Sequence record: OR896824.1 | Origin: Escherichia phage SmurfNell | Direction: 5' to 3' (one strand) | Length of the DNA stretch: 64,000 nucleotides | Shown: positions 1 through 64,000 of the stretch, piece after piece | How the letters are laid out: each line of letters starts with the position of its first letter | Numbering within the stretch: position 1 is the stretch's first letter | Made by a program: the position numbers and the translations under genes | Notes under the pieces: generated by a model | Database searches by the model: none | Seen by the model: only the letters and a program-made list of their open reading frames with translations | Told to the model about the DNA's origin: nothing

Positions 1-181
1 AAACCATGAAGATACCCCAACAATCATTATTGGGGATGGCTTAAGAAAGTTCTGAAAAGCCTGGAGTAATGGCTTGTAAACCCAATCACCACCAAAGAAT
101 AGCTTCTCACTATCTGGAGCATGATGGTGAGAGATGCTCGAATTGAGCACCCCATCAATATCCAGGAAAATCACAGGAGTA

Positions 182-370
182 TTACTTATTTCCACCAGTA
201 GCATCCCACGTCCAGACTTTAACTTCATCAGTAAAAGGAACTGGAACCTTCAATTCACCTTTACCCCACATAACAGATAGGAACAGAGAATAAATGGTAA
301 TCATACCGATTAGGTTGACAAACCATACTAGACCTTTCCAGATACCCTTAAAAATCTTCTTCACCATATT
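182..370 (-). CDS. small membrane protein (hypothetical)
   Basis: ATG preceded by AGGAGG RBS on minus strand; hydrophobic core LVWFVNLIGMITIYSLFLSV; the longer track ORF 182..490 probably starts here. Confidence 0.45.
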   Translation of the reverse strand, partial: NMVKKIFKGIWKGLVWFVNLIGMITIYSLFLSVMWGKGELKVPVPFTDEVKVWTWDATGGNK

Positions 371-507
371 CTCCCTCCTTAATAAGGAACTCTTTCCATT
401 CTGCTGTATCCTCATAGATAACGCAGAAATCATCACTCTTCCATGAGAAGTCATCAGTAGCAAATTCGAAACGGTAGCACCAACTACCATCTGGCCATAC
501 TAAAAGA

Positions 508-1359
508 TCACACATGCTTTTCTGGGACATAAATATTTCCCTCCATAAAAGCTTCAACTTGATCAATAAAGTGTTTATTACCAAAAACTTCGGCAGCTCC
601 AGCACGCCATACAGTAACACCACGTTTCTCATACTCAAGCTGTTCGTCATAACGAACTTGTGGGTTAACAACCATCATCTTAGTTCCACGACATACAGCA
701 GGAAATAATTCCCAGTTGAAGTTGATAACTTGGTTACTACAACCCACCACAATAACCATGTCATTGCTAGTAAGAGTATCAAACAGGTTGATTTGACCCA
801 TGTACCACGGAGCTGTCTCACCAAAGAACACCACGTTTGGTTTTACCCATTCGTAATCTTCAGGGGCAATCGCAGTATACCCAACATCTTCGATGATTTG
901 ATTGCGACCCTGATGATAGATCACCTCTTTCAAGTACCCGTGAGCGTGAATGATTTCATCACGAGGGATACCAGCACGTTCCAGAAGGTCATCAACGTTA
1001 GTAGTGAAGTTCTTCACGCTACCCGCATCATAACGCTGGAACCATTCTGCAATTCGCAGATGGGCAATGTTAGGCTCAACAGTCTGTAGTTCCTGACGAC
1101 GCATGTTGTAGAACTCATGAGTCTTGAGATACAGATCGTTACCATCTTCATCAATGCCAGGGAAACGAGCGCTGAAGTAGTTAGGATCATCTTCACCACA
1201 GAAGCGACGGAAGCCAGCTTCAAAGTTAGGCAAGCTACATACTTCCTCTAGATCGTACTCATCCCACAAAGATTTTCCACTAGCAGTATCAGTACGGAAA
1301 GCACGAACACCACTATCTACACTCAAACCTGCACCACTAACAACAATTAGTCTACGCAT
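508..1359 (-). CDS. SIR2-family NAD-dependent deacylase-like protein
   Basis: 283 aa ORF; N-terminal GAGLSVDSGVRAFR resembles the Sir2 GAGIS..SGIP.FR motif; HG dipeptide in IIHAHGY. Confidence 0.55.
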   Translation of the reverse strand: MRRLIVVSGAGLSVDSGVRAFRTDTASGKSLWDEYDLEEVCSLPNFEAGFRRFCGEDDPNYFSARFPGIDEDGNDLYLKTHEFYNMRRQELQTVEPNIAHLRIAEWFQRYDAGSVKNFTTNVDDLLERAGIPRDEIIHAHGYLKEVIYHQGRNQIIEDVGYTAIAPEDYEWVKPNVVFFGETAPWYMGQINLFDTLTSNDMVIVVGCSNQVINFNWELFPAVCRGTKMMVVNPQVRYDEQLEYEKRGVTVWRAGAAEVFGNKHFIDQVEAFMEGNIYVPEKHV

Positions 1360-1553
1360 TATACGATTCCTTGCTTGAATCCTTCGATGATATTTTGGAG
1401 CAGAATTGCTTCTTCTGGGCGAACCTTCTCTTGCTTAATAAGCATATCCAAACCAGCAATACAGGTAGCTACTCCAGCATTATACCCAGCATTCCACTGC
1501 TCCATAAGCATATTTTCTAAATTACTTTTTAGATTCTGATTCAAGAAGTCCAT
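1359..1553 (-). CDS. hypothetical protein
   Basis: Internal Met of track ORF 1359..1637; its stop overlaps the SIR2-like start codon. Confidence 0.3.
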   Translation of the reverse strand: MDFLNQNLKSNLENMLMEQWNAGYNAGVATCIAGLDMLIKQEKVRPEEAILLQNIIEGFKQGIV

Positions 1554-1725
1554 AAAGTTTTTCCTCCAATTCCATAATACGATTTTCGTAAGAAGCACGC
1601 AGCTTCTCGATGGACAAAGCACGAACTGTAACTTCATCTGAATTGATCGCTAGCTGAGCTAGATCTTCTGTTTCCATACGTCCGTTGTAAATTAAGCGAT
1701 ATTTAAGATGTTTTACGTTTTTCAT
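1522..1725 (-). CDS. hypothetical protein
   Basis: 67 aa ORF downstream of the nrdD operon, charged and helical. Confidence 0.35.
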   Translation of the reverse strand: MKNVKHLKYRLIYNGRMETEDLAQLAINSDEVTVRALSIEKLRASYENRIMELEEKLYGLLESESKK

Positions 1726-1734
1726 TCTTGTTCC

Positions 1735-2016
1735 TTAGTTCTGTACTGTAAATTCATTCTTATCACAGTGAGCATAATAATATCCATACATACGATAAAT
1801 TTTCACAGCCTTAGTAGACCCCTTCGATTCTTCATAATCAATCCAGAGCCACTTGTCTTTACCTACATAATGTACCCGAAACTTCTTAACTTTCTTATCA
1901 TTCCATGTTGCAACAACACGACGATAATCAAATCCGCCCAACCAATCTAGAGCCTTACGTTCTTCACTAGGCTCTCCAAGATAGGAAACATCTACTTTCG
2001 GAAGCAATTCGCTCAT
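1735..2016 (-). CDS. hypothetical protein
   Basis: 93 aa ORF immediately downstream of nrdD on the same strand. Confidence 0.45.
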   Translation of the reverse strand: MSELLPKVDVSYLGEPSEERKALDWLGGFDYRRVVATWNDKKVKKFRVHYVGKDKWLWIDYEESKGSTKAVKIYRMYGYYYAHCDKNEFTVQN

Positions 2017-2114
2017 AGCTTTCTCCTCTCAAATTTATAAATCAATTATACATAAGTTTTAGCTCGAAAGCAAATAAAATAAAAGCCAGGTCGACTAGCA
2101 ACCTGGCTGATTCA

Positions 2115-3989
2115 TTATTTAGCGCGAATGTCCTGATGTTTCACTCGACCCATAACCTCATGTTGTTTACCTGGGTTAAATGGACGAGCACCTGGATTTC
2201 CGAGATATCCACAAACTCGACGAGTTACCTCAAGAGTCTCAGGATCATGGTTGCCACAAATTGGGCATTTGAAACCATCCTCAGAAGCTATAGTTTCACC
2301 CAAGAACCCACATTCCCCACAAGAGTCTACTGGAGTATTAATACCAAAGTAATGAACTTTACTTGCGGCATAGTTAATAACCCATTCCAGTGCATCTGGG
2401 AATCGTTTCATATCCGGCAATTCCACATAGGAAATGCATCCACCAGAAGCAATTGGAGTAAAGTTAGACTCATAATCGAACTTCACGTTTGGAGCAACCT
2501 TACGTTCTACATCAAGGTGATGGGAATTAGTGTAATATCCTTTAGCCAGAATATCTTCATGCTCTGGAAAATACTCACGGTCTAGGCGACAGAAGCGATC
2601 ACATAGAGATTCAGATGGTGTAGCATATAGACTATACCCTAATTGAGTCTCTTCCTTCTTCTGATCAGCACGATCACGCATGTATTGTAGCACACGTTGA
2701 ACGAACTTGACACAAGACTCAGACATTGTATCTACATCTTTACCAAACATGAACTGCAACATTTCGTGGCAGCCTATATATCCTAGAGATACAGAAGCAC
2801 GCTTGTAGAAATGATCAAACACATATTCATCTGGCCCCAGACGTAATCCAAAGGCTCCTGACATATAGAGGATGGGTGCAGCTTTAGCTTGGATGTATTT
2901 TAAGCGATCAACCCTCCACTCCAATGCTTTTAACGCGGTATCCACACGCAGCTCAAGTAGATCGAAGAATAGATCAATATTTCCTTCCGCTTCGATAGCG
3001 ATTCGAGGAAGGTTTACGGAAACAACACCTAAGTTATTACGGCCAGAAGTTTCACCATCTTCCGCAGCAGCTAGGAATGATCGACAGCCCATAGAGACTT
3101 TGTAGTCTCCCGTAACTTCTACAACCTTATCATAACTGATGTAGTCAGGATACATACGTTCAGCAGTACATTTCATAGCTAACTTCTTGATATCATAGTT
3201 AACATCACCAGGTTTCATATTTACGCCATCACGCAAAACAAATACCAGTTTAGGGAAGATAGCTGTACGTTTATTGATACCCAAACCATCCATACGCACT
3301 TCTAAGATTGCTTTCTGTACAAGACGTGCTTCCCAGGAAGTTCCTAGACCAAAACCAAAGGTAATAAATGGACTCTGACCATTAGAGTTGAACATCGTAT
3401 TGATTTCATACTCTAGACCTTGACAGGCATCGTAAACTTCTTTCTCAGTCATTTCCGTAGCCATTACAGATGCTTTGGCTTCATCCTTAGTCCAACGCTT
3501 TGCAAACGCATGATTCTTATCATAAGACTTACGAACATAAGGAGCCAGTACTTCATCTAATCGGTCTACAGAAGTACCACCATATTGATGGGAGCTAACC
3601 TGAGTAATAATCTGAGCTGTAATAGCAGCCGCAGTAGTAATGGAGTTTGGCGTACTGATTTCAGCATTACCAACCTTCATACCGTTTTTCAACATATCTT
3701 CCAAAGCAACCAGGCAACAGTTAGTCATACCTAACACAGCGTAATCAGCATCATGGAAGTGAATATCACCAATCATGTGAGCATTTCGAATCTGGATTGG
3801 CATTTCTTCCAGAATCAGATATTTACTCAATTCCCCTGCAAGCATGTCCCTTTGTGTAGGGAAACGTTCTGAGGGCTTATTGGCATTATTAAACAGCAGC
3901 TCTTCATCTGCTGACCCTTCGATAATCTCTTTGCAGTTTCTAATTAACGCCTGCATTTCTTTATACTTTAGTTCTTCATTGCGATTCAT
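2115..3989 (-). CDS. nrdD: anaerobic ribonucleoside-triphosphate reductase (class III RNR)
   Basis: 624 aa; C-terminal glycyl radical motif RVCGYLG preceded by a CGECGF...CPICG zinc ribbon. Confidence 0.85.
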   Translation of the reverse strand: MNRNEELKYKEMQALIRNCKEIIEGSADEELLFNNANKPSERFPTQRDMLAGELSKYLILEEMPIQIRNAHMIGDIHFHDADYAVLGMTNCCLVALEDMLKNGMKVGNAEISTPNSITTAAAITAQIITQVSSHQYGGTSVDRLDEVLAPYVRKSYDKNHAFAKRWTKDEAKASVMATEMTEKEVYDACQGLEYEINTMFNSNGQSPFITFGFGLGTSWEARLVQKAILEVRMDGLGINKRTAIFPKLVFVLRDGVNMKPGDVNYDIKKLAMKCTAERMYPDYISYDKVVEVTGDYKVSMGCRSFLAAAEDGETSGRNNLGVVSVNLPRIAIEAEGNIDLFFDLLELRVDTALKALEWRVDRLKYIQAKAAPILYMSGAFGLRLGPDEYVFDHFYKRASVSLGYIGCHEMLQFMFGKDVDTMSESCVKFVQRVLQYMRDRADQKKEETQLGYSLYATPSESLCDRFCRLDREYFPEHEDILAKGYYTNSHHLDVERKVAPNVKFDYESNFTPIASGGCISYVELPDMKRFPDALEWVINYAASKVHYFGINTPVDSCGECGFLGETIASEDGFKCPICGNHDPETLEVTRRVCGYLGNPGARPFNPGKQHEVMGRVKHQDIRAK

Positions 3990-4182
3990 TATACTCTCCT
4001 TCTCTAACTAAGACTACTATTATAACTCATTCGAGGGCGGATGTCAATATAATTTTTCTCTTAGACATTGTATTTTGATCTGTGCTAAGAAAATTGATCA
4101 GAATGTCAAAATTTTATTGACACCACCATAACTTTTGTATAAGATATACACATAACTTAAAAATTTTGACAAGGAAATAAAA

Positions 4183-4674
4183 ATGAATACTGAAATAACA
4201 CAAGACCTACTAAGAACCTACTTTGACTATAAAGATGGAGAATTGTTTTACAAACCAACCTATAAAACCCCTGCGGGAAGAATATCCAAAAAAGCAGGTA
4301 AATCTGCCAGACTAACTCCGTGTAACGGGTACTATCGTATAAATGTACCAAGAATAGGTGTACAGAAAGAACATAGGATGATTTTCCTATATCATGAAGG
4401 ATACCTACCAGAAGTAGTAGATCATATTGATAGGGATAAAGAAAATAATAGGATAGAGAACCTTAGGGCATCTAATCTTCAGGATAACGCTATTAATCGC
4501 TCCATAAGTAAGAGTAATACCTCTGGTATTGTGGGTGTACATTATGATGAATCATATGGTAAGTGGGTTGTAACGTATAGGGGTAAGTACTTTGGAAGAT
4601 TCGATACTAAAGAAGAAGCTGCCGAAGTTAATGCTAATGTTCGTGCCCTTGATCAAACCCGTATAAATAGTTGA
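4183..4674 (+). CDS. HNH homing endonuclease with AP2-like DNA-binding domain
   Basis: HRMIFLYHEGYLPEVVDHIDRDKENNRIENLR HNH motif; C-terminal GIVGVHYDESYGKWVVTYRGKYFGRF AP2-like repeat. Confidence 0.75.
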   Translation: MNTEITQDLLRTYFDYKDGELFYKPTYKTPAGRISKKAGKSARLTPCNGYYRINVPRIGVQKEHRMIFLYHEGYLPEVVDHIDRDKENNRIENLRASNLQDNAINRSISKSNTSGIVGVHYDESYGKWVVTYRGKYFGRFDTKEEAAEVNANVRALDQTRINS

Positions 4675-4757
4675 GTATCTAGTACCACACATCTCCCAAT
4701 AAAAGCAAGCAAATTTTTTATTTAAAAGCAATATCATAGGCTTATTTAAAATTGTAG

Positions 4758-4786
4758 TTGCTTTCTCCCGTATATATTGGTATAAT
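4758..4786 (+). promoter_or_regulatory. sigma70-type early promoter (TTGCTT-17-TATAAT)
   Basis: -35 TTGCTT and extended -10 TGGTATAAT with 17 bp spacer upstream of phoH. Confidence 0.6.
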
Positions 4787-4859
4787 ATATTTGTAAGTTG
4801 ATAAACAAGATCTTTTTGTTGATCCTCTGTTAGCGAAGTACACTATAGGAGTGTTATTT

Positions 4860-5612
4860 ATGGGAAAAGCACGTCAAAAAAGAGAGAACCGCAATGGTTC
4901 AAGAAAGCGTGGCAACAAGTACGAGAGCAACGTAATTCAAGCAGATTTCTCTGGTGATTACGCCAATCCAGTTGCTAAACCCCTAGTTGGTAAAAACCGT
5001 GAGCAAAAATCATATATCAATATGATCAAGAACAACACAGTGACTGTGGGTATTGGTGAACCAGGTACTGGTAAAACCTTTATTCCATCCGTTCTTGCAG
5101 CTCAGGAACTCGTAGACATTCACTCAGATATTGAGCAAGTGATCCTCGTGCGTCCGAACGAACCTCTAGGTAAATCTCTTGGTATGCTCCCAGGTGATCT
5201 GGCAGAAAAGCTAGAGCCTTGGTTAGAGCCAATAGCTGATGGCATGAAATGGGCAATCGGTGATCACGCCTACAAAGGATATGTCGAACGTCAGAAAATT
5301 AAATTCCTGGCTATCGAACATGCCCGTGGCCGAACTTTCAACAACTCCTATGTAATTGTCGATGAAGCTCAGAATATCTCCGTTGAAGCAATGATCTGTC
5401 TCCTGACTCGTGTAGGACAAGATTGTCGTTTAATTATCTGTGGGGATATAGCGCAGAAAGACATCAAGGGTGATTCAGGTCTAGCACTTCTTATGGAAGT
5501 CTATGAGAAGTATGAAAACTCTCCTTTCTCTATGATCGAACTGATCGACAACGTTCGCTCACCAGAGTCTAAAGCATTCTACGATATCTTTAAGGATATG
5601 GGGAAGGTGTAA
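4860..5612 (+). CDS. phoH: PhoH-like ATPase
   Basis: Walker A GIGEPGTGKTF; ATG at 4860 with AGGAG RBS (track start 4851 is GTG). Confidence 0.8.
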   Translation: MGKARQKRENRNGSRKRGNKYESNVIQADFSGDYANPVAKPLVGKNREQKSYINMIKNNTVTVGIGEPGTGKTFIPSVLAAQELVDIHSDIEQVILVRPNEPLGKSLGMLPGDLAEKLEPWLEPIADGMKWAIGDHAYKGYVERQKIKFLAIEHARGRTFNNSYVIVDEAQNISVEAMICLLTRVGQDCRLIICGDIAQKDIKGDSGLALLMEVYEKYENSPFSMIELIDNVRSPESKAFYDIFKDMGKV

Positions 5613-5613
5613 T

Positions 5614-5856
5614 ATGGGAAACGTCGTACATCTGCACCGCAAAACTAAGATCCACCGTACTTCACTGAGTGCTGCTAATATGATTACACGTAAGGAAGGG
5701 GAAGAAAGTCCTAAGACTACCCTAGCGTGGAAAATTGTAGCCTCTAATCCAAATCGGCCTTTTAATTATAATGAACTTTCAACATCAGTAGATATTCTTC
5801 TGAGGGCGAATGCGAAAGCAAAAGTAATTAATCAAGCCGAAAAACTAGACTGGTAA
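5614..5856 (+). CDS. hypothetical protein
   Basis: 80 aa ORF, start overlaps the phoH stop. Confidence 0.4.
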   Translation: MGNVVHLHRKTKIHRTSLSAANMITRKEGEESPKTTLAWKIVASNPNRPFNYNELSTSVDILLRANAKAKVINQAEKLDW

Positions 5857-5911
5857 TATAGAAGGCCTGGGTATGAAAATATCCGGGCTCTTTTTATCTG
5901 TAAAATTGTAC

Positions 5912-5940
5912 TTGCAAAATGACCCAAAACAAAGTAGAAT
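5912..5940 (+). promoter_or_regulatory. sigma70-type promoter (TTGCAA-17-TAGAAT)
   Basis: -35/-10 hexamers with 17 bp spacer upstream of nrdA; implies the real nrdA start is the ATG at 5979. Confidence 0.45.
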
Positions 5941-5978
5941 ATTTCCTAAATCCTGATAACTACAAAAAGGAAAGCCAA

Positions 5979-8309
5979 ATGAGCCATCGCATAGAAAAAG
6001 TAATTAAACGTGACGGTACTGTAGAAGACTTTGCTCCTGAAAAACTCAATGGTTGGGCAGTGTATGGCTGCAAAACAGTTGATGTAAGCTGGTCATCCAT
6101 CACTATGGCTGCTCAAAAAACTCTACCTAAAGGTGTTGTAGACTCCGACACCCTAATGGATGCGTTAATTAAAGCCGCTGAAGGTCTTATCAAAGATAAC
6201 CCAGCATATGACGTGCCGGCTAAGGAATTACGTCTTGCGCAGATGCGTAAACGTCTATATGATTCCTTCGAGCCTCCTTCTCTGCGTTTCTTCCACGATC
6301 ATATGGTTAGTGTTGGAGCTTGGGAAGACATGAGTGCATGGATTACTGATGAACAATTTGAAGCTCTGAATCAAGTTATCGACCATGATCGTGATCGTTT
6401 ATTCACCAGTGGTGGACTGAAACAGTTCTTCGACAAGTATTCCCGTCGTAATATTGCAACTGGTGAAATTTATGAAACTCCGCAGTTTGCCTACATGGGT
6501 ATGGCAATGGCGATGCTATCTCAACCTAACTGGACAATTCTAGATGCAATCGACCTCTACAATGCAATGTCGCTCCACAAAATCAACGTTCCTACGCCGC
6601 CACTGGTTGGCCTGCGCTCTAGTGACCGTGGATTTGCTAGTTGCTGCCTCGTGGATTCCACTGACACGCTGGATTCAATCGACACAGCCGAGCACATCGT
6701 CTTCAAAATGGTCGCAGCCAGAGCGGGAATCGGGTATCATCTTGAAAGCCGATCAATTGCTGATCCGGTGCGAAATGGGGCATTCCCGCATTCCGGAAAA
6801 CTGCCATATTATAGACACATTGACCGATCAGTAAAAGCTAACACTCAGCAAACCCGTGGTGGTTCTGCTACTGTGTCTTACCCATACTTCGATCCTGAAA
6901 TCATTCAGTTGATGCAGGTTAAACAGCAACGTGCTACAGACGAGAATAAAATCGATAAGATGGATTACTCTCTGAGCTTTAACAACCTTCTGTTAAAACG
7001 TTACCTGAAAAACGAAGATATTACGCTAATGTCCTACTTCTACGCACCAGAAGTTCATAAAGCGTTTTATGGTGAAGATGAGGCTAAGTTTGAAGAAATC
7101 TACGTGGCAGCGGAGAAACGTGTGGCATCTCTTACAAAGATCGACCACGAAGGAAAAACAATTCCAGCAGCTCCTAGAATCTCTGCAAAAGAAATCCTAG
7201 ATACTTGGTTACGTATCCGTATGGAAACAGGGCGTATGTATGCTCATCACATTGGTGAATCTAACCGTCATGGTAACTTCCTTGACCCGATTCGTATGAC
7301 CAACCTTTGTGTTGAAATTACTCAGCCAACCCGTCCATTCCATCACATTACGGAACTGTATAAGACCCAAGATCAGTTAGACGATATGCGTCCAGAAGAT
7401 ATTGGTGAAGTATCTTTGTGTAACTTAGGTGGTGTTGTACTAGGTCGCATGGAATCTCTAGCTGAATGGGAGAAAACTTGCTACATCCTTCTGAAATTCG
7501 TTGATACAATCATCGAGATTCAGGACTACCCATTCCCAACCATGGAATACACGGCTAAGAAACGTCGTAACGTTGGTATTGGTCTGATGAACGCGGCAGG
7601 TGCAATGGCAGCAGAAGGTTTGGCTTACGAAGGTGTTGAAGCCCGTAACTGGATTCACCGTGAAGCTGAAAAGCTGTCCTACTTCCTGCACAAAGCCTCT
7701 GTACGTCTGGCTAAAGAACAAGGTGCATGTGACTGGTTTAATCGTACTAAACCATCCAAAGGAACTCTGGTAATCGACACGTACAAGAAAACTGTTGATG
7801 AACTGGTAACTGTAGGTCTAGAAATGGATTGGGAATCTCTGCGTGCAGATATTCTGAAATATGGTATGCGCAACTCTGTTCTGACTGCTCAGATGCCGGG
7901 AGAAAGTTCCTCTGTACTGCTAGGTGTTACTAACTCTATCGAGCCGCCTCGTAAGATTGTATCTATCAAGGGTAGTGCAGTGAATAAAGTAATTGCAATT
8001 GCTCCAGGTGCAACCGATTGGGATACATTAATGAGTTATAAACTGGCTTATGATGTAGATCGTATCGAGTGGATCAAATGGGTAGCAACCATGCAGAAAT
8101 TCTTCAGTCAGTCTATCAGTACGAATATGTACTATGACTACACCAAGTTTGAGAATGAAATCATTCCTGGTCCAGTAGTAGTTCGTGATTTCATGACTGC
8201 TGTTAAGTACGGCTGGAAAACTTGGTACTACGCTAACTTCAACACTGAAAATGGTGGTGGAGCTGGTGAAGAAGCAGCAGGTTGTGCATCAGGTGGTTGT
8301 ACTATTTAA
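5979..8309 (+). CDS. nrdA: ribonucleoside-diphosphate reductase alpha subunit (class Ia)
   Basis: ATP-cone-like N-terminus VIKRDGTVEDF; active-site NLCVEI motif; start set at second ATG with AAAGGA RBS (track ORF begins 5919). Confidence 0.85.
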   Translation: MSHRIEKVIKRDGTVEDFAPEKLNGWAVYGCKTVDVSWSSITMAAQKTLPKGVVDSDTLMDALIKAAEGLIKDNPAYDVPAKELRLAQMRKRLYDSFEPPSLRFFHDHMVSVGAWEDMSAWITDEQFEALNQVIDHDRDRLFTSGGLKQFFDKYSRRNIATGEIYETPQFAYMGMAMAMLSQPNWTILDAIDLYNAMSLHKINVPTPPLVGLRSSDRGFASCCLVDSTDTLDSIDTAEHIVFKMVAARAGIGYHLESRSIADPVRNGAFPHSGKLPYYRHIDRSVKANTQQTRGGSATVSYPYFDPEIIQLMQVKQQRATDENKIDKMDYSLSFNNLLLKRYLKNEDITLMSYFYAPEVHKAFYGEDEAKFEEIYVAAEKRVASLTKIDHEGKTIPAAPRISAKEILDTWLRIRMETGRMYAHHIGESNRHGNFLDPIRMTNLCVEITQPTRPFHHITELYKTQDQLDDMRPEDIGEVSLCNLGGVVLGRMESLAEWEKTCYILLKFVDTIIEIQDYPFPTMEYTAKKRRNVGIGLMNAAGAMAAEGLAYEGVEARNWIHREAEKLSYFLHKASVRLAKEQGACDWFNRTKPSKGTLVIDTYKKTVDELVTVGLEMDWESLRADILKYGMRNSVLTAQMPGESSSVLLGVTNSIEPPRKIVSIKGSAVNKVIAIAPGATDWDTLMSYKLAYDVDRIEWIKWVATMQKFFSQSISTNMYYDYTKFENEIIPGPVVVRDFMTAVKYGWKTWYYANFNTENGGGAGEEAAGCASGGCTI

Positions 8310-8317
8310 TAAAAACA

Positions 8318-8345
8318 AGGAGATCTTCGGGTCTCCTTTTTCTTT
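8318..8345 (+). terminator. rho-independent terminator
   Basis: 8 bp stem AGGAGATC/GGTCTCCT with TTCG loop followed by a T-run. Confidence 0.6.
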
Positions 8346-8355
8346 GAAATTTTAC

Positions 8356-8385
8356 TTGCTAATCGCTACCAGATTTGCTATAATA
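8356..8385 (+). promoter_or_regulatory. sigma70-type promoter ending 5 nt before the HNH start codon
   Basis: TTGCTA-18-TATAAT; ATG at 8391 lies 5 nt downstream of the -10, implying a leaderless transcript. Confidence 0.45.
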
Positions 8386-8390
8386 TCTAT

Positions 8391-8888
8391 ATGAAATTAA
8401 CACAGAGTAGATTAAAAGAGCTAATCTCCTATGACCCTGAAACTGGCGAATTTACCTGGCTCCCAAGAAAAACTTTAGCAAAGCATTTATGGAACGCTAA
8501 AGCAGGAACCTATGATAAATTAGGGTATCTTCGTATAAAAGTTGAAGGAGTTCAATATTTAGCTCATCGCCTAGCCTTCTTGTATATGACTGGAGAAATA
8601 CCAGAAGGAAAAATTGACCATAAAGATACTAATCCGTCTAATTGCGCCTGGGATAATCTCCGTGAAGCCACGAGTTCTCAAAATTCTATGAACTCGTGTG
8701 CAAGATCGGATAACCAGCTTGGAATGAAAAATATTCGTGTAAAAGGCACTTCATTTCAGGTTAGGATAGGCAAAGACGGCAAATCTTATACAAAAACTTT
8801 TAAAACCCTAGAAGAAGCTATAGAATGGAGAGACACCAAACTACTAGAACTTCATGGGGACTTTGCAAACAACGGAGAAGCTAAATGA
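8391..8888 (+). CDS. HNH homing endonuclease (free-standing, between nrdA and nrdB)
   Basis: EGKIDHKDTNPSNCAWDNLREAT HNH motif; C-terminal AP2-like repeat; stop overlaps the nrdB start. Confidence 0.75.
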   Translation: MKLTQSRLKELISYDPETGEFTWLPRKTLAKHLWNAKAGTYDKLGYLRIKVEGVQYLAHRLAFLYMTGEIPEGKIDHKDTNPSNCAWDNLREATSSQNSMNSCARSDNQLGMKNIRVKGTSFQVRIGKDGKSYTKTFKTLEEAIEWRDTKLLELHGDFANNGEAK

Positions 8889-10030
8889 CTACTTTACTTA
8901 ACTTAGAATGGGAACATACTAACGCTGATCTTTTCCTCGGTGATTCTTTGGGTATCGCAGATTATGTGCGTGTGGCACACCCCGAACTAGAGCGATTAGC
9001 TCTGTTGCAGCGTTCCCAGTTCTGGACTGAAACTGAAATTAGTCTTGAAGCTGATAAAAAGCAGTGGGGTAATCTCCCGCGTGATATTCAGGAAATTACT
9101 CTCCTGAACTTAGCATGGCAAACCCAAACAGATTCTTTCATTAGTCGTGCTCCTGAAGCAGCTATTATGCCACTTGTAAGCCGTCCTGAACTGGAAGGTA
9201 TGCTCAAGCAGTGGAGCTACTTCGAAGATCTGCACAGCCGTGCGTATAGTAATATTATTCGTAACGTTCTGACTGATCCAGCAGAATTTATTGATTCTGT
9301 AACTAAAAACCAAGAAGCATTTGCACGTATCGCAGATTCTGTTGAACTGTTTGATGAATTGTATCTGTTAGGTCAGTATTTCCTTGCAGTACGTGATCAT
9401 CGTGGTGATAATACTTATCCAGAAACTGAGTTCCCTGAAGTTAAACGTGAAACTCAGGCTAAGCTGTTAGATGCTTACTTTGCAATCTACGGTCTGGAAG
9501 CAATGCAGTTCTACGCATCCTTTGCATGTACCTTTGCTCTAGCAGAGAACGATATTCTGCAAGGTATTGCCAAGAACCTGCAACTAATTGCTAAAGATGA
9601 AGCTCTGCACACTCAAATGTCTAAAGCTATCATCCAGATTATGTTTCAGCAATTTGATAAAGATCTGGTAGATGAAGCATTAGCTAAAGCACCAGCACAA
9701 CTCCTAAAAACTCTGAAAACTGAGATTGAATGGGGTCACTTTATCTTTAAAGGCCGTAGTCTGATTGGTTTGAACGCAGAACTGCTTGAAGAATATCTTT
9801 ACTTTGTAGGACGTAACGCATTTATGCACATTGGTGTAGAATGGCCAAGCCACTTACCTGTAATTACTAAGAACCCTATTCCGTGGATTATGAACTGGTT
9901 GGATACTACATCTTTACAACCTGCTCCGCAAGAGATTCAGATTGGTGCAGCATATCGTGTAGGTCAGGTAACTGAAACCTCTGCTGATACTCTGAAAGAT
10001 CTTGGCAACGAATTTGAGGGTATGTTCTAA
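8885..10030 (+). CDS. nrdB: ribonucleoside-diphosphate reductase beta subunit
   Basis: 381 aa, size and position typical of NrdB directly downstream of nrdA. Confidence 0.75.
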   Translation: MTTLLNLEWEHTNADLFLGDSLGIADYVRVAHPELERLALLQRSQFWTETEISLEADKKQWGNLPRDIQEITLLNLAWQTQTDSFISRAPEAAIMPLVSRPELEGMLKQWSYFEDLHSRAYSNIIRNVLTDPAEFIDSVTKNQEAFARIADSVELFDELYLLGQYFLAVRDHRGDNTYPETEFPEVKRETQAKLLDAYFAIYGLEAMQFYASFACTFALAENDILQGIAKNLQLIAKDEALHTQMSKAIIQIMFQQFDKDLVDEALAKAPAQLLKTLKTEIEWGHFIFKGRSLIGLNAELLEEYLYFVGRNAFMHIGVEWPSHLPVITKNPIPWIMNWLDTTSLQPAPQEIQIGAAYRVGQVTETSADTLKDLGNEFEGMF

Positions 10031-10560
10031 TGATAGCAGCAATCTATGCAACTGGGCCGAATGGGGAGTTCGGCCTCAATGGTAAACTCCCTTGGGGTTC
10101 TTTCAAAGAAGAACTAGATATCTTCTATGCTACTTTGGATTCTCTAGCACCTGACAATATTATTGTAGGAGCAGGAACTTGGTTAGCATTCCCTGAGACT
10201 CTGCAAAAAAGAATACTAGGAGATTCTGACCTATTTATTTATGCAAATAGACCACTACCTAACTCTGTAGGATCAGCCACACGCATAAGTAACATTGGAT
10301 ACAGTCTACCTGATTTCCTCAAGGAAGAAGTAACTGTAGTATTAGGGGGAGCAACTCTGCTTCTTGAAATGTATGTCAAAAATCATCTAGATATGGCGTA
10401 TATCTCTACTATTACTTCAGCTACACCATTATCTGCTGATGTACATCTGCATCATCACATTACTTTAACTAATTCAATGGCAACTAGAATGGACTATGTG
10501 GCAGGACAGAATGCAGATAAAACGCTTTCATTCTTACAAGAATTGGTGATATTTAAATGA
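10030..10560 (+). CDS. dihydrofolate reductase
   Basis: N-terminal [22 protein letters not shown] matches the DHFR signature; start overlaps nrdB stop. Confidence 0.75.
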
Positions 10561-11411
10561 AGCAATATATTGAAACTGGAAAACGTATTCTTGAAGAGGG
10601 TGTATGGGTAACGAATCCTAGAACAGGGGTTCGTTGCCTAACCATTATTGATGCAGACTTTACCTTTAACGTAGGAGCAGGAGAACTGCCGCTAGTAACT
10701 ACTCGTAAAGCATTTGCTAAACAAGCAATAATGGAAATGATCGGATATCTCCGTGGGTACGACTCAGCAGCACAATTCCGCGCTATTGGTGTTAATACAT
10801 GGAATGCTAATGCAAATGAAAATATTGCCTGGCTAGGTAATCCATTCCGTAAAGGCGAGGATGATATGGGACGAGTCTATGGTGTTCAAGGACGTCATTG
10901 GACTAATTCTGATGGTATGGTATTTGATCAGTTAGCCAAAGTCTATCATAATTTGAAAAGAGGGATTGACGATCGTGGAGAAATTTTAACTTTTTGGAAC
11001 CCTGGGGAATTTCGTAGAGGATGCCTACGTCCGTGTATGCATACCCATCAATTCTCTATTTTAGGTGATACACTATACCTAAACTCTTTCCAGAGGTCTA
11101 ATGATTTCTTGCTGGGCCAAGTATTTAATATGGTGCAATGCTATGCACTTCTAGCTATTATGGCACAGATTACAGGTCTTAAGCCAGGTATTGCTCGTCA
11201 AAAGATTATTAATCTTCATATCTATGAAGATCAGTATAATGTTCTGATGGAGCACAAGCAATTCGATCGTGAACCTTTTGCACCTCCTACTTTAGAAATC
11301 AATCCAAATATTAGAACTTTGGATGATGTATTAACGTGGGTAAGTAAGGATGATTTTACTGTTCGTGGCTATGAACACCATCCTGCTATTGCATACCCAT
11401 TCACAGTCTAA
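10557..11411 (+). CDS. thyA: thymidylate synthase
   Basis: 284 aa; RPCMHTHQF active-site Cys region and RSNDF...GQVFN motif; translationally coupled to the DHFR gene. Confidence 0.7.
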
Positions 11412-11415
11412 TTCA

Positions 11416-11441
11416 AATAGCCCTTCGGGGCTATTATATTT
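11416..11441 (+). terminator. rho-independent terminator
   Basis: TAGCCC-TTCG-GGGCTA hairpin followed by T-rich tract after thyA. Confidence 0.55.
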
Positions 11442-11450
11442 AAATTTCAT

Positions 11451-11479
11451 TTGCTTACTGAGTGAAATTCAAATATAAT
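11451..11479 (+). promoter_or_regulatory. early promoter (TTGCTT-17-TATAAT)
   Basis: consensus hexamers with 17 bp spacer. Confidence 0.6.
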
Positions 11480-11509
11480 ATACTTCTAATTTGACAGAAG
11501 GATTTAATA

Positions 11510-12088
11510 ATGACAGCCATAGTAGCATTTAAATATAAAGATAAAGTATACTTAGCTGGTGATCGTATGGGTTCTAATGGCTATACGAAACTGCTGGTTA
11601 AAAATCCGAAAGTATTCAAAATCTCTGATGATTTGTACTTCGGATACACTAGTTCCTTCTACATGGGACAATTACTAGAGCATAGCTTTACTGTACCACC
11701 ACGTTTAGCAGATATTTCCGATGATAAATATTTATATACGGAAATAGTACCTAAATTACGTGATATGTTTAACCAGAAAGACTTTGGCGAAAAGAAAAAT
11801 GAAAAATATGCTGAACCTAATCTGGGACAATTTATTATGCTCTACAAAGGAAGAATCTTTATTTTCCAATCTAATGCTTCTATTCTAGAAGTTGAATATG
11901 CCGGTGTAGGCTGTGGAGGAGAAGATGTACTTTCCAGTATTCGTACAGGTTTAGCTATTGCGGATTGTCGAGCCACAGATTTAGATGTAGATGATATATT
12001 TGAAATCATTGATCTGGCTTTTACGCATTGTGCAGATTATATGTGTGGTGTATCTTCCCAACATGATGTTTTAGTAATTGGAGAATAA
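11510..12088 (+). CDS. Ntn-hydrolase / HslV-like (proteasome beta-type) peptidase
   Basis: N-terminus MTAIVAFKYKDKVYLAGD parallels the HslV TTIV...AGD start with Thr2 as likely nucleophile. Confidence 0.5.
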   Translation: MTAIVAFKYKDKVYLAGDRMGSNGYTKLLVKNPKVFKISDDLYFGYTSSFYMGQLLEHSFTVPPRLADISDDKYLYTEIVPKLRDMFNQKDFGEKKNEKYAEPNLGQFIMLYKGRIFIFQSNASILEVEYAGVGCGGEDVLSSIRTGLAIADCRATDLDVDDIFEIIDLAFTHCADYMCGVSSQHDVLVIGE

Positions 12089-12090
12089 AT

Positions 12091-12360
12091 ATGTCTATTC
12101 TTTTATCTGCTTTAGAAGCAAAACAAAATACTATTGCTAGTATTAAAAAGGAAGTAATTGACTTAGAGTCACTTATTGCCGTAGAGATTGACAAAGCCAT
12201 CAAAGATAAAGAATTTAATTGCCACATCCAGGGACTGACTGAATACTCAGAAAACGCTAGAAATAGCGTTATGCAAAAACTTAGCAAACTAGGTTATGTT
12301 GTGGAAGCTAAGTATGAACAGCGTGAAGGTTTTTGGCTTGAAATTGATTGGAGCAAATAA
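12091..12360 (+). CDS. hypothetical protein
   Basis: 89 aa ORF, stop overlaps the RNase H start. Confidence 0.45.
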   Translation: MSILLSALEAKQNTIASIKKEVIDLESLIAVEIDKAIKDKEFNCHIQGLTEYSENARNSVMQKLSKLGYVVEAKYEQREGFWLEIDWSK

Positions 12361-12836
12361 TGTCGGTTTTCCACATATATACAGATGGTGCATGTAAAGG
12401 CAATCCTGGTTTAGGTGCGTGGGGATTCGTTGTCTATAATGATAATGATGATCGTATTGGCTCTAAATCTGGCTTCAGCCCTAAAACTACTAATAACGAA
12501 ATGGAACTTACTGCAATTGTAGAAGTTCTTCGTTGGTCTACTAAGAAAGATAATCGTCCAGTAATTATCTACACTGATTCTGCTTACTGCAAAAATGGTA
12601 TGGAAAGCTGGATGTGGTCTTGGCAGAAGAAAGGCTGGAAGAAGGGAGATGGTGAAACTCCTCTTAATCTAGAACTCTGGCAAGAAGCATTTAAACTAAC
12701 TCAACAGTATATTAACTTCCATGATACCAATCCAACCTTTGTTAAGGTTAAAGGTCACTCAGGTATTCGTGGTAATGAAGAAGTTGATGCTCTATGCAAT
12801 ACTGTAATTACTGAGCAAGAACTTGCTGAGATGTAA
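12360..12836 (+). CDS. ribonuclease H
   Basis: YTDGACKGNPGLGAWG matches the RNase HI DGSC.GNPG motif; ATG at 12360 (track start 12348 is TTG). Confidence 0.8.
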   Translation: MSVFHIYTDGACKGNPGLGAWGFVVYNDNDDRIGSKSGFSPKTTNNEMELTAIVEVLRWSTKKDNRPVIIYTDSAYCKNGMESWMWSWQKKGWKKGDGETPLNLELWQEAFKLTQQYINFHDTNPTFVKVKGHSGIRGNEEVDALCNTVITEQELAEM

Positions 12837-12856
12837 TAAATAATTTAAAAATTCAC

Positions 12857-12885
12857 TTACTTAAAGCCCTCGAATTTAGTATAAT
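12857..12885 (+). promoter_or_regulatory. early promoter with embedded inverted repeat
   Basis: TTACTT-17-TATAAT; AAAGCCCTC (12863-12871) in the spacer is complementary to GAGGGCTTT (12904-12912) covering the RBS. Confidence 0.5.
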
Positions 12886-12912
12886 ATTCGTATTGAAAGT
12901 GAGGAGGGCTTT

Positions 12913-13191
12913 ATGCGAATTTACAACTCAAATTCATTAGGATTTAAACCTTTGAGAAAACGCGCACAATCTCCGCGTCAGATCAGAAAGGCAAATATTG
13001 GTGAGCCAGAAACTAGGCTTCCACCACCTCCGGAGCAGCGTCTAGTTTATCTAGATGAAGAATTAGCCGAAAGGGAACGCAAAGCTCAAGAAGAAATTGA
13101 GCGTAAGAAACTGTGTACTGCTCCTGCATATAACAAGGGTGGTTATCAGTACGTTTCCAGTGAGGAACAAGCTAAGATGATCGGCAGATAA
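12913..13191 (+). CDS. hypothetical protein
   Basis: 92 aa ORF with GAGGAGG RBS. Confidence 0.5.
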   Translation: MRIYNSNSLGFKPLRKRAQSPRQIRKANIGEPETRLPPPPEQRLVYLDEELAERERKAQEEIERKKLCTAPAYNKGGYQYVSSEEQAKMIGR

Positions 13192-13207
13192 TTTTTAAAA
13201 AATTCAT

Positions 13208-13236
13208 TTGCTAAACGCTTCAAAATTTCGTATAAT
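13208..13236 (+). promoter_or_regulatory. early promoter (TTGCTA-17-TATAAT)
   Basis: consensus hexamers followed by conserved ATAAATTGA box. Confidence 0.6.
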
Positions 13237-13274
13237 ATATCTCATAAATTGATCAACAAAAAGGAAAACAAATA

Positions 13275-13790
13275 ATGGCTAAGCAGAAAAACGCAAAAAC
13301 TCAGGCAGCTCCGGCAGTTAAAACTTTCGCTCAGACCGAAGCCAATCGTAAGGCTCGTCTGGAACGTCATCTGCGTAAGCATCCTACTGATGCTCAGGCT
13401 CAGACTGCCCTGAAGTCTGCGGCTCCGGTTCGCCAGAAGCCGAAGGCCAAGAACTCTACTCGCGCAACTGCTAAGCAGGTTGTGTTCATCAAGGGTGAAG
13501 GTCATAAGTCTGTACCGGTAACTCTGAGCTTTAACGGCGGTGCTGAGATGTTCGCCCGCAACGGTATGGCTCTGAAAGACTACGAAAAAGCAGTCAATCA
13601 GAAGCGTAAGCCAATGGCTGACGTAATGCGTGAATCCCGTGGACAGTTTGGCTCCGTTAAACCGAATATTTTCGGTGTAGAGTATAGCCGTGACAACGTT
13701 CGCGCTCTGTGCTACGGTATCGGTATTAAGTTTACTGGTGCTTCTGATCGTAAATCCGCTAAACCTACTCGTAAGCGTAAAGCGAAGTAA
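13275..13790 (+). CDS. basic hypothetical protein
   Basis: 171 aa, K/R/A-rich, codon usage suggests high expression. Confidence 0.55.
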   Translation: MAKQKNAKTQAAPAVKTFAQTEANRKARLERHLRKHPTDAQAQTALKSAAPVRQKPKAKNSTRATAKQVVFIKGEGHKSVPVTLSFNGGAEMFARNGMALKDYEKAVNQKRKPMADVMRESRGQFGSVKPNIFGVEYSRDNVRALCYGIGIKFTGASDRKSAKPTRKRKAK

Positions 13791-13851
13791 TGATTGATGG
13801 GGCGAAAGCCCCATATACTAACTCTTTCTCTGACTAATTAAGGATATTTTT

Positions 13852-14067
13852 ATGTTCTCTAAGAAACCACGTTCCGTTACTGAAATCGTTGCTTCCTTTA
13901 CCACTATTACTGATGAACTTCAAGCTCGTATTGAAGCTGACCAGAAAACTGCTGCTGATATTCAGAAACAGCAGGAAGAACTCGCTCTGAAACTGGCTGA
14001 AACCAATAAGAGTGAAAAATCTGCTCAAACTATTAAGGAAAATATCCTTAAACTGCTGGGCAAGTAA
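13852..14067 (+). CDS. hypothetical protein
   Basis: 71 aa helical ORF with RBS. Confidence 0.45.
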   Translation: MFSKKPRSVTEIVASFTTITDELQARIEADQKTAADIQKQQEELALKLAETNKSEKSAQTIKENILKLLGK

Positions 14068-14073
14068 TTTAAA

Positions 14074-14099
14074 TCAGGGGGCGAAAGCCCCTCTTATTT
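14074..14099 (+). terminator. rho-independent terminator
   Basis: AGGGGC-GAAA-GCCCCT hairpin followed by T-rich tract. Confidence 0.5.
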
Positions 14100-14108
14100 G
14101 GAGAAACT

Positions 14109-14321
14109 ATGCGTAACTTCGTTGCAAAGAATGATTTTAACCGTGCTAGCACTCACAAGTCTGCTAGAGACTACACTCGTCTTTCTAAACATGAGCTTCT
14201 AGAAGAAATCATGGAAGAAAACTGGGATGTTAGTGAAAATGGAACAGACCTGTTTGAAGAAGAGGAACTTCCTCTGAAAGACCCCAAACAGTGGGAGTCT
14301 ATTAAAGAGACAGCTCTTTAA
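14109..14321 (+). CDS. acidic hypothetical protein
   Basis: 70 aa ORF. Confidence 0.4.
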   Translation: MRNFVAKNDFNRASTHKSARDYTRLSKHELLEEIMEENWDVSENGTDLFEEEELPLKDPKQWESIKETAL

Positions 14322-14351
14322 TAGTTTTCTACAACAATAAAGGACATAATT

Positions 14352-15053
14352 ATGAAATTCAAGCCCTTTGGTATGCTGGACATTGAATCTCTAGGTACTC
14401 CAGGAAATTGCGGTACTACTCATATTGCAATGCCTTCTTTCGCTTTTGTAGCGATGCACGGAATTGATAAAGATCCTGATCTGGTATTCGTTACTCTAGA
14501 CGTTCAAGATCAGCTTAATGCGGGTGCTAAGGTAACTGCCTCTACTATTGCATTCTGGATGGATCAAGCTAAAAACAGTCCATCTGCGCTCCATATTATG
14601 GAGGCTCTAAATGGTCGTAATCCTAAGCTGATTGCCTTCCGTGATGGTAAGCATCACTGCACTAATGACGTAGGCTCTAATTATGCTGCCTTCTCTATGG
14701 CTCAGAACATTATGGAATTGTCTCTAGGAGATAATGCTCTGTATTACGGCAATGGCCCAGAGTTTGATATGACAATCTACTCTGCAAATACGTTCCATGC
14801 CGGAACCCATGAAGAAATAGTTCCGTGGAAATTCTGGAACTTAGGTAACGTTCGATCTTTCCGTAATCAGTGGATGCAAGCTGGTTATAGCTATAAAGAT
14901 CTAGAAGCCGAAGGTGCTAGCTGGGCAAAAGCTAAAATGGAAAAGATGGACACCATTCGTTATGGAATCTATCCTGTGAAGCATGATCCAGCATTCGATG
15001 CTTTAGTTGAAAGTTATTGTGTAGCCGTCATGATCGAAAAAATCAAAATTTGA
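14352..15053 (+). CDS. DEDD-type 3'-5' exonuclease-like protein
   Basis: LDIESLG (Exo I-like), YGNGPEFDM (Exo II-like) and HDPAFDA (Exo III-like H-x4-D) motifs. Confidence 0.45.
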   Translation: MKFKPFGMLDIESLGTPGNCGTTHIAMPSFAFVAMHGIDKDPDLVFVTLDVQDQLNAGAKVTASTIAFWMDQAKNSPSALHIMEALNGRNPKLIAFRDGKHHCTNDVGSNYAAFSMAQNIMELSLGDNALYYGNGPEFDMTIYSANTFHAGTHEEIVPWKFWNLGNVRSFRNQWMQAGYSYKDLEAEGASWAKAKMEKMDTIRYGIYPVKHDPAFDALVESYCVAVMIEKIKI

Positions 15054-15054
15054 T

Positions 15055-15083
15055 TTGCTTTCAGCTCCAAAATTCTGTATAAT
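15055..15083 (+). promoter_or_regulatory. early promoter (TTGCTT-17-TATAAT)
   Basis: consensus hexamers plus ATAAATTTGAGAGAAC box. Confidence 0.6.
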
Positions 15084-15123
15084 ATATTCATAAATTTGAG
15101 AGAACAACAAAAGGAAAATAATT

Positions 15124-15306
15124 ATGCCAGTATCTAAAAACGTCCGTAAAAATGGTAAAGTAGCAAAACGTAACCTGGGTCTGCGTCGTATGGCTGAGCG
15201 TCAGTCCGGCATCCAGAAAATCTTTAATGTACTGAATCGCGCCAACCCGAATATTGATAACAGTTCTGATACTGTTCTGCGCACTCTGCTGGCAATCGGT
15301 CTGTAA
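15124..15306 (+). CDS. small basic protein
   Basis: 60 aa, K/R-rich. Confidence 0.4.
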   Translation: MPVSKNVRKNGKVAKRNLGLRRMAERQSGIQKIFNVLNRANPNIDNSSDTVLRTLLAIGL

Positions 15307-15360
15307 TAGGCCGTTTTTAAAACAAATTCAAATCTCAAACTTCATATAAGGAAGCAAATA

Positions 15361-15999
15361 ATGACTACTCGTATCTCTAAAACTCGTGCTCTGGCAACTA
15401 TCAAGTCTCTGGAAGCTAAAATCCGTAAAGCTACTGAACAACAGCTTTTGATCGCTGTTGGTGAAGGTAAGGACAAGAACCAAGTTGTCGTTGGCGCTGC
15501 AATCGAAGTAGATGCTCTGTCTACTCGTATTAAGACTGATTTCCAGTCTCTGCTGGATATGATGTCCCAGCGTGATCAGCTGAAAGCTGCGCTGATCAAG
15601 AGCAATGCTGAAACTGTTGTAGAGATCGGTTCTCGCTCTATGACTGTTGCGGAAGCAATCGAAGCTAAGCGTTCTATGGAACTCAAAGCTCAGTTGCTGG
15701 CTAACATGCGTAAGCAGTTCCATGCTGCTACTGTTAAGTTTAACACTCAGAAGGCTCAGTTTGACGCCAAGTATGAGCGTCTGCAGGATACCATGGCTAC
15801 CCGCGACAAGAAGACTTCCGAGGATGAAGTTAAGATGCAGCTTAACCTGCTGGAACTCAAGAACACTCCGTTCCTGATCGATCCGCTGGAGCTAGAAAAG
15901 CTGATCAAGCAACACGACGAAGAATACCAGGACTTTGCAACTAACGTTGACTTTGTTCTGTCTGAGTCCAACGCCTCTACTTTCATCGAAGTAGAGTAA
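15361..15999 (+). CDS. hypothetical protein
   Basis: 212 aa helical ORF with AAGGAAG RBS. Confidence 0.55.
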   Translation: MTTRISKTRALATIKSLEAKIRKATEQQLLIAVGEGKDKNQVVVGAAIEVDALSTRIKTDFQSLLDMMSQRDQLKAALIKSNAETVVEIGSRSMTVAEAIEAKRSMELKAQLLANMRKQFHAATVKFNTQKAQFDAKYERLQDTMATRDKKTSEDEVKMQLNLLELKNTPFLIDPLELEKLIKQHDEEYQDFATNVDFVLSESNASTFIEVE

Positions 16000-16378
16000 T
16001 AATTTAAAAGACTAGTAAATCGGTAGACGAAAGCCCAAGCATCTTACCTCGCAGCAGCGGTTGAAATACGAGGTTAAATAAGACCGCTGACCATACTATA
16101 AAGTATAATCTATTGGAGATTATGTTTATTACACCAGCCTCTTAAGCTGAACTGTAAAAACGGTCGTTGGTAGTACCAACACAACTTCAAAGATCAACGC
16201 TCAAGTATGAAAGCTGAAAAGTTAAAAGAACTCAAACTTCTAACCTTCTAAAGCTAAAAGATGCAAAGTATTCGTTGATGATTCAAACCCTAGATCAAAG
16301 GTACATGGCTCATAAGATATGGCCTGTGGCGCCTCTAGGCTGTTTATCGGTTCACTAGTCTCTCAATTTAAAAATGTA

Positions 16379-16408
16379 TTTGCTAATTAGTTTAGTTTTC
16401 TATATAAT
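16379..16408 (+). promoter_or_regulatory. early promoter (TTGCTA-18-TATAAT)
   Basis: consensus hexamers plus AAATTGATGAGACGAGG box. Confidence 0.55.
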
Positions 16409-16438
16409 ATATTTTTAAATTGATGAGACGAGGCTATT

Positions 16439-16756
16439 ATGATTTTTCATATTCTGATTGATGATGTTCGTGACCTGCATGGGATGGATATTATCATTCG
16501 AACCCCCGAAGCCGCTATTGAGTTTCTGAATACAACCGATACCACCGGACATTTCGTTTATATGGATAATGATCTGGCTGTAGATGGTATGGAAGGTTAT
16601 CAAATTCTTCGTTTACTCCTAGAATTTGGACAGAGACCCAAGAAAGTGGTACTAGTAACCTCGAACCCTGTAGCTAAGCAGAACATGCGTAATGATTTGC
16701 TTGACGAAGGGTATCAAGAAAGCCCTAATCGTATTGAGTACGATTGGCCGGAGTAA
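16439..16756 (+). CDS. hypothetical protein
   Basis: 105 aa ORF. Confidence 0.5.
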   Translation: MIFHILIDDVRDLHGMDIIIRTPEAAIEFLNTTDTTGHFVYMDNDLAVDGMEGYQILRLLLEFGQRPKKVVLVTSNPVAKQNMRNDLLDEGYQESPNRIEYDWPE

Positions 16757-16761
16757 ATAAA

Positions 16762-17211
16762 ATGAAGGCAGCTTTGCTTCTAATAGCTGCCCTAACCTAT
16801 AGCTTCAATAGTCATGCTACCTACGACTCAAAGCAGATTGATTGCATTGCAAAAAATATCTACTTCGAAGCACGAGGTGATGGCACAAAGGGAATGATTG
16901 CAGTTGCACAGGTTACTAAAAACCGTGTAAACTCCGGTAAATTCCCTGATTCTTACTGTAAAGTAGTATATCAGTCTAACCAATTCAGCTGGACAGCTAA
17001 AAAACCTAGGGTTGATAAAACAGATGAGACTTGGCAAGTTGCTAAGAACTTAGCTAGAGTGATATACTACGTTGATTTACCACAAGATCCAACACAGGGG
17101 GCGTTATACTTCCATAGCGGTAAAGATAAACCGTACTGGACAAAGAAGTTTAAGAAAACAACGAAGATTCAAGGCCATACGTTCTACAAGCCTGTGGTTA
17201 AGAAAACTTAA
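16762..17211 (+). CDS. secreted cell wall hydrolase (SleB-like)
   Basis: Signal peptide MKAALLLIAALTYSFNSHA; IAKNIYFEARGD...AVAQVTKNRV...QFSW pattern of the cell wall hydrolase family; ATG at 16762. Confidence 0.55.
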   Translation: MKAALLLIAALTYSFNSHATYDSKQIDCIAKNIYFEARGDGTKGMIAVAQVTKNRVNSGKFPDSYCKVVYQSNQFSWTAKKPRVDKTDETWQVAKNLARVIYYVDLPQDPTQGALYFHSGKDKPYWTKKFKKTTKIQGHTFYKPVVKKT

Positions 17212-17219
17212 AAATTCGA

Positions 17220-17248
17220 TTGCTTAAAGACTTAAATTTCTGTATAAT
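17220..17248 (+). promoter_or_regulatory. early promoter (TTGCTT-17-TATAAT)
   Basis: consensus hexamers plus ATAAATTAATGAGAGG box. Confidence 0.6.
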
Positions 17249-17279
17249 ACTTTCATAAATTAATGAGAGGAAGCGAAAT

Positions 17280-17450
17280 ATGAAATCAGTTGTAATTATT
17301 GGTGTTAATACCCGTGGTATCCGTACTACGAAAACAGTTAAAACTACTAACGTTGCTGAAATTACTACAAACCCTAAGAAGTTTGATTTCGCCAAAGTCT
17401 CGGCAGTTATGACAGAACAATCTTTTAACCAAGCACTGGGAATTAAATAA
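17280..17450 (+). CDS. small hypothetical protein (56 aa)
   Basis: ORF below the track cutoff, found by reading downstream of the promoter; stop overlaps the next start. Confidence 0.4.
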   Translation: MKSVVIIGVNTRGIRTTKTVKTTNVAEITTNPKKFDFAKVSAVMTEQSFNQALGIK

Positions 17451-17893
17451 TGGAAGAAAATATTCTAAATGTTTTGCGTAGGGCTTTGCAGGAATCTAAG
17501 ATTGATGGCTCTGATAAAGAGGTAGCTAAAAGCTACCAGACCATAATCGAAGATCTTCAGCGTGTTGATAAAGACTTCATTACTTCTGAACAGTTTGTGT
17601 CTTATCTCAAAGCTCAGCTGAAAAGCATTAATCAGACGAAAGCTAAACTTCATGGTCAAGACCTTGATAATTATAGCTTGCAGTCTGCTCAGTATGAATA
17701 TATACTGAACAAATGGCTACAACAGTATCTGCCGCCTCAGCTTTCTGATTCTGAGATTCGCAAATACTTTGCAGAATTAGTTAAGTTGAACCCTGGGATT
17801 ACGAAGAGTATGCTGATGAAAGCGATTAAGGAAGAATTCCCTGGTCGTTATGACGGTGGCATCGCTGCTCAGGTTGCTGGCGAATTTAACTAA
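17450..17893 (+). CDS. hypothetical protein
   Basis: 147 aa ORF. Confidence 0.5.
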   Translation: MEENILNVLRRALQESKIDGSDKEVAKSYQTIIEDLQRVDKDFITSEQFVSYLKAQLKSINQTKAKLHGQDLDNYSLQSAQYEYILNKWLQQYLPPQLSDSEIRKYFAELVKLNPGITKSMLMKAIKEEFPGRYDGGIAAQVAGEFN

Positions 17894-17901
17894 AAATTGA
17901 T

Positions 17902-17930
17902 TTGCTAAACGCTTCAAAATTCTGTATAAT
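17902..17930 (+). promoter_or_regulatory. early promoter driving a non-coding region
   Basis: TTGCTA-17-TATAAT; no ORF of 60 aa or more follows for about 850 nt. Confidence 0.6.
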
Positions 17931-17936
17931 AGATTC

Positions 17937-18789
17937 ATAAATTAGAGAACAGCGAGCCGATTACGCTGAGTGAGTTTAGTGATTCCTACTAGGATAGCTA
18001 CTCCACTGAATAGAGTCGGTGAGTTGGAGACTAGTAAGTACTCTGAGAGAGGCTACGAGCTAACGCTTATTGCTATTGATAGGGAACTGAAAATCTGCGG
18101 AAAACTCGGGAGCTGTCCCGAAATCTCGTAAACTCTTCTCTAGTTTATGTTAGTGGGGTGTCGAACTGACTTATGTGATAACACTGCCGTCCTAGTATAA
18201 ACGGTAATATCAAACCGTAACTGGTGGAAGATGCAGGTTCGAATCCTGCGGTCGGAAAGAATCAGATAACTCGGGCTTATACCGGATAAGCATTCGCTGC
18301 TGTAGTACATACTATGACGGTTCAGGAGGTACGCCTCCTGATCAGTATTAGGTTAGAATCGAAACAGCTAAACCACGAGGAAACCTGACGGCCTCAACCA
18401 AACTCGGAACTCGGGATCACTGCCTAGTGTGTACCCCGTTTAACCTGAGACTAGGCATCCAGCTTCGCATCGAAAATCGGAGGTGCGATTCTAACAGACC
18501 GCGTGAATATGAGAGTGGGAAACGCTGACATGAGAGATGTCACTAATGGTGCCCAATAGTACAGGTAATTCGCGATAATTCCTGTTGAGCGGCAGCAGTA
18601 GGCTGGGAGTCATGACCTAAGCCTAACCGAGTTCTTCACATACGGAGAACATAACCACAAAGTCACCCTGACTTAAACTGGAAGATATTGTCTGACGGAA
18701 GGGCTGCAGAGCTTAATCTGAGGGGGCTGACCCTACCTACCGTCGGGTATCTTTAAGAGCTTTTATAAGAGTTCTTAAAAATACCTAAA
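17937..18789 (+). ncRNA. promoter-driven structured non-coding region (candidate RNA gene or tRNA precursor leader)
   Basis: No ORF of 60 aa or more on either strand; many GC-rich hairpins; tRNA-like T-arm GCAGGTTCGAATCCTGC at 18233-18249 without a matching acceptor stem. Confidence 0.3.
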
Positions 18790-18864
18790 CGGGGTGTAGT
18801 CTAAGGGATAGGCAGGAGTCTTCTAAATTCCTTTATGCAGGTTCGAATCCTGTCACCTCGGCCA
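18790..18864 (+). tRNA. tRNA-Arg (anticodon UCU)
   Basis: Hand-folded cloverleaf: acceptor CGGGGTG/CACCTCG, anticodon loop CTTCTAA, T-loop TTCGAAT, encoded CCA. Confidence 0.65.
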
Positions 18865-18890
18865 ATTTTATTAACTGCTAGGAAAATAAA

Positions 18891-19091
18891 GTGAAAACAC
18901 GATATATAGTAAAAGTAGTAGGTGAACATTCACAAGTAAATACCACCGATGTTACAGCGCTAGCATTTGAAGTAGTCTCCGGTATAGTCATATTTCATAA
19001 CGGAGATATCAAAGCTCCTGAATTTGCTGTGGATGCTAGCCTGTTTATTTCTGCAACTAAAGTAACTGTAGTAGCTAACCCTTCTAAATAA
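18891..19091 (+). CDS. hypothetical protein
   Basis: 66 aa ORF with GTG start directly upstream of the SPFH gene. Confidence 0.3.
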   Translation: MKTRYIVKVVGEHSQVNTTDVTALAFEVVSGIVIFHNGDIKAPEFAVDASLFISATKVTVVANPSK

Positions 19092-19102
19092 TAAGGAAAT
19101 AT

Positions 19103-20047
19103 ATGTTTACTAAAAACACTAAAGAACTGACTTCCGATCAAAAAGTAATTCGTACTATTAAACGTTGGGGCGTTGGTGCTGTAGTTGGTCTTGGCGCTCT
19201 TATTCTGGCTCTCAATTCCTATACAGTTGTTCAGGACGGTACGGTTAAAACTCAGACTTTCCTGGGTAAAGTTAGTCCTAATCCTGTATTGCCGGGGTTC
19301 CATATTGTCAACCCATTCGCCTCTTTTGATACTTTTAGTACGAAAGATATTTCTATGAAACTGGATAAACTTCAGGTTCCTAGCCAGGATAAGTTTAAGT
19401 CCACTGTTGACATTACCGTTATGTTGCAGTTTGATGGTGCTAAAGCTCCTATGAACCGTGTTAACGCAGGTACTCAGGATCAAGCTCTGAACAAGTACGT
19501 TGAAGAGAAGATGCTATCTACGATTCGTGAGTTTGGTAAGTCTGTACCAAAAGCACAAGATCTGTTCGACGCTAAGATTCAGGCTCAACTGCAAACTGCT
19601 ATTCAGCAAGAAGTAGAAGAGTACGCGCGTCCTTATGGTTACACGGTTAAGCAAGTATTCCTTCAGGATATTACTCTGCCACCTGTAATCATGGAACAGG
19701 TACAAAACACAAAAGTTCGTGAAGAACAAGTTAACGCCGCTAAAGCTGAATTGGCTCGTGTTGAACAAGAAGCACAGCAGAAAGTTAAGCAAGCTGAAGC
19801 TGATCGTTCTGCTCGTGAAAACATGGCAGTAGCTAACGAACGTGACGCAGATGCTAAACTGTACGCAGCTAAGAAAGAAGCTGAAGCTAACGCCGCGCTG
19901 CAACGTACCATTACTCCTGAAATGATTCGTTGGAAGCAGCTGGAAGTTGAAATGCTTCGTGCTGAAAAATACCAAGGTGGTGTACCGCAGACTATTGTTG
20001 GTACTGGCTACGATGGTCAAATGATCATGGATATGCGTAACAAGTAA
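19103..20047 (+). CDS. SPFH/band-7 (prohibitin/HflK-like) membrane protein
   Basis: N-terminal TM helix WGVGAVVGLGALILAL, central SPFH-like region, C-terminal Ala/Glu/Lys-rich coiled coil. Confidence 0.55.
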   Translation: MFTKNTKELTSDQKVIRTIKRWGVGAVVGLGALILALNSYTVVQDGTVKTQTFLGKVSPNPVLPGFHIVNPFASFDTFSTKDISMKLDKLQVPSQDKFKSTVDITVMLQFDGAKAPMNRVNAGTQDQALNKYVEEKMLSTIREFGKSVPKAQDLFDAKIQAQLQTAIQQEVEEYARPYGYTVKQVFLQDITLPPVIMEQVQNTKVREEQVNAAKAELARVEQEAQQKVKQAEADRSARENMAVANERDADAKLYAAKKEAEANAALQRTITPEMIRWKQLEVEMLRAEKYQGGVPQTIVGTGYDGQMIMDMRNK

Positions 20048-20069
20048 TAGTTACACGTAATCTTCGAAC

Positions 20070-20106
20070 CAAGCCCGCGTTTCCTCCGAGAGCGCGGGCT
20101 TTTCTG
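20070..20106 (+). terminator. rho-independent terminator
   Basis: AAGCCCGCG...CGCGGGCTT hairpin followed by TTTCTG. Confidence 0.55.
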
Positions 20107-20259
20107 TATTTAAGGCAAAAGAAAAGCCCATAAGTTATTCAACTAAGGTCTTTAGTATTTAATTCTTTAATTCTTTAGAATCATATACTATTATTGTAGC
20201 AACAACGTGCTACCACTAAATGCCTTGAGATTTTTCCACTAAAAAGTTTAAAAATTCGA

Positions 20260-20288
20260 TTGCTTGAACGCTAAATTCTCTGTATAAT
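20260..20288 (+). promoter_or_regulatory. early promoter (TTGCTT-17-TATAAT)
   Basis: consensus hexamers plus ATAAATTTGAGAGAGG box. Confidence 0.6.
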
Positions 20289-20318
20289 ATATTTATAAAT
20301 TTGAGAGAGGAATCAAAT

Positions 20319-21374
20319 ATGATTAAGACTGGTCTAGTAATTGGTAAGTTCGCGCCATTAACGCGTGGTCATATTAACCTAATAAACACAGCAGCAACTA
20401 TGTGTGAACGAGTTATTGTTGTAGTTAGTCATGATAATCGTTGGCTGGATAAGCAGAACACACGTGATCAGGAAGTATTACAGTTAAAGAATCGACTTCG
20501 TTGGTTAGAACAAACTTACGCGGATATTGAGCACATTTCGGTAGAGTACATTATTGAAGATGATATTCCTGAATATCCGAATGGTTGGCCGGAATATGCT
20601 AGAATCCTTAATGAAAATTACGGACATTTGCCTGAGATCACCGTTTTCTCTAGCGAACTAGACTATGATGCAGAATATAAGAAATATCTGCCGAAGTTTG
20701 GTCATTATATTGTAGATTCTGATCGGACTCGTGTTCCAATCTCAGCTACAATGATTCGTAATGATCTTATGAAGTATTGGGAGTTTCTTCCTAGCGTAGT
20801 TCGTAAAGATTACGTGCGTAAGGTTGTAATCATTGGGACTGAAAGCTCGGGAAAGACTACTTTAACAAAATACCTTGCGAAGCTATACAACACTTCGTGG
20901 GTAGAAGAATATGGCCGAACGTATTGTGAAGTTGATCTAGTTGGTAACGAAAATCTACTTATCAGTGAAGATTACAGTAAAATTGCGTTCAGACACAAAG
21001 AGCTAGAGTTTGAGGCAGAACGTACTGCAAATAAGATCATGTTTGTAGACACAAATGCTTTTATTACTGAGTTCTACCACAGACTTTATGAACATCGTAA
21101 GAATCCTGTGGTTACAGCAATTGCAAAAGAAGAACATTACGATTTAGTAATTGTTCTAGCGCCTACTGTTAAGTGGGTAGATGATGGTTTACGTATTAAC
21201 TCCGATCGTTCAATTACTTCTGAACTGTTCGAGCAGATGAAGAAAGAATTTCCAAATCAGTTCCCTGAAGGGCGTACTGTTTACATCGACTCCCCGGACT
21301 ACAAAGTTCGTATGGACGAAGCAGTAAACGCAGTAGACTGGCTGATTCATCACTTTAACGTTGGAGAGTTTTAA
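20319..21374 (+). CDS. nadR: NadR-like bifunctional NMN adenylyltransferase / ribosylnicotinamide kinase
   Basis: N-terminal GKFAPLTRGHINLI (nucleotidyltransferase HxGH-type motif) and central Walker A IIGTESSGKTT; ATG at 20319. Confidence 0.65.
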   Translation: MIKTGLVIGKFAPLTRGHINLINTAATMCERVIVVVSHDNRWLDKQNTRDQEVLQLKNRLRWLEQTYADIEHISVEYIIEDDIPEYPNGWPEYARILNENYGHLPEITVFSSELDYDAEYKKYLPKFGHYIVDSDRTRVPISATMIRNDLMKYWEFLPSVVRKDYVRKVVIIGTESSGKTTLTKYLAKLYNTSWVEEYGRTYCEVDLVGNENLLISEDYSKIAFRHKELEFEAERTANKIMFVDTNAFITEFYHRLYEHRKNPVVTAIAKEEHYDLVIVLAPTVKWVDDGLRINSDRSITSELFEQMKKEFPNQFPEGRTVYIDSPDYKVRMDEAVNAVDWLIHHFNVGEF

Positions 21375-21375
21375 T

Positions 21376-22053
21376 ATGACTAACTATCTTGTAAATGACT
21401 TTAAAAACTGGAAACCTTTGGAATATCTGTGGCTGTTTATAGCAGTCGCCTTTATTAGTTTAGCAAACTATAATGGTACAGCTCTAGATTGGGCTACTGC
21501 AATAACCAATGTGGTTTGTGTTATTCTGGTTGCAAAAGGACGTGTTTCCAACTATATTTGGGGCTTAGTGGGTGTTCTTACATATGGTATTACAGCTTTA
21601 AACGCAGATCTTTATGGTAACGCTGCACTAAACCTGCTATACTACGTTCCTATGCAGTTTTATGGAATGTACTTATGGCATAAAAATAAGCCAAGTAATC
21701 TGCCAGATGTTCCAACTAAGTTTCTGACTAAAGCCCAAGCTCTGCTGACTCTAGGGATTCTAGCAGTAGCCACGTTAGGGTATGGTAGTTTCTTAGCTAC
21801 TACAGCTGATCCATTCCCAATGCTCGATGCATTTACTGCGGTTGGTAGTGTGATCGCTATGTGGCTTATGGTTAAGCAGTATGCCGAGCAGTGGCTGATC
21901 TGGATTGCTATTAACATTGGTACTGTGTACATTTGGCTTGTAACTGCTCAATCTACAGGTGCATCTTATGCAATCCTAGCAATGTGGCTAGTATTCTTAG
22001 GTAACTCTATTATGGGAGCCTATAAAGGATACTTTGTACGCGTTAACAAATAA
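21376..22053 (+). CDS. pnuC: nicotinamide riboside transporter PnuC-like
   Basis: About 225 aa polytopic membrane protein rich in Trp/Tyr, translationally coupled to the NadR-like gene. Confidence 0.55.
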   Translation: MTNYLVNDFKNWKPLEYLWLFIAVAFISLANYNGTALDWATAITNVVCVILVAKGRVSNYIWGLVGVLTYGITALNADLYGNAALNLLYYVPMQFYGMYLWHKNKPSNLPDVPTKFLTKAQALLTLGILAVATLGYGSFLATTADPFPMLDAFTAVGSVIAMWLMVKQYAEQWLIWIAINIGTVYIWLVTAQSTGASYAILAMWLVFLGNSIMGAYKGYFVRVNK

Positions 22054-22100
22054 AGTAGTTATAGCCCTCGCTTAGAGGGCTATTATACAGAAATTTTCAC

Positions 22101-22129
22101 TTGCTTAATATAGAAAATTTCTGTATAAT
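22101..22129 (+). promoter_or_regulatory. early promoter (TTGCTT-17-TATAAT)
   Basis: consensus hexamers plus ATAAATTCGAGAGAGG box. Confidence 0.6.
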
Positions 22130-22159
22130 ATATTTATAAATTCGAGAGAGGAATCAAAC

Positions 22160-22456
22160 ATGAAACGCATTGTACTTGCATTGACTCTAGTATCTACTTC
22201 TGTATTTGCTGCTCCGCAACAGGAACTTTGTCAAGTTCAGGTTTGTAATAAGCTAGAACGATTTACTCTAAACATTTGGTCCCATATTAAAGATAATATG
22301 GGTGAACAGTGTTTTGATATTGTTCTGCCAAAAGAACAGGCTATTCCTGGTGCTGTTCTTAGCTCAGAATCACGTTGGTGGCAGGGTTCTTCTATCAATC
22401 CAACTAAGAAGTCAGTGACACGTATCAAACAAGTATATCAGTGCAAGGTTCAGTAA
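22160..22456 (+). CDS. secreted/periplasmic hypothetical protein
   Basis: Signal peptide MKRIVLALTLVSTSVFA; several Cys. Confidence 0.5.
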   Translation: MKRIVLALTLVSTSVFAAPQQELCQVQVCNKLERFTLNIWSHIKDNMGEQCFDIVLPKEQAIPGAVLSSESRWWQGSSINPTKKSVTRIKQVYQCKVQ

Positions 22457-22464
22457 AATTTCAC

Positions 22465-22493
22465 TTGCTTAATGTCGAAATTTTCTGTATAAT
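22465..22493 (+). promoter_or_regulatory. early promoter driving a tRNA operon
   Basis: TTGCTT-17-TATAAT, 15 nt upstream of tRNA-Ser. Confidence 0.6.
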
Positions 22494-22507
22494 ATATTCA
22501 TAAATTC

Positions 22508-22601
22508 GGAAGATTAACCCTAATGGTAAGGGAGCTGTTTGCTAAACAGCCAGTAGCTGTGGAGACACGGTGTGCCAGTTCGAATCTGGCATCTTCCTCC
22601 A
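22508..22601 (+). tRNA. tRNA-Ser (anticodon GCU), class II
   Basis: Acceptor GGAAGAT/ATCTTCC, anticodon loop TTGCTAA, long variable arm, T-loop TTCGAAT, CCA. Confidence 0.7.
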
Positions 22602-22606
22602 GATTT

Positions 22607-22684
22607 GGTTCTCAAGCTCATTTGGTATGAGCCGTCGCCTCATAAGCGAAAGGTAGGTAGGTTCGAATCCTCCGGGAGCCACCA
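22607..22684 (+). tRNA. tRNA with CAU anticodon (Met, fMet or Ile2)
   Basis: Acceptor GGTTCTC/GGGAGCC, anticodon loop CTCATAA, T-loop TTCGAAT, CCA. Confidence 0.7.
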
Positions 22685-22701
22685 ATTAATTAGGAGACTA
22701 T

Positions 22702-22887
22702 ATGTCACGCTTTCGAGAAATTGCTCAAGAGCTAGAAGAATGTGCCTGCCCAAAATGCTTCGGAGCAGGTGAATGGAACGATGCTGAACCTGGTGATACA
22801 TGGTATAATACATACGTTTGTACACATTGTAATAGTTCTGGTATTAATCCTGAATGCGGTATTTCTCTAGATATTGAGCGAGGCTAA
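22702..22887 (+). CDS. zinc-ribbon small protein
   Basis: CACPKC...CTHCNSSG double Cys pairs. Confidence 0.45.
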   Translation: MSRFREIAQELEECACPKCFGAGEWNDAEPGDTWYNTYVCTHCNSSGINPECGISLDIERG

Positions 22888-23221
22888 GATGGATATCTAC
22901 ACTACACCAGCAGTAAACCTGATTGGCTCTTGCCTTGTGCATTTCCGCTTCTTCCAAACGGATGATAGCAAAGAGGAGTATACCTATCCTCTGATGGATT
23001 TTCAGATTGAGGACTTCTTCCGTGAAGTGCGTAATATCTCTGAGAACTTCTATTATGGCATGGATAAGGAAGACTTTGACATTAAGTTCCCTATAATCTC
23101 TCGTTATTTCCTAGAGCAGTCCGATGCTCGGTTTGAGAAGATTGAACACATGGAAGTAGCCTGGGCTATCCAGTTCGAAATTACTGGCTTTGCTCGATAC
23201 ATTCAAGGTTACGAACTATGA
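22874..23221 (+). CDS. hypothetical protein
   Basis: 115 aa ORF. Confidence 0.45.
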   Translation: MSEAKMDIYTTPAVNLIGSCLVHFRFFQTDDSKEEYTYPLMDFQIEDFFREVRNISENFYYGMDKEDFDIKFPIISRYFLEQSDARFEKIEHMEVAWAIQFEITGFARYIQGYEL

Positions 23222-23313
23222 AATTAAAAGATTATTATATTGGTTGGTTTGTAGGACTAATAGTAGGATTTTCACTGGGCTACAACTTGTATCAACTGAT
23301 AAACTGATTACAT

Positions 23314-23390
23314 GGGGGTGTAATCGAATTGGCATAGGTACTGGACTTAAAATTCAGGTTTTGTGGGTTCGAATCCCACCACCCCTACCA
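23314..23390 (+). tRNA. tRNA with UAA anticodon (Leu-type), class I architecture
   Basis: Acceptor GGGGGTG/CACCCCT (G1-U72), anticodon loop CTTAAAA, 5 nt variable loop, T-loop TTCGAAT, A73, CCA. Confidence 0.55.
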
Positions 23391-23542
23391 AATTAAGGAA
23401 ATAAAAATGAAAGCTATTAAGAAAGCACTACGTAAATTTATGTACTGTCGTTTTCATAGCATCAAGTCTTCGACTAATGGTACGACTTATGATCGCTATG
23501 ATCCTAAGTTTGGCTTACATTCTAAATAACTGGAGAAAACAA

Positions 23543-23749
23543 ATGGCTAATCCTGAAATTACAGCACAACGCTTTATGCTGAAAGGAATTATTGCTGAAG
23601 CAGGCATGACAGAAGAAGTTGCAGATTTTCAAAAGCAATTCCTCAATATTCTCACTCAAGCCAAAGAGCTAGGAGAGAAAGAACATGACGCAGCTGTTAT
23701 GGCAATCACGTTGGTTGGGCTTGATCTGGCAGAAGAATCAGGAGTTTAA
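23543..23749 (+). CDS. hypothetical protein
   Basis: ATG at 23543 with GGAGAAAA RBS, inside track ORF 23477..23749. Confidence 0.45.
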   Translation: MANPEITAQRFMLKGIIAEAGMTEEVADFQKQFLNILTQAKELGEKEHDAAVMAITLVGLDLAEESGV

Positions 23750-23779
23750 CTCCTCCAAGCAGAAATTTTAAAAATGTAC

Positions 23780-23809
23780 TTGCTTTTTACTTAAGATTTC
23801 TGCTATAAT
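23780..23809 (+). promoter_or_regulatory. early promoter (TTGCTT-18-TATAAT)
   Basis: consensus hexamers plus ATAAATTGATGAAGGAG box. Confidence 0.55.
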
Positions 23810-23839
23810 AGTTATATAAATTGATGAAGGAGTTAACGA

Positions 23840-24115
23840 ATGTCAAAACGTGTTACTGCAACTGGTGTTGAAAGTGCTGTTTGTAAATCCTGGGGTGGCT
23901 GGGAAGGTGAGATTGAATGGCTTTATTTCTACGACGTAGAACTTCTGCCGGAAGTCAAAGCTAAATGTGTGGAAGCCGGTATGGCTCCTGATGCAAAGGC
24001 TGATATCGAAATCACCATGCCTAAGCTAGAAGGTCGTGTAATTACGCTCAATGATGATTATGAAGAAGTGTTCGAGCTTCCCTTCAAACTGAGTGTCACT
24101 CCTAGCTTCGAGTAA
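23840..24115 (+). CDS. hypothetical protein
   Basis: 91 aa ORF. Confidence 0.5.
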   Translation: MSKRVTATGVESAVCKSWGGWEGEIEWLYFYDVELLPEVKAKCVEAGMAPDAKADIEITMPKLEGRVITLNDDYEEVFELPFKLSVTPSFE

Positions 24116-24151
24116 CTGATATAGCACTGAGCAAGTTCTTTAAAATTTGAC

Positions 24152-24180
24152 TTGCTCAGTCCTTCAAATCTTGATATAAT
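24152..24180 (+). promoter_or_regulatory. early promoter driving a tRNA operon
   Basis: TTGCTC-17-TATAAT upstream of tRNA-Tyr. Confidence 0.55.
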
Positions 24181-24243
24181 AGTTATCTAATTTGGAAACA
24201 TATTTAAAAGTGTTTAAACTAGTATTTGAATATTTCTAAATAT

Positions 24244-24334
24244 GTTGGATTAGTATCGTAGAGGTAGCGAAGCAGACTGTAAATCTGCCGACTCGGAAGG
24301 GTCTCGGGTGGTTCGACTCCATCATCCAACACCA
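24244..24334 (+). tRNA. tRNA-Tyr (anticodon GUA), class II
   Basis: Acceptor GTTGGAT/ATCCAAC, anticodon loop CTGTAAA, long variable arm, T-loop TTCGACT, CCA. Confidence 0.7.
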
Positions 24335-24341
24335 AATTTAA

Positions 24342-24418
24342 GTCCTGTTAGACAAACTGGTAAAGTCACTACCCTTTCAAGGTAGGATTTGCGGGTTCGA
24401 TCCCCGCACAGGACGCCA
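24342..24418 (+). tRNA. tRNA-Glu (anticodon UUC)
   Basis: Acceptor GTCCTGT/ACAGGAC, anticodon loop CTTTCAA, T-loop TTCGATC, CCA. Confidence 0.75.
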
Positions 24419-24425
24419 ATTTCTG

Positions 24426-24503
24426 CATTCCTAGAGTGTTACTGGACAGCATGTCGGTCTCCAAAACCGTACGGTCTAGGTTCGAGTCCTAGTAGGTTTG
24501 CCA
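24426..24503 (+). tRNA. tRNA-like element, possible tRNA-Trp (anticodon CCA); acceptor stem unresolved
   Basis: T-arm CTAGG-TTCGAGT-CCTAG and encoded CCA at 24501-24503; candidate anticodon loop CTCCAAA; no canonical 5' acceptor strand found by eye. Confidence 0.3.
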
Positions 24504-24509
24504 ATATTT

Positions 24510-24584
24510 GCGACTTTAGCTGAGATGGATTAGCGTCTCCCTGAAAAGGAGAAGAGGTACGATCGTTACGTACAGGTTGCACCA
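24510..24584 (+). tRNA. tRNA-Phe (anticodon GAA) with atypical T-loop
   Basis: Acceptor GCGACTT/AGGTTGC, anticodon loop CTGAAAA, T-arm GTACG-ATCGTTA-CGTAC, CCA. Confidence 0.6.
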
Positions 24585-24595
24585 ATTTGAAGGAG

Positions 24596-24874
24596 ATGCT
24601 GATGCATCCTGAAAACTTCTTTATTTACTGTGCGGATAAGTCATTAAAACGCAGAATTAACAAAGTCTACCATTATCGTGCTAGTCAACAGCCTTATGTT
24701 TATGCTTTTGATGGAGAAACCATTCCACTAAAGCAGTTGGCATGTGATTACATGGTCTTGAAGAACTTTGATGAGACAAAGATCTCAAGCGTTCATAATC
24801 GACAGAATCCATTAACGTGGAAGTATAAGAAGAAAAAGAAAGGCATCAAATTTCTGAAAAATGTAGTTGCTTAA
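24596..24874 (+). CDS. hypothetical protein
   Basis: ATG at 24596 after GAAGGAG RBS, 12 nt after the tRNA-Phe CCA. Confidence 0.5.
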   Translation: MLMHPENFFIYCADKSLKRRINKVYHYRASQQPYVYAFDGETIPLKQLACDYMVLKNFDETKISSVHNRQNPLTWKYKKKKKGIKFLKNVVA

Positions 24875-24895
24875 ATCCTTAAAGTTCTGTATAAT
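24867..24895 (+). promoter_or_regulatory. early promoter (TTGCTT-17-TATAAT)
   Basis: consensus hexamers plus ATAAATTGAACTGGAGAAG box. Confidence 0.55.
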
Positions 24896-24924
24896 TATTA
24901 CATAAATTGAACTGGAGAAGCAAC

Positions 24925-25149
24925 ATGACAGAACAAGAATTAAAAGAACGTAAGCTGGTAATGCTTCGCTTACTAAACATTTTCTCTGGTATGGATGGTG
25001 GTATTGACTTCGTTCAACTACGCACTTTTGTAGAAGAAGCTGAAGGCGAATCTATTACTAAAATCCTTAAACATATGGGTTTATTACTAGACGCTGCTAA
25101 TGTAGCTACTGAATATAAATTAGAAGATCTACCGGAGCGTGTTTCATGA
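24925..25149 (+). CDS. hypothetical protein
   Basis: ATG at 24925 (track start 24907 is TTG). Confidence 0.45.
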   Translation: MTEQELKERKLVMLRLLNIFSGMDGGIDFVQLRTFVEEAEGESITKILKHMGLLLDAANVATEYKLEDLPERVS

Positions 25150-25337
25150 AAATGTTAGTTAAATTTAAGTGTTGTGGTTCTGAACATATTTTCACTCGTT
25201 ATAGAGAGTTTAAGATGTGTGAGTGTGGTAAGTCAGGCTATGATGCTGGAGATGGCTATTATGCTAGATCTATAGGACATTCTAAAGATCTAGAGTTTAC
25301 TAATCTCGAAAAGCAAGATAAATCGACCGTTGGCTGA
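25146..25337 (+). CDS. zinc-ribbon small protein
   Basis: CCGSEH...CECGKSGYD Cys pairs; 3' end overlaps the tRNA-Cys 5' end. Confidence 0.4.
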   Translation: MKMLVKFKCCGSEHIFTRYREFKMCECGKSGYDAGDGYYARSIGHSKDLEFTNLEKQDKSTVG

Positions 25338-25399
25338 ATGGCTTAGGCGGAGGCCTGCAAAACCTCCTTATGTGAGTTCGAATCTCATGCGGTCGTCCA
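25324..25399 (+). tRNA. tRNA-Cys (anticodon GCA)
   Basis: Acceptor CGACCGT/GCGGTCG, anticodon loop CTGCAAA, U73, T-loop TTCGAAT, CCA. Confidence 0.6.
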
Positions 25400-25406
25400 A
25401 ATTTTA

Positions 25407-25489
25407 GGGTCGTTAGCCAAGCGGTTTGGCGGTGGACTGTTAATCCATGTCGAAAGACAACGTAGGTTCGAATCCTACACGGCCCGCCA
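25407..25489 (+). tRNA. class II-type tRNA carrying a GUU (Asn-type) anticodon
   Basis: Acceptor GGGTCGT/ACGGCCC, anticodon arm GTGGA-CTGTTAA-TCCAT, 13 nt variable arm, G73, T-loop TTCGAAT, CCA. Confidence 0.55.
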
Positions 25490-25591
25490 TATTCTGTGTA
25501 GAGTTAAGTAAACCGGTAGCCAACCAGCTATCATTACTGATATTGAATTCAGTCACAGATACCATTTTCATTAATAACTGAGGAAATAGAT

Positions 25592-25777
25592 ATGACAACT
25601 CGTGCAATTGCTCGACTAGAAGCTGATCGTGATAGTCTGATTAATAATATTAAGGTTTGGGATCAAGAAATTGAAAACCAAAAACTGACATTAATTCAAG
25701 ATATGCAGCAACAGAATGCCCGTCGTGAAGCTCTAAAAGAGGTTGAGGAAGCTATCGAAAAACTCAAAACTGAGTAA
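25592..25777 (+). CDS. hypothetical coiled-coil protein
   Basis: 61 aa ORF with GAGGAAA RBS. Confidence 0.45.
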   Translation: MTTRAIARLEADRDSLINNIKVWDQEIENQKLTLIQDMQQQNARREALKEVEEAIEKLKTE

Positions 25778-25786
25778 ATAAATTAT

Positions 25787-25863
25787 GCGATCGGGGCTGG
25801 CTTGGTAATGGTACTCCCCTGTCACGGGAGAAAATGTGGGTTCGAATCCCATCGGTCGCGCCA
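25787..25863 (+). tRNA. tRNA-Asp (anticodon GUC)
   Basis: Acceptor GCGATCG/CGGTCGC, anticodon loop CTGTCAC, T-loop TTCGAAT, CCA. Confidence 0.75.
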
Positions 25864-25939
25864 ATTTTTGCAGGACGCTGGTATAGATAACCACCGCGTG
25901 GGAAGTGTCTATATTTAGAGCACTGCAAAACATAATAAT

Positions 25940-26015
25940 ACATCCATAGCTCAATGGTTAGAGCTACCGCCTCTTAAGCGGAGGGTTCTAGGTTCAAGTC
26001 CTAGTGGGTGTACCA
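25940..26015 (+). tRNA. tRNA-Lys (anticodon CUU)
   Basis: Acceptor ACATCCA/TGGGTGT, D-arm GCTC..GAGC, anticodon loop CTCTTAA, T-loop TTCAAGT, CCA. Confidence 0.6.
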
Positions 26016-26228
26016 AACATCAGAGTAGCGTGATGTACTGCAAAGACCCAAAGTCCGGGGTGGACTTCTTGATTCAAAGGAGCAGGCATTAATTATCATT
26101 CTAGCGTGGTGGAGAGGGGACACCAGCTTGCCGAGGGTAGAAGCTCGTTCGATTCGAGTGAAAGAATGGTTCTCGTAAATCCGCACAAGTGATAGCAGGT
26201 TCAAGTCCTGCCTAGATTGACTTATTAT

Positions 26229-26302
26229 GCGTTCGTAGTTAAAAGGTATAATTTTTGGTTGCCAACCAGAAGTTGAGGGTTCGATTCCCTCCGACCGCAC
26301 CA
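26229..26302 (+). tRNA. tRNA-Gly (anticodon GCC)
   Basis: Acceptor GCGTTCG/CGACCGC (one mismatch), anticodon loop TTGCCAA, T-loop TTCGATT, CCA. Confidence 0.65.
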
Positions 26303-26550
26303 AATTTAGGTTTCTGCTTCCTAGAGAACTGACGCCTAGATAAACAAGGCGATGAGTTTCCGGCCGGTTCTAGTCGCTGAAAATCCTCCCGACCAGGTAG
26401 GTGTAAGTAAACGAAAGTTTACTTATTAAGTAAGTCCGACACATCGGCGGGTGTGTTCTAGTACTTAAAGAAGGTCTCGCAAACTTTCTCGCTAGCATGA
26501 GTTGATAGCTCGGTGACTTACCTAATAAGTAAATTTATTAAAAAATGTAG

Positions 26551-26579
26551 TTGCTATTTAGCTTAATTCTCTGTATAAT
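26551..26579 (+). promoter_or_regulatory. early promoter driving a tRNA operon
   Basis: TTGCTA-17-TATAAT upstream of tRNA-Pro. Confidence 0.55.
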
Positions 26580-26611
26580 ATATTTTATAAAGTGAGTTAA
26601 CAAAGAATATT

Positions 26612-26689
26612 CTCCGTGTAGCTCAGTTTGGCCAGAGCGTTTCGTTTGGGGCGATAGGGTCGGGGGTTCAAATCCTCCCACGGAGACCA
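26612..26689 (+). tRNA. tRNA-Pro (anticodon UGG)
   Basis: Acceptor CTCCGTG/CACGGAG, D-arm GCTC..GAGC, anticodon loop TTTGGGG, T-loop TTCAAAT, CCA. Confidence 0.75.
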
Positions 26690-26695
26690 AACAAT

Positions 26696-26773
26696 TGCGG
26701 GTTAGATCTCTGGTAGAGATCGCTAGTCTCATAAGCTAGAAAGAGGTAGGTTCGATTCCTGCACCCGCTTCCA
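26696..26773 (+). tRNA. tRNA with CAU anticodon (second copy; initiator-like 1-72 mismatch)
   Basis: Acceptor TGCGGGT/ACCCGCT with U1xU72 mismatch, anticodon loop CTCATAA, T-loop TTCGATT, CCA. Confidence 0.65.
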
Positions 26774-26794
26774 ATTTAATAGAAGGATTTCTAA

Positions 26795-26959
26795 ATGAAA
26801 TTGTTTCGTTTAAAAGTAAGTGATATACGTTCTAGTAAAGATCGTAAGAAGTATCCACTAGCTCACTACGGTAAAGATGAAAACGAAGTGATGGCGGAAT
26901 TTGGTATTAATCATCCTTACTTGAAAATATACTCTATCAAAGAAGTATACATGTATTAA
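26795..26959 (+). CDS. small hypothetical protein (54 aa)
   Basis: ORF with AAGGA RBS between two tRNAs, below the track cutoff. Confidence 0.35.
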   Translation: MKLFRLKVSDIRSSKDRKKYPLAHYGKDENEVMAEFGINHPYLKIYSIKEVYMY

Positions 26960-26961
26960 AT

Positions 26962-27040
26962 AGATCGCTAGCTCAATTGGTTTAGCAGCACCCGGCTTTT
27001 AACCGGAAGGTTCTGGGTTCGAGTCCCAGGCGGTCTACCA
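26962..27040 (+). tRNA. tRNA-Lys (anticodon UUU)
   Basis: Acceptor AGATCGC/GCGGTCT, anticodon arm CCGG-CTTTTAA-CCGG, T-loop TTCGAGT, CCA. Confidence 0.75.
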
Positions 27041-27057
27041 ATTTAAAGGAATTTGTT

Positions 27058-27375
27058 ATGAATATTAACAAAGTTCTAGAAACAATATCAGAAATGTCTG
27101 GTAGAGCTGGAAAACGCTTTACTGAACTATGTATTAAAAATCAAAAAATACCAGAACATCAATGTCATTATTGTCGAGACTGTGAACAATACCATGAAAT
27201 GTGTGTGGTTGAAGATTGGATCTGGGATCAGATAAGAAAAGAACAATCCAAAGATATTGTTCTATGTTTTACTTGTATGGAACGACGTTTAGGACGTAAA
27301 ATTACTCTTAAAGATCTTAAACATGTTCCCTGTAACGCTCCTTACTTCATTGGTTTTAGAATGGAGAGATTTTGA
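27058..27375 (+). CDS. Cys-rich zinc-binding protein
   Basis: CHYCRDCEQYHEMC and CFTC motifs. Confidence 0.5.
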   Translation: MNINKVLETISEMSGRAGKRFTELCIKNQKIPEHQCHYCRDCEQYHEMCVVEDWIWDQIRKEQSKDIVLCFTCMERRLGRKITLKDLKHVPCNAPYFIGFRMERF

Positions 27376-27518
27376 TGATAATCTGGTTTTACTTAATGAA
27401 ACAAAAAGTCAAGCAGTACAACGTATTTTCTGCTGATTTTACTATTGGAATGTTCTTAGCAGGATTATGTGAGTTTCTGTTTGAAGCATTCTTAATCGGA
27501 AGTCTTTTGCTCGGTTAG
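27375..27518 (+). CDS. small membrane peptide (47 aa)
   Basis: Hydrophobic ORF overlapping the previous stop, below the track cutoff. Confidence 0.3.
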   Translation: MIIWFYLMKQKVKQYNVFSADFTIGMFLAGLCEFLFEAFLIGSLLLG

Positions 27519-27582
27519 TTTAATGGGAGAACCCCGTCTTTACACGGCGGTTGCGATAGTTCGATTCTATCACCGAGTACCA
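27509..27582 (+). tRNA. tRNA-Val (anticodon UAC)
   Basis: Acceptor GCTCGGT/ACCGAGT, anticodon arm CCGTC-TTTACAC-GGCGG, T-loop TTCGATT, CCA. Confidence 0.65.
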
Positions 27583-27601
27583 ATTAACTCAAAATAAGGA
27601 A

Positions 27602-27961
27602 TTGCAAATGCAATTATCAAGCAAGGTTCAAGGCTACTTCGGTCATGTAACAATGGAGTTCGCTATCTCTAAAGGTTGGGACTTCGAACAAGATTTAGCT
27701 GAGTTCTACAAAGATATTGATCTGAACGTACCGTACATGGGACTCTCTACTGGTCAGGAAATCACAGAAGCCGATGTATTCAAGGCAAGTCAAGGTGAGA
27801 TAACACCTAGTTTTGCCGAGTTCTGGTTAGGAATTACTCTGAAAGATGATGCACCGGATGGTGGTGTGGTTATGCAGAGTATGCACTCTGGAAGCTCTGA
27901 TTACCTTTTCGTTAGCGACGTTAAGGAAATACAAGAAATCTGCAAAAATGTACTTGCTTGA
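27602..27961 (+). CDS. hypothetical protein
   Basis: 119 aa acidic ORF. Confidence 0.5.
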   Translation: MQMQLSSKVQGYFGHVTMEFAISKGWDFEQDLAEFYKDIDLNVPYMGLSTGQEITEADVFKASQGEITPSFAEFWLGITLKDDAPDGGVVMQSMHSGSSDYLFVSDVKEIQEICKNVLA

Positions 27962-27982
27962 TACTTAATTTCTTGTTATAAT
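27954..27982 (+). promoter_or_regulatory. early promoter driving a structured leader and tRNA operon
   Basis: TTGCTT-17-TATAAT; transcript would start with the TTGATGAGGAGAAATCCTCATCAA hairpin. Confidence 0.55.
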
Positions 27983-28018
27983 ATTTATATAAATTGATGA
28001 GGAGAAATCCTCATCAAA

Positions 28019-28244
28019 GTTCACTAAGGTATTAGCTCGACCTAGGACTGGCTGCCAAAAAGCACGGTTGCAATTAGACCCCTAATGGCGGGGGATACTT
28101 TGCAAGAAGTTCTAGATTAGTCCACTAGATTCAGCGGCAACTGAATAGTGTATCGGGTTTGTGAAGAGCGGTTATCCTCTACTGGCTAATGTCTGAGGGT
28201 AATACGCACGCCGAGCTAATAGCCTTAGTAAACTTAAAGATTTT
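28019..28244 (+). other. non-coding leader between promoter and tRNA-Ala (possible small RNA)
   Basis: About 225 nt without an ORF, GC-balanced unlike the AT-rich spacers. Confidence 0.25.
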
Positions 28245-28318
28245 GGGGATATAGTTTAATGGTAGAACATCTGCTTTGCACGCAGAAGACGAGGGTTCAA
28301 CTCCCCCTTTCTCCACCA
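28245..28318 (+). tRNA. tRNA-Ala (anticodon UGC)
   Basis: Acceptor GGGGATA/TTTCTCC with G3-U70, anticodon arm TCTGC-TTTGCAC-GCAGA, T-loop TTCAACT, CCA. Confidence 0.6.
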
Positions 28319-28324
28319 AAATTT

Positions 28325-28400
28325 GGGGTCATAGGTTATTTGGTTAAACTTACTGCCTTGCAAGCAGTGGAACTCAGTTCAATTCTGAGTGACTCCACCA
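28325..28400 (+). tRNA. tRNA-Ala-like second copy (anticodon UGC)
   Basis: Acceptor GGGGTCA/TGACTCC with G3-U70, anticodon arm ACTGC-CTTGCAA-GCAGT, T-loop TTCAATT, CCA. Confidence 0.5.
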
Positions 28401-28413
28401 AATTAGAGGAAGC

Positions 28414-28875
28414 ATGGCTAGAACAGATATATTGGAAAGAAAGGATGAAATTCTTCTCTGGATAGAAGAAAATCAACCCAAAGCTGAAATTGCTAGAAGA
28501 TTACGCTGCAAAGTTGATACACTGAATACTTATCTGAAAAAGATGGGAATACAATATTCAGGTAACTCTGCTAGAAAAGGTTTTATACGTTCTGAGATAC
28601 AGGATGGGTATATTCCGGCAGTGAATTACTTTTACAAAAATAGCCCAATATCTTCTAGTCAGCTTAGAATAAAGATACTACGTGATGGCTTAAAACCTCA
28701 CAAATGTGAAAATTGTAATTTATCTGAATGGATGGGAGTTCCAATCCCCTTAGAGTTAGAGCATAAAGATGGTGATCATTATAATAATGAGTGGGATAAT
28801 TTAGCTTTATTATGTCCCAACTGTCATACACTAACAGATACACATTCAGGTAAGAATAAAGGAACATACGCGTGA
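28414..28875 (+). CDS. HNH endonuclease with N-terminal HTH, inserted in the tRNA island
   Basis: C-terminal HKCENCN...EHKDGDHYNNEWDNLALLCPNCH HNH motif. Confidence 0.75.
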   Translation: MARTDILERKDEILLWIEENQPKAEIARRLRCKVDTLNTYLKKMGIQYSGNSARKGFIRSEIQDGYIPAVNYFYKNSPISSSQLRIKILRDGLKPHKCENCNLSEWMGVPIPLELEHKDGDHYNNEWDNLALLCPNCHTLTDTHSGKNKGTYA

Positions 28876-28946
28876 TTGATGGAATTGGCATACATACCGT
28901 CCTTAGAAGTCGGGTTTTGAGGGTTCGAATCCCTTGTCACGCACCA
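28870..28946 (+). tRNA. tRNA with UAG anticodon (Leu-type), class I architecture
   Basis: Acceptor GCGTGAT/GTCACGC, anticodon loop CTTAGAA, 5 nt variable loop, A73, CCA; scaffold resembles the tRNA at 23314; 5' end overlaps the HNH stop. Confidence 0.5.
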
Positions 28947-28963
28947 ATTTTGTAGTAAACAAC

Positions 28964-29063
28964 GGAAGAGCAAATCGATAGGTGACGAAAACCGCTTGGA
29001 AAGTGGCTGACTTGTGAAAGCAGGCTTGAGAGTTCGAATCTCTCTTCTTCCGCCAAACAATAG
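28964..29063 (+). tRNA. tRNA-like element, about 100 nt, fold unresolved
   Basis: Complementary termini GGAAGAG/TTCTTCC, T-arm GAGAG-TTCGAAT-CTCTC, G73, CCA; too long for a standard tRNA. Confidence 0.3.
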
Positions 29064-29069
29064 AAGATA

Positions 29070-29151
29070 GGACGTAGTGGTACGTAACCGGTCTTGAAAA
29101 CCGGCCCGCTGTAGTGATACGGTGATGGTTCGACTCCATTATCTTCTGCCA
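29070..29151 (+). tRNA. tRNA-Ser (anticodon UGA), class II
   Basis: Acceptor AGAAGAT/ATCTTCT, anticodon arm CCGGT-CTTGAAA-ACCGG, long variable arm, G73, CCA. Confidence 0.7.
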
Positions 29152-29466
29152 AATCTTGAAGTATGCCGGAATCGGTAGACGGGGCTTCCTAAAGGGCGTA
29201 AGAGGAACATCCACTCCTCATAAGATACCCGAAAACGAGGCTGAGATAAATGGTCTATCTCGTGAAGGTTCAAGTCCTTCTGCTTCTTGATATTCAATGG
29301 CTCAAAGAGTAACGGTGCACCTTTCTAGAGAATTTTCTGGGCGAGAATCCAGAAGTAATCAACTAGTTGTTAGTGTGATGAGTTTCGGAGAGCCGCCACA
29401 ATTGAAGTCTTTAGAATGGGTATCGCCCTTTAGCCCCTCCGAAAGGGATAACTAGAGATTTCAATT

Positions 29467-29543
29467 GTGGCTATATCATAATTGGTTAATGATCCTGATT
29501 GTGAATCAGGCCTATGTGGATTCGAATTCCACTAGCCACCCCA
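29467..29543 (+). tRNA. tRNA-His (anticodon GUG)
   Basis: Acceptor GTGGCTA/TAGCCAC, anticodon arm CCTGA-TTGTGAA-TCAGG, C73, CCA. Confidence 0.75.
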
Positions 29544-29549
29544 AATATT

Positions 29550-29624
29550 GCGTCCTTATTTCAATGGAAAGAATGTAAAGCTACGAACTTTACGATCGGG
29601 GTTCGATTCCCTGAGGATGCACCA
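29550..29624 (+). tRNA. tRNA-Arg (anticodon ACG)
   Basis: Acceptor GCGTCCT/AGGATGC, anticodon arm GTAAAG-CTACGAA-CTTTAC, A73, CCA. Confidence 0.75.
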
Positions 29625-29648
29625 ATTAACTTATATAGGAAATAAAAT

Positions 29649-29849
29649 ATGGCTGATTTCTGCAAAGAATGCTCTATCGATATGTGGGGCAAAGATACTG
29701 GTGATCTTTCTGGTCTGATTACAGAAGCCGAAGTTAAAGAAGGCTATGGTGCTGTTGTAATCTGTGAAGGTTGTGGTATTATTCGTGTTGATCATAATGG
29801 TAAACGTCTAGAAGAACCAGATCCAATTGCCACGGTTCCTGTAGAATAA
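29649..29849 (+). CDS. zinc-ribbon small protein
   Basis: CKEC...CEGCG motifs. Confidence 0.45.
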   Translation: MADFCKECSIDMWGKDTGDLSGLITEAEVKEGYGAVVICEGCGIIRVDHNGKRLEEPDPIATVPVE

Positions 29850-29856
29850 AAATTAT

Positions 29857-29932
29857 TGGGATGTAGATCAATTGGCAGATCGTCGGCCTCTGACTCCGAA
29901 GGTTCCACGTTCGATCCGTGGCATCCCAGCCA
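29857..29932 (+). tRNA. tRNA-Gln (anticodon CUG)
   Basis: Acceptor TGGGATG/CATCCCA with U1-A72 and G73, anticodon loop CTCTGAC, CCA. Confidence 0.65.
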
Positions 29933-29938
29933 AATACT

Positions 29939-30014
29939 TGGAGAGTAGTGTAACGGTTAGCACAACGGCCTTTGACTCCGTTAATGGTAGGTTCGATTCC
30001 TCCTTCTCCAGCCA
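29939..30014 (+). tRNA. tRNA-Gln (anticodon UUG)
   Basis: Acceptor TGGAGAG/TTCTCCA with U1-A72 and G73, anticodon loop CTTTGAC, CCA. Confidence 0.65.
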
Positions 30015-30020
30015 ATTTAT

Positions 30021-30095
30021 GCGTGATTAGTTCAGTGGCTAGAATAACTGGCTTCCAACCAGTAGACACGAGTTCGACTCTCGTATCCCGCACCA
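30021..30095 (+). tRNA. tRNA-Gly (anticodon UCC)
   Basis: Acceptor GCGTGAT/ATCCCGC, anticodon arm CTGG-CTTCCAA-CCAG, T-loop TTCGACT, CCA. Confidence 0.7.
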
Positions 30096-30111
30096 AATAT
30101 AAGAAAACGTT

Positions 30112-30333
30112 ATGGACGTTTTTGAGTTTCGTAATAAAAACCCTAGTAGACGAGTTTTAATTATTGGTGAAACATATCGAGCTTATGAGCAAGAAGATGG
30201 TTCGGTTTTATTAAATGATGAAAAGCAAGGCTATAGTTTTCATCCAGAAGAAACATATGAGGAATTTCGTACTAAGTTTCTTTTACCAGACTGGCTAGCA
30301 ATAGCTGAGCAAAGAGAACCCGAAGATGGCTGA
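30112..30333 (+). CDS. hypothetical protein
   Basis: 73 aa ORF. Confidence 0.45.
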   Translation: MDVFEFRNKNPSRRVLIIGETYRAYEQEDGSVLLNDEKQGYSFHPEETYEEFRTKFLLPDWLAIAEQREPEDG

Positions 30334-30488
30334 TAATCTAAAGCTAAAGGTAGATAAACAAATGAAGTGCGTTGAGGTTGAGTTGGGTGAAGAACGTTTA
30401 AAACTCTCCTTCGAATTCTTACAACAGTTGGCTATGACAGTAATGTCTGATAAGTCTCCTGTATTTGAAAAAGAAATTCCGTTGAAAT
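30321..30488 (+). CDS. small hypothetical protein (55 aa)
   Basis: ORF overlapping the previous stop, below the track cutoff. Confidence 0.3.
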
Positions 30489-30500
30489 AACGGGTTTATT

Positions 30501-30575
30501 GCTCCTAAAGCATTGCTGGCGATGCAGTTGCCTTGTAAGCATCTGAACCGGGTTCGATTCCTGGTGGGAGCACCA
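30501..30575 (+). tRNA. tRNA-Thr (anticodon UGU)
   Basis: Acceptor GCTCCTA/TGGGAGC, D-arm GCAT..ATGC, anticodon loop CTTGTAA, T-loop TTCGATT, CCA. Confidence 0.7.
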
Positions 30576-30590
30576 AATTTAAAAATTCAT

Positions 30591-30620
30591 TTGCCTTCTC
30601 TCTTATTTCTTGTTATAATA
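30591..30620 (+). promoter_or_regulatory. early promoter (TTGCCT-18-TATAAT)
   Basis: consensus hexamers plus ATAAATTAATGAGAGGG box. Confidence 0.55.
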
Positions 30621-30649
30621 TTTATATAAATTAATGAGAGGGAAACCAA

Positions 30650-30943
30650 ATGAAACGTTATCTTTCTGTCGTGTTCCAAACTGGTGGTCAACGCTACACT
30701 TATGAATTTCCTGAGTCCTGGAAAATTAAAGAAGGTGATCAAGTTGTTGTATTAACACCTCGTGAAGGCTTCAAAGTAGTAACGGTTAAACAAGTATTTC
30801 CAAAAGATCACGAACCATCTAAGTCTATTCAGTACAAGATGATTCATGGTCTAGTTCGTAAAGTACCACGAACTGAGGTAGAAGTAGATAAGACTGGTGA
30901 AGCTAAATACCAGTATACTTCTTACTTAGATGAAATGATGTAA
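30650..30943 (+). CDS. hypothetical protein
   Basis: 97 aa ORF. Confidence 0.5.
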   Translation: MKRYLSVVFQTGGQRYTYEFPESWKIKEGDQVVVLTPREGFKVVTVKQVFPKDHEPSKSIQYKMIHGLVRKVPRTEVEVDKTGEAKYQYTSYLDEMM

Positions 30944-30944
30944 T

Positions 30945-31020
30945 GCTCTGATAGTTCAACAGGTTAGAACAGGCGACCGATAATCGTCAAATCTTGGTTC
31001 GATCCCAAGTCGGAGTACCA
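30945..31020 (+). tRNA. tRNA-Ile (anticodon GAU)
   Basis: Acceptor GCTCTGA/TCGGAGT, D-arm GTTC..GAAC, anticodon arm GGCGA-CCGATAA-TCGTC, T-loop TTCGATC, CCA. Confidence 0.65.
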
Positions 31021-31026
31021 AATTAT

Positions 31027-31099
31027 AGTTAGTTGGCAGAGCGGTTATGCACCTCCTTCATACGGAGCGACTACAGTGGTTCAAATCCACTACTAACTA
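31027..31099 (+). tRNA. tRNA with CAU anticodon (third copy), no encoded CCA
   Basis: Perfect acceptor AGTTAGT/ACTAACT, anticodon loop TTCATAC, T-arm AGTGG-TTCAAAT-CCACT; followed by ACTA rather than CCA. Confidence 0.45.
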
Positions 31100-31470
31100 C
31101 TAAACAGAGGATCAGGTAATTGTACCAGATCCTGCTGAGAAGAGAGTCCACATTCTATAAATGGCCGGGCGTGACAGCAGGAAGTAGACTGCAACTCCAT
31201 GCTATCCAGGAGTATAAATGTAGAAGCTAAGACTTTAGATAGCCATTGTCTTAGCGTGAGCAATCACGTAGTTGCAACAGACCTGGAAGATCGCAACGTT
31301 AAAATCAAAGTTCCAGTGCTTATTTATCTAATCGAGACCATCAATCTCACCGGAATGCTAGCACCCCAACAGTAGCTAGTGATTAGATAATAAGCAAGCC
31401 TGCCTTCCAGTTTTTATCTTGCTTCTGGGTTAACAAAAAGCTGAGCCAAATTCTAACATCAGGGAGATCT
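31100..31470 (+). other. structured non-coding region downstream of the tRNA island
   Basis: 370 nt without an ORF of 60 aa or more; higher GC than flanks; hairpins such as GGATCAGG...CCAGATCC. Confidence 0.25.
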
Positions 31471-31471
31471 A

Positions 31472-31840
31472 ATGAAAGCATATCAAAGTCTTAAGTCTGG
31501 CGTAATTAACATTGTTCATAACAATCAGATCATTCAACTATACTCTAAAGATGGTGAACTTAAACAGAAAGTTCTAGTTGAAGATCTAGAAGGTATCACA
31601 CCTCACTTTGACCCTGAGGCCTTTCGCATTGTAGATGTGGAAGTGGTTCCCCAAGTCGAGGGTGGTCAGCACCTAAATGTCAATGTGTTAAGCCGTGATC
31701 AGCTTTTGGATGCGCAGAAACATCCTGAAAAATATCCTCAGTTGACCATCCGTGTCTCTGGCTATGCTGTTCGATTTAACGCATTGACGCGTGAACAACA
31801 GAACGACGTTATTAGTCGTACATTTACTCAGGCGATATAA
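31472..31840 (+). CDS. grcA: autonomous glycyl radical cofactor (GrcA/YfiD-like)
   Basis: C-terminal [12 protein letters not shown]...[21 protein letters not shown] is nearly identical in pattern to the E. coli GrcA glycyl-radical domain (from memory). Confidence 0.8.
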
Positions 31841-31921
31841 TGGGGTTTGGATACGATTTCTCCCAGCTACGCAAGGTAGTCGAGCAAACTCCATTTATCT
31901 CCCAAGTTTTAGGAGAAATGT

Positions 31922-32215
31922 GTGGATCGAGCATTAAGACGCCATCACTGGCAACGTGTGAAAAACAACCGAAAGAAGTATTGGACAGTATTCCCTCATG
32001 AAGAAAGTCCTAAGCGGTTAGGCATTATTACTACCACGCCTTGCATCTGTTCTTGTTGGATGTGTGGGAATCCTCGCAAATACTATAAGAATAGTAAAGC
32101 AGGTATGAAAATCTCGGAGATTAAAAAGATGGATGCAATGATCTTAGGTATCGGATACGGCGAAGGTATTTCAAATGATGAATTTGATGGCTTCGTAGGT
32201 TTCGGTGAAGGTTAA
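31922..32215 (+). CDS. hypothetical protein
   Basis: 97 aa ORF, basic N-terminus, Cys cluster CICSCWMC. Confidence 0.4.
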   Translation: MDRALRRHHWQRVKNNRKKYWTVFPHEESPKRLGIITTTPCICSCWMCGNPRKYYKNSKAGMKISEIKKMDAMILGIGYGEGISNDEFDGFVGFGEG

Positions 32216-32223
32216 TTAATAAT

Positions 32224-32262
32224 AAACCCCGGCTATTGAATAAGTAGTCTGGGGTTTTCTTG
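32224..32262 (+). terminator. rho-independent terminator
   Basis: AACCCCGG...CTGGGGTT hairpin followed by TTCTT. Confidence 0.55.
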
Positions 32263-32279
32263 TATATAGGATTTTCGAA

Positions 32280-32465
32280 ATGAAAATTTTTAAAGTGAAC
32301 TATAGCGGCCTGTGGTTAGGTGGTACAGCTATTGTTGTTGCGGAAACTGCAGAAGAAGCAATCGAACTGGCTAGAAATCATAGAAGTTCTATAGAATTCG
32401 AGAATGTGACAGTAGAAGAACTCCCTAGCAGTGGGGTAGTATACAACGACAACGGAGATTACTAA
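32280..32465 (+). CDS. hypothetical protein
   Basis: 61 aa ORF. Confidence 0.4.
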   Translation: MKIFKVNYSGLWLGGTAIVVAETAEEAIELARNHRSSIEFENVTVEELPSSGVVYNDNGDY

Positions 32466-32523
32466 TGTTATATTTTGAAGTTCGTCCACATTAAGTTAAT
32501 TTAAAAGACTTAATGGAGGTAAT

Positions 32524-32919
32524 ATGAGCCGTACATATCGTAAACAATCTGGTGATCGTCACTGGCGTGATGCACATCGTTCTACTTATAATTTTCATAG
32601 CACTAATATCCGTATTCCGTATATCTACACGGATAGGGATGGTAAGCAGTGGAAATATTATCAAGTTCGATCCAATGAAGCATGGGCTAAAACTTGGGAT
32701 GAAATTGAGAAGGAGATTCAGGAAAATATCATTCGTAACGAGAAGAAAGATGGGCACTGGTGGGATTCTATTAGTAGAAGTGTTAAGTGGCATTCTAACA
32801 AAATGGTTCGTCAGGGAAACCGTCGTGAACTTCACCGTGTGATGAAAGATCCAGAAAATTACGACTATAATCGTGATCATGACCTGCGTAAGCGTGGGTT
32901 ATGGTGGGTTTACGACTAA
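32524..32919 (+). CDS. hypothetical protein (Trp/His/Arg-rich)
   Basis: 131 aa ORF with GGAGG RBS. Confidence 0.5.
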   Translation: MSRTYRKQSGDRHWRDAHRSTYNFHSTNIRIPYIYTDRDGKQWKYYQVRSNEAWAKTWDEIEKEIQENIIRNEKKDGHWWDSISRSVKWHSNKMVRQGNRRELHRVMKDPENYDYNRDHDLRKRGLWWVYD

Positions 32920-32936
32920 TTTCATAAATAATTCAT

Positions 32937-32965
32937 TTGCTAAAACCCTCTCCTTTTGATATAAT
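32937..32965 (+). promoter_or_regulatory. early promoter with embedded inverted repeat
   Basis: TTGCTA-17-TATAAT; CCCTCTCC in the spacer is complementary to GAGAGGG at the RBS. Confidence 0.5.
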
Positions 32966-32995
32966 ATTTATATAAATTGATGAGAGGGCTTTGAA

Positions 32996-33268
32996 ATGAA
33001 AGAAGCAGAAATTAATGAAATGGCTAGAATATTCATCGTTTCCTATATGCAAGGCAGTTGCAATAGTTTATTCGAGTCTGCTATAGTATTTCAGGAAATG
33101 TTAGCCGAGAAAGGCGTACATATGGAAGATACTGAAATTGAAGATCTTCTAATGGAAACTTGTAGTAGTGCTGAAGTCTTCCAGTGTGGTAACTGTAATT
33201 GGTGGTGTCCAGAGCATGATCGTTCTGAAGAAGGTTCCTACTGTTCCGATTGTGAAGGAGAAGAATAA
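32996..33268 (+). CDS. acidic Cys-rich protein
   Basis: CGNCNWWC...CSDC motifs. Confidence 0.45.
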   Translation: MKEAEINEMARIFIVSYMQGSCNSLFESAIVFQEMLAEKGVHMEDTEIEDLLMETCSSAEVFQCGNCNWWCPEHDRSEEGSYCSDCEGEE

Positions 33269-33567
33269 TGAATAAGTTTATTATTGCTCTAGTAATTTCA
33301 GCAGTTAGTTTCGGTTCTCTGGCATCTACCAAAGTTTCTATGAAAAATGGTAATGTTAAAGTTCAGCAGAATGGCATTACCACCGAATATGGTAAAGTAC
33401 GTGATGTAAAAGAACGTAATGGCAAAGTAGAAATATATACTAATAAAAACTTCTCTACTCCGGCTGTTACTGTTAGTAAACGTGGTGAAATCACTACTCA
33501 ACGTACTAATAGTTCTGATTCTTTTACTTGCCGTTATGACTGCGGCTTTGAAGGTGAAGATGAGTAA
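33268..33567 (+). CDS. secreted hypothetical protein
   Basis: Signal peptide MNKFIIALVISAVSFGSLAS. Confidence 0.5.
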   Translation: MNKFIIALVISAVSFGSLASTKVSMKNGNVKVQQNGITTEYGKVRDVKERNGKVEIYTNKNFSTPAVTVSKRGEITTQRTNSSDSFTCRYDCGFEGEDE

Positions 33568-33979
33568 TTTAGACCCTAGAATTAAACATGCAGTTGAAGA
33601 AATCCAAGATCAAATCGATGAGGATTTCACTGTTTGGTCAAGATTTGGTAATGGTGAAGGTTGTCAGCTTTATAGCATGAAAATGGGTATCTCGATTGAA
33701 CTTAGTATCAATCCCGAGGGTAACGTAGAAGCCCAACCCATGTTCAGTGTTCCAGGCTTCTCTGGATTTGTTATGGGCATGAAACTATGTCTACCAAATA
33801 AACATCTTTACCGTGTTATCTGTCAGCTAGAAACAATTAAACATTTCTTGCCAGAAGATAACATTAATGACTACTATCATGAAGTTGTAGCAGCTTACAT
33901 GATGAAAGAACGCAAACGTCGGAGAGCAGAACGTGAAAGAGCTAAATCTCAACAGTCTAGTACAGATTCCAGCAACTGA
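33566..33979 (+). CDS. hypothetical protein
   Basis: Internal ATG at 33566 of track ORF 33482..33979, chosen to avoid long overlap with the previous gene. Confidence 0.4.
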   Translation, partial: NLDPRIKHAVEEIQDQIDEDFTVWSRFGNGEGCQLYSMKMGISIELSINPEGNVEAQPMFSVPGFSGFVMGMKLCLPNKHLYRVICQLETIKHFLPEDNINDYYHEVVAAYMMKERKRRRAERERAKSQQSSTDSSN

Positions 33980-34229
33980 TGCTGTACTAGACTTCCTCAA
34001 GCAGGAACATATTAAGTTCTGGACTAACTATGCAGAACAGTACGAAGAAACTTCTAGTGCAATAACATTCGCGGATAAACGAATAGCTGAGTATACAGAT
34101 CCTAGAGTTAAAAATGGTATGATTACCTTACCACTTTGGGATGTAATGGAAAAGTTTGGTAAAGATTTGTGCCCAGGTTGTATACCATTGTTTGTTACTA
34201 TTCTAATTGACGAAAAGGATCTTAAATGA
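33933..34229 (+). CDS. hypothetical protein
   Basis: 98 aa ORF. Confidence 0.4.
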   Translation: MKELNLNSLVQIPATDAVLDFLKQEHIKFWTNYAEQYEETSSAITFADKRIAEYTDPRVKNGMITLPLWDVMEKFGKDLCPGCIPLFVTILIDEKDLK

Positions 34230-34510
34230 TTATCTCTCCATTTGCTTTGTGGTTTGTTATTGGTGCAGTTGTCGCGATTTACAGTCTGATTGATGATCTG
34301 TATATCTCTAAAAATAAAGATGTTATTCTTTATGTTATAAACAAATATCGTCCGCCAGAATTAGCAGAATTTGACGATGAAAAGATGTTCAAATTCATTA
34401 TGTCAGGTATGCTTATTATGGACACCTTGTTCGGGCCAGTAGCTACTTACTTCTTCTTCCGTAAAACTCGTAAGATGAAAAAGTTTCGCGCTGAAATGCA
34501 GAGCAAGTAA
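34226..34510 (+). CDS. small membrane protein
   Basis: Two predicted TM helices. Confidence 0.45.
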   Translation: MIISPFALWFVIGAVVAIYSLIDDLYISKNKDVILYVINKYRPPELAEFDDEKMFKFIMSGMLIMDTLFGPVATYFFFRKTRKMKKFRAEMQSK

Positions 34511-34626
34511 AGAACTCGCGTAGGACCGAGTTGCGTCACCTGCAACTGTTACGGATAAGGGAGTCGTGCCCCTTAGTGCGGTAAGTGGTGAGTTGGTCGC
34601 TGACCTCAACTTTAACTGGAGATATC

Positions 34627-34977
34627 ATGAGCTTTATTTTATTCATTGTAGCAGCATGGTTTATTATTGGTTTAGGCTATGCTATTGCAGTTATTCGTCA
34701 TCTGGATGAATATTCTGCTGAATGGTTTATTAAGTACCTACGTTTAGACGATCAAGAACACGAGTTCGACAGTGCTGAGGAAAGACAGGCTGTCCAGTCA
34801 ATGACTCCCAAAGAATGCTTGCTATACATGCGTGTTATTGGCTTCTTTGGTTTACTGGTTCTAGGGCCGATCGGTTCCACCATCGCCCCATACAAAGAAA
34901 CAGTTGCCGACATTAAATTATGGAGAACTGCCGGGTCGCTACGTCGTGCTAGAGAATTGAGTACCAAAGAAGATTGA
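34627..34977 (+). CDS. small membrane protein
   Basis: ATG at 34627; TM helices FILFIVAAWFIIGLGYAIAVI and GFFGLLVLGPIG. Confidence 0.45.
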   Translation: MSFILFIVAAWFIIGLGYAIAVIRHLDEYSAEWFIKYLRLDDQEHEFDSAEERQAVQSMTPKECLLYMRVIGFFGLLVLGPIGSTIAPYKETVADIKLWRTAGSLRRARELSTKED

Positions 34978-35063
34978 CATCAAGTCAACTTACTAGCAAA
35001 ATAATAATGACAAAGCCCAGCCTGCACTTTTGCGACTGGGCTATTTTTGTAATAAAATTTTAG

Positions 35064-35092
35064 TTGCATAGATGCCCAAACTTTTGTATAAT
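35064..35092 (+). promoter_or_regulatory. early promoter (TTGCAT-17-TATAAT)
   Basis: consensus-like hexamers. Confidence 0.5.
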
Positions 35093-35123
35093 ATGTTTAT
35101 AGATTGAGGCAAGAGGATTAAAT

Positions 35124-35822
35124 ATGAGAATCATTTCTAAATTCGCCGATGTGTATGACTTGCAGAACAGTTTATTCGACCCCGATCGTGTGTGGGAGCG
35201 TAAAACTGAAGAGTTACTGGTAAAAGTAACTGATGATGCAGAAAAGAACATTGTGCATAATCGCCAAGTATTTCGTGATGGTTCACTATCTTTCCGTGGC
35301 GACTTCGAATACTTTGTAAACCCACTGTTTGTTGCAGGTGAAGTTTACTGGTTACATGAGCTATACTGCTGGCATCCAGCATTTAGTTTCAAAACGTTCA
35401 ACCTCGACGCTATGTTCGATAAAATGGAAGAGATGGGATTACATGCTCGCTCTTACCTACTGGATAAGAGTCGTGTGGATGTTCGTGAAACAATGCGTGA
35501 TTTGCTTGTTGAAGCAAAACCTAAAGCAGAACGTATCTTGTCCGAGCTGCGTGTACCGATTGCATATGTGAAAGGTATTAAGAAGAACGATAACGACGAT
35601 GTTCGTAACTTCGTGATTCAGACTAACATTCGTTTCCATCAGTCCGGTATTCCGTGGCAGGAAATTGAAAGTAACTTATACCGTTTACACCAAGTTCTCG
35701 AACAGTATATCTTCGGTGTACTAGGAACTGGTGAGCCTGATATGATTAAAGTATCAGATAAAGACAGGTTAGCAGCACATGGATTTGATACAAAAACTTC
35801 TTTCAGGAATATGGCAAGGTAA
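35124..35822 (+). CDS. hypothetical protein
   Basis: 232 aa ORF. Confidence 0.55.
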   Translation: MRIISKFADVYDLQNSLFDPDRVWERKTEELLVKVTDDAEKNIVHNRQVFRDGSLSFRGDFEYFVNPLFVAGEVYWLHELYCWHPAFSFKTFNLDAMFDKMEEMGLHARSYLLDKSRVDVRETMRDLLVEAKPKAERILSELRVPIAYVKGIKKNDNDDVRNFVIQTNIRFHQSGIPWQEIESNLYRLHQVLEQYIFGVLGTGEPDMIKVSDKDRLAAHGFDTKTSFRNMAR

Positions 35823-36228
35823 GTGGTATATCCTGGGAGCAGGTATAGCGATAGGCATCGGATTCGGTGCTTATCACTTAGTAAATAAGGTAGAAACTCT
35901 AGCAGGTGATCTTGCAGTAGCTACTAAAAAGATCTCTTCTCTAGAGACTTCTCTTAATAATGTGAAAGCTGAGAGCGAACTTCGTGAGACTCGTATGAAT
36001 CAGTATTTCACAATGAATAATGTTTCCCAAGCAGATCTAGACAAGAAAATTAGTCAGCTTGATAAAGCGCTTAGTCGTCAAGACATTATAGCTGCAAAGC
36101 CTGGATTGGTTACATTAATTGCTAAAAAGCAGAGTAAGGAGTTCGAGGAAAGATTAGCATGTTTAACTGGAAACTTGGAGTACTGCTCGCAGCCGCAATC
36201 ACAATCACAGGCTGTGCAGAAGAAATAA
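35779..36228 (+). CDS. i-spanin-like (Rz-like) membrane protein
   Basis: N-terminal TM helix WYILGAGIAIGIGFGAY followed by a coiled-coil periplasmic domain; 3' end overlaps the lipoprotein gene in another frame. Confidence 0.45.
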   Translation: MDLIQKLLSGIWQGKWYILGAGIAIGIGFGAYHLVNKVETLAGDLAVATKKISSLETSLNNVKAESELRETRMNQYFTMNNVSQADLDKKISQLDKALSRQDIIAAKPGLVTLIAKKQSKEFEERLACLTGNLEYCSQPQSQSQAVQKK

Positions 36229-36512
36229 AACCAGAGCCTTCACATGAGTTAAAGCAAGCTCATGTTGACTGGCCCAAAGGACTTCAGCCGTGTAGCTTTG
36301 ATTTCAAATTCGAAAAGAAATTAGCTACAAATGGTGAAGATGGCGTAGTAGTTGTTGTACCATACAAAGATTGGAATGCAAAAGCAAAATGCGAGGAAGC
36401 AGTTTACTCTTACATTTCACGGCTGACTAGTATGGTTTGCTTCTACCGCCAAGATTTACAAGAAAAACGTTGCTTAGTTTACTATCCACCCATTACAAAT
36501 AGGAAAGATTAA
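36159..36512 (+). CDS. o-spanin-like (Rz1-like) lipoprotein
   Basis: Signal peptide with lipobox LLAAAITITGC; start embedded in the preceding gene. Confidence 0.45.
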   Translation: MFNWKLGVLLAAAITITGCAEEIKPEPSHELKQAHVDWPKGLQPCSFDFKFEKKLATNGEDGVVVVVPYKDWNAKAKCEEAVYSYISRLTSMVCFYRQDLQEKRCLVYYPPITNRKD

Positions 36513-37261
36513 TGTCAGTATTAGTCGGTTTACATGGTGAGGCTGGTGCAGGGAAAGATACCGTTGCAAAATTAATGATTGACTGGTGCAATGACACGTA
36601 TCCAACGTGTTTATCCCGTCGTTACAGTTTTGCTAAACCCGTTTACGAACTTGCATCCGTAATCCTCGGGGTAACTCCAGAGTTTCTGGGAGAGCGCAGG
36701 GGAAAAGAGATTAGTCAATGGTTTACAGTGACTCAATCTCAATTGGAGCGAGCTAGAGACGTATGGTTTAAGTACGGTATTGATAAGTTTGAGGACTTCT
36801 CGTACATTTGGCCGATTTTTGAAGGAAAATACCTTGATCCTCAGCAATTGATTGGACAAGAAGATGATGCACTCTATAGTGTGTTTATCTCCCCAAGAAA
36901 GATGCTACAGCTTGTAGGTACTGAGTTAGGAAGGCAGCTGGTGCATGAACGCATTTGGCTCATAATTCTGGAGCAATCCATCGCTAAAGACGACCCAGAC
37001 GTCGCAATAGTTACAGATGTGAGATTCCCTAATGAAGGAGAGTTAATCCGAGAAACCAATCATCTAGATATGGATTCTTTGTTGATAAATGTAGTACCAG
37101 CAGAGCAGGAATACACTATTAAGACAGATCATCCGTCTGAAAAAGGTATCCCAGCTAAATACATAATCCATGAACTGGTGAATCCGTTCATCGGTATGGA
37201 TAACCTTAAACTAGAAGTGTATAACTTCTGTGACTTAGAGCTAGAACCACTAGTTGGATAA
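36512..37261 (+). CDS. deoxynucleoside monophosphate kinase
   Basis: N-terminal P-loop VGLHGEAGAGKDT resembling the T4 gp1-type dNMP kinase motif. Confidence 0.55.
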   Translation: MSVLVGLHGEAGAGKDTVAKLMIDWCNDTYPTCLSRRYSFAKPVYELASVILGVTPEFLGERRGKEISQWFTVTQSQLERARDVWFKYGIDKFEDFSYIWPIFEGKYLDPQQLIGQEDDALYSVFISPRKMLQLVGTELGRQLVHERIWLIILEQSIAKDDPDVAIVTDVRFPNEGELIRETNHLDMDSLLINVVPAEQEYTIKTDHPSEKGIPAKYIIHELVNPFIGMDNLKLEVYNFCDLELEPLVG

Positions 37262-37273
37262 TTAAGGATCACT

Positions 37274-37873
37274 ATGACTAATAAGAAAGAAGAAAAGACT
37301 AACCTGTTCCACTCCGTTCACCAATCTAACGAGTATACTTTTTTCTTTGACGAGGAACTCGGGCCAGCAGATGAGTATCGTGACTTATCTATGATCCTGG
37401 TGCAGGCTAATGAAGGAGATGTCATTAATCTGATGATTAATGGGCCTGGTGGTTATGTTGATACTGCTGCACAGCTATCTAACCTGATCGCTAACTGTCG
37501 TGGAACGGTTATTGGACACCTGCTCGGTCCTAGTGCTTCTGCTTACTGCACAATCTTCCTGTCTTGCCACGGTTGGGTTGTTCATCCACACTCTACGCTT
37601 ATGGGACATACGTTCTCTGGCGGATTCTGTGAGAAGGGTCAAGAAATCAAGAAAGCCTATGAATCTTACAATCAGTTTGTAGAAGATATGATGCTCGATA
37701 TCTACTTCCCGTTCTTCTCCATCGAAGAAATTGAGGATATGGTAAAAGAGAACAAGAATATCTATCTCAACAGCAAGGAAATCAATAAGCGTATTGAGAA
37801 ATTGGCAGCATACCGCGAGGAGCAATTCAGCAAAGCTCAATGTCCTCACCCTGAGGAACATGGAGAAGTGTAA
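37274..37873 (+). CDS. ClpP-like serine protease
   Basis: INGPGG, GPSASAYC (Ser) and MGHTFSGG (His) align with the ClpP INSPGG...QAASMG...MIHQPLGG pattern. Confidence 0.55.
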   Translation: MTNKKEEKTNLFHSVHQSNEYTFFFDEELGPADEYRDLSMILVQANEGDVINLMINGPGGYVDTAAQLSNLIANCRGTVIGHLLGPSASAYCTIFLSCHGWVVHPHSTLMGHTFSGGFCEKGQEIKKAYESYNQFVEDMMLDIYFPFFSIEEIEDMVKENKNIYLNSKEINKRIEKLAAYREEQFSKAQCPHPEEHGEV

Positions 37874-37881
37874 GTAGTTTT

Positions 37882-37912
37882 AAGCCAGAGTTTAACGACT
37901 CTGGCTTTTCTT
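37882..37912 (+). terminator. rho-independent terminator
   Basis: AAGCCAGAG...CTCTGGCTT hairpin followed by TTCTTTTG. Confidence 0.6.
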
Positions 37913-37976
37913 TTGCCTAAAATTCTTCTTGACAACGACAAAATTTTGTGCTCCAGAAGTGATCTTTAAAAACACG

Positions 37977-38005
37977 TTGTAATTTTCCTCTAGAATTAGT
38001 ATAAT
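37977..38005 (+). promoter_or_regulatory. promoter with embedded inverted repeat
   Basis: TTGTAA-17-TATAAT; CCTCTAGA in the spacer is complementary to TTAGAGGAGG at the RBS of the holin gene. Confidence 0.45.
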
Positions 38006-38029
38006 GGTAATGGTTAGAGGAGGTTACAA

Positions 38030-38686
38030 GTGGAAAAGTTTCTACAACTATTAACGGTACTGCTCCAAGAAGCGAAAGATCCAGCATCGCTTCTTAAACG
38101 TCTGCTAACTATCTTAGTTGCTGTCATTATTTTCTTATTTGTTAGTAATACTAGCGAGGTGATGTCGTTCTTAAAGACTTTCTCCACGTCTGCGGTTTTA
38201 CAGGATGTTCAAACCCAAAGGATAGATAACTTTCCTAATATAGCGAGAGAAAAGAGCATGGTTCTTTTCTCCCAGACGGGTGCGGATGCTGTTTTTGTAG
38301 TCAAGTATAAACCCGATGCTATCAATGATTATTCCAACATTATTGCATGGGAAAGCAATGCGCAATTAGATAGGGCTGACTTGGCCGATAAAGCAGTAAA
38401 TAAGACGTCTGAGATGTATAGACGTCACCTAGAAGGTTTTAACTACGCTTCGGATTTAACTGTAAAGATTAATAAATACATGGGGGCAAATATCCCTTCG
38501 TTTAAAAACGTAACATTTAATTATATTTACACGTGTCCGTACTTCAACCTAAACAACATCTATGCTGGATATATTGGTGTTGCTTGGAAGGATAAACCCG
38601 TAGATAATGCCGACTCGGAACAATTTAACGAGTACTTAACAAAGCTCTGTTCACCACAGCAGAGATCATTAGGTAGATCAATATGA
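38030..38686 (+). CDS. holin-like membrane protein
   Basis: GTG start after GAGGAGG RBS; N-terminal TM helix LLTILVAVIIFLFV; stop overlaps the endolysin start. Confidence 0.45.
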   Translation: MEKFLQLLTVLLQEAKDPASLLKRLLTILVAVIIFLFVSNTSEVMSFLKTFSTSAVLQDVQTQRIDNFPNIAREKSMVLFSQTGADAVFVVKYKPDAINDYSNIIAWESNAQLDRADLADKAVNKTSEMYRRHLEGFNYASDLTVKINKYMGANIPSFKNVTFNYIYTCPYFNLNNIYAGYIGVAWKDKPVDNADSEQFNEYLTKLCSPQQRSLGRSI

Positions 38687-39096
38687 GTTTTAAATTTGGT
38701 AAAAATAGTGAAAAACAATTAGCTACTGTTAAGCCTGAGCTACAAAAAGTAGCTCGTAGGGCTTTAGAACTATCTCCGTATGACTTCACAATCGTACAAG
38801 GTATTCGTACAGTAGCACAAAGTGCCCAAAACATTGCTAACGGTACTTCATTCTTGAAAGACCCTAGCAAGAGTAAGCATGTGACTGGAAATGCCCTCGA
38901 TTTCGCACCATATATTAATGGTAAGATTGACTGGAAAGATCTAGAAGCATTTTGGGCAGTTAAGAAGGCTTTTGAACAAGCTGGAAAAGAACTTGGTATC
39001 AAACTTCGTTTTGGTGCTGACTGGAATGCCTCAGGGGATTATCATGACGAAATCGATCGTGGTACCTATGACGGCGGTCATGTAGAATTGGTTTAA
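38683..39096 (+). CDS. endolysin, L-alanyl-D-glutamate peptidase (M15-like)
   Basis: 137 aa; zinc-ligand pattern HVTGNALDF...DGGH typical of M15C peptidases. Confidence 0.75.
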   Translation: MSFKFGKNSEKQLATVKPELQKVARRALELSPYDFTIVQGIRTVAQSAQNIANGTSFLKDPSKSKHVTGNALDFAPYINGKIDWKDLEAFWAVKKAFEQAGKELGIKLRFGADWNASGDYHDEIDRGTYDGGHVELV

Positions 39097-39107
39097 ATAG
39101 TAAGTTA

Positions 39108-39135
39108 AGGCGGGCTTGTCCCGCCTTTTAAAGCA
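39108..39135 (+). terminator. rho-independent terminator
   Basis: AGGCGGG-CTTGT-CCCGCCT hairpin followed by TTTTAAAG. Confidence 0.6.
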
Positions 39136-39171
39136 AAGGGGGCTTTAAAAACTTAATGATAGGAGAAAGCC

Positions 39172-39588
39172 ATGTTTGCAGAACTATTCACCATGATATT
39201 ACTAGGAGTATGGAAAATAAGCCTAGTAGTTTTCATCTTAATGATAATTCTCACTGTTGTCGCACTAGTTACCCAAAATGATACATTAAAGAAAGTCGTT
39301 CATGGGCTAGAGTATATAATTATGGGCACATTCGGCGTTTGCAAATGCAACTGCCAGAGGAATACGAAATATTGTTGGCTTTGGATGGAGTTAGAGAACT
39401 GCATCACAGTAGCCCTGGCTGTCTCATTCGGTATGATTCTTATGGCCCTTACTCTAGCATTGATACCACTAATGTTAGCTGGGGGAGTCACGGCTTATTT
39501 CACCCTTTTCTCCCCTATACTTATGTATTCAATATATCCAATAACTATGTACTTAGTTAGGAAGAGATTCCCACATCAAGCACACTAA
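39172..39588 (+). CDS. polytopic membrane protein
   Basis: 138 aa with three to four predicted TM helices. Confidence 0.5.
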   Translation: MFAELFTMILLGVWKISLVVFILMIILTVVALVTQNDTLKKVVHGLEYIIMGTFGVCKCNCQRNTKYCWLWMELENCITVALAVSFGMILMALTLALIPLMLAGGVTAYFTLFSPILMYSIYPITMYLVRKRFPHQAH

Positions 39589-39602
39589 TATAAAAAAGTA
39601 GT

Positions 39603-39631
39603 TGACTTTCCACTGAAATTTTTATATAATA
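39603..39631 (+). promoter_or_regulatory. early promoter (TTGACT-17-TATAAT)
   Basis: near-consensus sigma70 hexamers. Confidence 0.6.
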
Positions 39632-39663
39632 TTTGTATAAATTGAATCAGAGGAGTTTCACAA

Positions 39664-40074
39664 ATGTCAGATCGTTACTATACTCAGATGGCTAACCATT
39701 ACAATATGGCTCCGTATGAATTGAACATCGCATTACGTGACCTCGATTCACCAGAGCGTGCAAAACTTGAGAAAAAGGCGGGAATTCGTATGTCTAGCAA
39801 GGGCAAGAAACTTACTCGTATTGACTTAAATACCATGCTAATGGAAGAGCTTGGCGTGAATATTGAAGGTCAGAAGTTGCCTCTCAATGTTCTTGAAACG
39901 ATGCTGGATAAAGTCAAAAAGAAAACCTATAAGAAAGTACAAGTACCGGAAGGCAGGCTAAAAGCCCCTTATCAGGCTGCTGTATCTGAGTGCTTAGGTG
40001 CTACCTTAGATCTTAGCACTGCAACTGTTAAAGTGATGAAGGCATTTTTGGAGGCCATTAATAAACATGAGTAA
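39664..40074 (+). CDS. hypothetical protein
   Basis: 136 aa ORF with GAGGAG RBS. Confidence 0.5.
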   Translation: MSDRYYTQMANHYNMAPYELNIALRDLDSPERAKLEKKAGIRMSSKGKKLTRIDLNTMLMEELGVNIEGQKLPLNVLETMLDKVKKKTYKKVQVPEGRLKAPYQAAVSECLGATLDLSTATVKVMKAFLEAINKHE

Positions 40075-40357
40075 ATTAGTATATCTACTGAAGGGATCTA
40101 CCTGCAATCCTTGTAAACTTTTCGAGCCTGTATTCGATAAAGTAGTACAGGACTACAGTCTAGAAGTTCATAAAGAGACTGATAACACAGAACTTATGCA
40201 GAAATTTGGCGTTCGTCAGGTTCCTGTAGTAGTTCTAGCAGATCGTCTCCCTAATGGTCGTGTGGAAGCCAACCACATTCTGATTGGTCGTCAACTTCGT
40301 AAAGAAACTATGCATGACGCAATAAAAAACTTCCTGGAAGATAATCCAGAAGATTAA
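40067..40357 (+). CDS. thioredoxin/glutaredoxin-like protein
   Basis: CNPC redox motif near the N-terminus and VPVVVL beta-strand. Confidence 0.55.
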   Translation: MSKLVYLLKGSTCNPCKLFEPVFDKVVQDYSLEVHKETDNTELMQKFGVRQVPVVVLADRLPNGRVEANHILIGRQLRKETMHDAIKNFLEDNPED

Positions 40358-40364
40358 TAAATCT

Positions 40365-40397
40365 AACCCAGATCTTAGCTGATCTGGGTTTTTTATT
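40365..40397 (+). terminator. rho-independent terminator
   Basis: ACCCAGATC...GATCTGGGT hairpin followed by TTTTTATT. Confidence 0.65.
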
Positions 40398-40399
40398 AC

Positions 40400-40428
40400 T
40401 TGCTTTCTGCTAAAAATTTTGATATAAT
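40400..40428 (+). promoter_or_regulatory. early promoter (TTGCTT-17-TATAAT)
   Basis: consensus hexamers plus ATAAATTGATGAGAGGAG box. Confidence 0.6.
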
Positions 40429-40459
40429 ATATGTATAAATTGATGAGAGGAGTATCACA

Positions 40460-40840
40460 TTGAATTACGCATATCTTATAATACATAACAACGTGGTCTG
40501 TGGTACTCGTGCTGTAGAGATGGGAATCACAGAAGAAAAGTATAACTCTTTGTCTAAATCGGAGCAAGAATACTATGTTGAACAGGCTGCTTGGGAATAT
40601 GCTGAGGCTTATCCCGAAGAACGTGAAGGCCGTGTTACTATTGTTGTTACTTTGGGGCTGGTGGGCTGTGATACCGAAGTTGATACAGATCTAGAAACAC
40701 TTGAAGAATGGGAAGAATTGGATATTGCAGAACAAAATGCTATCATCCGTCAATCTTTCTGGGAAGCAGTAGACTGTCACGTTGTCTTTGAGCCAAATGA
40801 TACAGAAGCTGAAAAACACACTAATTGGATGACTCGATAA
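40460..40840 (+). CDS. acidic hypothetical protein
   Basis: 126 aa ORF with probable TTG start. Confidence 0.4.
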   Translation: MNYAYLIIHNNVVCGTRAVEMGITEEKYNSLSKSEQEYYVEQAAWEYAEAYPEEREGRVTIVVTLGLVGCDTEVDTDLETLEEWEELDIAEQNAIIRQSFWEAVDCHVVFEPNDTEAEKHTNWMTR

Positions 40841-41703
40841 TGAAAAAAGAATTTAACCTGCACGAAATGTTAGTAGTACCAGACGATGTTAACCTGTTCT
40901 TCGTAGGAGATATTCACGGCTGTAATGATATGCTGGAAGATGCTCTTAAACTAGCAGGATATAAAGAAAAGCGTGACTATGTTGTCTGTGTTGGCGACTT
41001 AATTGACCGTGGCCCGCAGAACTTACAGGTTCTAGCCAAATTCTTATATAACCCACGCTTCCGCAGCGTTCGTGGCAACCATGATCAGTTTATGATTGCT
41101 GGTGACTACGCCAACTGGATGTATAATGGTGGAATGTGGGCAATGAATGATCTGGATACCGATACAATTAAAGGTATCGCAGAAGATATGGCAGTTAAAA
41201 TGCCAGTATTCATGACTGTACTCCATCGTGGCAAGAAATACGGTGTTGTTCATGGTGGAATACCATTCCAATATAAAGATGCGGGATTCGATGTACATAC
41301 ACCTAATTGGGACGATATTATTGATCATATCGCTGCAAGTGAAAATGATCATAATGATCATCCTAGTTATTACATTGAGCCATATCTATGGGATCGTGAT
41401 GTAATTCAGGAAATTGGTTTTCATCTGTCTAAGCAAGGTGCAGAGCACCCCTATTTCCAGCGTTATGCAGGATTTAAAGATGAACTGACTGTGGAAGTGC
41501 CAGAAGTTGAAAGTGTAGATTTCGTATTCCATGGTCACACTGGTGTTCCTTACCCAATTCTGTACAAGAACCGTGTTTATCTCGATACTGGCGGTGTTTT
41601 CAACGGGCAGTTGACGGTTGCGCAAGTTAATGATGAAGCCGGTAAAATCATGACATTTACCACAGATAAAAATGATAGCTGTGGTGTACAGAGGATTCTA
41701 TAA
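40840..41703 (+). CDS. serine/threonine protein phosphatase (metallophosphoesterase)
   Basis: GDIHGC, GDLIDRG and GNHD motifs. Confidence 0.8.
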   Translation: MKKEFNLHEMLVVPDDVNLFFVGDIHGCNDMLEDALKLAGYKEKRDYVVCVGDLIDRGPQNLQVLAKFLYNPRFRSVRGNHDQFMIAGDYANWMYNGGMWAMNDLDTDTIKGIAEDMAVKMPVFMTVLHRGKKYGVVHGGIPFQYKDAGFDVHTPNWDDIIDHIAASENDHNDHPSYYIEPYLWDRDVIQEIGFHLSKQGAEHPYFQRYAGFKDELTVEVPEVESVDFVFHGHTGVPYPILYKNRVYLDTGGVFNGQLTVAQVNDEAGKIMTFTTDKNDSCGVQRIL

Positions 41704-42071
41704 TGGAACGTGAAGAACGTTATGTAGTTATAAAGCTATCTGATATTGAGAAAGCCATAGAATTAGGGCATATCACTCAAAGTAACTTTACTACTTTGGA
41801 GCATATCTTGTCCAAACTATGGTATAGTCGAGCACAACGTGGTAAAGAGGATCTTAAAACAGTCGTAGTAGAGCATGATTGGCCAGAGTACGAAGAAGTC
41901 TGGAAGATGCTAGAGAATCGTGTTGAATTTGAACAAGCACGACAGGAAGAGGTTGACAAAGGCTACCAAGAAGCGAAAGAGCACCATGAGGTTTATGATG
42001 AAATATTCAAACTTCGTGGTATTAGTAGTTATTGTCAGGGTTGGAATAAATATGCGGAGGAAGTTCTGTAA
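41703..42071 (+). CDS. hypothetical protein
   Basis: 122 aa ORF. Confidence 0.45.
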   Translation: MEREERYVVIKLSDIEKAIELGHITQSNFTTLEHILSKLWYSRAQRGKEDLKTVVVEHDWPEYEEVWKMLENRVEFEQARQEEVDKGYQEAKEHHEVYDEIFKLRGISSYCQGWNKYAEEVL

Positions 42072-42277
42072 TGAAGAGATTACTACTATTATCAGTACTA
42101 ATACTAGCTGGATGTGATTCCTACGACGATAATATGAGATTTACTGCAGAAGATACAAAACACTTATGTGATGTAGCTGGAGGTGAGCTAGATTATTCCA
42201 GTATTCAAATTGGACTCACAAAAGGTATATTCTACGATAGTTATACTATTACATCCACATGTGTAAGGAATAAATAA
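42071..42277 (+). CDS. small lipoprotein
   Basis: Signal peptide with lipobox LILAGC. Confidence 0.5.
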   Translation: MKRLLLLSVLILAGCDSYDDNMRFTAEDTKHLCDVAGGELDYSSIQIGLTKGIFYDSYTITSTCVRNK

Positions 42278-42861
42278 TGAAAGTTAAATTCTGGAGTGAA
42301 CTCCACTTAGACCACCCAGGGATTCTTCGTTTTCGCCCCTGGTTTAAGAACATGAAAGAGCACGATGAGTATATCCTAGATACTTTGTCCAAGCACATTG
42401 GCAAGCGTACAAAACTTGTGCTGCTAGGAGATAGTGCCGTGGGGCGAGAAGGGTTGGCCAAGTTGAAGTCGGTTATCCACAACGTGCCTAACCAACTAAT
42501 TATGGGAAACCACGATGCTGAGCGTCAGGGTCTGCATATTAAAGATCTTGTAGACGTTTATGATGATATTCAGGCTCTAGGTAAGCAAACAGGTGGTGGC
42601 AAGAAGTTTTGGCTGTCACATTGTCCATTGCACGAAGCAGAACTTCGTGGTAGGCTAAACATTCACGGACATGTGCACACCAATTCTGTACGTGACCAAC
42701 GCTATATCAACGTCTCCTTTGAAATGAGTAAGACACCTATTTCCTTGGAAGATATCGTATCTGGCAAGTTTCAGACGTGGAACAAGATTGTTGATCCAGT
42801 AACTGGTGTTGTATCTGAAATTGATGCTGGCGATTTGGCGATGGGAGTATACGATGTTTGA
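42277..42861 (+). CDS. calcineurin-like metallophosphoesterase
   Basis: LVLLGDS, MGNHD and GHVH motifs. Confidence 0.55.
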   Translation: MKVKFWSELHLDHPGILRFRPWFKNMKEHDEYILDTLSKHIGKRTKLVLLGDSAVGREGLAKLKSVIHNVPNQLIMGNHDAERQGLHIKDLVDVYDDIQALGKQTGGGKKFWLSHCPLHEAELRGRLNIHGHVHTNSVRDQRYINVSFEMSKTPISLEDIVSGKFQTWNKIVDPVTGVVSEIDAGDLAMGVYDV

Positions 42862-42963
42862 TTTTGATGGAATGACTCGTGATATAGTTGTAGCAGCAGC
42901 AATAATTGTTGTTGTTTCTTTCTTACTTGGCGTAGGAATAGGTATTTTATTATAAAAATTCAG

Positions 42964-42992
42964 TTGCTAAAATACCTTAATTTCTGTATAAT
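42964..42992 (+). promoter_or_regulatory. early promoter (TTGCTA-17-TATAAT)
   Basis: consensus hexamers plus ATAAATTGATGAGAAGGAA box. Confidence 0.6.
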
Positions 42993-43022
42993 TACTTTAT
43001 AAATTGATGAGAAGGAATCAAA

Positions 43023-43454
43023 ATGCAAAAGATTGATAAAGCACTTTTAATCGCAACAGCAGATAAGTTTGAGCAAGTTAAAGCTACTTTTAAGGCAGTC
43101 TTTCAGTCCTATGTTCAAGACAAATCTAACCCTATTTCTGAGCGTTTGATGATGTGGGAATGTTTTGCTTGCAATGCTCTGCTAATTTCCGATTATAATG
43201 GAGAAGTATCTGAGGAATTGCATGAGATCTTTATTAATGAGGATACTCCACGCTATCAGTTAGTGAACTTCCAAGATCTAGCTGAGCAAGTTATTCCTGA
43301 TGATCTTTGGGACAAGTATTACGGTGATCCTGAAGAAGATGGTATGGAACCTGAGAAGTGCATCGAACTGATCTGTAAGGATCACATTGAAATTGCTGAG
43401 AAATTTGAGCTAGTATTTGCTTCTGAGTTCTCAGGTTTCGTTAACGATTGGTAA
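43023..43454 (+). CDS. hypothetical protein
   Basis: 143 aa ORF. Confidence 0.5.
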   Translation: MQKIDKALLIATADKFEQVKATFKAVFQSYVQDKSNPISERLMMWECFACNALLISDYNGEVSEELHEIFINEDTPRYQLVNFQDLAEQVIPDDLWDKYYGDPEEDGMEPEKCIELICKDHIEIAEKFELVFASEFSGFVNDW

Positions 43455-43471
43455 GTAAATAAAAAATTCAG

Positions 43472-43500
43472 TTGCTTCTAGCTTTAAAATTCTGTATAAT
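43472..43500 (+). promoter_or_regulatory. early promoter (TTGCTT-17-TATAAT)
   Basis: consensus hexamers plus ATAAATTAATGAGAGAGG box. Confidence 0.6.
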
Positions 43501-43532
43501 AAGTTCATAAATTAATGAGAGAGGAAATTCTA

Positions 43533-43784
43533 ATGGAAAACATGACTAAAACTGAAATGGCTAACGTTCTGGCAATTCTCCTCGATATGCAGGGTTTTGA
43601 AGGTCAGCTCATGAAGATGTCTATTCCGGCAATGAAAAAGATGTATGATTCTCTGAACAAGAATGCTATGGCATTCAACCTTGCGAAACAAGAAGCACGT
43701 TTTGCGAAAGAGCATCAGGCAACTGCCGAACGTCGTGCAGCATCTTTTGAGCGTGAAGTTAAGCAACTGAAAGGTAAGAAATAA
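43533..43784 (+). CDS. hypothetical protein
   Basis: ATG at 43533 (track ORF begins 43515). Confidence 0.45.
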   Translation: MENMTKTEMANVLAILLDMQGFEGQLMKMSIPAMKKMYDSLNKNAMAFNLAKQEARFAKEHQATAERRAASFEREVKQLKGKK

Positions 43785-44182
43785 TGACTAACGGAAAATT
43801 CTTACTTGTACTAGGGCTGAATGCCCTAGTCTCCCTAGCTATCACACTCGGTGTTAGTGACTTTATGCTTAATCAGCATGAGAAGAAAGAAGCTCTTGAA
43901 CAAGTATACATTAGCCCGGAAGTCAAAGAACAAGCAAAACGTAATAAAATGCTCGCAGAAGCAAACCTTGTGCTTAATCAAGCAGAGTTTGATATAGCTC
44001 TCTCAAAATATTCCGGTGCTAAAGTAAAAGATGCACACGTTATGAAAGACTTGGAAGAAATAAAGCATCAAATTGAAGAGGCCAAAAGATTTTGTAAATC
44101 AATTGACCAATCTTTAGAAAAAATCACGTTTTATAGAACTATAAGCCCATATATTGAATGTGGCAACGGAGTATTTAAATGA
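43784..44182 (+). CDS. membrane-anchored hypothetical protein
   Basis: N-terminal TM helix FLLVLGLNALVSLAITLGV. Confidence 0.45.
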   Translation: MTNGKFLLVLGLNALVSLAITLGVSDFMLNQHEKKEALEQVYISPEVKEQAKRNKMLAEANLVLNQAEFDIALSKYSGAKVKDAHVMKDLEEIKHQIEEAKRFCKSIDQSLEKITFYRTISPYIECGNGVFK

Positions 44183-44460
44183 TTACAGAAATTTTAATTG
44201 GATTGCTGGTTCTCACGACTTTAGCAGCAATTGGTGGAATCATTGGCATTCTTAATGCTAATAAAAATATGGAGAGGATGCGCCTCACCAATGATGGGCT
44301 AGTTAAACGCCTTGTCGAACAGGAAGAAGATATCGAATTAGCCCAAAGACGTTCAGATCTCCTTAAAGAAAAGCTAATGAATATTGAAACTCTTGTTGGT
44401 AACACTAAACTTCCTATTAAAGTCCTGCGCGCTCAGGTAATCACGGAGATTAAGAAATGA
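44179..44460 (+). CDS. membrane-anchored hypothetical protein
   Basis: N-terminal TM helix followed by coiled coil. Confidence 0.45.
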   Translation: MITEILIGLLVLTTLAAIGGIIGILNANKNMERMRLTNDGLVKRLVEQEEDIELAQRRSDLLKEKLMNIETLVGNTKLPIKVLRAQVITEIKK

Positions 44461-44702
44461 TGTTAATTATCTTAGCTTTTTATCTGGTTATTGTTGGTGT
44501 TCTGGTTACTAAGTATCATACCTGGACCCCGAAGAACGTTGGTAAAGTAGCACTGTTTGTTCTGCCAGTTCCTATCATCATCGTTGCAATGCTGTTCACG
44601 ATGTTGGCTGGTAAAGTGACAAAAACTGACGTTAAACGCATTGTAGACGAACTACAGCAATCTTCTGACATGATCGAGGATATTCTGAAAGATGAAGCTT
44701 AA
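44457..44702 (+). CDS. small membrane protein
   Basis: Two TM helices. Confidence 0.45.
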   Translation: MMLIILAFYLVIVGVLVTKYHTWTPKNVGKVALFVLPVPIIIVAMLFTMLAGKVTKTDVKRIVDELQQSSDMIEDILKDEA

Positions 44703-45024
44703 TTTTAGTGAATTAACCCTGCTGGACGAGTTTCTAGGTTTTGTTACTGAACGTGGGTTTATTAATGTAGATCCTCAGACACTAGAAGTCTTGCAATCCA
44801 TCCAGAATAAAACTAAAACAGATCTGGAAGACTTATGGCGACCACTTTCTGAGCTAACTCCTCTTAATATGAAAGTGATTGTTAAAAATATTGAAACTGG
44901 TGAAGAACGTGAGATGGTTCGTAAAGAACTGGCTAATAGTTATTCTCCAGAGTCCCTAGTGATGCATCATGACGATGAACCAGAAACACTTTGGACAGCC
45001 CATTATATGTGGCGTCTGCCTTGA
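44692..45024 (+). CDS. hypothetical protein
   Basis: 110 aa ORF. Confidence 0.45.
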   Translation: MKLNFSELTLLDEFLGFVTERGFINVDPQTLEVLQSIQNKTKTDLEDLWRPLSELTPLNMKVIVKNIETGEEREMVRKELANSYSPESLVMHHDDEPETLWTAHYMWRLP

Positions 45025-45124
45025 TTGATTTAACAACTGTTACGGCAATCCTAATCTTCGGTTTAGTGGTTGCCGTTTTCATAATCGTTGAGCAGGCCAA
45101 AGTAATACGGAGACTTAAAAATAG

Positions 45125-45325
45125 ATGATTAATTTTTATAACCCTAACTTGCAGAAAGCAACGTGGGATTACTTTATAATTCTACCAGCTTTTATGTTAA
45201 GTTGTGCAATCATTAACATTATGTATCAAGAAGCTGGTTGGACAGTCCAAGATTTCCACATTTCACAAGTTCTTCCTTTCATGTATGAAGGCGTTATCGC
45301 AGCAATAAATGGAGTTCGTAAATGA
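45125..45325 (+). CDS. small membrane protein
   Basis: 66 aa with central hydrophobic segment. Confidence 0.35.
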   Translation: MINFYNPNLQKATWDYFIILPAFMLSCAIINIMYQEAGWTVQDFHISQVLPFMYEGVIAAINGVRK

Positions 45326-45789
45326 CAGCACTGCAAAGATTACAGAATTACTGGTTTGATGGCCAATTTAATGATTTATTCATCCAGTTGTTTGTCGAAA
45401 CGAACGGACGTTTTAATTACCGCTTCTTTAATACTTTCCATGAAACGAAGTTCTCGCATACAGAGATTAACGCAGCGATTCAAGATCTCACTGGTTCTAA
45501 GGTAATTCCTTATCGTGATGTAGATTTTGCACCTGACTGTTTTGGTTTTGAACTGTTTAAGAAAGCATATAAGTTCGGTAAGTTCGAAGATGCACGACAT
45601 TGGGTTCATGACTTCTGGTATAATACCGATATCGTCCCTAGCCGTGTACTGATCCTCAACTGGATTGCTAAACAACATCCGCCGAAGGCACAATCGGCAT
45701 TCCTTCCAACTGATACAGGAAATCTTTACCATGACACAAAAGAAAAATCCAGTGCTAGAGCAGATGAAGCAGTTGGAGAAGCAGATTGA
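45322..45789 (+). CDS. hypothetical protein
   Basis: 155 aa ORF. Confidence 0.45.
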   Translation: MTALQRLQNYWFDGQFNDLFIQLFVETNGRFNYRFFNTFHETKFSHTEINAAIQDLTGSKVIPYRDVDFAPDCFGFELFKKAYKFGKFEDARHWVHDFWYNTDIVPSRVLILNWIAKQHPPKAQSAFLPTDTGNLYHDTKEKSSARADEAVGEAD

Positions 45790-46114
45790 GGAAGGAAGCG
45801 TTGATGGACAGTCAATTGTCAATCATGCTTTTGATCTTACAGTAGGATGTGCTAATCCGCTGGTGGCAGGTGAAACAGCAGATATTCTTGGGCTTTTAAT
45901 GGCAGTTGGCCAGTTAATCGAGATTACCCAAGAAGAGCTAGACAATGATGAAGAAGTAACTGTTCATGATGTTCTTGGTGCTCTAGATCTGATTGTTAAT
46001 GCTTATGCCTATAAACGCCGCCACTCAATTGATGAATATCTAGTTTCTCGTGAGATTACCGAATCTCTTCTGGAAACTGCTGATATGGCCTTAAACGGCA
46101 AGCAACTTCACTAA
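45731..46114 (+). CDS. acidic hypothetical protein
   Basis: Internal ATG of track ORF 45665..46114. Confidence 0.35.
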   Translation: MTQKKNPVLEQMKQLEKQIEEGSVDGQSIVNHAFDLTVGCANPLVAGETADILGLLMAVGQLIEITQEELDNDEEVTVHDVLGALDLIVNAYAYKRRHSIDEYLVSREITESLLETADMALNGKQLH

Positions 46115-46158
46115 TCCTAGAGGCCAGGACTTAATTGTTCTGGCCTTTCGTGTATACT

Positions 46159-46677
46159 ATGAGAGATAAAATAAACGAATTACTTTATGAGGAAGCATTA
46201 CAGTTTCCCATAAATAGATTCACTAAATCAGATGGATCTATTAATAGAATTAAACTCAAACAACTTCATCCAGACTTCCAGCAAGATGCACTTAATCTAA
46301 TCTTTATCAGGAGAGCTGTAGAAGCACATGGTAAGTTCTTTGGATATGAAAGAGTTAAGTATAGAACTATGCAACAGCAGGTTGAGATCTATTGCCCAGA
46401 TCACGATGGTTACTTCTTACAAACTGCACGGTCTCACTTAGAAGGACATGGTTGCCGATTATGTGCTCATAAAGTTGTAACACGCTTAACAGAATATGGA
46501 GTGTATACCGTACCAGCACCTTTCCACAAATTTGTAGTTGACGGTGAGCACATAATTTGGTATAATAAAGATCAAAAGTTAAAACAGGAGTTAAAGAAAG
46601 ATGGAGTACGTAGTCTGGTCAAACCCCTTAGCTCTACTCTCCCACAAACTGTTCAAGACGACGTGGGGAAGGAATGA
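46159..46677 (+). CDS. hypothetical protein with Cys/His cluster
   Basis: CPDHDGYF...HGCRLCAH; ATG at 46159. Confidence 0.4.
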   Translation: MRDKINELLYEEALQFPINRFTKSDGSINRIKLKQLHPDFQQDALNLIFIRRAVEAHGKFFGYERVKYRTMQQQVEIYCPDHDGYFLQTARSHLEGHGCRLCAHKVVTRLTEYGVYTVPAPFHKFVVDGEHIIWYNKDQKLKQELKKDGVRSLVKPLSSTLPQTVQDDVGKE

Positions 46678-46887
46678 GATAATTGTTAACGAGAGTCCTC
46701 TTAATCATCAACATCCTTTAGTTCCAGCTCTCTACAAGATTATTATAAATGGTACAGGATACCTAGTAGATGATTTCGGTAAAGAGTTTGTACAAAAAGC
46801 CATAGACAACAATAACATTTCTATGGGCGAATTAATTAATAGAGCATCTAACTTTGATAAGAGTTGGATGTTAATTTGGAGTAACTA

Positions 46888-47121
46888 ATGGAATATGTAT
46901 TAATTATCTTAGCAATTGCATTAGTATTTGCTATTAACACTGCTGTGCATAAGACTCGTGAAGCCAATCAGGTTATTGACGATAACGTGAAGTTGCGTAG
47001 CAAAGTTACTAATCTCAAACAACAGCGTGAAGCTCTGAAGTTATTCGTGGCTCAAGGTAGCCTAGAGCATGCACCGGAAGACTTCATTGTTTATCTTAAA
47101 CGTTACATGGGAATCAAATAA
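46888..47121 (+). CDS. membrane-anchored hypothetical protein
   Basis: N-terminal TM helix VLIILAIALVFAI. Confidence 0.4.
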   Translation: MEYVLIILAIALVFAINTAVHKTREANQVIDDNVKLRSKVTNLKQQREALKLFVAQGSLEHAPEDFIVYLKRYMGIK

Positions 47122-47306
47122 TGGAAACATTACTTCTTATATTACTGGGCGGTTCACTCTTAACCATTCTAGGCTTGATAATTGTATGTAGTCGCCTCAA
47201 TGTTAAGAATCTAGAATTAGATAGTGAGAATCAGATTCTTAACCGAGAAATTAAACAACATAATATCGCAGCTCGTAAGCTGTTAGATAAACTGGAGAAT
47301 AGATAA
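47121..47306 (+). CDS. membrane-anchored hypothetical protein
   Basis: N-terminal TM helix LLLILLGGSLLTILGLIIV. Confidence 0.4.
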   Translation: METLLLILLGGSLLTILGLIIVCSRLNVKNLELDSENQILNREIKQHNIAARKLLDKLENR

Positions 47307-47917
47307 TGTTTACACAACAAACCATTAAAGTAGTTGCAGATCATGAACTCGACACATGGGATTACAGCTTTAAAGATCTGACTGCTACAGTACAGTTTAA
47401 ATCTATGCAACTGTCGTTTTTGCACATTGATCTTCAGGCTTGCAAAGAGTTTCAGGCTAAGCTCATGAATGCTCGTAAGATCTTTGGCACGGCTCGCATC
47501 CCGGCTGATAATCTGATTAATGCACTAATCGATGCTGGATACAAACTCGTGAAGACTGAGGTGAACCGCCCGAGTACTCCAGTAACTATTCGAGATCCGT
47601 GGCAGTCAGGGCCAATCGCAATGCTGAATAATTCTGATAAAAGATTAATGTCGGATTTGCACAATGTTCCGTGTGGTGGCGTGGTAAGTAATACGCAATC
47701 ATATAAGTTTGGGGAAGCATCTAGTGTAGACGAGTGGAATAAAGCTGGAGTTGCAATGATGAGTTTCGCAAAGGATCGCGGAGCACAGGAAGACTCCGGA
47801 GTTTCTAGGAATTCGTACACAATTCGTTTAAGCAATCCTAGCAAAGAAGGTGAGCTTGAAGAAATGTTAACGAAAGTATTCGAAGCTATTGATGCAGATA
47901 AGGCTAGAGGTCGTTAA
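47306..47917 (+). CDS. hypothetical protein
   Basis: 203 aa ORF. Confidence 0.5.
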   Translation: MFTQQTIKVVADHELDTWDYSFKDLTATVQFKSMQLSFLHIDLQACKEFQAKLMNARKIFGTARIPADNLINALIDAGYKLVKTEVNRPSTPVTIRDPWQSGPIAMLNNSDKRLMSDLHNVPCGGVVSNTQSYKFGEASSVDEWNKAGVAMMSFAKDRGAQEDSGVSRNSYTIRLSNPSKEGELEEMLTKVFEAIDADKARGR

Positions 47918-48648
47918 TGAAAGATTTGGCAGTAAAATTTAAGAATATTCTAGCCCTCGCTAAGGGGGCTGATCATCGCTGTTTCTCTGATCTAACCGCT
48001 GGGGAGAAACATGCAGTAATGTTTGTTTGTGAGATGTTCCCTGCTAGATGGGAAGGTGGTAAGATTAAGTATGATAACAAAGCTGCAAAAGCTGACCTTG
48101 CTTACTCTTACGTTGATATGAATAAACTTCTCAAGTCTTTAGACCCAACTGCTAAAGGCCACATGGGAAACTATATTCACGTTATTATTGATGAACCTCT
48201 CCCAGCTTATAGAGAAACATCCGCTAGAGAAGCATTAGAAGCATATCCAGAACAATTATACATTCCACCTAAGAAATGTAAGTTCGATCATCTTCCAACA
48301 TTAGCATTTGAAACTAGCATCACATTTGAAGATATTTATAGAACGATTGGAGCTGTAGTAGCACGGATTGCAGTGGCACATTATCGTGATATAGAACTTA
48401 CTACAGCGGAAGATTATATTCTATATGCTATTCATGATGAAAAGGATTCTTTCAAACGTTTAATGGATGCCCTAGGATTAGGTAGTCTCACTGCGCTTGT
48501 GCTTAACCAGGCTCCTAGAACCAAGCGTTATGCAAAAGGATCTATTACTCTCGAAGAAACAGGATCTACATCTTCATTCCTTGCTACATATATTTATCTA
48601 GCATCTAAAGGAATCTATCTAAAGGCTAGAAAGAATGTCACTATATAA
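47917..48648 (+). CDS. hypothetical protein
   Basis: 243 aa ORF. Confidence 0.5.
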   Translation: MKDLAVKFKNILALAKGADHRCFSDLTAGEKHAVMFVCEMFPARWEGGKIKYDNKAAKADLAYSYVDMNKLLKSLDPTAKGHMGNYIHVIIDEPLPAYRETSAREALEAYPEQLYIPPKKCKFDHLPTLAFETSITFEDIYRTIGAVVARIAVAHYRDIELTTAEDYILYAIHDEKDSFKRLMDALGLGSLTALVLNQAPRTKRYAKGSITLEETGSTSSFLATYIYLASKGIYLKARKNVTI

Positions 48649-48991
48649 AGTATATATTCTTGCAAATAGGGATCTGACGAAGATCCCTAAGAGAACAAAG
48701 ATCGGTATTAGTATGAATCCACATAATAGGATTCAAACACTAAACTTAGATAAGATAGTTTATCGAGGTTTTGACGATCTATATGTGTATGGAATCTATG
48801 AAACCCACAATCCTAGAGATCTAGAAGCCGCTGCACATATCTACTTTAAGAAATACCGCTGTAACTTAAAAGGATTCGAAGGATGCACAGAGTTCTTTGA
48901 TATTCACCCACAACTTGCAGAACGATTCCTATTAAATACAGGAGCCAAGAAGATTTACGAACCCAATATCAATCTCGAAGAGGATGTATAA
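48635..48991 (+). CDS. GIY-YIG-related (T5orf172-type) domain protein
   Basis: N-terminal YKVYILAN...KIGISMNPHNR resembles the GIY-YIG-like T5orf172 signature. Confidence 0.35.
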   Translation: MSLYKVYILANRDLTKIPKRTKIGISMNPHNRIQTLNLDKIVYRGFDDLYVYGIYETHNPRDLEAAAHIYFKKYRCNLKGFEGCTEFFDIHPQLAERFLLNTGAKKIYEPNINLEEDV

Positions 48992-49008
48992 ACGTTAACA
49001 AAATCTTC

Positions 49009-49038
49009 TTGACAACTCATTGTGGCACATGTTATAAT
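49009..49038 (+). promoter_or_regulatory. sigma70-type promoter (TTGACA-18-TATAAT) facing the repeat region
   Basis: Perfect hexamers; no ORF follows. Confidence 0.5.
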
Positions 49039-49078
49039 AATCTCATAGATTAAAAACAACTCTTGTTTTGAACTCTAG

Positions 49079-49190
49079 GGGCGATGATTATTACACTTAG
49101 TATTACGTCTATACGTTGCGACAGCACGAGTATAGATCTAATTACTAAGTCTTCCGTAATACTCACGCGCCCCACGGGTAAGCTCTCATG
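49079..49190 (+). other. large imperfect hairpin, candidate small RNA or processing/terminator structure
   Basis: Nested inverted repeats GGGGCG...AGTATTACG / CGTAATACT...CGCCCC and CTATAC/GTATAG, followed by T-rich tract. Confidence 0.3.
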
Positions 49191-49316
49191 AAATGGGGGC
49201 TACTTTACTTTTTATTTATATGAATATATTTAAAGGCAATATTAACGTTCAAGATGATACACCTGTTGCCGCTCATCTGCTAGGATGGCTCAACACTTTC
49301 TTCTAGACTCCTAAGT

Positions 49317-49420
49317 TTCTAGGAAAACTCTCGCCAACTCAGGCGGTTTTCATGTTCCTAGAAACTCCAGCAATAGGTGGTTTAATACAGGGCGGTTATA
49401 GGGAGGGCGGTTATTTCTAG
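49317..49420. repeat. short direct repeats (GGCGGTT-type and TTCTAGRAA-type)
   Basis: GGCGGTT at about 49333, 49390 and 49405; TTCTAGGA/TTCTAGAA at about 49317, 49356, 49415 and 49477. Confidence 0.45.
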
Positions 49421-49456
49421 GAGACATTTTTTGAAAACACATTTCTGGAAATTACT

Positions 49457-50059
49457 GTCGGATTTGCACACTGTGTTTCTAGAAATTTATGGTCGGATTT
49501 GCACATTGATAGGAGTCTCCAAAGTTTTTAGGAACACTGAAAATAGCAGCATTATTTCGGGCCGAAGGCCCATGTTTGCCTGAGTTTTTTAGAGTCCCAG
49601 GAATTTTCACTTGTCAAGCTATTTTGCCCCATTTTGCTAATAAAATTTCGCAGAATCTCCACTTATCTCAATTCTATCCAAAACATCCCACATTATCCCC
49701 AAAAACGCAGCAAACCGGTGCTGAAGCACCACTACAGCTGCACCCTCCATAGTTCCTCCCAAAAACCTCGTCGGATTCGCACTTCTCCCCAAACCCACAC
49801 AATCACACACCCTCTCATCGAAGTCACAAAAATATTCCTGAAACCATAAATCTGTCTCCTAGCAAACTCATGTCGTATTTGCACATATACGGCTGGATTT
49901 GTGCGCAGCACGAGTCTGCCCGAGTTTTTAGGAAAATTCATTGTCGGATTCGCACACTATAAAAATATTTGCCATCGGATTTGCACACTACCAAAAATTG
50001 TCGGATTCGCACATACACGCTGGCACGTAATCCGTGGGGGCAAATGTCGGATTTGCACA
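49457..50059 (+). repeat. iteron-like array: nine direct copies of 14 bp motif GTCGGATT(T/C)GCACA
   Basis: Copies near 49457, 49492, 49770, 49872, 49893 (degenerate), 49943, 49974, 50000 and 50046, all in the same orientation. Confidence 0.7.
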
Positions 50060-50095
50060 AAAGCGCAGGGCAAATAGAAAATGCCCTGCCTGCCG

Positions 50096-50258
50096 AAATG
50101 CAAATGATAATGAGATTGATTCGCATTTGAGAAGTTGAATGCGAATGCGAATGAGAATAGTTATCATTTGACTACCGGAATACGAATGAGAATGATTCGC
50201 ATTTAGGAAGGGAAACGCGAATGATAATGAGAATGATTCGCATTTAGGAAGCGAAGTG
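50096..50258 (+). repeat. three direct repeats of about 27 bp, GA(A/T)TGAGAATGATTCGCATTTAGGAAG-like
   Basis: Copies near 50108, 50184 and 50228; each contains inverted GCGAAT/ATTCGC arms. Confidence 0.6.
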
Positions 50259-50277
50259 AGAAACACTGTTATTTAAG

Positions 50278-50286
50278 TTATCCACA
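50278..50286 (+). promoter_or_regulatory. DnaA box (TTATCCACA)
   Basis: Exact match to the consensus DnaA box. Confidence 0.5.
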
Positions 50287-50368
50287 GGTTTATTAACAGC
50301 ACGATTTGACTTGACAAAATCCTAGCGATTTTGAGGCGTTTTCAACAGACTTATCAACAGGTTATTCT

Positions 50369-50386
50369 ACTGTATATTTATACAGT
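50369..50386. repeat. 18 bp palindrome ACTGTATATTTATACAGT (copy 1)
   Basis: Perfect dyad symmetry; core repeated at 54387. Confidence 0.6.
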
Positions 50387-50418
50387 ATTTCTGTGTAGTG
50401 AATAACTCTAATATAGCT

Positions 50419-50448
50419 CTAAAACGCTCTGTAACGCATTCTAACGCG
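50419..50448 (+). repeat. 30 bp direct repeat CTAAAACGCTCTGTAACGCATTCTAACGCG (copy 1)
   Basis: Near-identical copy at 54811-54842. Confidence 0.6.
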
Positions 50449-50533
50449 TTTATTTTTGGAGGAGGTATTTTAATAAGGGGAAATTTGTTTGCAGGCAGAA
50501 AAGGCGGGGCCAGATAGTTGCGCCCCGTTATTA

Positions 50534-50728
50534 TTAGTCTGGTAGTCGATGTGTGATCTTTTCGCTTTCGCCGTAGGAGTCTACCAAATGTTGATAGTAA
50601 CCATCGTTATCATAAATCACTTTATCATAATCGCCACGCTCCACCACTTGCCGATTTTCCCGCGTATCAGGCACAAAGAAAGTATCAACGGTAACAGTAG
50701 TTTTAGTTACAACAATTTTATCACTCAT
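50534..50728 (-). CDS. hypothetical protein
   Basis: 64 aa ORF, first gene of the minus-strand cassette. Confidence 0.4.
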   Translation of the reverse strand: MSDKIVVTKTTVTVDTFFVPDTRENRQVVERGDYDKVIYDNDGYYQHLVDSYGESEKITHRLPD

Positions 50729-50858
50729 AACGCCATCGCTCCTAGAATGAGAATGATTATCAATATCATTGTAAAGCCATTACCAAATCGTAAACGCTGG
50801 GAATGTTTCCCAGCGGTATTATTAGATTTATGGCTTTGTGTTTTTCGCCACCAGCTAT

Positions 50859-51071
50859 TCACGGTTTTAAATTCTCTATAGTTAATTTTGCGCGGATAGT
50901 AATTCCGTATAATTCGCCTCCCTTGTTTCTTACATCAGGTAGCCAGTCCCACAATTCAGGGTATCCGCTTAAAATTCCTAGCGATGCAAGATTAGCAATA
51001 AAACCGGCTATAGTAACCGCTTCCAGTGAAATAGTTACACGATTATTAATAACTAAAGTAAACTTTTTCAT
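50859..51071 (-). CDS. hypothetical protein
   Basis: 70 aa ORF. Confidence 0.4.
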   Translation of the reverse strand: MKKFTLVINNRVTISLEAVTIAGFIANLASLGILSGYPELWDWLPDVRNKGGELYGITIRAKLTIENLKP

Positions 51072-51412
51072 TGCGCCACCTTTCGAAACGCTGTTTCGAT
51101 ACTTTCAGCGGTTGATTGAATATACGCGCCTTTCATAATCAGGCGCTCCGTACATACTTTGCGGAAAATGTCAATAAATTCATTTTCATTTTCCGCTATT
51201 AACGCTTCCCCCATAACCTGAATATCGCATGAGTTAAAAGTAAGAAACTGAAAGGCAAGCTCGCGAGCGACAACGGCAGAAACTTTATAATGTGCTTTGC
51301 CTTCATAGATATTAACCACGCCTTTATAAACTGGTGAAAGCTGATTTAAATAGTTTGCTAACAATGCCGGACGGCAATTAGCAACAAAACGATTGCCCTC
51401 ATAAATAACCAT
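51068..51412 (-). CDS. hypothetical protein
   Basis: 114 aa ORF, translationally coupled to the downstream gene. Confidence 0.5.
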   Translation of the reverse strand: MVIYEGNRFVANCRPALLANYLNQLSPVYKGVVNIYEGKAHYKVSAVVARELAFQFLTFNSCDIQVMGEALIAENENEFIDIFRKVCTERLIMKGAYIQSTAESIETAFRKVAQ

Positions 51413-51521
51413 TTGTCAACCTCCTAAAGCTGGGAAAATATCATGTACATTTTTAAAACAAATGCGGCGACGGAACATACAACGCCAACGGTAGCAAACG
51501 CTAGAGCAATATATAAGGATC

Positions 51522-51734
51522 TCATAATACCCCACGAAACGCAGCGTAAAAAGTAGCAAAGTGTTTAACCGTTTCGGCTATCAAATTGCCACGCTTGTCA
51601 AATTTCTTTTCTGTAACACGGAAAGCGTTTTTGTTGCGTGCTACATATTCGATTTTACAATCTGGACGCTCGAACGTGTTAACATCCACCAGCTTAAAAC
51701 CTTTGTAACGGGCAAGGGAAACATTCTTTAACAT
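51522..51734 (-). CDS. hypothetical protein
   Basis: 70 aa basic ORF. Confidence 0.45.
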   Translation of the reverse strand: MLKNVSLARYKGFKLVDVNTFERPDCKIEYVARNKNAFRVTEKKFDKRGNLIAETVKHFATFYAAFRGVL

Positions 51735-51736
51735 TT

Positions 51737-51886
51737 TTATTCCCCTTTACCAGTCATACAGCCTAACAAGTAAGAAAACCCCGCGATACCTGCTCCAATA
51801 ATAACCACGTTAACGCCGAAAGCTATTACAAACAGTGATAAAATAGCGCCCAAGATACTAGCTAGAATAGATCGAAAAATAACCAT
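51737..51886 (-). CDS. small membrane peptide
   Basis: Hydrophobic ORF below the track cutoff, read from the minus strand. Confidence 0.3.
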   Translation of the reverse strand: MVIFRSILASILGAILSLFVIAFGVNVVIIGAGIAGFSYLLGCMTGKGE

Positions 51887-51932
51887 TTTATTAGCTCCTA
51901 GAAATTAGGGGATAATATACCCCCTTTATTAA

Positions 51933-52160
51933 TTACATTAAAACAATTTTTGCCGCTTGCTTTTTAGTGCAATGGTTAGCTTTCAATTCATCCAGCAAAA
52001 ATCCGGCGGTTTGCTGGTCAATCTTGTCATTGTCGTAAAGCCCCTGAATGGTAACATAAGTTTTACCTATGCCGAACTCAGAAACCATAACGCTGACAAT
52101 AGCGGGAACGGATACCCATTCCATACCGTTAAAAATTGCAGAAGATGATGAATGTACCAT
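51933..52160 (-). CDS. hypothetical protein
   Basis: 75 aa ORF. Confidence 0.4.
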   Translation of the reverse strand: MVHSSSSAIFNGMEWVSVPAIVSVMVSEFGIGKTYVTIQGLYDNDKIDQQTAGFLLDELKANHCTKKQAAKIVLM

Positions 52161-52209
52161 TTTAACGCCTCCTAGAAATCAGGGAAAATTTTCAACCCAC
52201 CGTTTCGGT

Positions 52210-52245
52210 GTAAAGGCATTATAACAAAAAAGGTCGCCATAATAG
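52210..52245 (-). terminator. rho-independent terminator (minus strand)
   Basis: AGGTCGCC...GGCGACCT hairpin with a T-run on the minus strand. Confidence 0.5.
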
Positions 52246-52267
52246 GCGACCTTTACAAAACTTTACA

Positions 52268-52762
52268 TTAGACTATTTCTAATGCTTCAACATTAAAACA
52301 GCGTTTTAGTTCTTTCTGTAAAACGGCATATTCATCCCAACGGGAATTATCAGGAATATAAACAAGCTGTTTTAATCGGTTTGCGTATAATAACGCCTTG
52401 TTACCAATTATTTCCGCGCCACCGTGTTTAATAATTAGTTTCATAACGGTATTAATAGGATCGCCACCATTTACATAAGTACCGGACTTACTCAATTGAT
52501 AATGATAAAGACTCGCATATACATTATCATTTTCAATCCATTCCCCTGTTTCTTCATCTTCTTCCCCATCGCTACCGAAACGAGAAGCATTATCATATGC
52601 GTGTTCGTTCGCGAAAGCGTCCAGATCACAGCCAGTGGGAACAAAATGTTCCTCCGTCCAGCCTTCCCCACAATAGCCAGTGTGACAATCAACTAAAACG
52701 ATCATATCGTGTTTAGCTTCACTCACACTTTCTAGCGAAAAGCCATATTTTTCTTCTGACAT
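52268..52762 (-). CDS. acidic hypothetical protein
   Basis: 164 aa, Asp/Glu-rich. Confidence 0.5.
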   Translation of the reverse strand: MSEEKYGFSLESVSEAKHDMIVLVDCHTGYCGEGWTEEHFVPTGCDLDAFANEHAYDNASRFGSDGEEDEETGEWIENDNVYASLYHYQLSKSGTYVNGGDPINTVMKLIIKHGGAEIIGNKALLYANRLKQLVYIPDNSRWDEYAVLQKELKRCFNVEALEIV

Positions 52763-52775
52763 AATTAGTCTCCTA

Positions 52776-53084
52776 TTAATTAGCAGGGAAATAAAGAGAA
52801 TTTGCTACACCGTAAAACCCTTTATTCAAGAAAATTACGTCATCACGGACTATTTCATCCACTCCATAATCCAGCAAAGTTTCACCTGCAAAAATACATA
52901 GCCAGCCATAACCACGATCAAAGAAAGCATGATAATTATTAGCGCTTTCTACATGTTCCCATAAAAAGGGACGCCCTTGCTTTTCCCATACAGGAATATT
53001 GATTTTATCATCTGAATAATTAACGTGGGGGCTATTCGGCATTTTTTCGGCTAATTGCGTCAACATGATTTGATTCAGTTGCAT
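52776..53084 (-). CDS. hypothetical protein
   Basis: 102 aa ORF. Confidence 0.5.
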   Translation of the reverse strand: MQLNQIMLTQLAEKMPNSPHVNYSDDKINIPVWEKQGRPFLWEHVESANNYHAFFDRGYGWLCIFAGETLLDYGVDEIVRDDVIFLNKGFYGVANSLYFPAN

Positions 53085-53135
53085 AATAAGTAGTCTCCTA
53101 ACAATTAACAGGGAAATAATCCCCGCTAGTAATTA

Positions 53136-54137
53136 TTATTCTGTTTCGGTGTTAGTGGTAAAGGTAGAAATATCGATACCTTTTACCATTTCGTCGATCA
53201 TTTCCGCAATATTGAAACTCTGTACCATTTCCAACATTGCCGCTTCCATTGCCGCGCCTGCTACCGCTTTCGCTTTCTGATTAGTCGGGGCGTACTGGTC
53301 AACCGCTACGCTTAACAGGTTAGTGATCACTACGCGACCAATCGGAGTATCAATATAACCTTTAATCATAAACGGCGCTTTTTTAGCCGCTACTTTTGTG
53401 ATTTGAGTCAATGCAATTTTACCCGCTTCCAGTTTAGCAGCGTTTACAACGGCAGATTTGTTAGCAGCAACGATAGAAGATACTTTAGACATAATATTTC
53501 CTTTATTTTCAGTAGTTTGCGCATTTGCGCTTGAAGTTTGAGAGTTTACAGCCTGTTTTGCTACGTTGTCAAGCGGTAAAAGTGTAAATCCAGCATTTGC
53601 AACGTTTGATTCATTCCCATACTCTAAATAATCGTTAGGGATCAACATGTTACCGCTAGCGCGTTCAAAGCACAATACGCCAGTTGTTTCGATTGCGTCA
53701 CTATCAGCACCTTTATAACTGGATGATAATTCACGCCAGATACTATTTAATAACGATCCGACACTATCCAATCTGATATTATTTATTTTTGTTGCTGTTA
53801 CCTGCTCCTTTTCTTGCACGTTATATAATCGCGCAATGTAACCACTATGAGACTCACTATAACCAACAATGATAAAATCAATATCAGTTCCCCGACTATT
53901 ACGGAAAATGTGATAATCACGGTTGAAAATTACTAGCGCCCTTGTCTGGTCTAGTAATAGCGTGAAATCATCGACTGAATAATGAGTATCATTATTATCT
54001 AAAATATCCTCGTGAATTTTTTCAACCATTGCGGCGGTGTGCTGAATACTTGCCGCACTACTACCATCTAGCAGGTTGCGCAAACTACCTTTAACAATAG
54101 TTGCGTTTGCTGGTACTGCAATTCTTACAGTAGACAT
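53136..54137 (-). CDS. hypothetical protein
   Basis: 333 aa ORF, first gene of the leftward unit. Confidence 0.55.
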   Translation of the reverse strand: MSTVRIAVPANATIVKGSLRNLLDGSSAASIQHTAAMVEKIHEDILDNNDTHYSVDDFTLLLDQTRALVIFNRDYHIFRNSRGTDIDFIIVGYSESHSGYIARLYNVQEKEQVTATKINNIRLDSVGSLLNSIWRELSSSYKGADSDAIETTGVLCFERASGNMLIPNDYLEYGNESNVANAGFTLLPLDNVAKQAVNSQTSSANAQTTENKGNIMSKVSSIVAANKSAVVNAAKLEAGKIALTQITKVAAKKAPFMIKGYIDTPIGRVVITNLLSVAVDQYAPTNQKAKAVAGAAMEAAMLEMVQSFNIAEMIDEMVKGIDISTFTTNTETE

Positions 54138-54386
54138 TTCTTTGTCTCCATCATTAATCGGTGAGTGAATGATATAGATAATTGTTCGCTAGGGGCAAGA
54201 AAAAAGAAAAGGTTTTTTATTCCTTGCCTAACGCTTGTTTTTATGCTAATCGCGCGTTTTCTATTTCTAGCTATCTGTAAGCGTACACAAGGCTTTATTA
54301 TAATAAGGGTAGCAGTGAGAAAACGCCGTGTAGCGTGTTCTAGGCCGCTTAAATTTGATTGCGGTTGTTACTGCTACCATTCTACC

Positions 54387-54402
54387 CTGTATATTTATAC
54401 AG
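54387..54402. repeat. palindrome CTGTATATTTATACAG (copy 2)
   Basis: Same dyad core as 50369-50386. Confidence 0.6.
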
Positions 54403-54424
54403 TAGGATAACCTGTATATAAGTC

Positions 54425-54433
54425 TGTGGATAA
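54425..54433 (-). promoter_or_regulatory. DnaA box (TGTGGATAA)
   Basis: Exact reverse complement of TTATCCACA. Confidence 0.5.
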
Positions 54434-54473
54434 GTCGCCAAATCGTCGCCTATTGCGTCAAGTTATTTTGTGC

Positions 54474-54482
54474 TGTGGATAA
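54474..54482 (-). promoter_or_regulatory. DnaA box (TGTGGATAA)
   Basis: Second exact copy 49 bp from the first; one-mismatch copy AGTGGATAA near 54758. Confidence 0.5.
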
Positions 54483-54810
54483 CTTTGTGAATAACCTAAA
54501 TGATAGTGGTTCTCACTTAGCCGATAGTTTCTTATAGTTATTATTTCTCTTTAATTTATATGTATATTATATAATATAAAATAGTTAGTTGGCTAATAGG
54601 TTTTTAGAGTATTAATAGTCTGCTAACTGTTTCGGCTGTTACAATCCACCAGCGTGATCATCATCCTAGCGATTATTAGTCTGCTAATGATCTGATACAC
54701 GTCCAGACTTATTTGTCAATGCAAAATAATAGCAGAAAATACTTTTTTGAAAAATCAAGTGGATAACTCATTAAATTTCATTTTTGCTTTTTGTATAAGT
54801 TATTAACAGC

Positions 54811-54842
54811 CCCTAAAACGCTCTGTAAGCGATTCTAAGCGC
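54811..54842 (+). repeat. 30 bp direct repeat (copy 2)
   Basis: CCTAAAACGCTCTGTAAGCGATTCTAAGCGCC, near-identical to 50419-50448. Confidence 0.6.
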
Positions 54843-55244
54843 CTCAAAGGAAAAGATAAGCAATCATAAGGGGTACACCGAGAAAACCTCACCACGAGGA
54901 TTTTAGATTTTGTCAAGTAGGCAAGAGCAGATATAAATGAAAAAATTACTTGCTAAAATGGTTGTTTTAGTGTTATTCGCGCGCTCGTTTCATTAAATTT
55001 AGTGCGCCGCTGGATGTTTGCGGAGACTGGTTTTCTTTACGTTTCTTTACAAAAATAAGGTTGCGCCCTTCTCGGTATTCTCCTATTATTTATCACGTAG
55101 GGCGGCAATGACGAACTACACGGCGGGGATAACAGCGATTGACAGTCTGTTTGACCTTTCAAAACCCTGCCATGCTCTTTAAAAATTAGGGAACATCTTA
55201 AAGCCTATCGGCGGTAAACTTAGATATTATAAGGAATCGACGAT

Positions 55245-55454
55245 ATGAAACAAACGCTTTTGATCACTGGCAAGCCTATCAAGTCACTTGATAGCAGAAC
55301 AAAAAATTTGTTGACAGTAGCGCAAAGATCGGTAAAATACCGATTCAAGCAATACAAGAAAGGTAAGCAGCAAGGTCTGGAAATGGTGTGGCGTAATATA
55401 ATGATTGATTTATATAACTCACATCAAATCGAAAAAAGTTTAAAAAACGCTTGA
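55245..55454 (+). CDS. hypothetical protein
   Basis: 69 aa basic ORF with AAGGAA RBS. Confidence 0.4.
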   Translation: MKQTLLITGKPIKSLDSRTKNLLTVAQRSVKYRFKQYKKGKQQGLEMVWRNIMIDLYNSHQIEKSLKNA

Positions 55455-55620
55455 CACGCTAGCCGATAGGTTTTAAGATGTTCCCCGTAGTAACTGCTCT
55501 TTAACAATTTGGAAAAACGGTAATGTTTAGGCTAACTCCTAGCGGATTATAATCTAATAGCGTTTCAAAGTATCGAGGCGCTATTGTGGAATAATCCCCC
55601 AATAAACCGGAGTATTAAAA

Positions 55621-55872
55621 ATGCAAAACGTTATTACCGCGCCGAAAGTAGGTCAATCTGTATTCATTCCTTTTGTTACTAAAACGGATGAATTAACCGG
55701 AAAAGTCGAACGTATTAAAGGTGCGGCGCTTGATCCTTTCGATAAAATCGAAGCGGTCTACGCGGAAACGGAACGTAGCAACAACGGCAAGCCTATTTAT
55801 AATGTTCGCGTTAAATCTGGCGACGTTGTAAAGATCATTCAGAAGGATGATAAATGGCAAGCCATAGCATAA
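55621..55872 (+). CDS. hypothetical protein
   Basis: 83 aa ORF. Confidence 0.45.
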   Translation: MQNVITAPKVGQSVFIPFVTKTDELTGKVERIKGAALDPFDKIEAVYAETERSNNGKPIYNVRVKSGDVVKIIQKDDKWQAIA

Positions 55873-55972
55873 ATTAGTGTTACTTTTATATTCCCCTGAA
55901 ATATGGGGAATATATGGATTAACATTAGTTAATCATAATCCCTTAATTAATAATTGAATGGAGTATTAAATT

Positions 55973-56389
55973 ATGTCTAACGTTAAAACCGAAAAAACCG
56001 CAAAATTCTCTTGGAGCGAAGAAAACACCGAAAAAGCTGTTTCTATGTATTCTGAAATGGTTGCTAAAAGCGGCATTGAATTTGCTAACAGTGACGGCCT
56101 AAAAGAAATTGCCGCCGCCGTTGGCGCTGCTAGTCCGGTGTCTGTACGTTCTAAACTGACAAGCGCAAAAGCGTACCAGAAAAGTGATAAACCGCGTAAA
56201 GTTGGCGGCGGGTCTAGTGTCCGTAAAGCTCACTATGTGCGCGTCATTGCTAAACATGCCATTGATAGCGGCATTGTAAAAGACGCTGACGATCTGGCAA
56301 GTCTTGAAAGTGCAAAACTGGAAACGCTGGACGCCGTAGCGCAATTGTTAGGCGTAGCGGAGGAAGTAAAACAGGCCGCAGGTGAATAA
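55973..56389 (+). CDS. hypothetical protein
   Basis: 138 aa ORF. Confidence 0.5.
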   Translation: MSNVKTEKTAKFSWSEENTEKAVSMYSEMVAKSGIEFANSDGLKEIAAAVGAASPVSVRSKLTSAKAYQKSDKPRKVGGGSSVRKAHYVRVIAKHAIDSGIVKDADDLASLESAKLETLDAVAQLLGVAEEVKQAAGE

Positions 56390-56429
56390 ATTTTAATTAG
56401 CGGGGAATATTCCCCGCTATAATTTCCCT

Positions 56430-56675
56430 TTGACCGGAGTTATTAAAATGATTTTCTTTCCTAGTGAAGCGTTTATTTTAGGTTTATTTATAGTTGCCGC
56501 TATATTTATATTTAATTACGGCAAATATATAATCTCTATTATCGGCATTAATTCAGCTTATGCCGCTGATATGTTTAAACGTCAAGCTAATAAACAAAAA
56601 TATCTGGCGATTATATTTTTAACGCTGGCTATTAGTTGCGGGTTTAGTTCTAGTCTTATGCCAATTCTAGAATAA
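56430..56675 (+). CDS. small membrane protein
   Basis: Two TM helices. Confidence 0.45.
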   Translation: MTGVIKMIFFPSEAFILGLFIVAAIFIFNYGKYIISIIGINSAYAADMFKRQANKQKYLAIIFLTLAISCGFSSSLMPILE

Positions 56676-56783
56676 TATTGCAAATTATAACGCCTTTTAA
56701 ATTGTCCTCACTTCAGGCAAGGCGTTATATTTGGCAATATTGCCAGTATTAATATTTATCCCTTTATAGGAGTTGATTTAGTT

Positions 56784-58448
56784 ATGAATATTTCCGCAGA
56801 AAAACAAGCTCAAATTCTGAAAATGGCCGCAGATTTTAACTTCTACGGTAAGCGTTTACGCGCTACTAAATTGGAAGTTTGCGACGATATTTCAAAAGCT
56901 GTTTATGATACGCCGAAACATTCGACCGCAATTTGTGACTGGCTGGAAGCAAATAAGCCAGCGAAACCTAAAGCGGCAAAAGCTGAAAAGGCGATTAAAA
57001 ATGATGATCGCCCCGAAGCGGCGGGAATTGTTTCTAGTACCGTTGAACAATGGGAAGTTAAATCCGGTCGCCGTTTTATTCTAACGTCGATTCAAAATAA
57101 TACTTTCCCGCATAAAAACTTTTTAGCAAGTCTGGAAAAATTCGCTGAATATTGCGGCGCTGAATTGCTGATTAGTAAATTCATTTATAATAAAAATGGA
57201 TTCCAGAACGGGGAAGGGGCAAACGGTATTAAATACGATCCCGCATTTGATAAATATGTTTGTGATAAAAACGTATTTTTAAATAACCGCCGCTTTGCTT
57301 TCATGGCTGAAATTAACGTTTTACCAACGGCAGATTATCCGCTTTCAGGATTCGCAGAAACCGCCACGGCTTTAAATATCGAAGGTCTGGCAATTGGTCA
57401 CGCAAAAATTACCGCTGAAAGTGTTCCCGCGCTTAAAGGTGAAGTAGTGCGCCGTATGTATTCAACCGGAACGGCTACGCTTAAAAACTACATTCAGCAG
57501 AAAGCAGGTCAAAAAGCTGAGGCTTTACATAATTACGGCGCTTTGCTGGTGGAGTTCGACGACGACGGAGAATTTTATTGCCGCCAGCTTGAAACAATGG
57601 ATGAAAGCGGAATGTTCTATGATTTGAATGTTTGCGCTATGCCTACCGGATGTTTTGAAACGTCCGATCATGTTCTAGGCTTGCAATATGGCGATATTCA
57701 CGCCGAAAAACTAGATGATGATTGCGCCGTCGCTTCATGGGCTAGTGAAAACAGCTTGCTTGATATTCTTAAACCGAAATATCAATTTATTCATGATGTG
57801 CATGATTTTACATCGCGTAACCATCACAACCGCGCTAGTGGTGTATTCCTTGCGAAACAATACGCCGCCGGACGTGATAAAGTTATTGATGATCTTATTG
57901 ATACGGGTCGCGTATTAGAGTCTATGGAGCGTGATTTCTCTCAAACAATCATTGTGGAATCTAACCATGATTTAGCTCTTTCACGCTGGCTTGATGATCG
58001 TAACGCTAACATTAAAGATGATCCCGCAAACGCGGAATTGTATCACCGTCTAAACGCTGCGATTTACGCCGCTATTGCTGAAAAAGATGATACCTTTAAC
58101 GTGCTAGATTACGCCTTGCGTAGTGTCGCAGGTTGCGAATTTAACGCTATTTTCCTGACTACTGACCAGTCATTTAAAATCGCTGGCATTGAATGCGGCG
58201 TACACGGTCACAATGGCATTAACGGCAGTCGGGGCAATCCTAAGCAGTTTAAAAAGTTGGGACGCCTTAACACTGGTCACACTCACACGGCTAGCATTTA
58301 CGGCGGCGTTTATACCGCTGGCGTGGCGGGGTCGCTTGATATGGGCTACAACGTGGGCGCGTCAAGCTGGACGCAAACGCATTTAATTACCTATGCAAAC
58401 GGGCAACGTACTTTGATTGATTTCAAAAACGGTAAATTCTTTGCATAA
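56784..58448 (+). CDS. A1-like pre-early protein with metallophosphoesterase motifs
   Basis: 554 aa; GDIH, SNHD and GHTH motifs; size and context resemble T5 A1 (recalled as about 556 aa). Confidence 0.5.
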   Translation: MNISAEKQAQILKMAADFNFYGKRLRATKLEVCDDISKAVYDTPKHSTAICDWLEANKPAKPKAAKAEKAIKNDDRPEAAGIVSSTVEQWEVKSGRRFILTSIQNNTFPHKNFLASLEKFAEYCGAELLISKFIYNKNGFQNGEGANGIKYDPAFDKYVCDKNVFLNNRRFAFMAEINVLPTADYPLSGFAETATALNIEGLAIGHAKITAESVPALKGEVVRRMYSTGTATLKNYIQQKAGQKAEALHNYGALLVEFDDDGEFYCRQLETMDESGMFYDLNVCAMPTGCFETSDHVLGLQYGDIHAEKLDDDCAVASWASENSLLDILKPKYQFIHDVHDFTSRNHHNRASGVFLAKQYAAGRDKVIDDLIDTGRVLESMERDFSQTIIVESNHDLALSRWLDDRNANIKDDPANAELYHRLNAAIYAAIAEKDDTFNVLDYALRSVAGCEFNAIFLTTDQSFKIAGIECGVHGHNGINGSRGNPKQFKKLGRLNTGHTHTASIYGGVYTAGVAGSLDMGYNVGASSWTQTHLITYANGQRTLIDFKNGKFFA

Positions 58449-58500
58449 TTAAATTTAATCGGCGGTTGAAATATACCGCCATTAATAAAAGGTTTATTAA

Positions 58501-58758
58501 ATGAATATTGTATTACCTAAAACACTGGATAAAAAGCAGTATATAACGCCGGATGATATGGAATGCGGCAAGGTATACCAATTCGATTATATGTTGGCTA
58601 GTCCGACGAATACAGGTTGTATTATTGCAGTTGATACCCGTGATAATGACGTATTAACGTTTAATGATTATTCTGACTTTATGGAATGGTTAGATGATCA
58701 AAGTATTACTAATAACGGCGAATTAACGCCGTATCAATTAACAATTGCAATTAAATAA
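58501..58758 (+). CDS. hypothetical protein
   Basis: 85 aa ORF. Confidence 0.45.
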   Translation: MNIVLPKTLDKKQYITPDDMECGKVYQFDYMLASPTNTGCIIAVDTRDNDVLTFNDYSDFMEWLDDQSITNNGELTPYQLTIAIK

Positions 58759-58794
58759 GTTAATCCCGTAATTAAATAATCTGGAGTCATAAAC

Positions 58795-59187
58795 ATGAAA
58801 AACCAAAACATTCCTTTTGATCGTGCTACTTCTTCCATCGTTCTAGTTTATTCTAATGGCGAACGTTATCACGTCGAGGCGGGGCAAGTTAATTTCGATT
58901 TGCTGAATTATAACGACGCTTTGCAGGTTACTACCTTTGCTTATGATACCGGCAAAGTGGCAAGCCATACAAAAGCAAAAGGCGTTTACGCTGATACTTT
59001 GACAGTGCAAACAATTATTATTGATGCGCTTAAATCCGGTCTAGCGTTTGCAGTTGTTAAGCCGTGTCCGGTCTGCAATCCCGAAGCTAGCGCGATGGTT
59101 TACACTTGCGCGGGGATTCGCTCTAGCGTACATGGTGAAGATCTTAGCTTTATCGCCGATGCTCTCGCTTTTGGTCTGGCGTTCTAA
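58795..59187 (+). CDS. hypothetical pre-early protein
   Basis: 130 aa ORF between the A1-like and HAD phosphatase genes. Confidence 0.45.
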   Translation: MKNQNIPFDRATSSIVLVYSNGERYHVEAGQVNFDLLNYNDALQVTTFAYDTGKVASHTKAKGVYADTLTVQTIIIDALKSGLAFAVVKPCPVCNPEASAMVYTCAGIRSSVHGEDLSFIADALAFGLAF

Positions 59188-59274
59188 TAGTTAATTGAAC
59201 ATTGCCAGCTAATCTAATATAATTAGCTGGCAAGATTGAATTAACCTAAATCCCTTAAATGGAGAATGTAACAA

Positions 59275-60009
59275 ATGAATCAAGTCAATATGAATATTAC
59301 CCGCACTTTCCCGCATATTTCCCGCGTTATGATTTGGGATTTAGACGGTACAATCATTAACTCAATGCACCGTGTCGGGCCTTGTTTTGATGATAATGGG
59401 AATTTAGATTTAAATAAATATTCCCGCGAAGCCTGCAAGCATGATTTAATTATGCAGGATTCTTTATTGCCATTGGTTGAATATATGCGCCAATGTATGA
59501 ATGATCCCAATACCTTAAACCTTATTTGTACCGCTCGCTTAATGGGTAAATCTGATTATTATTTCTTGCGTAAACAAAGTCTAAGAGGGCGCGGAAATAG
59601 TAATATTCGCGTATTTTCCCGCGATACATTACATAAATACTTTGAAGCTGGTAAGGTTAGCGAAATATATCACAGCAAAGACGCTGTATATAAGTCTTAT
59701 TACTTTGAACTGTTTAAACAGCTATATCCTAACGCTGATTTTACGATGATTGATGATCATAAAGGTGTATTATCAGCGGCGGCAAGTGCTGGATTTAAAA
59801 CGCTGGACGCTCAAGCCGTTAACGATATCCTATCAATCGGCGTAACATTGATCGGTGAAACCTTTATTGATGAATCGCTTGATGATGATAACGATTATCA
59901 ATTCCTAGCCGAACGTTTAAAAATGTGTTGGGAAGGTATGACCGAGGAAGAACGCGAGGAATATAGTACCACACCTCAACAATTCATTGATAAATTAAAA
60001 GTTGCCTAA
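59275..60009 (+). CDS. HAD-superfamily 5'-deoxynucleotidase-like (Dmp-like)
   Basis: HAD motif I IWDLDGTII near the N-terminus; 244 aa. Confidence 0.5.
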   Translation: MNQVNMNITRTFPHISRVMIWDLDGTIINSMHRVGPCFDDNGNLDLNKYSREACKHDLIMQDSLLPLVEYMRQCMNDPNTLNLICTARLMGKSDYYFLRKQSLRGRGNSNIRVFSRDTLHKYFEAGKVSEIYHSKDAVYKSYYFELFKQLYPNADFTMIDDHKGVLSAAASAGFKTLDAQAVNDILSIGVTLIGETFIDESLDDDNDYQFLAERLKMCWEGMTEEEREEYSTTPQQFIDKLKVA

Positions 60010-60166
60010 CAATTAAAAATAAAATAGTCACACTGTGTAATGATAACATGGTGTGACTATTAGCTTGCTAAGTAAGGGGCGGTAATGAGACTCATTCTCA
60101 TCTAGGGAACCTCTGGGCACACCTTCATGTGTAATCTTATGAGATTTGGCAAAAGTCAAATTAGCG

Positions 60167-60463
60167 CTATTTACGGACTGACTGCTTGAGAATAGACTGC
60201 CATAGAGGGTCAGTCTTAACAAGATTATTGATGTACTCAATAGCTTCATCAAATCTCATAAATCCTTCTGGAATTTCCGAAGACTTAGGAAAAACTTGTA
60301 ACATCTCTTGGGTGATACCCATCTTTTCAAGTTCTTCTTGAGTTATCTCAAACTTACCGAAAAACCGCCCGAATTCTTTCATGAGCTTCTCCTGTCTACC
60401 GGCTTGTCTCCTGATTCTGACATACGAAATCTCCTCCGCGATGCCCGAGATCCATCCGACCAC
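60167..60463 (-). CDS. hypothetical protein
   Basis: 98 aa ORF in a GC-rich patch. Confidence 0.35.
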   Translation of the reverse strand: MVGWISGIAEEISYVRIRRQAGRQEKLMKEFGRFFGKFEITQEELEKMGITQEMLQVFPKSSEIPEGFMRFDEAIEYINNLVKTDPLWQSILKQSVRK

Positions 60464-60616
60464 TCTCGCTCAAACTCCTCCCGTTTCTCCGCAAACCTCC
60501 GCTCCCTTTCCGAAAGCTCCCGCGATACTCCCGCAACATATTCACGATGCTTGTTAATAGCCCCGAGTGTTCCGAAGATTCCCGCAAGTACCCCGATAAT
60601 GAAGATAGCTACAAAG

Positions 60617-60811
60617 CTAAACATCTAATTCCCTCTCAAGTTGGTGAATACGTGCCCGATCATTACATTGGGAGTCCAGTAACTTATCCATATTAATATT
60701 AAGCTGGGTGACTTTATCCTCTAGCCGCTGTATACGGTTGCGATGTGAAGTCATATATCCAACAATCCAGACAAGCCATACTACAAGTGTAATAAATCCT
60801 AACCAATCCAT
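60617..60811 (-). CDS. small membrane protein
   Basis: N-terminal TM helix WLGFITLVVWLVWIVGY. Confidence 0.4.
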   Translation of the reverse strand: MDWLGFITLVVWLVWIVGYMTSHRNRIQRLEDKVTQLNINMDKLLDSQCNDRARIHQLERELDV

Positions 60812-60987
60812 TATTTGTCTCCCCGCAGCTTACGTTCTATACGGGCTAAGTGGTTATCTAGAATGCACTGCCCGATAATTACCACAACTAGTAAAGCAAT
60901 AATCACTACTTCCATTATAACCACCCCGCCATAGCTGCTAACCAAAAGAGTACAAAGATAAAGAATAACACAGTCCCGAATCCGAAA

Positions 60988-61302
60988 CTATTTATCCAAC
61001 TTTCGTACACTTCCCCGCGTCTGTTCTTTCTTCTGTTGTCGTCTGACATCTCTTTGCTTCTCCTGTAGTCCTGGTATTTGGAATATCCTAGCAATTGCAC
61101 GAACCATTATGACCGTCCCGATAAGATCCATTACTTCATCGAAGCCGGATTCTTCTAGTAAGAAGGATGTTCCCATCACATCTTCCATTGTATCTTCTAT
61201 GACGTCTTGAATGATTTCGTTAATTGCATCATGTATTGCTTTAGTCCTGGGATCTATTTCAAAGTTAACAGGTTCCTGAAAGGACTTTTCTTCATCTTGC
61301 AT
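60988..61302 (-). CDS. acidic hypothetical protein
   Basis: 104 aa ORF. Confidence 0.4.
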   Translation of the reverse strand: MQDEEKSFQEPVNFEIDPRTKAIHDAINEIIQDVIEDTMEDVMGTSFLLEESGFDEVMDLIGTVIMVRAIARIFQIPGLQEKQRDVRRQQKKEQTRGSVRKLDK

Positions 61303-61376
61303 TGTGTTTGCTACCTGTACCTCATCCCAGAAATAAAAATTTTTGTTTACTTCGAGATCTTTTTACTTTATACTAA

Positions 61377-61643
61377 TTACAAGTGACCAGATTGTTCTAG
61401 TTTAAATTTGCAATCGCCATATTTGAGATCAAACTGTGACAAATCCCACCACCCAAACTTAGTGCGTAACTGAGTTTTAGGGAATCGGTAGCCCACAGTA
61501 CGTGCTTCTCGAATATCTAAAGCATAGTGTTCTTCACCAACATGACCATAAGACTTCACATATGCCTTACAAAATGGCTCGGGAGCTGGCACACAACCCG
61601 TCAACACTACTGCTGCAACTACGATGGCTAGTAACTTTTTCAT
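61377..61643 (-). CDS. Llp-like lipoprotein (candidate receptor-blocking superinfection-exclusion protein)
   Basis: Signal peptide with lipobox AVVLTGC; divergently transcribed from the adjacent large tail-protein gene. Confidence 0.5.
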   Translation of the reverse strand: MKKLLAIVVAAVVLTGCVPAPEPFCKAYVKSYGHVGEEHYALDIREARTVGYRFPKTQLRTKFGWWDLSQFDLKYGDCKFKLEQSGHL

Positions 61644-61726
61644 AATCGTTCCTCTGTTTAATTTATAAATATATTATAGCAAAATAGAGGGATCTAAGCA
61701 AATACATTTTTAAAGAAGGAGATTGT

Positions 61727-63508
61727 ATGAGTTTTTTCGCAGGAAAATTTAGTGATGGTAAAACTGTATTATCTCTAAACGCTGCTAATGGTGGTGATAT
61801 AAATCAGCACTACTCTCCAAATACTAATAGTATCTTCCACTCAGATATGCCATTTGTCCTAGTTGATGGGACTTACGAGGCTGCTCTAGGTGATGCAGGT
61901 AATGGGTATTTTGTTACTCAGATGCCTTGGGATATTATAAACATTAAATCCAATGATCCTGGTAGAGTTATACTAACTGCTATTGAGATAAACGGTACTC
62001 ATAGAGGATTCCTCAATGGTACTCAATCTCAGGTTGGCCAGATGCTAAACTTTTTTGAAGATCAACCACGTGCTGGCGCTGAGTTAGCTCTAACTTCTGC
62101 TTTTGCAATCGGTGATAGTCTAGCTCATGGTACTTATACGTATAATGGTAGTCTTGGTCATGAGGAATCTATTGCTCGGCAAGGAACTGGAGGTACTTTA
62201 CTACAGTCTTCCGGTTTCCAGATCTATAGACCTGGTGGTGTTTCTGCTGGTGAAGCCATTGCCAGAGCCTGGGCTCTTATTGGGTTTCCTTCAGGAGTTT
62301 CAGTACCTCCACTAGATGCAGCAAATACAGATTATTGGGATCCTAACTGGCAGGCGCCTATTGGATCTGCTGGCAGAGGGCATGATCATTTTTATGTATG
62401 TAACTCTAATATACGTGGATTTGTAGGTAAAAAAGGGGAGATACCTTCTAATGTAAACATTAACTACCAATCCCCCTCCTTTCCTACTAAAGTATATGTT
62501 TGTAGGGGTTCTACGACTAATATGGCTGCGCAAGCCACTAGAAAGGTATATGTACAGGACTGGTATAACGTTACTCCTACTAAGGTTATTTGGTATGTGC
62601 TAAATCTGCGCTATTCTAATGGTAATATGGGAGTTTCTGGTAATCCATTTACTGGTTCTGATATCCTTATTTCTCCCTCTAATTTTACTATTAAAGGGGT
62701 TAGTTTACCAAATACAGGATATAAATTCATTAACCAGAATGCCTTTGGAAACTTAGGCTATCGCCCTGATATGGAGTATGTTGGTAATAATGCTGCATAT
62801 ACTGGAGTTTTTGGTGATAATACTGCACGATGTGAATTTATAGGCTCCAGTAATGGTGGATTGTGGTCACCCATTAACTATGGAGGTGCAGCTTCCCAAA
62901 TTAGCCTTTATAAATTTGGTGTAGGTAAACAATGGTATGTAGATACTAATACTAACTCCATTGGTAATGAACATGGACCTGTATGGAGTCCTAGTACAGT
63001 ACCTTTAAGGTTATTCCCTAGCAATGTTGTCAGTACTTATGTTGGGGATGACCTCAATCCATCTTATCCTGCAGCAGGTGATTACTACCAGCCTTTAGCA
63101 ACAGTCTGGTTAGGACTGCCTAACACCAACTCTACTATCATATTAACTACCGAAGTTATTATGGGCAACATTAACACTGCGGGACAACGTGTTAGTACAT
63201 ACAGTGGGCAGGCCTGGCGTGTACAAGGTAGACGCCAACAGAGTTACACTGCGGGGGATGGTATATTTCACCAAATCCTTACCCTACCACCTGGCTATCT
63301 AGTACCATATCACAGTACAACTTCCTATAGTTACACACAAACTTGGGCTAGTAGACCTAATGAGATGGCTTTTCGTAGAAATGGGTATATTTATACAGTA
63401 AAAAACCTTGGTAACGGTAACGTTGAATTAGGAGTTATTATCCATGCTGCCGAAGCAGCTGCTATCTTCTTACCAAGACTACGTGTAACAGTTCAACGCC
63501 TAACCTAA
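61727..63508 (+). CDS. putative receptor-binding tail protein (pb5/Oad-like by position)
   Basis: 593 aa Gly/Asn/Ser/Thr/Tyr-rich protein; assignment rests on synteny with the lipoprotein gene. Confidence 0.4.
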
Positions 63509-63519
63509 AGGAGGATATA

Positions 63520-64000
63520 TGGCAAATGATGTATTAGTTCCCGATCTCATGTCTCCCGAAGGCATGGATGTTATTGAAGCCTACTTACAGTGTGGTAGTG
63601 ATATTCCTGCCGCTGCTCGTAGTCTTGGGATGTCCGAGATTGCATTTCGTGATATAATGAATCGTGGAGAAGTTAAAAACTATCTCAACGATATATTTAT
63701 GGAAAGTGGCTTCCGTAATCGTGACCGTTTATTCGGAGTTCTTGACGAAGTTATCAAGCGTAAGCTGGAAGAACTTGAAGAAACTGGCATGGGTTCTGAC
63801 CAGGATATCATGGATATTCTCTGGAAGGCGCACAAGATGAAGATGGAAGAAATGAAAATGATGGTAGAACTGGAGAAAGTGAAGGCAGCAGCCCGTACTC
63901 CGGCTAACCAGACTAATATTCAGAATAATATTATTGCTGGAAGTGGTGACGAAAACTATATGAATCTTATTACCGCTCTAGCAGGAGGAGGTAAGAGATA
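63520..64000 (+). CDS. hypothetical protein, 3' partial (possible HTH DNA-binding or small terminase-like)
   Basis: Strong AAGGAGG RBS; runs off the window end. Confidence 0.3.

Follow-up and report, generated by a model that had tools for sequence, protein, structure and literature searches.

The early promoters of phage T5 make up one of the best-studied promoter families, and one of them, N25, serves expression vectors as the standard 'T5 promoter' and is also a model of promoter escape. Its members P-N25, P-K28a, P11 and P13-P15 share an A-tract, a -35 hexamer TTGCTw, a 17-bp spacer, TATAAT, ATATTy and a start ATAAATT(T)GAGAGAGG. The late T5 promoter P-G25, with leader ATTAAAGAGGAGAAATTAACTATG, follows the same logic of a strong sigma70 promoter with a very short leader, a Shine-Dalgarno sequence (SD) inside the first 12 nt of the transcript and an ATG at about +21, but it is of the late class, lacks ATATTy and ATAAATT, and has TTGATA at -35. 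We take its leader to be the origin of the 'RBSII' of pQE vectors.

Outside T5 itself, Niu et al. 2012 (PMC3326045) described 32 promoters in the T5-like phage AKFV33, with TTGCTw, a spacer of 17-18 bp, TATAATA, AAAAATT at -43 and a '+1 region TAAATT'. This is the consensus we discuss here, but the +1 region was seen there only as AT-richness or DNA curvature, the start-sequence and SD halves were left unseparated and promoter classes were not compared, unlike in the present analysis. The work on the N25 'downstream region' (DSR) and its antiDSR mutant deals with the identical element at +1..+20, but at a single promoter in vitro, whereas here the element is followed across a whole family, in which it belongs to the early class alone and persists in phages of different host genera. 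Our literature searches found no useful T5 transcription-start-site or RNA-seq study.

The window (the whole stretch of 64,000 nucleotides analysed, from Escherichia phage SmurfNell, OR896824.1) is the early-gene region of a T5-like coliphage (Demerecviridae). Its DNA is 96-98% identical to that of Escherichia phages TrudiRoth and SuperGirl; the phage differs from T5 in being Epseptimavirus-like and not a Tequintavirus, with a DNA identity of about 80-90%. The repeated motif that a sequence-only reading had noticed in it is an already known one, the published T5 early promoter family, a few of its copies having downstream cargo other than in T5 (e.g., another homing endonuclease at 8391). That reading had proposed a comparison with the T5 promoter of expression vectors, and the match turned out to be exact: the N25 70-mer, 100% identical to T5 63048-63117, carries ATAAATTTGAGAGAGG, and the window copy at 20295-20310 has this box of the pQE promoter unchanged. 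An ortholog of N25 itself was sought and is absent from the window, lying beyond its left end; in TrudiRoth it maps to 44248(-) of locus L010. We conclude that the copies are very probably host-sigma70-dependent early promoters, whose conserved downstream box, the first 16 transcribed nucleotides, would be a composite of a start sequence aiding escape and an SD.

Copies of the promoter and conservation of their columns

Scans with position weight matrices gave, in the window, 27 strong copies of the full consensus AAAAAtt-N3-TTGCTw-17-TATAAT-ATATTy-ATAAATTgAtGAGAGG (Table 1) and three partial ones, at 49033(+), 54571(-) and 4024(-). The -10 hexamer lies inside 4758-43500 in 24 of the 27 strong copies, the other three being at 46561(+), 61678(-) and 2050(-). 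More than 25 copies had been claimed for 4758-43500; the number stands for the window as a whole but not for that span. The A of ATAAATT was taken as the predicted +1, so defining a box at +1..+16 and a promoter copy at -45..+16; this position is extrapolated from N25 (-12..+2 = TATAATAGATTCAT). The copy at 61651..61711 on the minus strand probably drives, by synteny, the llp superinfection-exclusion lipoprotein gene.

Table 1. Early promoter copies and box-less controls in the window (copies given as -45..+16; positions with a plus sign are relative to the predicted +1).
Feature	Coordinates	Strand	Box or start sequence	Downstream feature and remarks
Early promoter copy	4748..4808	+	variant start GTAAGTTGATAAAC	PhoH-like gene, ATG at +68
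Copy, degenerate box	8346..8406	+	ATGAAATT	HNH homing endonuclease, ATG at predicted +1
Copy	11441..11501	+	CTAATTTGACAGAAGG	ATG +25; terminator hairpin directly upstream
Copy, -35 TTACTT, weak box	12847..12907	+	ATTGAAAGTGAGGAGG	ATG +22
Copy, box shifted +1	13198..13259	+	C ATAAATTGATC	separate SD AAAGGAA; ATG +33
Copy	15045..15105	+	ATAAATTTGAGAGAAC	real SD AAAGGAA farther downstream; ATG +35
Copy	16370..16430	+	TTAAATTGATGAGACG	ATG +25
Copy	17210..17270	+	ATAAATTAATGAGAGG	ATG +26
Copy	17892..17952	+	ATAAATTAGAGAACAG	about 850 nt without convincing ORF, then tRNA-Arg
Copy, T5 P15a ortholog	20250..20310	+	ATAAATTTGAGAGAGG (N25 box of pQE vectors)	NadR-like gene, ATG +25
Copy	22091..22151	+	ATAAATTCGAGAGAGG	ATG +25
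tRNA promoter, T5 P15b ortholog	22455..22515	+	ATAAATTC	tRNA-Ser from +9; without SD half
Copy, T5 P15c, 18-bp spacer	23770..23831	+	ATAAATTGATGAAGGA	ATG +25
tRNA promoter, T5 P14a	24142..24202	+	CTAATTTGGAAACATA	tRNA-Tyr at +58, then Glu, Trp, Phe
Copy, T5 P14b	24857..24917	+	ATAAATTGAACTGGAG	ATG +24
tRNA promoter, T5 P13a, box shifted +1	26541..26601	+	T ATAAAGTGAG	tRNA-Pro at +27
Structured non-coding RNA promoter, T5 P13b / RNA2H	27944..28004	+	ATAAATTGATGAGGAG	box pairs into 5' hairpin
Copy, T5 P11	30581..30641	+	ATAAATTAATGAGAGG	ATG +25
Copy, perfect box	32927..32987	+	ATAAATTGATGAGAGG	ATG +25
Copy	35054..35114	+	ATAGATTGAGGCAAGAGG	ATG +26; 0.98 identity to T5 ortholog in non-consensus columns
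Copy, -35 TTGACT	39592..39652	+	ATAAATTGAATCAGAGG	ATG +28
Copy, perfect box	40390..40450	+		start codon TTG at +26
Copy	42954..43014	+	ATAAATTGATGAGAAG	ATG +25
Copy	43462..43522	+	ATAAATTAATGAGAGA	ATG +27; box extends beyond 43500
Weaker copy, -35 TTGACG, outside 4758-43500	46528..46588	+	CAAAAGTT	ATG +29; T5.023 promoter ortholog
Full copy	61651..61711	-	ATAAATTAAACAGAGG	ATG +24 (88 aa)
Full copy	2023..2083	-	ATAAATTTGAGAGGAG	ATG +23
Box-less control, holin/endolysin promoter	37967..38027	+	TTGTAA-17-TATAAT GGTAAT GGTTAGAGGAGG	
Box-less control	3997..4057	-	TTGACA-17-TATAAT AGTAGT CTTAGTTAGAGAAGGAG	precedes 624-aa ORF

The box is conserved beyond chance once its copies are aligned. With up to three mismatches allowed, the 16-mer ATAAATTGATGAGAGG occurs 13 times against 1.19 expected, a number reached by none of 100 shuffles, and AAAAATTCATTTGCTT occurs 21 times against 2.6 expected. 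Ascertainment blind to the box, by collecting all TTGNNN-16..18-TATAAT on both strands, gave 32 sites, 17 of them with a perfect in-register ATAAATT (about 0.02 expected from base composition) and 22 with at least six of its seven bases.

Alignment of all 27 copies, as the sequence-only reading had suggested, shows where this conservation resides. The columns of the -35 hexamer TTGCTT are kept in 27, 27, 26, 25, 23 and 18 copies, TTGC thus being retained in 25-27 of them; TATAAT is invariant at each position, in part because the sites were chosen on it, and the spacer is 17 bp in all copies but one, where it is 18 bp. Upstream, A is found at -45..-42 in 23-25 copies and T at -40 in 25, in agreement with the AAAAATT of Niu et al. 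2012; in the discriminator, A at -6 and T at -3 are each present in 24 copies and T/C at -1 in all 27. The columns TAAATT at +2..+7 number 24, 23, 25, 24, 22 and 25 of 27, close to those of the hexamers, whilst +9..+16 is a weaker purine run with 13-20 per column. The box had been called as conserved as the hexamers, which is nearly true of +1..+7 but not of +9..+16. C occurs only 0-3 times per column over +2..+18, and by eye the purine-richness of +9..+16 is also present in copies whose SD is elsewhere. The distance from the -10 to the box is 6 nt in 25 copies and 7 nt in two. That the box ends in the ribosome binding site (RBS) was read correctly, with GAGAGG at +11..+16 and an ATG at about +25; the ATG lies at +22..+29 in 18 of the 20 mRNA copies, with the mode at +25.

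Each copy may then be pictured as a fixed-length cassette, in which an UP-like A-tract (-45..-40), the -35 TTGCTw, a 17-bp spacer with a conserved 3' part AAATTTCTG, the -10 TATAAT and the AT-rich discriminator ATATTy would lead to a start at the A of ATAAATT. The stretch ATAAATTg (+1..+8) would be an initial transcribed sequence belonging to the promoter and, together with the purine-rich, C-poor +9..+16, would let a very tightly bound RNA polymerase escape fast; GAGAGG would double as the SD of the first cistron, with the ATG some 8 nt further on, giving a leader of 24 nt. The location of the box within +1..+20, its fixed register with the -10 and a non-template strand that is AT-rich and then purine-rich are those of start sequences of the escape type. 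At N25, the initial transcribed sequence has been found by experiment to control promoter escape and the ratio of abortive to productive transcription (Kammerer et al. 1986; Hsu et al.; as relayed in PMC12464699 and PMC7472727). The role in promoter clearance suggested by the sequence-only reading is therefore established by experiment at N25, whose copy has this very sequence (Kammerer et al.), and by analogy the box would serve escape in this phage too. The escape literature credits AT- and purine-richness, not a specific sequence. Composition alone, however, fails to explain how rarely A and T are interchanged at +2..+7, where among the 27 copies position +4 has A in 25 and T in none, and +7 has T in 25 and A in one. 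Nor is the box a general requirement of strong sigma70 promoters, because the strong late P-G25 and P-J5 do without it.

Linkage of the box to promoter, locus and class

The AU-rich half of the box could in principle act in the RNA, its 5' end AUAAAUUGAU bringing ribosomes to the first cistron by way of protein S1, for instance, or of a standby site. Most mRNA copies do have a 24-nt leader that is AU-rich, weakly structured and closed by a strong SD. Yet ATAAATT tracks the promoter and not the RBS. Its spacing from the -10 stays fixed while the ATG moves (to +33, +35 or +68 in some copies), and copies 15078 and 13231 keep the box though SD and ATG sit 10 nt farther downstream. As the sequence-only reading had it, the same consensus serves mRNAs and tRNA operons (tRNA-Ser at +9 from 22488, tRNA-Tyr at +58 from 24175, tRNA-Pro at +27 from 26574); the tRNA-Ser promoter retains ATAAATTC without an SD, and the box is also retained ahead of a non-coding RNA. 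In TrudiRoth, ATAAATT with at most one mismatch precedes 13 of 13 promoter-proximal starts, which were chosen on the box, but only 3 of 64 internal ones; one of the three (35490) is the ortholog of the 30614 promoter with a mutated -10. GAGG-type SDs are found at 9 of the 13 promoter-proximal starts compared to 9 of the 64 internal ones (p=1e-4). An explanation by RNA structure was rejected once 20 first cistrons, folded at their 5' ends, and 49 internal RBS windows had proved equally accessible, with a mean predicted P(unpaired) from SD to AUG of 0.56 and 0.52, respectively (Mann-Whitney p=0.25). An Rfam scan of the whole window returned tRNAs only, with none of the known families of leaders or riboswitches matching at the box. 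A translational enhancer is for these reasons improbable. RNase E prefers RN/WUU, which the internal AAAUU fits, and cleavage there of read-through transcripts could separate units or release tRNAs; several promoters have no preceding terminator, so that read-through RNA would include the box, and the box is found between tRNA clusters. The motif, however, is trivially common in AT-rich RNA and a cleavage site has no need of single-base register with the -10, leaving such processing very unlikely indeed. Ribosome loading or RNase processing, which had been proposed for the box as a whole, thus finds no support in its AU-rich half.

Nor do the copies seem alike merely through recent duplication or gene conversion, as a mobile promoter cassette comparable to PeSL of T4-like phages would have it. 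Such a process could give many near-identical copies within one genome, and in Vibrio phage D432 a homogeneous variant of that phage's own, ACTTGT-ATAGAATGAAGAAACGGA, shows about 30 identical bases common to nine copies. In our lineage, however, the T5 record AY543070 annotates P11, P13a/b, P14a/b and P15a/b/c with the same sequences as the window copies, the best T5 matches are collinear with them, and identity in the non-consensus columns is 0.76-0.98 between syntenic window and T5 orthologs compared to a mean of 0.41 between paralogs; each copy is therefore a locus of its own, maintained by purifying selection. In comparison with Sugarlandvirus the non-consensus columns are randomised, whereas the consensus columns persist. 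TATAAT-N6-ATAAATT occurs, per about 40 kb, exactly 7 times in Klebsiella Sugarlandvirus, 7 in Proteus PM135 and 8 in Vibrio phage Bennett. Concerted evolution is hence largely refuted for this lineage and, as an account of the likeness of the copies in place of per-base selection, hardly credible.

Two further readings concern the polymerase rather than the RNA. The bases TAAATT at +2..+7 conform to TANNNT, the minimal -10 pattern, 14 bp 3' of the true -10, and could re-capture sigma region 2, pausing RNA polymerase near +17, in analogy to the -10-like element of lambda pR', which brings about a pause at +16/+17 (PMC4005639); of the 27 copies, 24 have T at +2, 23 have A at +3 and 25 have T at +7. 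On the other hand, TATAAT is matched at only four of six positions, the N25 in vitro work describes a rapid escape with abortive RNAs 2-10 nt long and mentions no pause product near +17, and our literature search found no report tying the native N25 initial transcribed sequence to such a pause, which we hold to be decidedly improbable. The other reading, compatible with the escape function and additional to it, is that ATATTy-ATAAATT is a cis-signature by which a phage factor (the RNA polymerase-binding gpT5.026, the D5 DNA-binding protein or an unknown protein) distinguishes early promoters from those of the pre-early and late classes and shuts the early class off. The box is in fact a mark of class. 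In T5 it is present in the early P-K28a, P31A, P31B, llp and P11-P15, and absent from the late P-G25 and P-J5, from P-K28b and from the pre-early P-H22; TrudiRoth has it in perfect form in none of two late-region promoters compared to five of seven in the D-gene early region; and in the window it is missing from the holin promoter and from that of nrdD, the gene syntenic to the 624-aa ORF being in TrudiRoth the anaerobic ribonucleotide reductase. According to Klimuk et al. 2020, all known early promoters have an ATATT discriminator in common, gpT5.026 cuts the binding of RNA polymerase to the -12..+2 strand 8-fold, and how the switch between classes works is not known. Base-specific conservation exceeding AT-richness also speaks for such a signature, as does the D432 variant, which would be expected if the box co-evolved with a lineage-specific factor. 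Against it, the box has no known binding protein, and ATAAATT is the same in phages of four host genera, which a conserved property of host RNA polymerase fits equally well. We regard a class-marking role as unlikely, albeit with an appreciable chance.

Meaning for T5-like phages

What was found in the window is a correct rediscovery of a well-studied family, to which the present comparison adds three points. The box can be cleanly divided into a start sequence linked to the promoter and a special SD of the GAGAGG type, which together make up a fixed 24-nt leader. Its conservation goes beyond mere AT content and extends to single bases, at about 30 independent loci per genome and in phages of Escherichia, Klebsiella, Proteus and Vibrio alike. 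And the box marks the early class only, which bears on the unsolved temporal switching of T5 and which, for the discriminator, was already hinted at by Klimuk et al. 2020. There is a slim chance that ATATTy-ATAAATT, from -6 to +8, is a base-specific early-class signature read for shut-off by a phage factor or by a modified RNA polymerase, a reading that might work via contacts with sigma regions 1.2/2 or via a TANNNT-type re-capture of sigma. If this were true, lineage variants such as that of D432 would reflect co-evolution with the factor, and the box would offer a tangible entry point to the early-to-late switch of T5.

The repeated early promoter and its downstream box

The sequence-only reading proposed that nearly all early units of this phage start from one repeated promoter, whose downstream box is as conserved as its hexamers. 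The box is divided here into an ATAAATT half at +1 to +8 and a purine-rich Shine-Dalgarno (SD) half at +9 to +16. The repetition is confirmed: regex and weight-matrix searches of the window find 27 full copies, 24 of which have their -10 hexamer within 4758-43500. The downstream 16-mer (up to three mismatches) is found 13 times against 1.19 expected and the upstream 16-mer 21 times against 2.6 expected, and neither count was attained in any shuffled sequence. A box-blind census, taking all TTGNNN-16..18-TATAAT sites and ignoring the sequence downstream, gives a perfect in-register ATAAATT at 17 of 32 sites (at least six of seven matches at 22), with about 0.02 perfect matches expected from composition. 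Among the 27 copies, the -35 TTGCTT columns count 27/27/26/25/23/18 and the -10 hexamer is without variation, in part because the sites were selected on it. Equality with the hexamers nearly holds for the first half of the box (24/23/25/24/22/25 for TAAATT at +2 to +7), but the second half is clearly weaker, with just 13-20 at +9 to +16. C is nearly missing from +2 to +18, and A-to-T interchange is uncommon at +2 to +7; therefore particular bases are selected, not AT content alone. The 16-mer excess, the 27 copies, the census and the column counts together make the box a genuine element, conserved beyond chance.

The promoter family and its box are already known. Niu et al. 2012 derived this consensus from 32 promoters in a T5-like phage, including AAAAATT at -43 and a '+1 region TAAATT', and in the T5 GenBank record (AY543070) these promoters appear as 75-bp features under their historical names. 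Positions 16000-24000 match 536 phage records by megablast, best of all Escherichia phages TrudiRoth and SuperGirl (96-98% identity; Demerecviridae, Markadamsvirinae, Epseptimavirus). The genes follow one another as in the T5 early region, in the opposite direction to the T5 record: PhoH, nrdAB, DHFR, thymidylate synthase, RNase H, a tRNA block of 30 genes, dNMP kinase, holin/endolysin and phosphatases, with the pre-early A2/A1/dmp block, llp and the receptor-binding protein downstream. As for the T5 promoter of expression vectors, the N25 promoter of pQE vectors is 100% identical to T5 63048-63117; its 70-mer has 2674 matches in 567 phage records, and its box, ATAAATTTGAGAGAGG, recurs identically at 20295-20310 of the window.

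Linkage of the box to the promoter

The T5 N25 non-template strand reads TATAATAGATTCAT from -12 to +2 (Klimuk et al. 2020), which places the N25 +1 at the A of CATAAATT; by alignment to N25, then, each transcript should begin with the 16 nt of the box. The supposed overlap with the ribosome-binding site (RBS) is borne out. GAGAGG lies at +11 to +16 and the start codon at +22 to +29 (mode +25) in 18 of 20 mRNA copies, thus making the unit a cassette of fixed length with a 24-nt leader.

The distance from the -10 hexamer to ATAAATT is 6 nt in 25 of the 27 copies and 7 nt in two, and the ATG varies in position (+33, +35 and +68 in copies 13231, 15078 and 4781, each named by its -10 coordinate). 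The same consensus does serve both mRNAs and tRNA operons, as had been claimed: tRNA-Ser starts at +9 of promoter 22488, immediately 3' of ATAAATTC, and tRNA clusters follow promoters 24175 and 26574. Promoter 27977 precedes a 256-nt non-coding RNA. Just 3 of 64 internal starts in the TrudiRoth annotation have ATAAATT (up to one mismatch) on their 5' side, one of these being a promoter in which TATTAT now stands in place of the -10 hexamer through decay, and folding predictions give first cistrons and internal genes similar accessibility from SD to AUG (0.56 vs 0.52, p=0.25). The -10 register, the tRNA and non-coding units, the scarcity at internal starts and the equal accessibility show that ATAAATT is part of the promoter, not of the RBS, and the RNA-level role proposed for this AU-rich half is not upheld. 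The purine-rich half is likewise promoter-linked. Of 13 promoter-proximal starts, 9 have a GAGG-type SD, compared with 9 of the 64 internal starts (p=1e-4), AGGA or GGAG being usual in internal genes, and +9 to +16 are still purine-rich, as judged by eye, in copies where they are not the SD.

Promoter classes, conservation and individual loci

In T5, the box is present in early promoters P-K28a, P31A, P31B, llp and P11-P15, and absent from the late P-G25 and P-J5, from P-K28b and from the pre-early P-H22. The late promoters share the short-leader design of the early ones but lack the ATAAATT start, P-G25 reading TATAAT ATTGTT ATTAAAGAGGAGAAATTAACTATG; its leader, ATTAAAGAGGAGAAATTAACTATG, is the 'RBSII' ribosome-binding site of pQE vectors. 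A perfect box is found at five of seven sites in the D-gene early region of TrudiRoth, the N25 ortholog among them, and at neither of two promoter-like sites in its structural-gene region. Boxless in the window are the holin promoter (38000) and promoter 4024, which precedes a 624-aa ORF whose syntenic TrudiRoth gene is an anaerobic ribonucleotide reductase.

The holin/endolysin operon lies within the early region and has its own promoter with a G-rich discriminator (TATAAT GGTAAT GGTTAGAGGAGG, GTG start). This promoter is likewise boxless in T5, TrudiRoth and Sugarlandvirus, and such conservation suggests that the lysis genes may be timed separately.

Over the 46 non-consensus columns, identity between a window promoter and its collinear ortholog in T5 is 0.76-0.98, against a mean of 0.41 among window paralogs. 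These columns are randomised relative to Klebsiella Sugarlandvirus (dNMP kinase 45% identical), in which the full architecture, ATAAATT included, is kept. Exact TATAAT-N6-ATAAATT occurs, per ~30-48 kb, 9 times in T5, 11 in TrudiRoth (coordinates listed for 10), 7 in Sugarlandvirus, 7 in Proteus phage PM135 and 8 in Vibrio phage Bennett. None was found in the ~30-48 kb searched of Vibrio phage D432, which has a highly homogeneous variant of its own, TATAAT-ACTTGT-ATAGAATGAAGAAACGGA, with a near-identical 30-nt segment common to at least nine promoters; it is a lineage-specific equivalent of the T5 box, more uniform than in T5-like phages, perhaps through gene conversion or a tighter constraint. 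For the window promoters, the comparison of orthologs with paralogs points to selection, not homogenisation.

Between nrdA and nrdB lies a 165-aa HNH homing endonuclease (MKLTQSRLKELISYDPETGEFTW...). Its ATG (8391) coincides with the +1 predicted for a promoter of T5 type (TTGCTA-17-TATAAT-ATCTAT-ATG), so that its mRNA may be leaderless; in TrudiRoth this site is occupied by another endonuclease, which starts with TTG and has a normal SD. The transcript of promoter 27977 has no ORF and a predicted fold of -91.5 kcal/mol (z=-6.45), its box GAUGAGGAG and CCUCAUC forming a predicted 9-bp 5' hairpin. Its position is that of T5 'RNA2H', a stable RNA 3' of P13b whose 5' stem has one A-C mismatch. 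The ~850 nt 3' of full consensus promoter 17925 hold no convincing ORF (none above 56 aa) and may encode degenerate tRNA-like or stable RNAs; a borderline Rfam tRNA match there (29.3 bits, gathering score 29) is not called by ARAGORN. Short direct repeats are packed in dense arrays (GTCGGATTTGCACA-like, at least eight copies; AATGAGAATGATTCGCATTT-like, five). Together with 56-70 nt inverted repeats ~4 kb apart that contain the DnaA-box-like TTATCCACA, they probably correspond to the injection-stop-signal region of T5, in first-step-transfer DNA. The promoter of llp (superinfection-exclusion lipoprotein) is back-to-back with the start of the receptor-binding protein gene, and these two divergent genes have ~60 bp of control region in common.

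Coordinates of promoter copies and of individual loci (window positions unless a phage is named)
Feature	Position	Strand
Full copies outside 4758-43500	46561	+
	61678	-
	2050	-
Partial copies	49033	+
	54571	-
	4024	-
HNH endonuclease with its promoter	8346-8888	+
Region 3' of promoter 17925	17937-18790	+
Borderline tRNA match	18186-18257	
tRNA genes	18790-31100	+
Transcript of promoter 27977	27989-28244	+
Holin/endolysin promoter	37967-38030	+
Direct-repeat arrays	49400-50300; 54290-54530	
Region of the llp promoter	61651-61730	-
Receptor-binding protein ATG	61728	+
P-G25 leader, T5 (L008)	26014-26088	-
Variant promoters, D432 (L006)	16598-37097	

Initial transcription and rival readings

On the best-supported reading, the box would combine the initial transcribed sequence of a sigma70 early promoter with its SD. 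According to the summary in PMC12464699 (Kammerer et al. 1986; Hsu et al.), replacing N25 +3 to +20 lowered full-length RNA ~10-fold, increased abortive synthesis and slowed escape, its half-life being 45 min instead of 3. By analogy with this identical element, the box would act in promoter escape in SmurfNell too, in line with the clearance role first proposed, and GAGAGG, because of its spacing to the ATG, would be the SD of the first cistron. As a whole, the initial interpretation is partly supported.

Of the rival readings, most confidence goes to a regulatory signature marking the early class for shut-off, suggested in part by Klimuk et al. 2020 and compatible with the results. An RNA-level translational enhancer comes after it and is disfavoured, the promoter-linkage tests counting against it. 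Less credible again, though formally possible, is a TANNNT-type sigma-dependent pause element, for which a literature search found no support at N25-type starts. The single-base register of the box with the -10 hexamer argues against an RNase E site, ranked lower still, and a homogenised mobile cassette, in last place, is rejected on the low identity of paralogs relative to T5 orthologs at non-consensus columns.

On the class-marking reading, the segment from -6 to +8, which is base-specific and confined to the early class, might be read by a phage factor.

What the first reader, a model, noticed from the sequence alone, without database searches (positions are those of the whole stretch)
8356..8888. 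Free-standing HNH homing endonuclease between nrdA and nrdB with an apparently leaderless start; two further HNH genes elsewhere
The HNH/AP2-type endonuclease gene sits exactly between the two RNR subunit genes, a classic homing site, and its ATG lies 5 nt after the -10 element of its own promoter. A paralogue (4183..4674) sits upstream of phoH and a third HNH gene (28414..28875) is inside the tRNA island, with tRNAs overlapping both of its ends.
Basis: partly seen in the sequence, partly recalled or inferred. Interest (0 to 1): 0.4.

Follow-up and report, generated by a model that had tools for sequence, protein, structure and literature searches.

The report
Homing endonuclease gene replacing nrdB leader
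A selfish, mobile nuclease gene already known from T5-like phages sits between the two ribonucleotide-reductase genes, and it appears to borrow the neighbouring gene's promoter so exactly that its messenger RNA would begin at its own start codon, an untested twist kept in four diverged lineages.

Summary
The window is a T5-like phage (Demerecviridae, Epseptimavirus-like). ORF 8391..8888 is a real 165-aa HNH endonuclease gene between nrdA and nrdB. Its predicted fold is closest to the nicking homing endonuclease I-HmuI, with an AP2-like C-terminal domain. Presence/absence polymorphism is clear: about half of ~440 related phage records have an empty 106-nt spacer, about 7% carry this allele, and the rest carry other HNH alleles. 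The same allele was described in phage AKFV33 in 2012, so the gene and its "homing hotspot" position are already known.

Two corrections. The promoter (8356..8384) is not the endonuclease's own: it is the resident nrdB promoter, present unchanged in empty sites of two genera. The gene replaces the 29-nt nrdB leader and supplies a new Shine-Dalgarno for nrdB. Also, tRNAs overlap only the 3' end of the third HNH gene.

The leaderless reading gains comparative support. TATAAT-N6-ATG, with no Shine-Dalgarno, is kept in four lineages (68-78% protein identity, synonymous sites saturated) although the six bases differ. Sister alleles have a 20-22-nt leader, a Shine-Dalgarno and TTG/GTG starts. Differences linked to the endonuclease gene lie only in the first ~185-240 nt of nrdB, as for T4 MobE, which is unrelated in sequence. 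No transcription start site or cleavage data exist. This is a known kind with a modestly new expression variant.

The parts
8317..8346 (+). Intrinsic terminator after nrdA: 9-bp stem, UUCG loop, then a T-run. It is resident phage sequence, not part of the mobile cassette.
   Evidence: scan. fold: -12.5 kcal/mol, z = -2.84. Identical in empty sites.
8356..8384 (+). Resident T5-type early promoter of nrdB: TTGCTA, 17-nt spacer, TGcTATAAT (extended -10). The endonuclease gene has captured it.
   Evidence: Present unchanged in 16 empty-site loci, where it precedes a 29-30-nt nrdB leader. The homologous promoter is present in an empty Sugarlandvirus site. The TTGCTA-17-TATAAT type recurs across the window.
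8387..8884 (+). Mobile cassette, 498 nt. It replaces the 29-nt nrdB leader of empty sites (TCCTGAAATAGTGAGAAAGAGGAAAATCA). The left junction lies 2 nt after the -10 hexamer and the right junction at the nrdB ATG.
   Evidence: Alignments A1 and A2. Spacer length is 575 nt against 106 nt in empty sites.
8391..8888 (+). HNH homing endonuclease gene, 165 aa. Residues 1-57 form N-terminal beta hairpins, residues 58-100 the HNH core (D76-H77, N89, N98, N101), and residues 115-158 an AP2-like three-stranded sheet plus helix.
   Evidence: Pfam HNH_3 1.2e-16. PHROG 99 1.9e-61. I-HmuI (1u3e) is the best solved relative by sequence and by fold (model pLDDT 95.9). Invariant catalytic columns.
8391..8393 (+). 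ATG start codon, predicted to coincide with the transcription start. The A is the 7th base after TATAAT and follows a T. This would give a leaderless mRNA.
   Evidence: Sequence. The same 6-nt spacing occurs in Sugarland L006, L108 and L109 with different hexamers. The first 12-15 nt of the RNA are predicted unpaired. The transcription start itself is inferred, not measured.
8874..8877 (+). GGAG Shine-Dalgarno for nrdB, lying inside the last codons of the endonuclease gene and 7 nt before the nrdB ATG.
   Evidence: Sequence. Analogous GGAG or AGGA in the other alleles.
8885..8888 (+). ATGA overlap of the nrdB start codon and the endonuclease stop codon, which suggests translational coupling.
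8885..9124 (+). The 5' part of nrdB that carries the differences linked to the endonuclease gene. For this allele there are 21 columns, nrdB nt 15-185 (window 8899-9069), that share no base with any of 16 empty-site genomes; one is a nonsynonymous N8E change. This is the candidate target, immunity or co-conversion zone.
   Evidence: No such columns occur in 780 nt of the nrdA 3' end. Divergence from phage gmork is 10-35% here and returns to about 0 after about 9200.
7300..9200 (+). Exchanged mosaic patch around the endonuclease gene, relative to the otherwise identical phage gmork, which carries allele C.
   Evidence: no mismatches in 100-nt bins from about 6000 to 7300 (99.1% identity over the whole 1945-8392 segment), about 4% divergence over 7300-8390, the endonuclease gene replaced, nrdB divergent to about 9200, then near-identical. 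One search gives the gmork annotation.
4183..4674 (+). Distant paralogue (31% identity; HNH_3 plus a weak AP2 hit). It has a conventional 37-nt leader and AAGGA Shine-Dalgarno behind promoter 4117-4145. It is rare: 11 of 443 related records.
28414..28875 (+). Third HNH gene, of a different family (N-terminal helix-turn-helix-like region, C-terminal HNH), in the tRNA island. GAGG Shine-Dalgarno at 28406-28409. The stop codon lies inside tRNA-Leu (28870-28946).

Best explanation
ORF 8391..8888 is a free-standing HNH homing endonuclease gene (HEG). It belongs to the P-TflVIII-position group of T5-like phages and is the same allele as AKFV33 ORF96 and SPC35_0087.

The protein is a single-active-site His-Me-finger nuclease. 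Its closest solved relative is the nickase I-HmuI, and it carries an AP2-like DNA-binding domain at the C-terminus.

The gene does not bring its own promoter. It sits as a 498-nt cassette that replaces the 29-nt 5' untranslated leader of nrdB. The cassette begins 2 nt after the -10 hexamer of the resident T5-type early nrdB promoter and ends at the nrdB ATG.

Proposed steps, all inferred:
1. Host RNA polymerase starts at the A of the ATG (8391).
2. The endonuclease is therefore the first cistron of a leaderless bicistronic mRNA.
3. It is translated by Shine-Dalgarno-independent initiation at the 5'-terminal AUG, probably at a low level.
4. nrdB is then translated from a GGAG inside the end of the endonuclease gene, helped by the ATGA stop/start overlap, so expression of the host-essential gene is preserved.
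5. In mixed infections the enzyme nicks or cuts genomes that lack the gene, in or next to the 5' end of nrdB or its leader.
6. Recombinational repair then copies the cassette and a flanking tract into the cut genome.
For: Identity of the protein:
- Pfam HNH_3 60.4 bits and PHROG 99.
- D76-H77, N89, N98 and N101 are conserved across 7 alleles and 80 homologues.
- The AlphaFold model has pLDDT 95.9. Its top Foldseek hit is I-HmuI 1u3e, followed by plant AP2 domains 7wq5 and 7et4. phmmer also finds 1u3e.
- About a third of full-length homologues carry a Pfam AP2 hit.

Mobility:
- In an even sample of the 443 related records, 31 of 57 informative rows are empty, 4 carry this allele and 22 carry other alleles.
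- 28 records hold the protein at 95% identity or more, and every annotated one lies next to nrdB.
- 78 of 82 Sugarlandvirus records lack most of the query, consistent with an empty site.
- Junctions are sharp and common to the alleles.
- A roughly 1.9-kb mosaic patch surrounds the gene relative to phage gmork, which is otherwise identical in the flanks.
- dN is 0.19-0.30 while dS is saturated between lineages, which indicates purifying selection.

Resident promoter: the identical terminator and promoter occur in 16 empty sites and in an empty Sugarlandvirus site.

Leaderless start:
- There is no Shine-Dalgarno and no upstream in-frame start.
- TATAAT-N6-ATGAAA occurs in four lineages with four different hexamers: ATCTAT, ATTCAC, ATCTGT and ATATTC.
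- Sister alleles B, C and E have a 20-22-nt leader with a GGAG-type Shine-Dalgarno and use TTG or GTG. By established knowledge, leaderless initiation needs AUG.
- Other T5-type promoters in the window have the form TATAAT-N6-ATAAATT. From my own knowledge of T5 PN25, transcription there starts at the A that is the 7th base after the hexamer.
- Among 75 family loci, only this clade has a -10 hexamer 4-9 nt from the start codon.

Target side:
- Columns linked to the endonuclease gene lie only within nrdB nt 6-240.
- T4 MobE, in the same spacer, nicks the 5' region of nrdB (PMC2790892).
Against: - No transcription start site, protein or cleavage data exist for this gene. I found no T5 start-site map in the paper library.
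- Start-site choice could be heterogeneous. A start at G 8393 would destroy the start codon.
- Transcripts reading through the nrdA terminator could be translated through the A/U-rich upstream sequence without a Shine-Dalgarno, so the mRNA need not be leaderless to be translated.
- The four "independent" lineages share one ancestor, so the layout arose once. Only its maintenance is informative.
- The nrdB-side polymorphisms may be hitch-hiking donor sequence rather than immunity changes.
- Pfam AP2 does not hit this protein directly.
Confidence: 0.6

Rival explanations
1. It is a homing endonuclease gene, but not a leaderless one. Under this view the endonuclease is made, weakly, from longer transcripts that read through the nrdA terminator or start elsewhere. 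Initiation would be Shine-Dalgarno-independent and ribosomal protein S1-assisted, on the A/U-rich sequence upstream. The closeness of the -10 hexamer to the ATG would be a by-product of where the cassette landed.
For: The upstream 80 nt are A/U-rich and unstructured apart from the terminator. Several other endonuclease genes also lack recognisable ribosome-binding sites: six of twelve in T4 (PMC2988022), and allele D here. No start-site data exist.
Against: The terminator looks strong (-12.5 kcal/mol, T-run). The exact 6-nt spacing is kept in four lineages whose synonymous sites are saturated and whose intervening hexamers differ. ATG is used only in the alleles without a leader, and TTG/GTG only in those with one.
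Confidence: 0.2
2. The endonuclease gene is largely silent, or is an inactive remnant that persists by linkage. The promoter would start mostly at G 8393 or later and serve only nrdB.
For: Defunct endonucleases do persist in phages, for example I-TevIII in T4 (PMC2790892). G 8393 is also a purine that follows a pyrimidine.
Against: The ORF is intact in all 28 records and in four diverged lineages. Catalytic residues are invariant and dN is far below dS. Position 7 after the -10 hexamer is the preferred start position for E. coli RNA polymerase (established knowledge).
Confidence: 0.1
3. The presence/absence pattern reflects repeated deletion of an ancestral gene, or ordinary recombination between phages, with no endonuclease-driven homing.
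For: T5-like phages recombine freely and are mosaic (PMC10644984).
Against: Empty sites carry a complete, conserved 29-nt nrdB leader with its own Shine-Dalgarno, unrelated to the cassette, so they are not deletion scars. At least four unrelated-to-distant HNH alleles share the same junction. Fixed differences are one-sided, on the nrdB side only, as expected for a nearby target site.
Confidence: 0.1

Closest known systems
AKFV33 ORF96, SPC35_0087 (annotated "putative H-N-H-endonuclease P-TflVIII") and other annotated HNH genes between nrdA and nrdB of T5-like phages (Niu et al. 2012, PMC3326045)
   Same: It is the same gene, at 98.8% protein identity, in the same position. It was already described as an endonuclease in the nrdA-nrdB hotspot and compared with mobE.
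   Different: The earlier descriptions do not mention capture of the resident nrdB promoter, replacement of the nrdB leader, or the leaderless layout. T5's own gene at this site (allele B) is only about 42-44% identical and has a leader, a Shine-Dalgarno and a TTG start.
T4 MobE, a free-standing HNH endonuclease between nrdA and nrdB (Wilson & Edgell 2009, PMC2790892)
   Same: Same intergenic niche. MobE has no promoter of its own and depends on host-gene transcription. Its target is the 5' region of nrdB, matching the nrdB-side polymorphisms here. Mobility is by gene conversion with co-conversion of flanks.
   Different: There is no detectable sequence similarity (BLASTP E = 40). [quoted passage not shown] The gene here lies downstream of the nrdA terminator, at +1 of the nrdB promoter.
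I-HmuI, the intron-encoded HNH nicking homing endonuclease of Bacillus phage SPO1 (PDB 1u3e)
   Same: It is the best solved relative by sequence (E = 9e-4) and by fold (Foldseek probability 1.00 over 164 columns). It has the same HRL...DHKD...N...N catalytic motif and N-terminal beta-hairpin DNA-binding part.
   Different: I-HmuI is encoded in an intron and its C-terminal DNA-binding modules differ. Here the gene is free-standing and the C-terminal domain is AP2-like. Whether the enzyme nicks or makes a double-strand cut is untested.
Leaderless mRNAs of E. coli phages and transposons, for example lambda cI from PRM (from my own knowledge)
   Same: The start codon would sit at the transcription start, there is no Shine-Dalgarno, and the start codon is AUG.
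   Different: None of those encodes a homing endonuclease. Here the leaderless cistron is followed by a coupled essential gene, and the start site has not been mapped.
[quoted passage not shown]
   Same: These are relevant to the third HNH gene (28414..28875). Like it, they are endonuclease genes embedded among tRNA genes, and in the T4 segB case tRNA processing cuts the mRNA at its stop codon (PMC2330249).
   Different: I did not test homology of the window's third gene to the F-Tfl enzymes. It belongs to a different family from the nrdA-nrdB gene.

Membership tests
HNH / His-Me-finger endonuclease (Pfam HNH_3, PF13392) | Profile match above the curated threshold | tested here: met
   60.4 bits against a cut-off of 24.8, covering residues 56-100. 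All 7 alleles match.
HNH / His-Me-finger endonuclease (Pfam HNH_3, PF13392) | Catalytic His and metal-binding Asn residues present | tested here: met
   D76, H77, N98 and N101 are invariant, and N89 is at least 90% conserved, in 80 homologues. They align with the I-HmuI motif DHKD...N...N.
HNH / His-Me-finger endonuclease (Pfam HNH_3, PF13392) | Beta-beta-alpha-metal fold | tested here: met
   AlphaFold model with pLDDT 95.9. The top PDB hit is I-HmuI 1u3e, probability 1.00.
HNH / His-Me-finger endonuclease (Pfam HNH_3, PF13392) | Metal-dependent DNA nicking or cleavage | not testable with these tools
   Needs purified protein and substrate DNA.
AP2-type DNA-binding domain | Pfam AP2 (PF00847) match | tested here: not met
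   No hit at E <= 0.1 for this protein. The paralogue at 4183 gives 21.3 bits, below the 33.3 cut-off. About one third of full-length homologues carry a precomputed PF00847 hit.
AP2-type DNA-binding domain | Three-stranded sheet packed on a helix, similar to plant AP2/ERF domains | tested here: inconclusive
   The model has strands 115-118, 121-128 and 131-137 and helix 140-158. Foldseek hits: WRINKLED1 7wq5 (E = 0.06) and the TEM1 AP2 domain 7et4 (probability 0.99, E = 0.13, target-normalised TM-score 0.46).
Free-standing homing endonuclease gene | Intergenic position, not inside an intron or intein | tested here: met
   It lies between the nrdA stop (8309) and the nrdB start (8885).
Free-standing homing endonuclease gene | Presence/absence polymorphism at the same site among close relatives | tested here: met
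   Empty 106-nt spacers occur in 16 of 33 classified loci.
Free-standing homing endonuclease gene | Flanking co-conversion or mosaic tract, and differences from empty alleles near the insertion | tested here: met
   One search shows the 7300-9200 patch relative to gmork. One search shows 21 linked columns in nrdB nt 15-185.
Free-standing homing endonuclease gene | Site-specific cleavage of the allele that lacks the gene, and super-Mendelian inheritance in crosses | not testable with these tools
   Needs phage crosses and cleavage mapping.
Leaderless mRNA | Transcription start coincides with the first base of the start codon | not testable with these tools
   This is predicted only. The A at 8391 is the 7th base after TATAAT and follows a pyrimidine. 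The same register occurs at other T5-type promoters in the window. No start-site data were found.
Leaderless mRNA | No Shine-Dalgarno, no alternative upstream start, and an AUG start codon | tested here: met
   Alleles with a leader use TTG or GTG plus a Shine-Dalgarno.
Leaderless mRNA | Spacing from promoter to start codon conserved across diverged relatives | tested here: met
   Four lineages keep N6 = 6 nt with different sequence, and dS between them is saturated.
T4 MobE family | Sequence homology to MobE | tested here: not met
   BLASTP E = 40. The gene is an analogue, not a member.

The most novel reading that the evidence does not exclude
A whole clade of HNH homing endonuclease genes, found so far in at least two Demerecviridae genera plus two lineages from public sequencing-run assemblies, has evolved to occupy exactly the 5' untranslated region of an essential phage gene. 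These genes start at +1 of that gene's promoter, so the endonuclease is made from a leaderless mRNA and nrdB is re-coupled behind it. Leaderless initiation would then be a selected throttle or timer for a selfish nuclease. That mode is not among the known endonuclease controls: promoter choice, internal terminators, RNase E or tRNA processing, sequestration of the ribosome-binding site, coupling, and autorepression. It would also be the first leaderless gene noted in T5-like phages.
Probability: 0.55. Interest if true: 0.5.

Novelty: new variant of a known kind. Interest (0 to 1): 0.35.

Why it matters
The gene and its location are ordinary for T5-like phages, and were published in 2012. What is new is the anatomy.

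The cassette swaps out the nrdB leader with single-nucleotide precision. It reuses the host gene's promoter and hands nrdB a new ribosome-binding site. That shows how a selfish element can insert in front of an essential gene at almost no cost.

If the mRNA is truly leaderless, this adds a new way in which homing endonucleases keep their expression low or timed. It also offers natural matched pairs for studying leaderless translation in enterobacteria during phage infection. These pairs are alleles with a leader, a Shine-Dalgarno and TTG/GTG, and alleles with no leader and ATG, all behind the same promoter.

The allele series (empty, A, B, C, D and E at one spacer) is also a ready system for studying competition between endonucleases for one site.

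Tried and rejected
- **nrdA last two codons.** ACT ATT versus AAC CTG first looked linked to the endonuclease gene. Both versions also occur in empty sites, and no fixed differences exist in 780 nt of nrdA. I dropped this.
- **Pfam AP2 on the protein and its alleles.** Only the 4183 paralogue hits, and below threshold. The AP2 label therefore rests on homologues and fold only.
- **dN/dS between lineages.** It could not be computed because dS is saturated. I report only dN and the saturation.
- **Literature searches.** Searches for a T5 transcription-start map or T5 leaderless genes, and for leaderless homing endonucleases, found nothing relevant for enterobacterial phages.
- **Rfam on 3900-10200.** Only a chance-level DnaX hit (E = 0.69).
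- **Homology to T4 MobE.** None.
- **More HNH paralogues in the window.** BLASTP and phmmer with the three seeds found none. Ten further ORFs between 12 and 34 kb gave no endonuclease domains.
- **Generic promoter scan.** It is not enriched over shuffles (16 found, 15.3 expected). The case for the promoter therefore rests on conservation in empty sites and on similarity to the other T5-type promoters, not on the scan.
- **Exact counts of empty and occupied sites.** I estimated these from an evenly spaced sample of 60 of the 443 records, not from a full census.
Full report
**What the window is.** BLAST of 7800-9500 against GenBank phages finds 443 records, all T5-like Demerecviridae. The best are Salmonella phages fuchur and Sds2 at about 98% identity. 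Region 1945-7300 shows no mismatches against Salmonella phage gmork in 100-nt bins from about 6000 onward, and the whole 1945-8392 segment is 99.1% identical. The genes around the finding are:
- nrdD on the minus strand (2115-3989)
- an HNH gene (4183-4674)
- phoH (4851-5612)
- a DUF7430 gene
- nrdA (5919-8309)
- the HNH gene of the finding (8391-8888)
- nrdB (8885-10030)
- the dihydrofolate reductase gene (annotated in gmork) and an ORF at 10557-11411 in the thymidylate-synthase position (by synteny only; I did not scan these two ORFs)

**Check of the observation.**
- ORF 8391-8888 encodes 165 aa and matches Pfam HNH_3 at 60.4 bits, against a cut-off of 24.8.
- Upstream lies an intrinsic terminator at 8317-8338 plus a T-run (-12.5 kcal/mol, z = -2.84).
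- Next comes a promoter: TTGCTA (8356-8361), a 17-nt spacer, TG, then TATAAT (8379-8384).
- Six bases (ATCTAT) separate the -10 hexamer from the ATG.
- There is no Shine-Dalgarno. The frame is open from 8313, but 8391 is its first ATG/GTG/TTG. The next in-frame candidate is a TTG at codon 63, which would remove a conserved N-terminal domain.
- The stop codon overlaps the nrdB start (ATGA), and a GGAG lies 7 nt before the nrdB ATG.

**The other two HNH genes.**
- The gene at 4183-4674 is a distant paralogue: 31% identity, with HNH_3 and a sub-threshold AP2 hit. It has an ordinary leader and Shine-Dalgarno.
- The gene at 28414-28875 belongs to another HNH family.
- tRNA-Ala ends at 28400, 13 nt before that gene's ATG, so there is no overlap at its 5' end. 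tRNA-Leu begins at 28870, so the last sense codon and the TGA stop lie inside the tRNA.

**The promoter is resident, not the endonuclease's own.** I aligned the spacer with relatives and classified 33 loci.
- Empty sites have a 106-107-nt spacer: the nrdA stop, the same terminator, the same TTGCTA-17-TGcTATAAT, then ATTCCTGAAATAGTGAGAAAGAGGAAAATCA and the nrdB ATG.
- The promoter therefore belongs to nrdB.
- In the window, a 498-nt cassette (8387-8884) replaces the 29-nt nrdB leader. It begins 2 nt after the -10 hexamer and ends at the nrdB ATG.
- The promoter matches the T5 early-promoter type that recurs across the window. That type is TTGCTA-17-TATAAT-N6-ATAAATTGA...GAGG...ATG, with leaders of about 30 nt.

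**Several alleles compete for this spacer.**
- Allele A: the window, fuchur, SPC35, AKFV33 and others. 28 records hold it at 95% protein identity or more, and every annotated one lies next to nrdB.
- Allele B: T5 itself and faergetype.
- Allele C: IrmaTschudi and gmork.
- Allele E: phiLLS.
- Alleles A, B, C and E share the same left junction, TATAATAT|CT.
- Allele D (Eps7 "F-TflVI") sits at a second point, upstream of the promoter, where it replaces the terminator.
- Identities between allele groups are 29-47%, apart from A to E at 69%.
- In the evenly spaced sample, 31 of 57 informative rows are empty, 4 carry allele A and 22 carry another allele.
The same holds for the other two HNH genes: 11 of 443 and 17 of 570 records cover at least 80% of the region queried around each gene.

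**Evidence for mobility by gene conversion.**
- Against gmork, the window matches without mismatches up to about 7300 and then diverges by about 4% up to the endonuclease gene.
- It carries a different allele there (gmork has C).
- Divergence is 10-35% over the first ~300 nt of nrdB, and the two sequences are again near-identical from about 9200.
- This amounts to an exchanged patch of about 1.9 kb centred on the endonuclease gene.
- Across loci, I counted columns at which every carrier of an allele differs from all 16 empty sites. These lie only in nrdB nt 6-240: 21 columns for A (nt 15-185, including N8E), 16 for B, 44 for C and 26 for E.
- None occurs in 780 nt of the nrdA 3' end. Allele D shows the reverse pattern, with 2 columns at the nrdA end and none in nrdB.
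- This one-sidedness points to a target, or an obligatorily co-converted interval, in the nrdB leader or 5' coding region.
- It matches T4 MobE, which lies in the same spacer and nicks the 5' region of nrdB (PMC2790892). MobE, however, shares no detectable sequence similarity with this protein.

**The protein.**
- D76-H77, N98 and N101 are invariant, and N89 is at least 90% conserved, in 80 homologues.
- The closest solved sequence is the nicking homing endonuclease I-HmuI, with an aligned HRL...DHKD...N...N motif.
- An AlphaFold model built on 80 sequences has pLDDT 95.9. Its best Foldseek PDB hit is I-HmuI (probability 1.00). The next hits are plant AP2 domains (7wq5, 7et4), which match the C-terminal sheet-plus-helix at residues 115-158.
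- Pfam AP2 does not hit this protein, but it does hit about a third of its full-length homologues.
- Between lineages dN is 0.19-0.30 while dS is saturated. The gene is therefore under purifying selection and is not a decaying remnant.
- With a single HNH site in 165 aa, nicking is the likeliest chemistry. This is inferred from I-HmuI and MobE, not tested.

**The leaderless question.** Four lineages of the allele-A clade place an ATG exactly 6 nt after the -10 hexamer of the nrdB promoter:

| Lineage | N6 | Source |
|---|---|---|
| Allele A (window) | ATCTAT | |
| Klebsiella phage Sugarland, a different genus, 78% identity | ATTCAC | |
| Contig L109, from the Logan assemblies of public sequencing runs, 77% | ATATTC | |
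| Logan contig L108 (113.5 kb, T5-like), 71% | ATCTGT | |

- None of the four has a Shine-Dalgarno, and all begin ATGAAA.
- In Sugarlandvirus the same promoter drives nrdB in an empty site. There, 78 of 82 records lack most of the query, consistent with an empty site.
- The sister allele E (65-69% identity) and alleles B and C sit behind the same promoter. They have a 20-22-nt leader, a GGAG-type Shine-Dalgarno and TTG or GTG starts.
- So ATG goes with no leader and TTG/GTG with a leader. This fits the established rule that leaderless initiation needs a 5'-terminal AUG.
- Among 75 loci of the wider family, only this clade has a -10 hexamer within 4-9 nt of the start codon.
- The A of the ATG is the 7th base after TATAAT and follows a T. 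That is the preferred start position and context for E. coli RNA polymerase (established knowledge). It is also the register of the ATAAATT box at the window's other T5-type promoters.
- The first 12-15 nt of the predicted RNA are unpaired.
- All of this is inference. I found no transcription-start data for T5-like phages.

**Comparison with what is known.** Niu et al. 2012 (PMC3326045) described this very allele, AKFV33 ORF96. They called it a homing endonuclease between nrdA and nrdB, a counterpart of T5 P-TflVIII, and compared it with mobE. Later work notes that homing endonuclease genes are the main source of differences among T5-like genomes (PMC10644984). The review of T4 endonuclease regulation (PMC2988022) lists these controls:
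- promoter choice
- internal terminators
- RNase E or tRNA processing
- hairpins that hide the ribosome-binding site
- translational coupling
- autorepression

It does not list leaderless mRNAs. The paper search found no leaderless homing endonuclease in enterobacterial phages.

**Verdict.** The gene, its family, its position and its mobility are known and ordinary. The leaderless layout is real in the sequence and is conserved well beyond what shared ancestry alone would preserve, but it is unproven as a mechanism. I rate this a new expression variant of a known kind, of modest interest.

Noticed in passing
L034 (IMGVR_UViG_2974597248_000001), spacer and first 75 nt of nrdB: This genome carries allele D upstream of the promoter and an empty-type nrdB leader. 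Its nrdB 5' coding sequence, however, is the allele-B haplotype, although no allele-B endonuclease gene is present. This looks like a footprint of endonuclease-gene loss or of recombination between occupied and empty sites.
   Followed up: partly
window 28870-28875 (end of the third HNH gene, start of tRNA-Leu): The last sense codon and the TGA stop of the third HNH gene lie inside tRNA-Leu. RNase P processing would therefore remove the stop codon from the mRNA. The same arrangement is described for T4 segB and tRNA-Arg and was proposed to limit expression (PMC2330249).
   Followed up: partly
window 1945-9200 versus Salmonella phage gmork (L036): The window matches gmork without mismatches up to about 7300 (100-nt bins checked from about 6000), including the rare HNH gene at 4183. 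It carries a different endonuclease allele between nrdA and nrdB, inside a divergent patch of about 1.9 kb. The window phage is therefore a mosaic that I did not see as a single GenBank record.
   Followed up: yes
window about 4045-4680: The cassette of the second HNH gene replaces about 110 nt of resident nrdD-phoH spacer. In empty genomes (phage S114) that spacer holds a homologous promoter (TTTGCC...TATAAT) followed by a short GC-rich palindrome. I did not determine what that promoter transcribes in empty genomes.
   Followed up: no
window 13208, 16380, 17902, 26551, 30591, 32937, 39602, 42964 (+ strand) and 54595 (- strand): T5-type early promoters share a conserved downstream box, TATAAT-N6-ATAAATT(G/A)A...GAG(A/G)GG, with the ATG about 30 nt after the -10 hexamer. 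The first codons of the endonuclease gene (ATGAAATTA) resemble this box with one extra G.
   Followed up: partly
L003 and L014 (Eps7-type allele D), 60 nt after the nrdA stop: Allele D brings its own terminator-like hairpin (GGGGCGAAAGCCCC). It also lacks a Shine-Dalgarno (TTTTAGATTATG), with a TATAAT 18 nt upstream. It occupies a second insertion point in the same spacer.
   Followed up: no
window 8906-8908 (nrdB codon 8): All carriers of allele A have GAA (Glu), whereas all empty sites have AAT or AAC (Asn). This is a nonsynonymous change in an essential gene that is linked to the endonuclease gene.
   Followed up: partly
window 4857-4902: There is a weak Rfam DnaX frameshift-element hit at the start of phoH (19.6 bits against a gathering score of 35, E = 0.69). 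It is most likely chance.
   Followed up: no

Follow-up and report, generated by a model that had tools for sequence, protein, structure and literature searches.

The window analysed here, a stretch of 64,000 nucleotides of Escherichia phage SmurfNell (sequence record OR896824.1), contains two genes for protease-type proteins. One encodes an HslV/proteasome-beta-like Ntn threonine peptidase, the other a ClpP-like serine peptidase, and both ORFs were found on the plus strand exactly where the first-pass annotation had put them (Table 1). That annotation had also placed the two genes in an early, non-structural region with no structural genes next to them. This is in agreement with the T5-like (Epseptimavirus-type) early region in which they lie and with their neighbours, which are the genes for thymidylate synthase (thy) and RNase H (rnh) for the HslV-like gene, and those for the spanins, dNMP kinase, holin and endolysin for the ClpP-like gene. 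Both genes are already known and have been annotated in hundreds of related phages; T5.042 ('ATP-dependent protease') and the Epseptimavirus 'peptidase HslV family' proteins are direct orthologues, without material difference from the proteins described here. Comparison with the orthologues gave dN/dS values of 0.03-0.07 for the HslV-like gene and 0.08-0.13 for the ClpP-like gene, indicating strong purifying selection on each. With values in the range of 0.03-0.13, both ORFs are therefore real genes under selection.

Table 1. Features of the two peptidase loci in the 64,000-nucleotide window
Feature	Position	Strand	Remarks
Hairpin AATAGCCC-TTCG-GGGCTATT	11416..11435	+	Just 3' of thymidylate synthase stop; read by eye
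Promoter-like element TTGCTT-17 nt-TATAAT	11451..11479	+	Upstream of HslV-like gene; read by eye
Ribosome binding site AGAAGGA	11496-11502	+	Between promoter-like element and HslV-like gene
HslV/proteasome-beta-like Ntn threonine peptidase gene	11510..12088	+	ORF, 192 aa, starts MTAIV
Codon of Thr2	11513-11515		HslV-like gene
Codon of Asp18	11561-11563		HslV-like gene
Codon of Lys34	11609-11611		HslV-like gene
Codon of Cys135	11912-11914		HslV-like gene; HslV Ser124 position
89-aa ORF	12091..12360	+	3 nt past HslV-like stop; same thy-rnh insertion
i-spanin gene	35779-36228	+	Upstream of ClpP-like gene; ORF/translation
o-spanin gene	36159-36512	+	With lipobox; ORF/translation
dNMP kinase gene (dnk)	36512-37261	+	Pfam DNMK, PHROG 139
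ClpP-like serine peptidase gene	37274..37873	+	ORF, 199 aa; T5.042 orthologue
Codon of Ser89	37538-37540		ClpP-like gene
Codon of His112	37607-37609		ClpP-like gene
Codon of Asn162	37757-37759		ClpP-like gene; ClpP Asp171 position
Intrinsic terminator	37882..37907	+	Directly 3' of ClpP-like stop; 11-bp stem then T run; scan
Promoter-like element TTGTAA-17 nt-TATAAT	37977..38005	+	Ahead of holin gene; scan
Holin gene	38030-38686	+	Pfam Phage_holin_T, 2.6e-114

The HslV-like gene is accessory: some T5-like phages carry it as an insertion between thy and rnh, and T5 itself contains neither this gene nor the 89-aa ORF beside it. The HslV-like protein is 100% identical in Eps7, Seafire, 3-29 and many other Epseptimavirus-type records. 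The 89-aa ORF matched PHROG 13270 (unknown function, 2.1e-61) and is annotated as hypothetical in Seafire; no similarity was found between it and the small ORFs that flank the HslV-like genes of 121Q and a Vibrio phage. In Seafire a gene for a small membrane protein is present between thy and the HslV-like gene, which is missing from the window. The hairpin downstream of thy is terminator-like with a weak T tail, and was not called in the terminator scan. The promoter-like element that follows it was not listed in the promoter scan because only 3 of the 6 bases of its -35 hexamer fit the consensus; this hexamer presumably resembles that of the T5 N25 early promoter.

The HslV-like protein matched PF00227 (Pfam Proteasome) with 38.5 bits, above the gathering cut-off of 22.4, and PHROG 1040 ('peptidase HslV family') with 1.9e-21. 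None of the curated NCBIfam models, in a release expected to include an HslV model, matched it at E <= 0.01. Structure prediction, which the first-pass annotation had proposed as a check, resulted in confident AF2 monomer models for both proteins. The model of the HslV-like protein (pLDDT 89.7) showed the Ntn alpha-beta-beta-alpha fold and was matched by Foldseek to HslV, to the Betaproteobacteria proteasome homologue (BPH) and to 20S beta, at TM 0.63-0.72 and with probability 1.0. For the model of the ClpP-like protein (pLDDT 82.5) the top 50 Foldseek matches were all ClpP (TM 0.6-0.7, rmsd about 2.6 A); this protein falls in a phage-specific structural clade (BFVD).

An N-terminal threonine directly after the methionine had been noted for the HslV-like protein, and this reading was borne out. 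The protein starts with Met-Thr, without a propeptide, and its Thr2, Asp18 and Lys34 align with Thr1, Asp17 and Lys33 of E. coli HslV (NC_000913 reference). Each of these residues is 100% conserved in a diverse set of 148 HslV-like family representatives, 141 of which have the MT start. At the position of HslV Ser124, in the GSGG motif, the window protein has Cys135; across the family 87 sequences have C at this position, 51 have S and 11 have another residue. The family has a signature of its own (GYT[SH]SF[YR]MGQ) and comprises at least 6,700 clusters at 50% identity, which are mostly from phages or prophages and include prophage-like loci in actinomycetes, Deinococcus and planctomycetes.

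With E. coli HslV (ClpQ) the phage protein thus shares the proteasome-beta Ntn fold, the start and the three catalytic residues, and also a G-x-G-G motif at the Ser124 position and a size of about 180-190 aa. Unlike HslV, to which it is only 16-20% identical (14-17% for the HslV structures), it has Cys for Ser124, its own signature and an H2-S7 pore loop lengthened by an insertion of 11 residues, and it has neither an NCBIfam HslV match nor an hslU-like neighbour. The AAA+ partner of HslV, HslU, is usually encoded adjacently. No AAA+ gene adjoining the HslV-like gene was found in the window or in Seafire, KEY, 121Q, an Aeromonas phage and a Vibrio phage. Among 87 homologue loci no neighbour gene was common to more than 8, and none of the seven annotated recurrent neighbour clusters is an AAA+ ATPase; these clusters include terminase, portal and S78 prohead protease. 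The best PDB TM-scores (0.70/0.72, at 20% identity) were obtained with BPH (PDB 5ovu, 5ovs), which likewise has no propeptide and has an elongated pore loop, and which is an earlier example of an HslV relative that stands alone, with no unfoldase (PMC5777263). However, the pore loop of BPH is strongly acidic (PMC5777263), whereas that of the phage protein, KDFGEKKNEKYAEPNLG, is mixed and Lys-rich, and BPH is cellular and mostly betaproteobacterial, whereas the HslV-like family is borne by phages and prophages.

The ClpP-like gene is conserved in all T5-like phages, its product being about 85-92% identical to direct orthologues including T5.042. The protein matched PF00574 (Pfam CLP_protease) with 28.8 bits, above the gathering cut-off of 20.2, and PHROG 1827 ('ATP-dependent protease') with 1.8e-86; on the NCBIfam ClpP model NF001368 its score of 18.2 bits was far below the cut-off, which is 249. 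The spanin genes, dnk and the ClpP-like gene (35779..37873) appear to form one operon in which the ClpP-like gene is the last, and the same gene order is annotated in TrudiGerster and T5. The T5 annotation also has a terminator and a promoter at the same places as those found by the scans behind the ClpP-like gene, and the promoter-like element marks the boundary between this operon and the genes for holin and endolysin.

Ser and His motifs had been reported for the ClpP-like protein, and these are present: Ser89 and His112 align with E. coli ClpP (NC_000913) in GxxxS and MxH motifs, and in orthologues with as little as 36% identity neither residue varies. The third residue of the triad is a different matter, as the position of ClpP Asp171 is Asn162 in the window protein and in T5, resulting in a Ser-His-Asn triad. 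Since Asp is still found at this position in orthologues from outside the T5/Epseptimavirus group, the Asn is a feature of the clade and not of the family. Alignment had been suggested as a check for missing catalytic residues; the nucleophile motifs are intact in both proteins, and the one point to amend in the earlier description is the triad Asp of the ClpP-like protein, which is replaced.

The surface with which ClpP binds its unfoldase was compared as well. For the N-terminal axial loop of E. coli ClpP no aligned counterpart was present in the ClpP-like protein, and this region is not conserved. Most of the 16 E. coli ADEP/IGF-loop pocket residues (taken from bioRxiv 10.1101/2023.03.01.530711) differ in the phage protein and several are polar or charged (V44R, F82N, Y60N, I90H, L114H; a further change is L189A), giving a largely polar pocket, which holds across the ClpP-like family, with the mapping made on a 17%-identity alignment anchored by the Ser and His motifs, in which single positions could be shifted. 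In the model, helix E of the handle region is present, and residues 116-122 just before it, the ring-contact stretch, are predicted at low confidence. An extra conserved C-terminal helix is specific to the family and has no equivalent in ClpP. The fold, the aligned Ser and His and the handle helix are therefore as in bacterial ClpP (MEROPS S14), whereas the Asn, the axial loop, the pocket, the C-terminal helix and an identity of about 17% distinguish the protein from E. coli ClpP. Listeria monocytogenes ClpP1 also has a Ser-His-Asn triad and cannot bind AAA+ chaperones (PMC9257651); in the phage protein the pocket residues are replaced. In ClpP1 the triad Asn makes the enzyme inactive unless it is paired with ClpP2 (PMC9257651), so that the T5-type protein may have very little activity or depend on a partner ring. 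However, ClpP1 stacks on the cell's own ClpP2, whereas the phage protein is about 23% identical to ClpP1 and has no known partner.

The first-pass annotation had proposed that the phage rings dock host unfoldases, the HslV-like protein with HslU and the ClpP-like protein with ClpX/ClpA, to form hybrid ATP-dependent proteases through which host proteolysis is redirected. Both proteins are folded like the proteolytic cores of the host and, as neither gene has a phage-encoded AAA+ neighbour, an ATP-dependent mode would have to borrow its unfoldase; ClpX, ClpA and HslU are present in the host (E. coli or Salmonella). Nevertheless the sequences lend this proposal no support and we consider it unlikely, in view of the missing axial loop and the family-wide alteration of the pocket in the ClpP-like protein, and of the low identity to HslV, the lack of an NCBIfam HslV match and the longer pore loop, as in the partner-less BPH, in the HslV-like protein, whose family moreover spans very different hosts with no AAA+ neighbour in the loci surveyed. 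The position of HslV Lys28, which we take to be a contact for the HslU C-terminus, is Leu in the HslV-like protein and counts against HslU docking, as does the fact that actinomycetes, which are hosts of some phages with this family, to our knowledge lack HslU. A different use of a host partner would be a ClpP1-like Ser-His-Asn heptamer of the ClpP-like protein stacked on a host ClpP heptamer, with the hybrid tetradecamer altering ClpXP/ClpAP output. Searches by sequence and by fold matched, among others, Listeria ClpP1 and the ClpP1/2 complex, and both unusual features of ClpP1, the triad Asn and the lost chaperone-binding pocket, are present. We nonetheless think this quite unlikely, given the low identity to E. 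coli ClpP, the low confidence of the ring-contact stretch, the restriction of the Asn to the T5/Epseptimavirus group and the C-terminal helix that is not found in ClpP. The same Asn, which goes with inactivity of isolated Listeria ClpP1 (PMC9257651), could also point to a ClpP-fold scaffold with no or almost no catalytic activity, which might for example act as a decoy for host Clp components or inhibit them. This is very unlikely, because invariant Ser89 and His112 are unexpected for a pure scaffold, distant members keep Asp and the gene is under strong purifying selection. Only a slim chance is given to a ClpP1-type ring that re-tunes host ClpXP/ClpAP and/or HslV-like proteins that act as phage-specific stand-alone chambers for host takeover or counter-defence.

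A role in morphogenesis or in the virion was also weighed for one or both proteins, for instance cleavage of the T5 tape-measure protein pb2 by the ClpP-like protein, or its packaging and injection. The best curated model for the ClpP-like protein is that of the ClpP-related head-maturation proteases (NF045542; PHROG 1684), although far below its cut-off (38.2 against 120 bits), and PHROG head-maturation families score 1e-20; the protein has the ClpP-clan fold and a weak profile similarity in common with these proteases. The BF23 Clp protease (ORF45), for which the authors give the function as unknown, was found in purified virions with 3 peptides at low intensity (PMC10644984), which hints at virion association, and pb2 is cleaved after R1127 in a paper that names no protease (PMC10038345). 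The virion signal, however, was about 1000-fold below that of the major capsid protein (PMC10644984) and is compatible with contamination. Unlike the genes of head-maturation proteases, the ClpP-like gene is not beside portal or capsid genes but between dnk and the holin gene, in the early region; the only structural gene identified among the scanned ORFs encodes the receptor-binding protein (61727-63508), so that the nearest identified structural gene is about 24 kb away. The ClpP-like gene is not that of the prohead protease, as T5-like phages have a separate, dedicated one (BF23 ORF164; PMC10644984), and in unrelated virulent phages the ClpP-like homologues are surrounded by metabolic or early genes and not by head genes. 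Knock-down of T5.042 by CRISPRi-ART was scored 'Not Fit' (PMC11879866 supplement); it has no fitness cost, and the gene is dispensable in the laboratory. T5 moreover assembles normally without the HslV-like gene. A morphogenetic or virion role is therefore improbable, and the earlier suggestion that the proteins do not act in capsid maturation is supported.

Our preferred reading, which we consider somewhat more probable than otherwise, is that the two are separate, non-structural peptidases that form their own homo-oligomeric chambers and are not plugged into host ClpX/ClpA or HslU. Host methionine aminopeptidase would expose Thr1 of the HslV-like protein, and during infection this protein could then cleave peptides or loosely folded proteins as a threonine peptidase of the BPH kind, working alone. 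E. coli HslV by itself is a poor peptidase, and a Thr1 enzyme without an activator may therefore also be weak. The ClpP-like protein would be an ATP-independent or self-sufficient serine peptidase with low or regulated activity, and might give a conditional advantage, for example by clearance of peptides and proteins or by cleaving a particular host or phage protein.

With a triad Asn, a lost pocket and no AAA+ partner, the usual names 'ATP-dependent Clp protease' and 'HslV family' say more about these proteins than is known. The triad Asn, the lost unfoldase pocket and the AAA+-less HslV-like family narrow the mechanisms that are worth testing. Genes for self-compartmentalising peptidases recur outside the structural modules of large virulent phages. 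T5 is a tractable model in this respect, and its ClpP-like gene, universal among T5-like phages and dispensable in the laboratory, looks like a gene with a conditional role in host takeover or counter-defence.

Both protease-type ORFs proposed in the first-pass annotation were found as described there. The HslV-like ORF scored above the Pfam Proteasome threshold and matched PHROG 1040 (peptidase HslV family); the ClpP-like ORF, the orthologue of T5.042, scored above the Pfam CLP_protease threshold and matched PHROG 1827 (ATP-dependent protease) at 1.8e-86. Because of these family matches, together with the plausible ribosome-binding sites ahead of both ORFs and the strong purifying selection acting on them (dN/dS against orthologues of 0.03-0.07 for the HslV-like and 0.08-0.13 for the ClpP-like ORF), we conclude that both are real genes and not chance ORFs. 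Alignment confirmed the presence of the catalytic nucleophile in each.

Nucleotide comparison of the DNA around both ORFs matched approximately 440 records of T5-like phages. Identity of the thy-rnh segment to Epseptimavirus phages (e.g. Seafire, SE3 and 3-29) was 99%; for the dnk-holin segment it was at most 92%, reached with TrudiGerster. The window encodes Sir2, NrdD, PhoH, NrdA/B, DHFR and thymidylate synthase, spanins, dNMP kinase, a T-type holin, endolysin and phosphatases, followed by A1 and dmp; such gene content is typical of the T5 early and pre-early regions, and T5-like phages typically carry tRNA clusters such as the one present here. Among the scanned ORFs the only structural gene identified was that of the receptor-binding protein, at the far end. 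Since this tail gene comes soon after A1 and dmp, the left end and the late region seem to be joined in the OR896824.1 record, which suggests a circularly permuted assembly or a collapsed terminal repeat.

Coordinates of features in the window and in the compared loci
Feature	Record	Position	Remark
phoH	window	4851-5612	
thy-rnh segment	window	10557-12836	with HslV-like gene
Interval between thy and HslV-like gene	window	11412-11509	shorter than in Seafire
HslV-like gene	window	11510-12088	+ strand; 192 aa
tRNA cluster	window	18790-31100	+ strand; 30 genes; three tRNA-Met; Ala, Gln, Gly, Leu, Lys, Arg and Ser species duplicated
ClpP-like gene	window	37274-37873	+ strand; 199 aa
Segment GGFCEKG	window	37619-37639	residues 116-122 of ClpP-like protein
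Strong terminator	window	37882-37907	directly 3' of ClpP-like gene
Pre-early gene A1	window	56784-58448	
Pre-early gene dmp	window	59275-60009	
Receptor-binding tail protein gene	window	61727-63508	starts within ~1.7 kb of dmp
Interval between thy and HslV-like gene	Seafire (L001)	4416-4769	
thy-rnh junction	T5 (L004, NC_005859)	46412-47861	no HslV-like gene
Genes 473-475	phage 121Q (L006)	3065-4597	
Tandem HslV-family genes	Aeromonas phage 2L372D (L007)	3501-4954	183 aa and 294 aa
phoH-linked ClpP-like locus	L011	3214-4579	
phoH-linked ClpP-like locus	L012	3198-4720	
phoH-linked ClpP-like locus	L013	1853-4975	
phoH-linked ClpP-like locus	L015	2402-3828	
phoH-linked ClpP-like locus	L017	1451-3376	
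phoH-linked ClpP-like locus	L118		
phoH-linked ClpP-like locus	L119		

The AlphaFold model of the HslV-like protein was confident (pLDDT 89.7). Its best PDB matches were HslV of several species, the Betaproteobacteria proteasome homologue (BPH) and 20S beta subunits, with identities of 12-20% throughout and the best TM score for BPH (0.70/0.72). In an alignment with E. coli HslV (from NC_000913), Thr2, Asp18 and Lys34 corresponded to Thr1, Asp17 and Lys33, whereas Cys135 takes the place of the GSGG serine (Ser124), and 11 residues are inserted in the helix 2-strand 7 loop. None of the NCBIfam models scanned, HslV or otherwise, matched the protein.

By tblastn, the HslV-like gene was found in only 197 phage records, 125 of which were Epseptimavirus-type with at least 90% identity; the others, at less than 60% identity, included Erwinia phage KEY, Aeromonas and Vibrio phages and Asteriusvirus jumbo phages. 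In T5, thy lies directly ahead of rnh, showing that the HslV-like gene and the 89-aa ORF downstream of it are an accessory insertion at the thy-rnh junction, present in only a subset of the T5-like phages. Erwinia phage KEY also carries the insertion there, flanked by different small ORFs. In SmurfNell itself, the distance from thy to the HslV-like gene is shorter by approximately 357 bp; the missing stretch is present in Seafire, where it holds a 354-bp CDS for a small 'membrane protein', and in most of the relatives with 99% identity.

A profile built on 18 homologues and searched against 1.84 billion representatives retrieved 6,704 clusters (50% identity) at E <= 1e-3 and 836 at E <= 1e-30. 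Within the best 148, Thr2, Asp18 and Lys34 were each 100% conserved, 141 representatives started with 'MT' (no propeptide), and position 135 was Cys in 87 and Ser in 51. The loci from bacterial genomes came from many phyla; because terminase, portal and S78 prohead-protease genes lie nearby, they are prophages. Neighbour clustering of 87 loci yielded no conserved partner, no family being found in more than 8 loci, and there was no AAA+ ATPase among the seven annotated recurrent neighbour clusters. The family resembles BPH in having a long pore loop and no evident unfoldase; its pore loop, however, is not acidic, for which reason the protein is not a BPH. The family forms a separate, phage-borne branch within the proteasome-beta superfamily. 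Some metagenomic members are as long as 300-390 aa, and the longer of the two tandem proteins of Aeromonas phage 2L372D has a C-terminal extension.

The model of the ClpP-like protein (pLDDT 82.5) showed a ClpP core with handle helix E and an additional long C-terminal helix. It was uncertain at the first 19 residues and at residues 116-122, immediately before the handle helix, the only internal segment with a pLDDT below 50; in ClpP this region has a role in ring-ring contacts and gating. The top PDB matches were all ClpP (TM 0.6-0.7, rmsd ~2.6 Å). In a viral structure library the protein clustered with a phage 'Clp protease' set at TM 0.75-0.86, clearly above its TM to generic ClpP-type proteins. 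It fell far short of the curated models for ClpP (18 versus 249 bits) and for the ClpP-related head-maturation protease (38 versus 120 bits). Ser89 and His112 aligned with Ser97 and His122 of E. coli ClpP, and Asn162 with Asp171; T5.042 and close relatives share the Asn, and Asp occupies this position in orthologues with no more than 60% identity.

No counterpart of the axial-loop segment of E. coli ClpP was found in the alignment, and the N-termini of the phage proteins vary in length and sequence. In the ADEP/IGF pocket of E. coli ClpP, for which 16 residues are listed (bioRxiv 10.1101/2023.03.01.530711), most positions differ, several of them being changed to polar or charged residues that are kept in the phage family (V44R, F82N/T, Y60N, I90H, L114H/Y). 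The suggested assembly of hybrid complexes between the phage proteins and host HslU or ClpX is thus not supported, as far as sequence can tell: the ClpP-like protein appears to be without both recognised unfoldase-contact elements, and the HslV-like family gives no sign of unfoldase dependence. A literature search for published HslU-interface residues returned nothing usable.

The ClpP-like gene was present in all ~440 T5-like records, with more distant versions in ~900 other phage records. It stands after i-spanin, o-spanin and dnk; behind it come the terminator and then a promoter serving holin and endolysin, and the T5 annotation has a terminator and promoter at matching places after T5.042. 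This position between spanin and holin genes led us to consider a role in lysis, but homologues in other phages lie away from lysis genes, and lysis was therefore rejected as the principal explanation. In the eight non-T5 phages inspected, its neighbours were early or metabolic genes, and in none was it next to a portal or capsid gene. It is also distinct from the prohead protease, as BF23 carries a separate one (PMC10644984).

In unrelated phages (phiPsa374, Rheinheimera Barba33A, Alteromonas PT11-V22, Vibrio F102, Cronobacter CR9 and two IMG/VR contigs), a PhoH-like ATPase gene recurred beside or near a ClpP-like 'ATP-dependent protease' gene, and a functional link with phoH is possible. In the window the two genes are ~32 kb apart. 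An IMG/VR pattern scan returned mostly generic ClpP-type proteases, with phoH nearby in only 2 near-duplicate loci. Jumbo Escherichia phage 121Q has a weak ClpP-like 'protease' gene, an 86-aa ORF and an HslV-like gene in a row, with Sir2 directly after them and PhoH a few genes further. This 'protease' had no detectable similarity to the ClpP-like protein of the window and was also below the Pfam threshold, and the small ORFs beside HslV-like genes were unrelated on comparison; linkage of the two peptidase genes via 121Q is therefore only a lead.

The best-supported reading is that the ClpP-like and HslV-like proteins would be two independent phage peptidases, each self-assembling and each with a conditional, accessory role. 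Knock-down of T5.042 by CRISPRi-ART was scored 'Not Fit' (PMC11879866 supplement), read here as without fitness cost. Pairing of a ClpP-like phage ring with host ClpP is improbable in our analysis, even though the Ser-His-Asn triad and lost chaperone pocket mirror Listeria ClpP1, a protein that has no activity by itself and is activated by stacking on ClpP2 (PMC9257651). We give similarly little weight to a role in the virion or in tail processing. T5 pb2, the tape-measure protein, is cleaved after R1127, with no protease named in the paper (PMC10038345), and Clp protease was detected in BF23 virions at low intensity, its function being stated as unknown by the authors (PMC10644984). Dihydrofolate reductase was likewise detected by mass spectrometry in purified BF23 particles (PMC10644984), and the presence of both could reflect packaging or contamination. 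The BF23 statement and the CRISPRi-ART fitness call were all that a literature search on the function of the T5 Clp protease or phage HslV-like proteins returned.

Since hundreds of phage genomes already have identical or nearly identical proteins in their deposited annotations, the occurrence of these two protease-type proteins is already known, though functionally uncharacterised. What our analysis adds is, for the ClpP-like protein, the Asn triad variant of the T5/Epseptimavirus clade and the degraded unfoldase-docking surface and, for the HslV-like gene, its accessory status and insertion site, as well as how large its family is and that this family is phage-borne.
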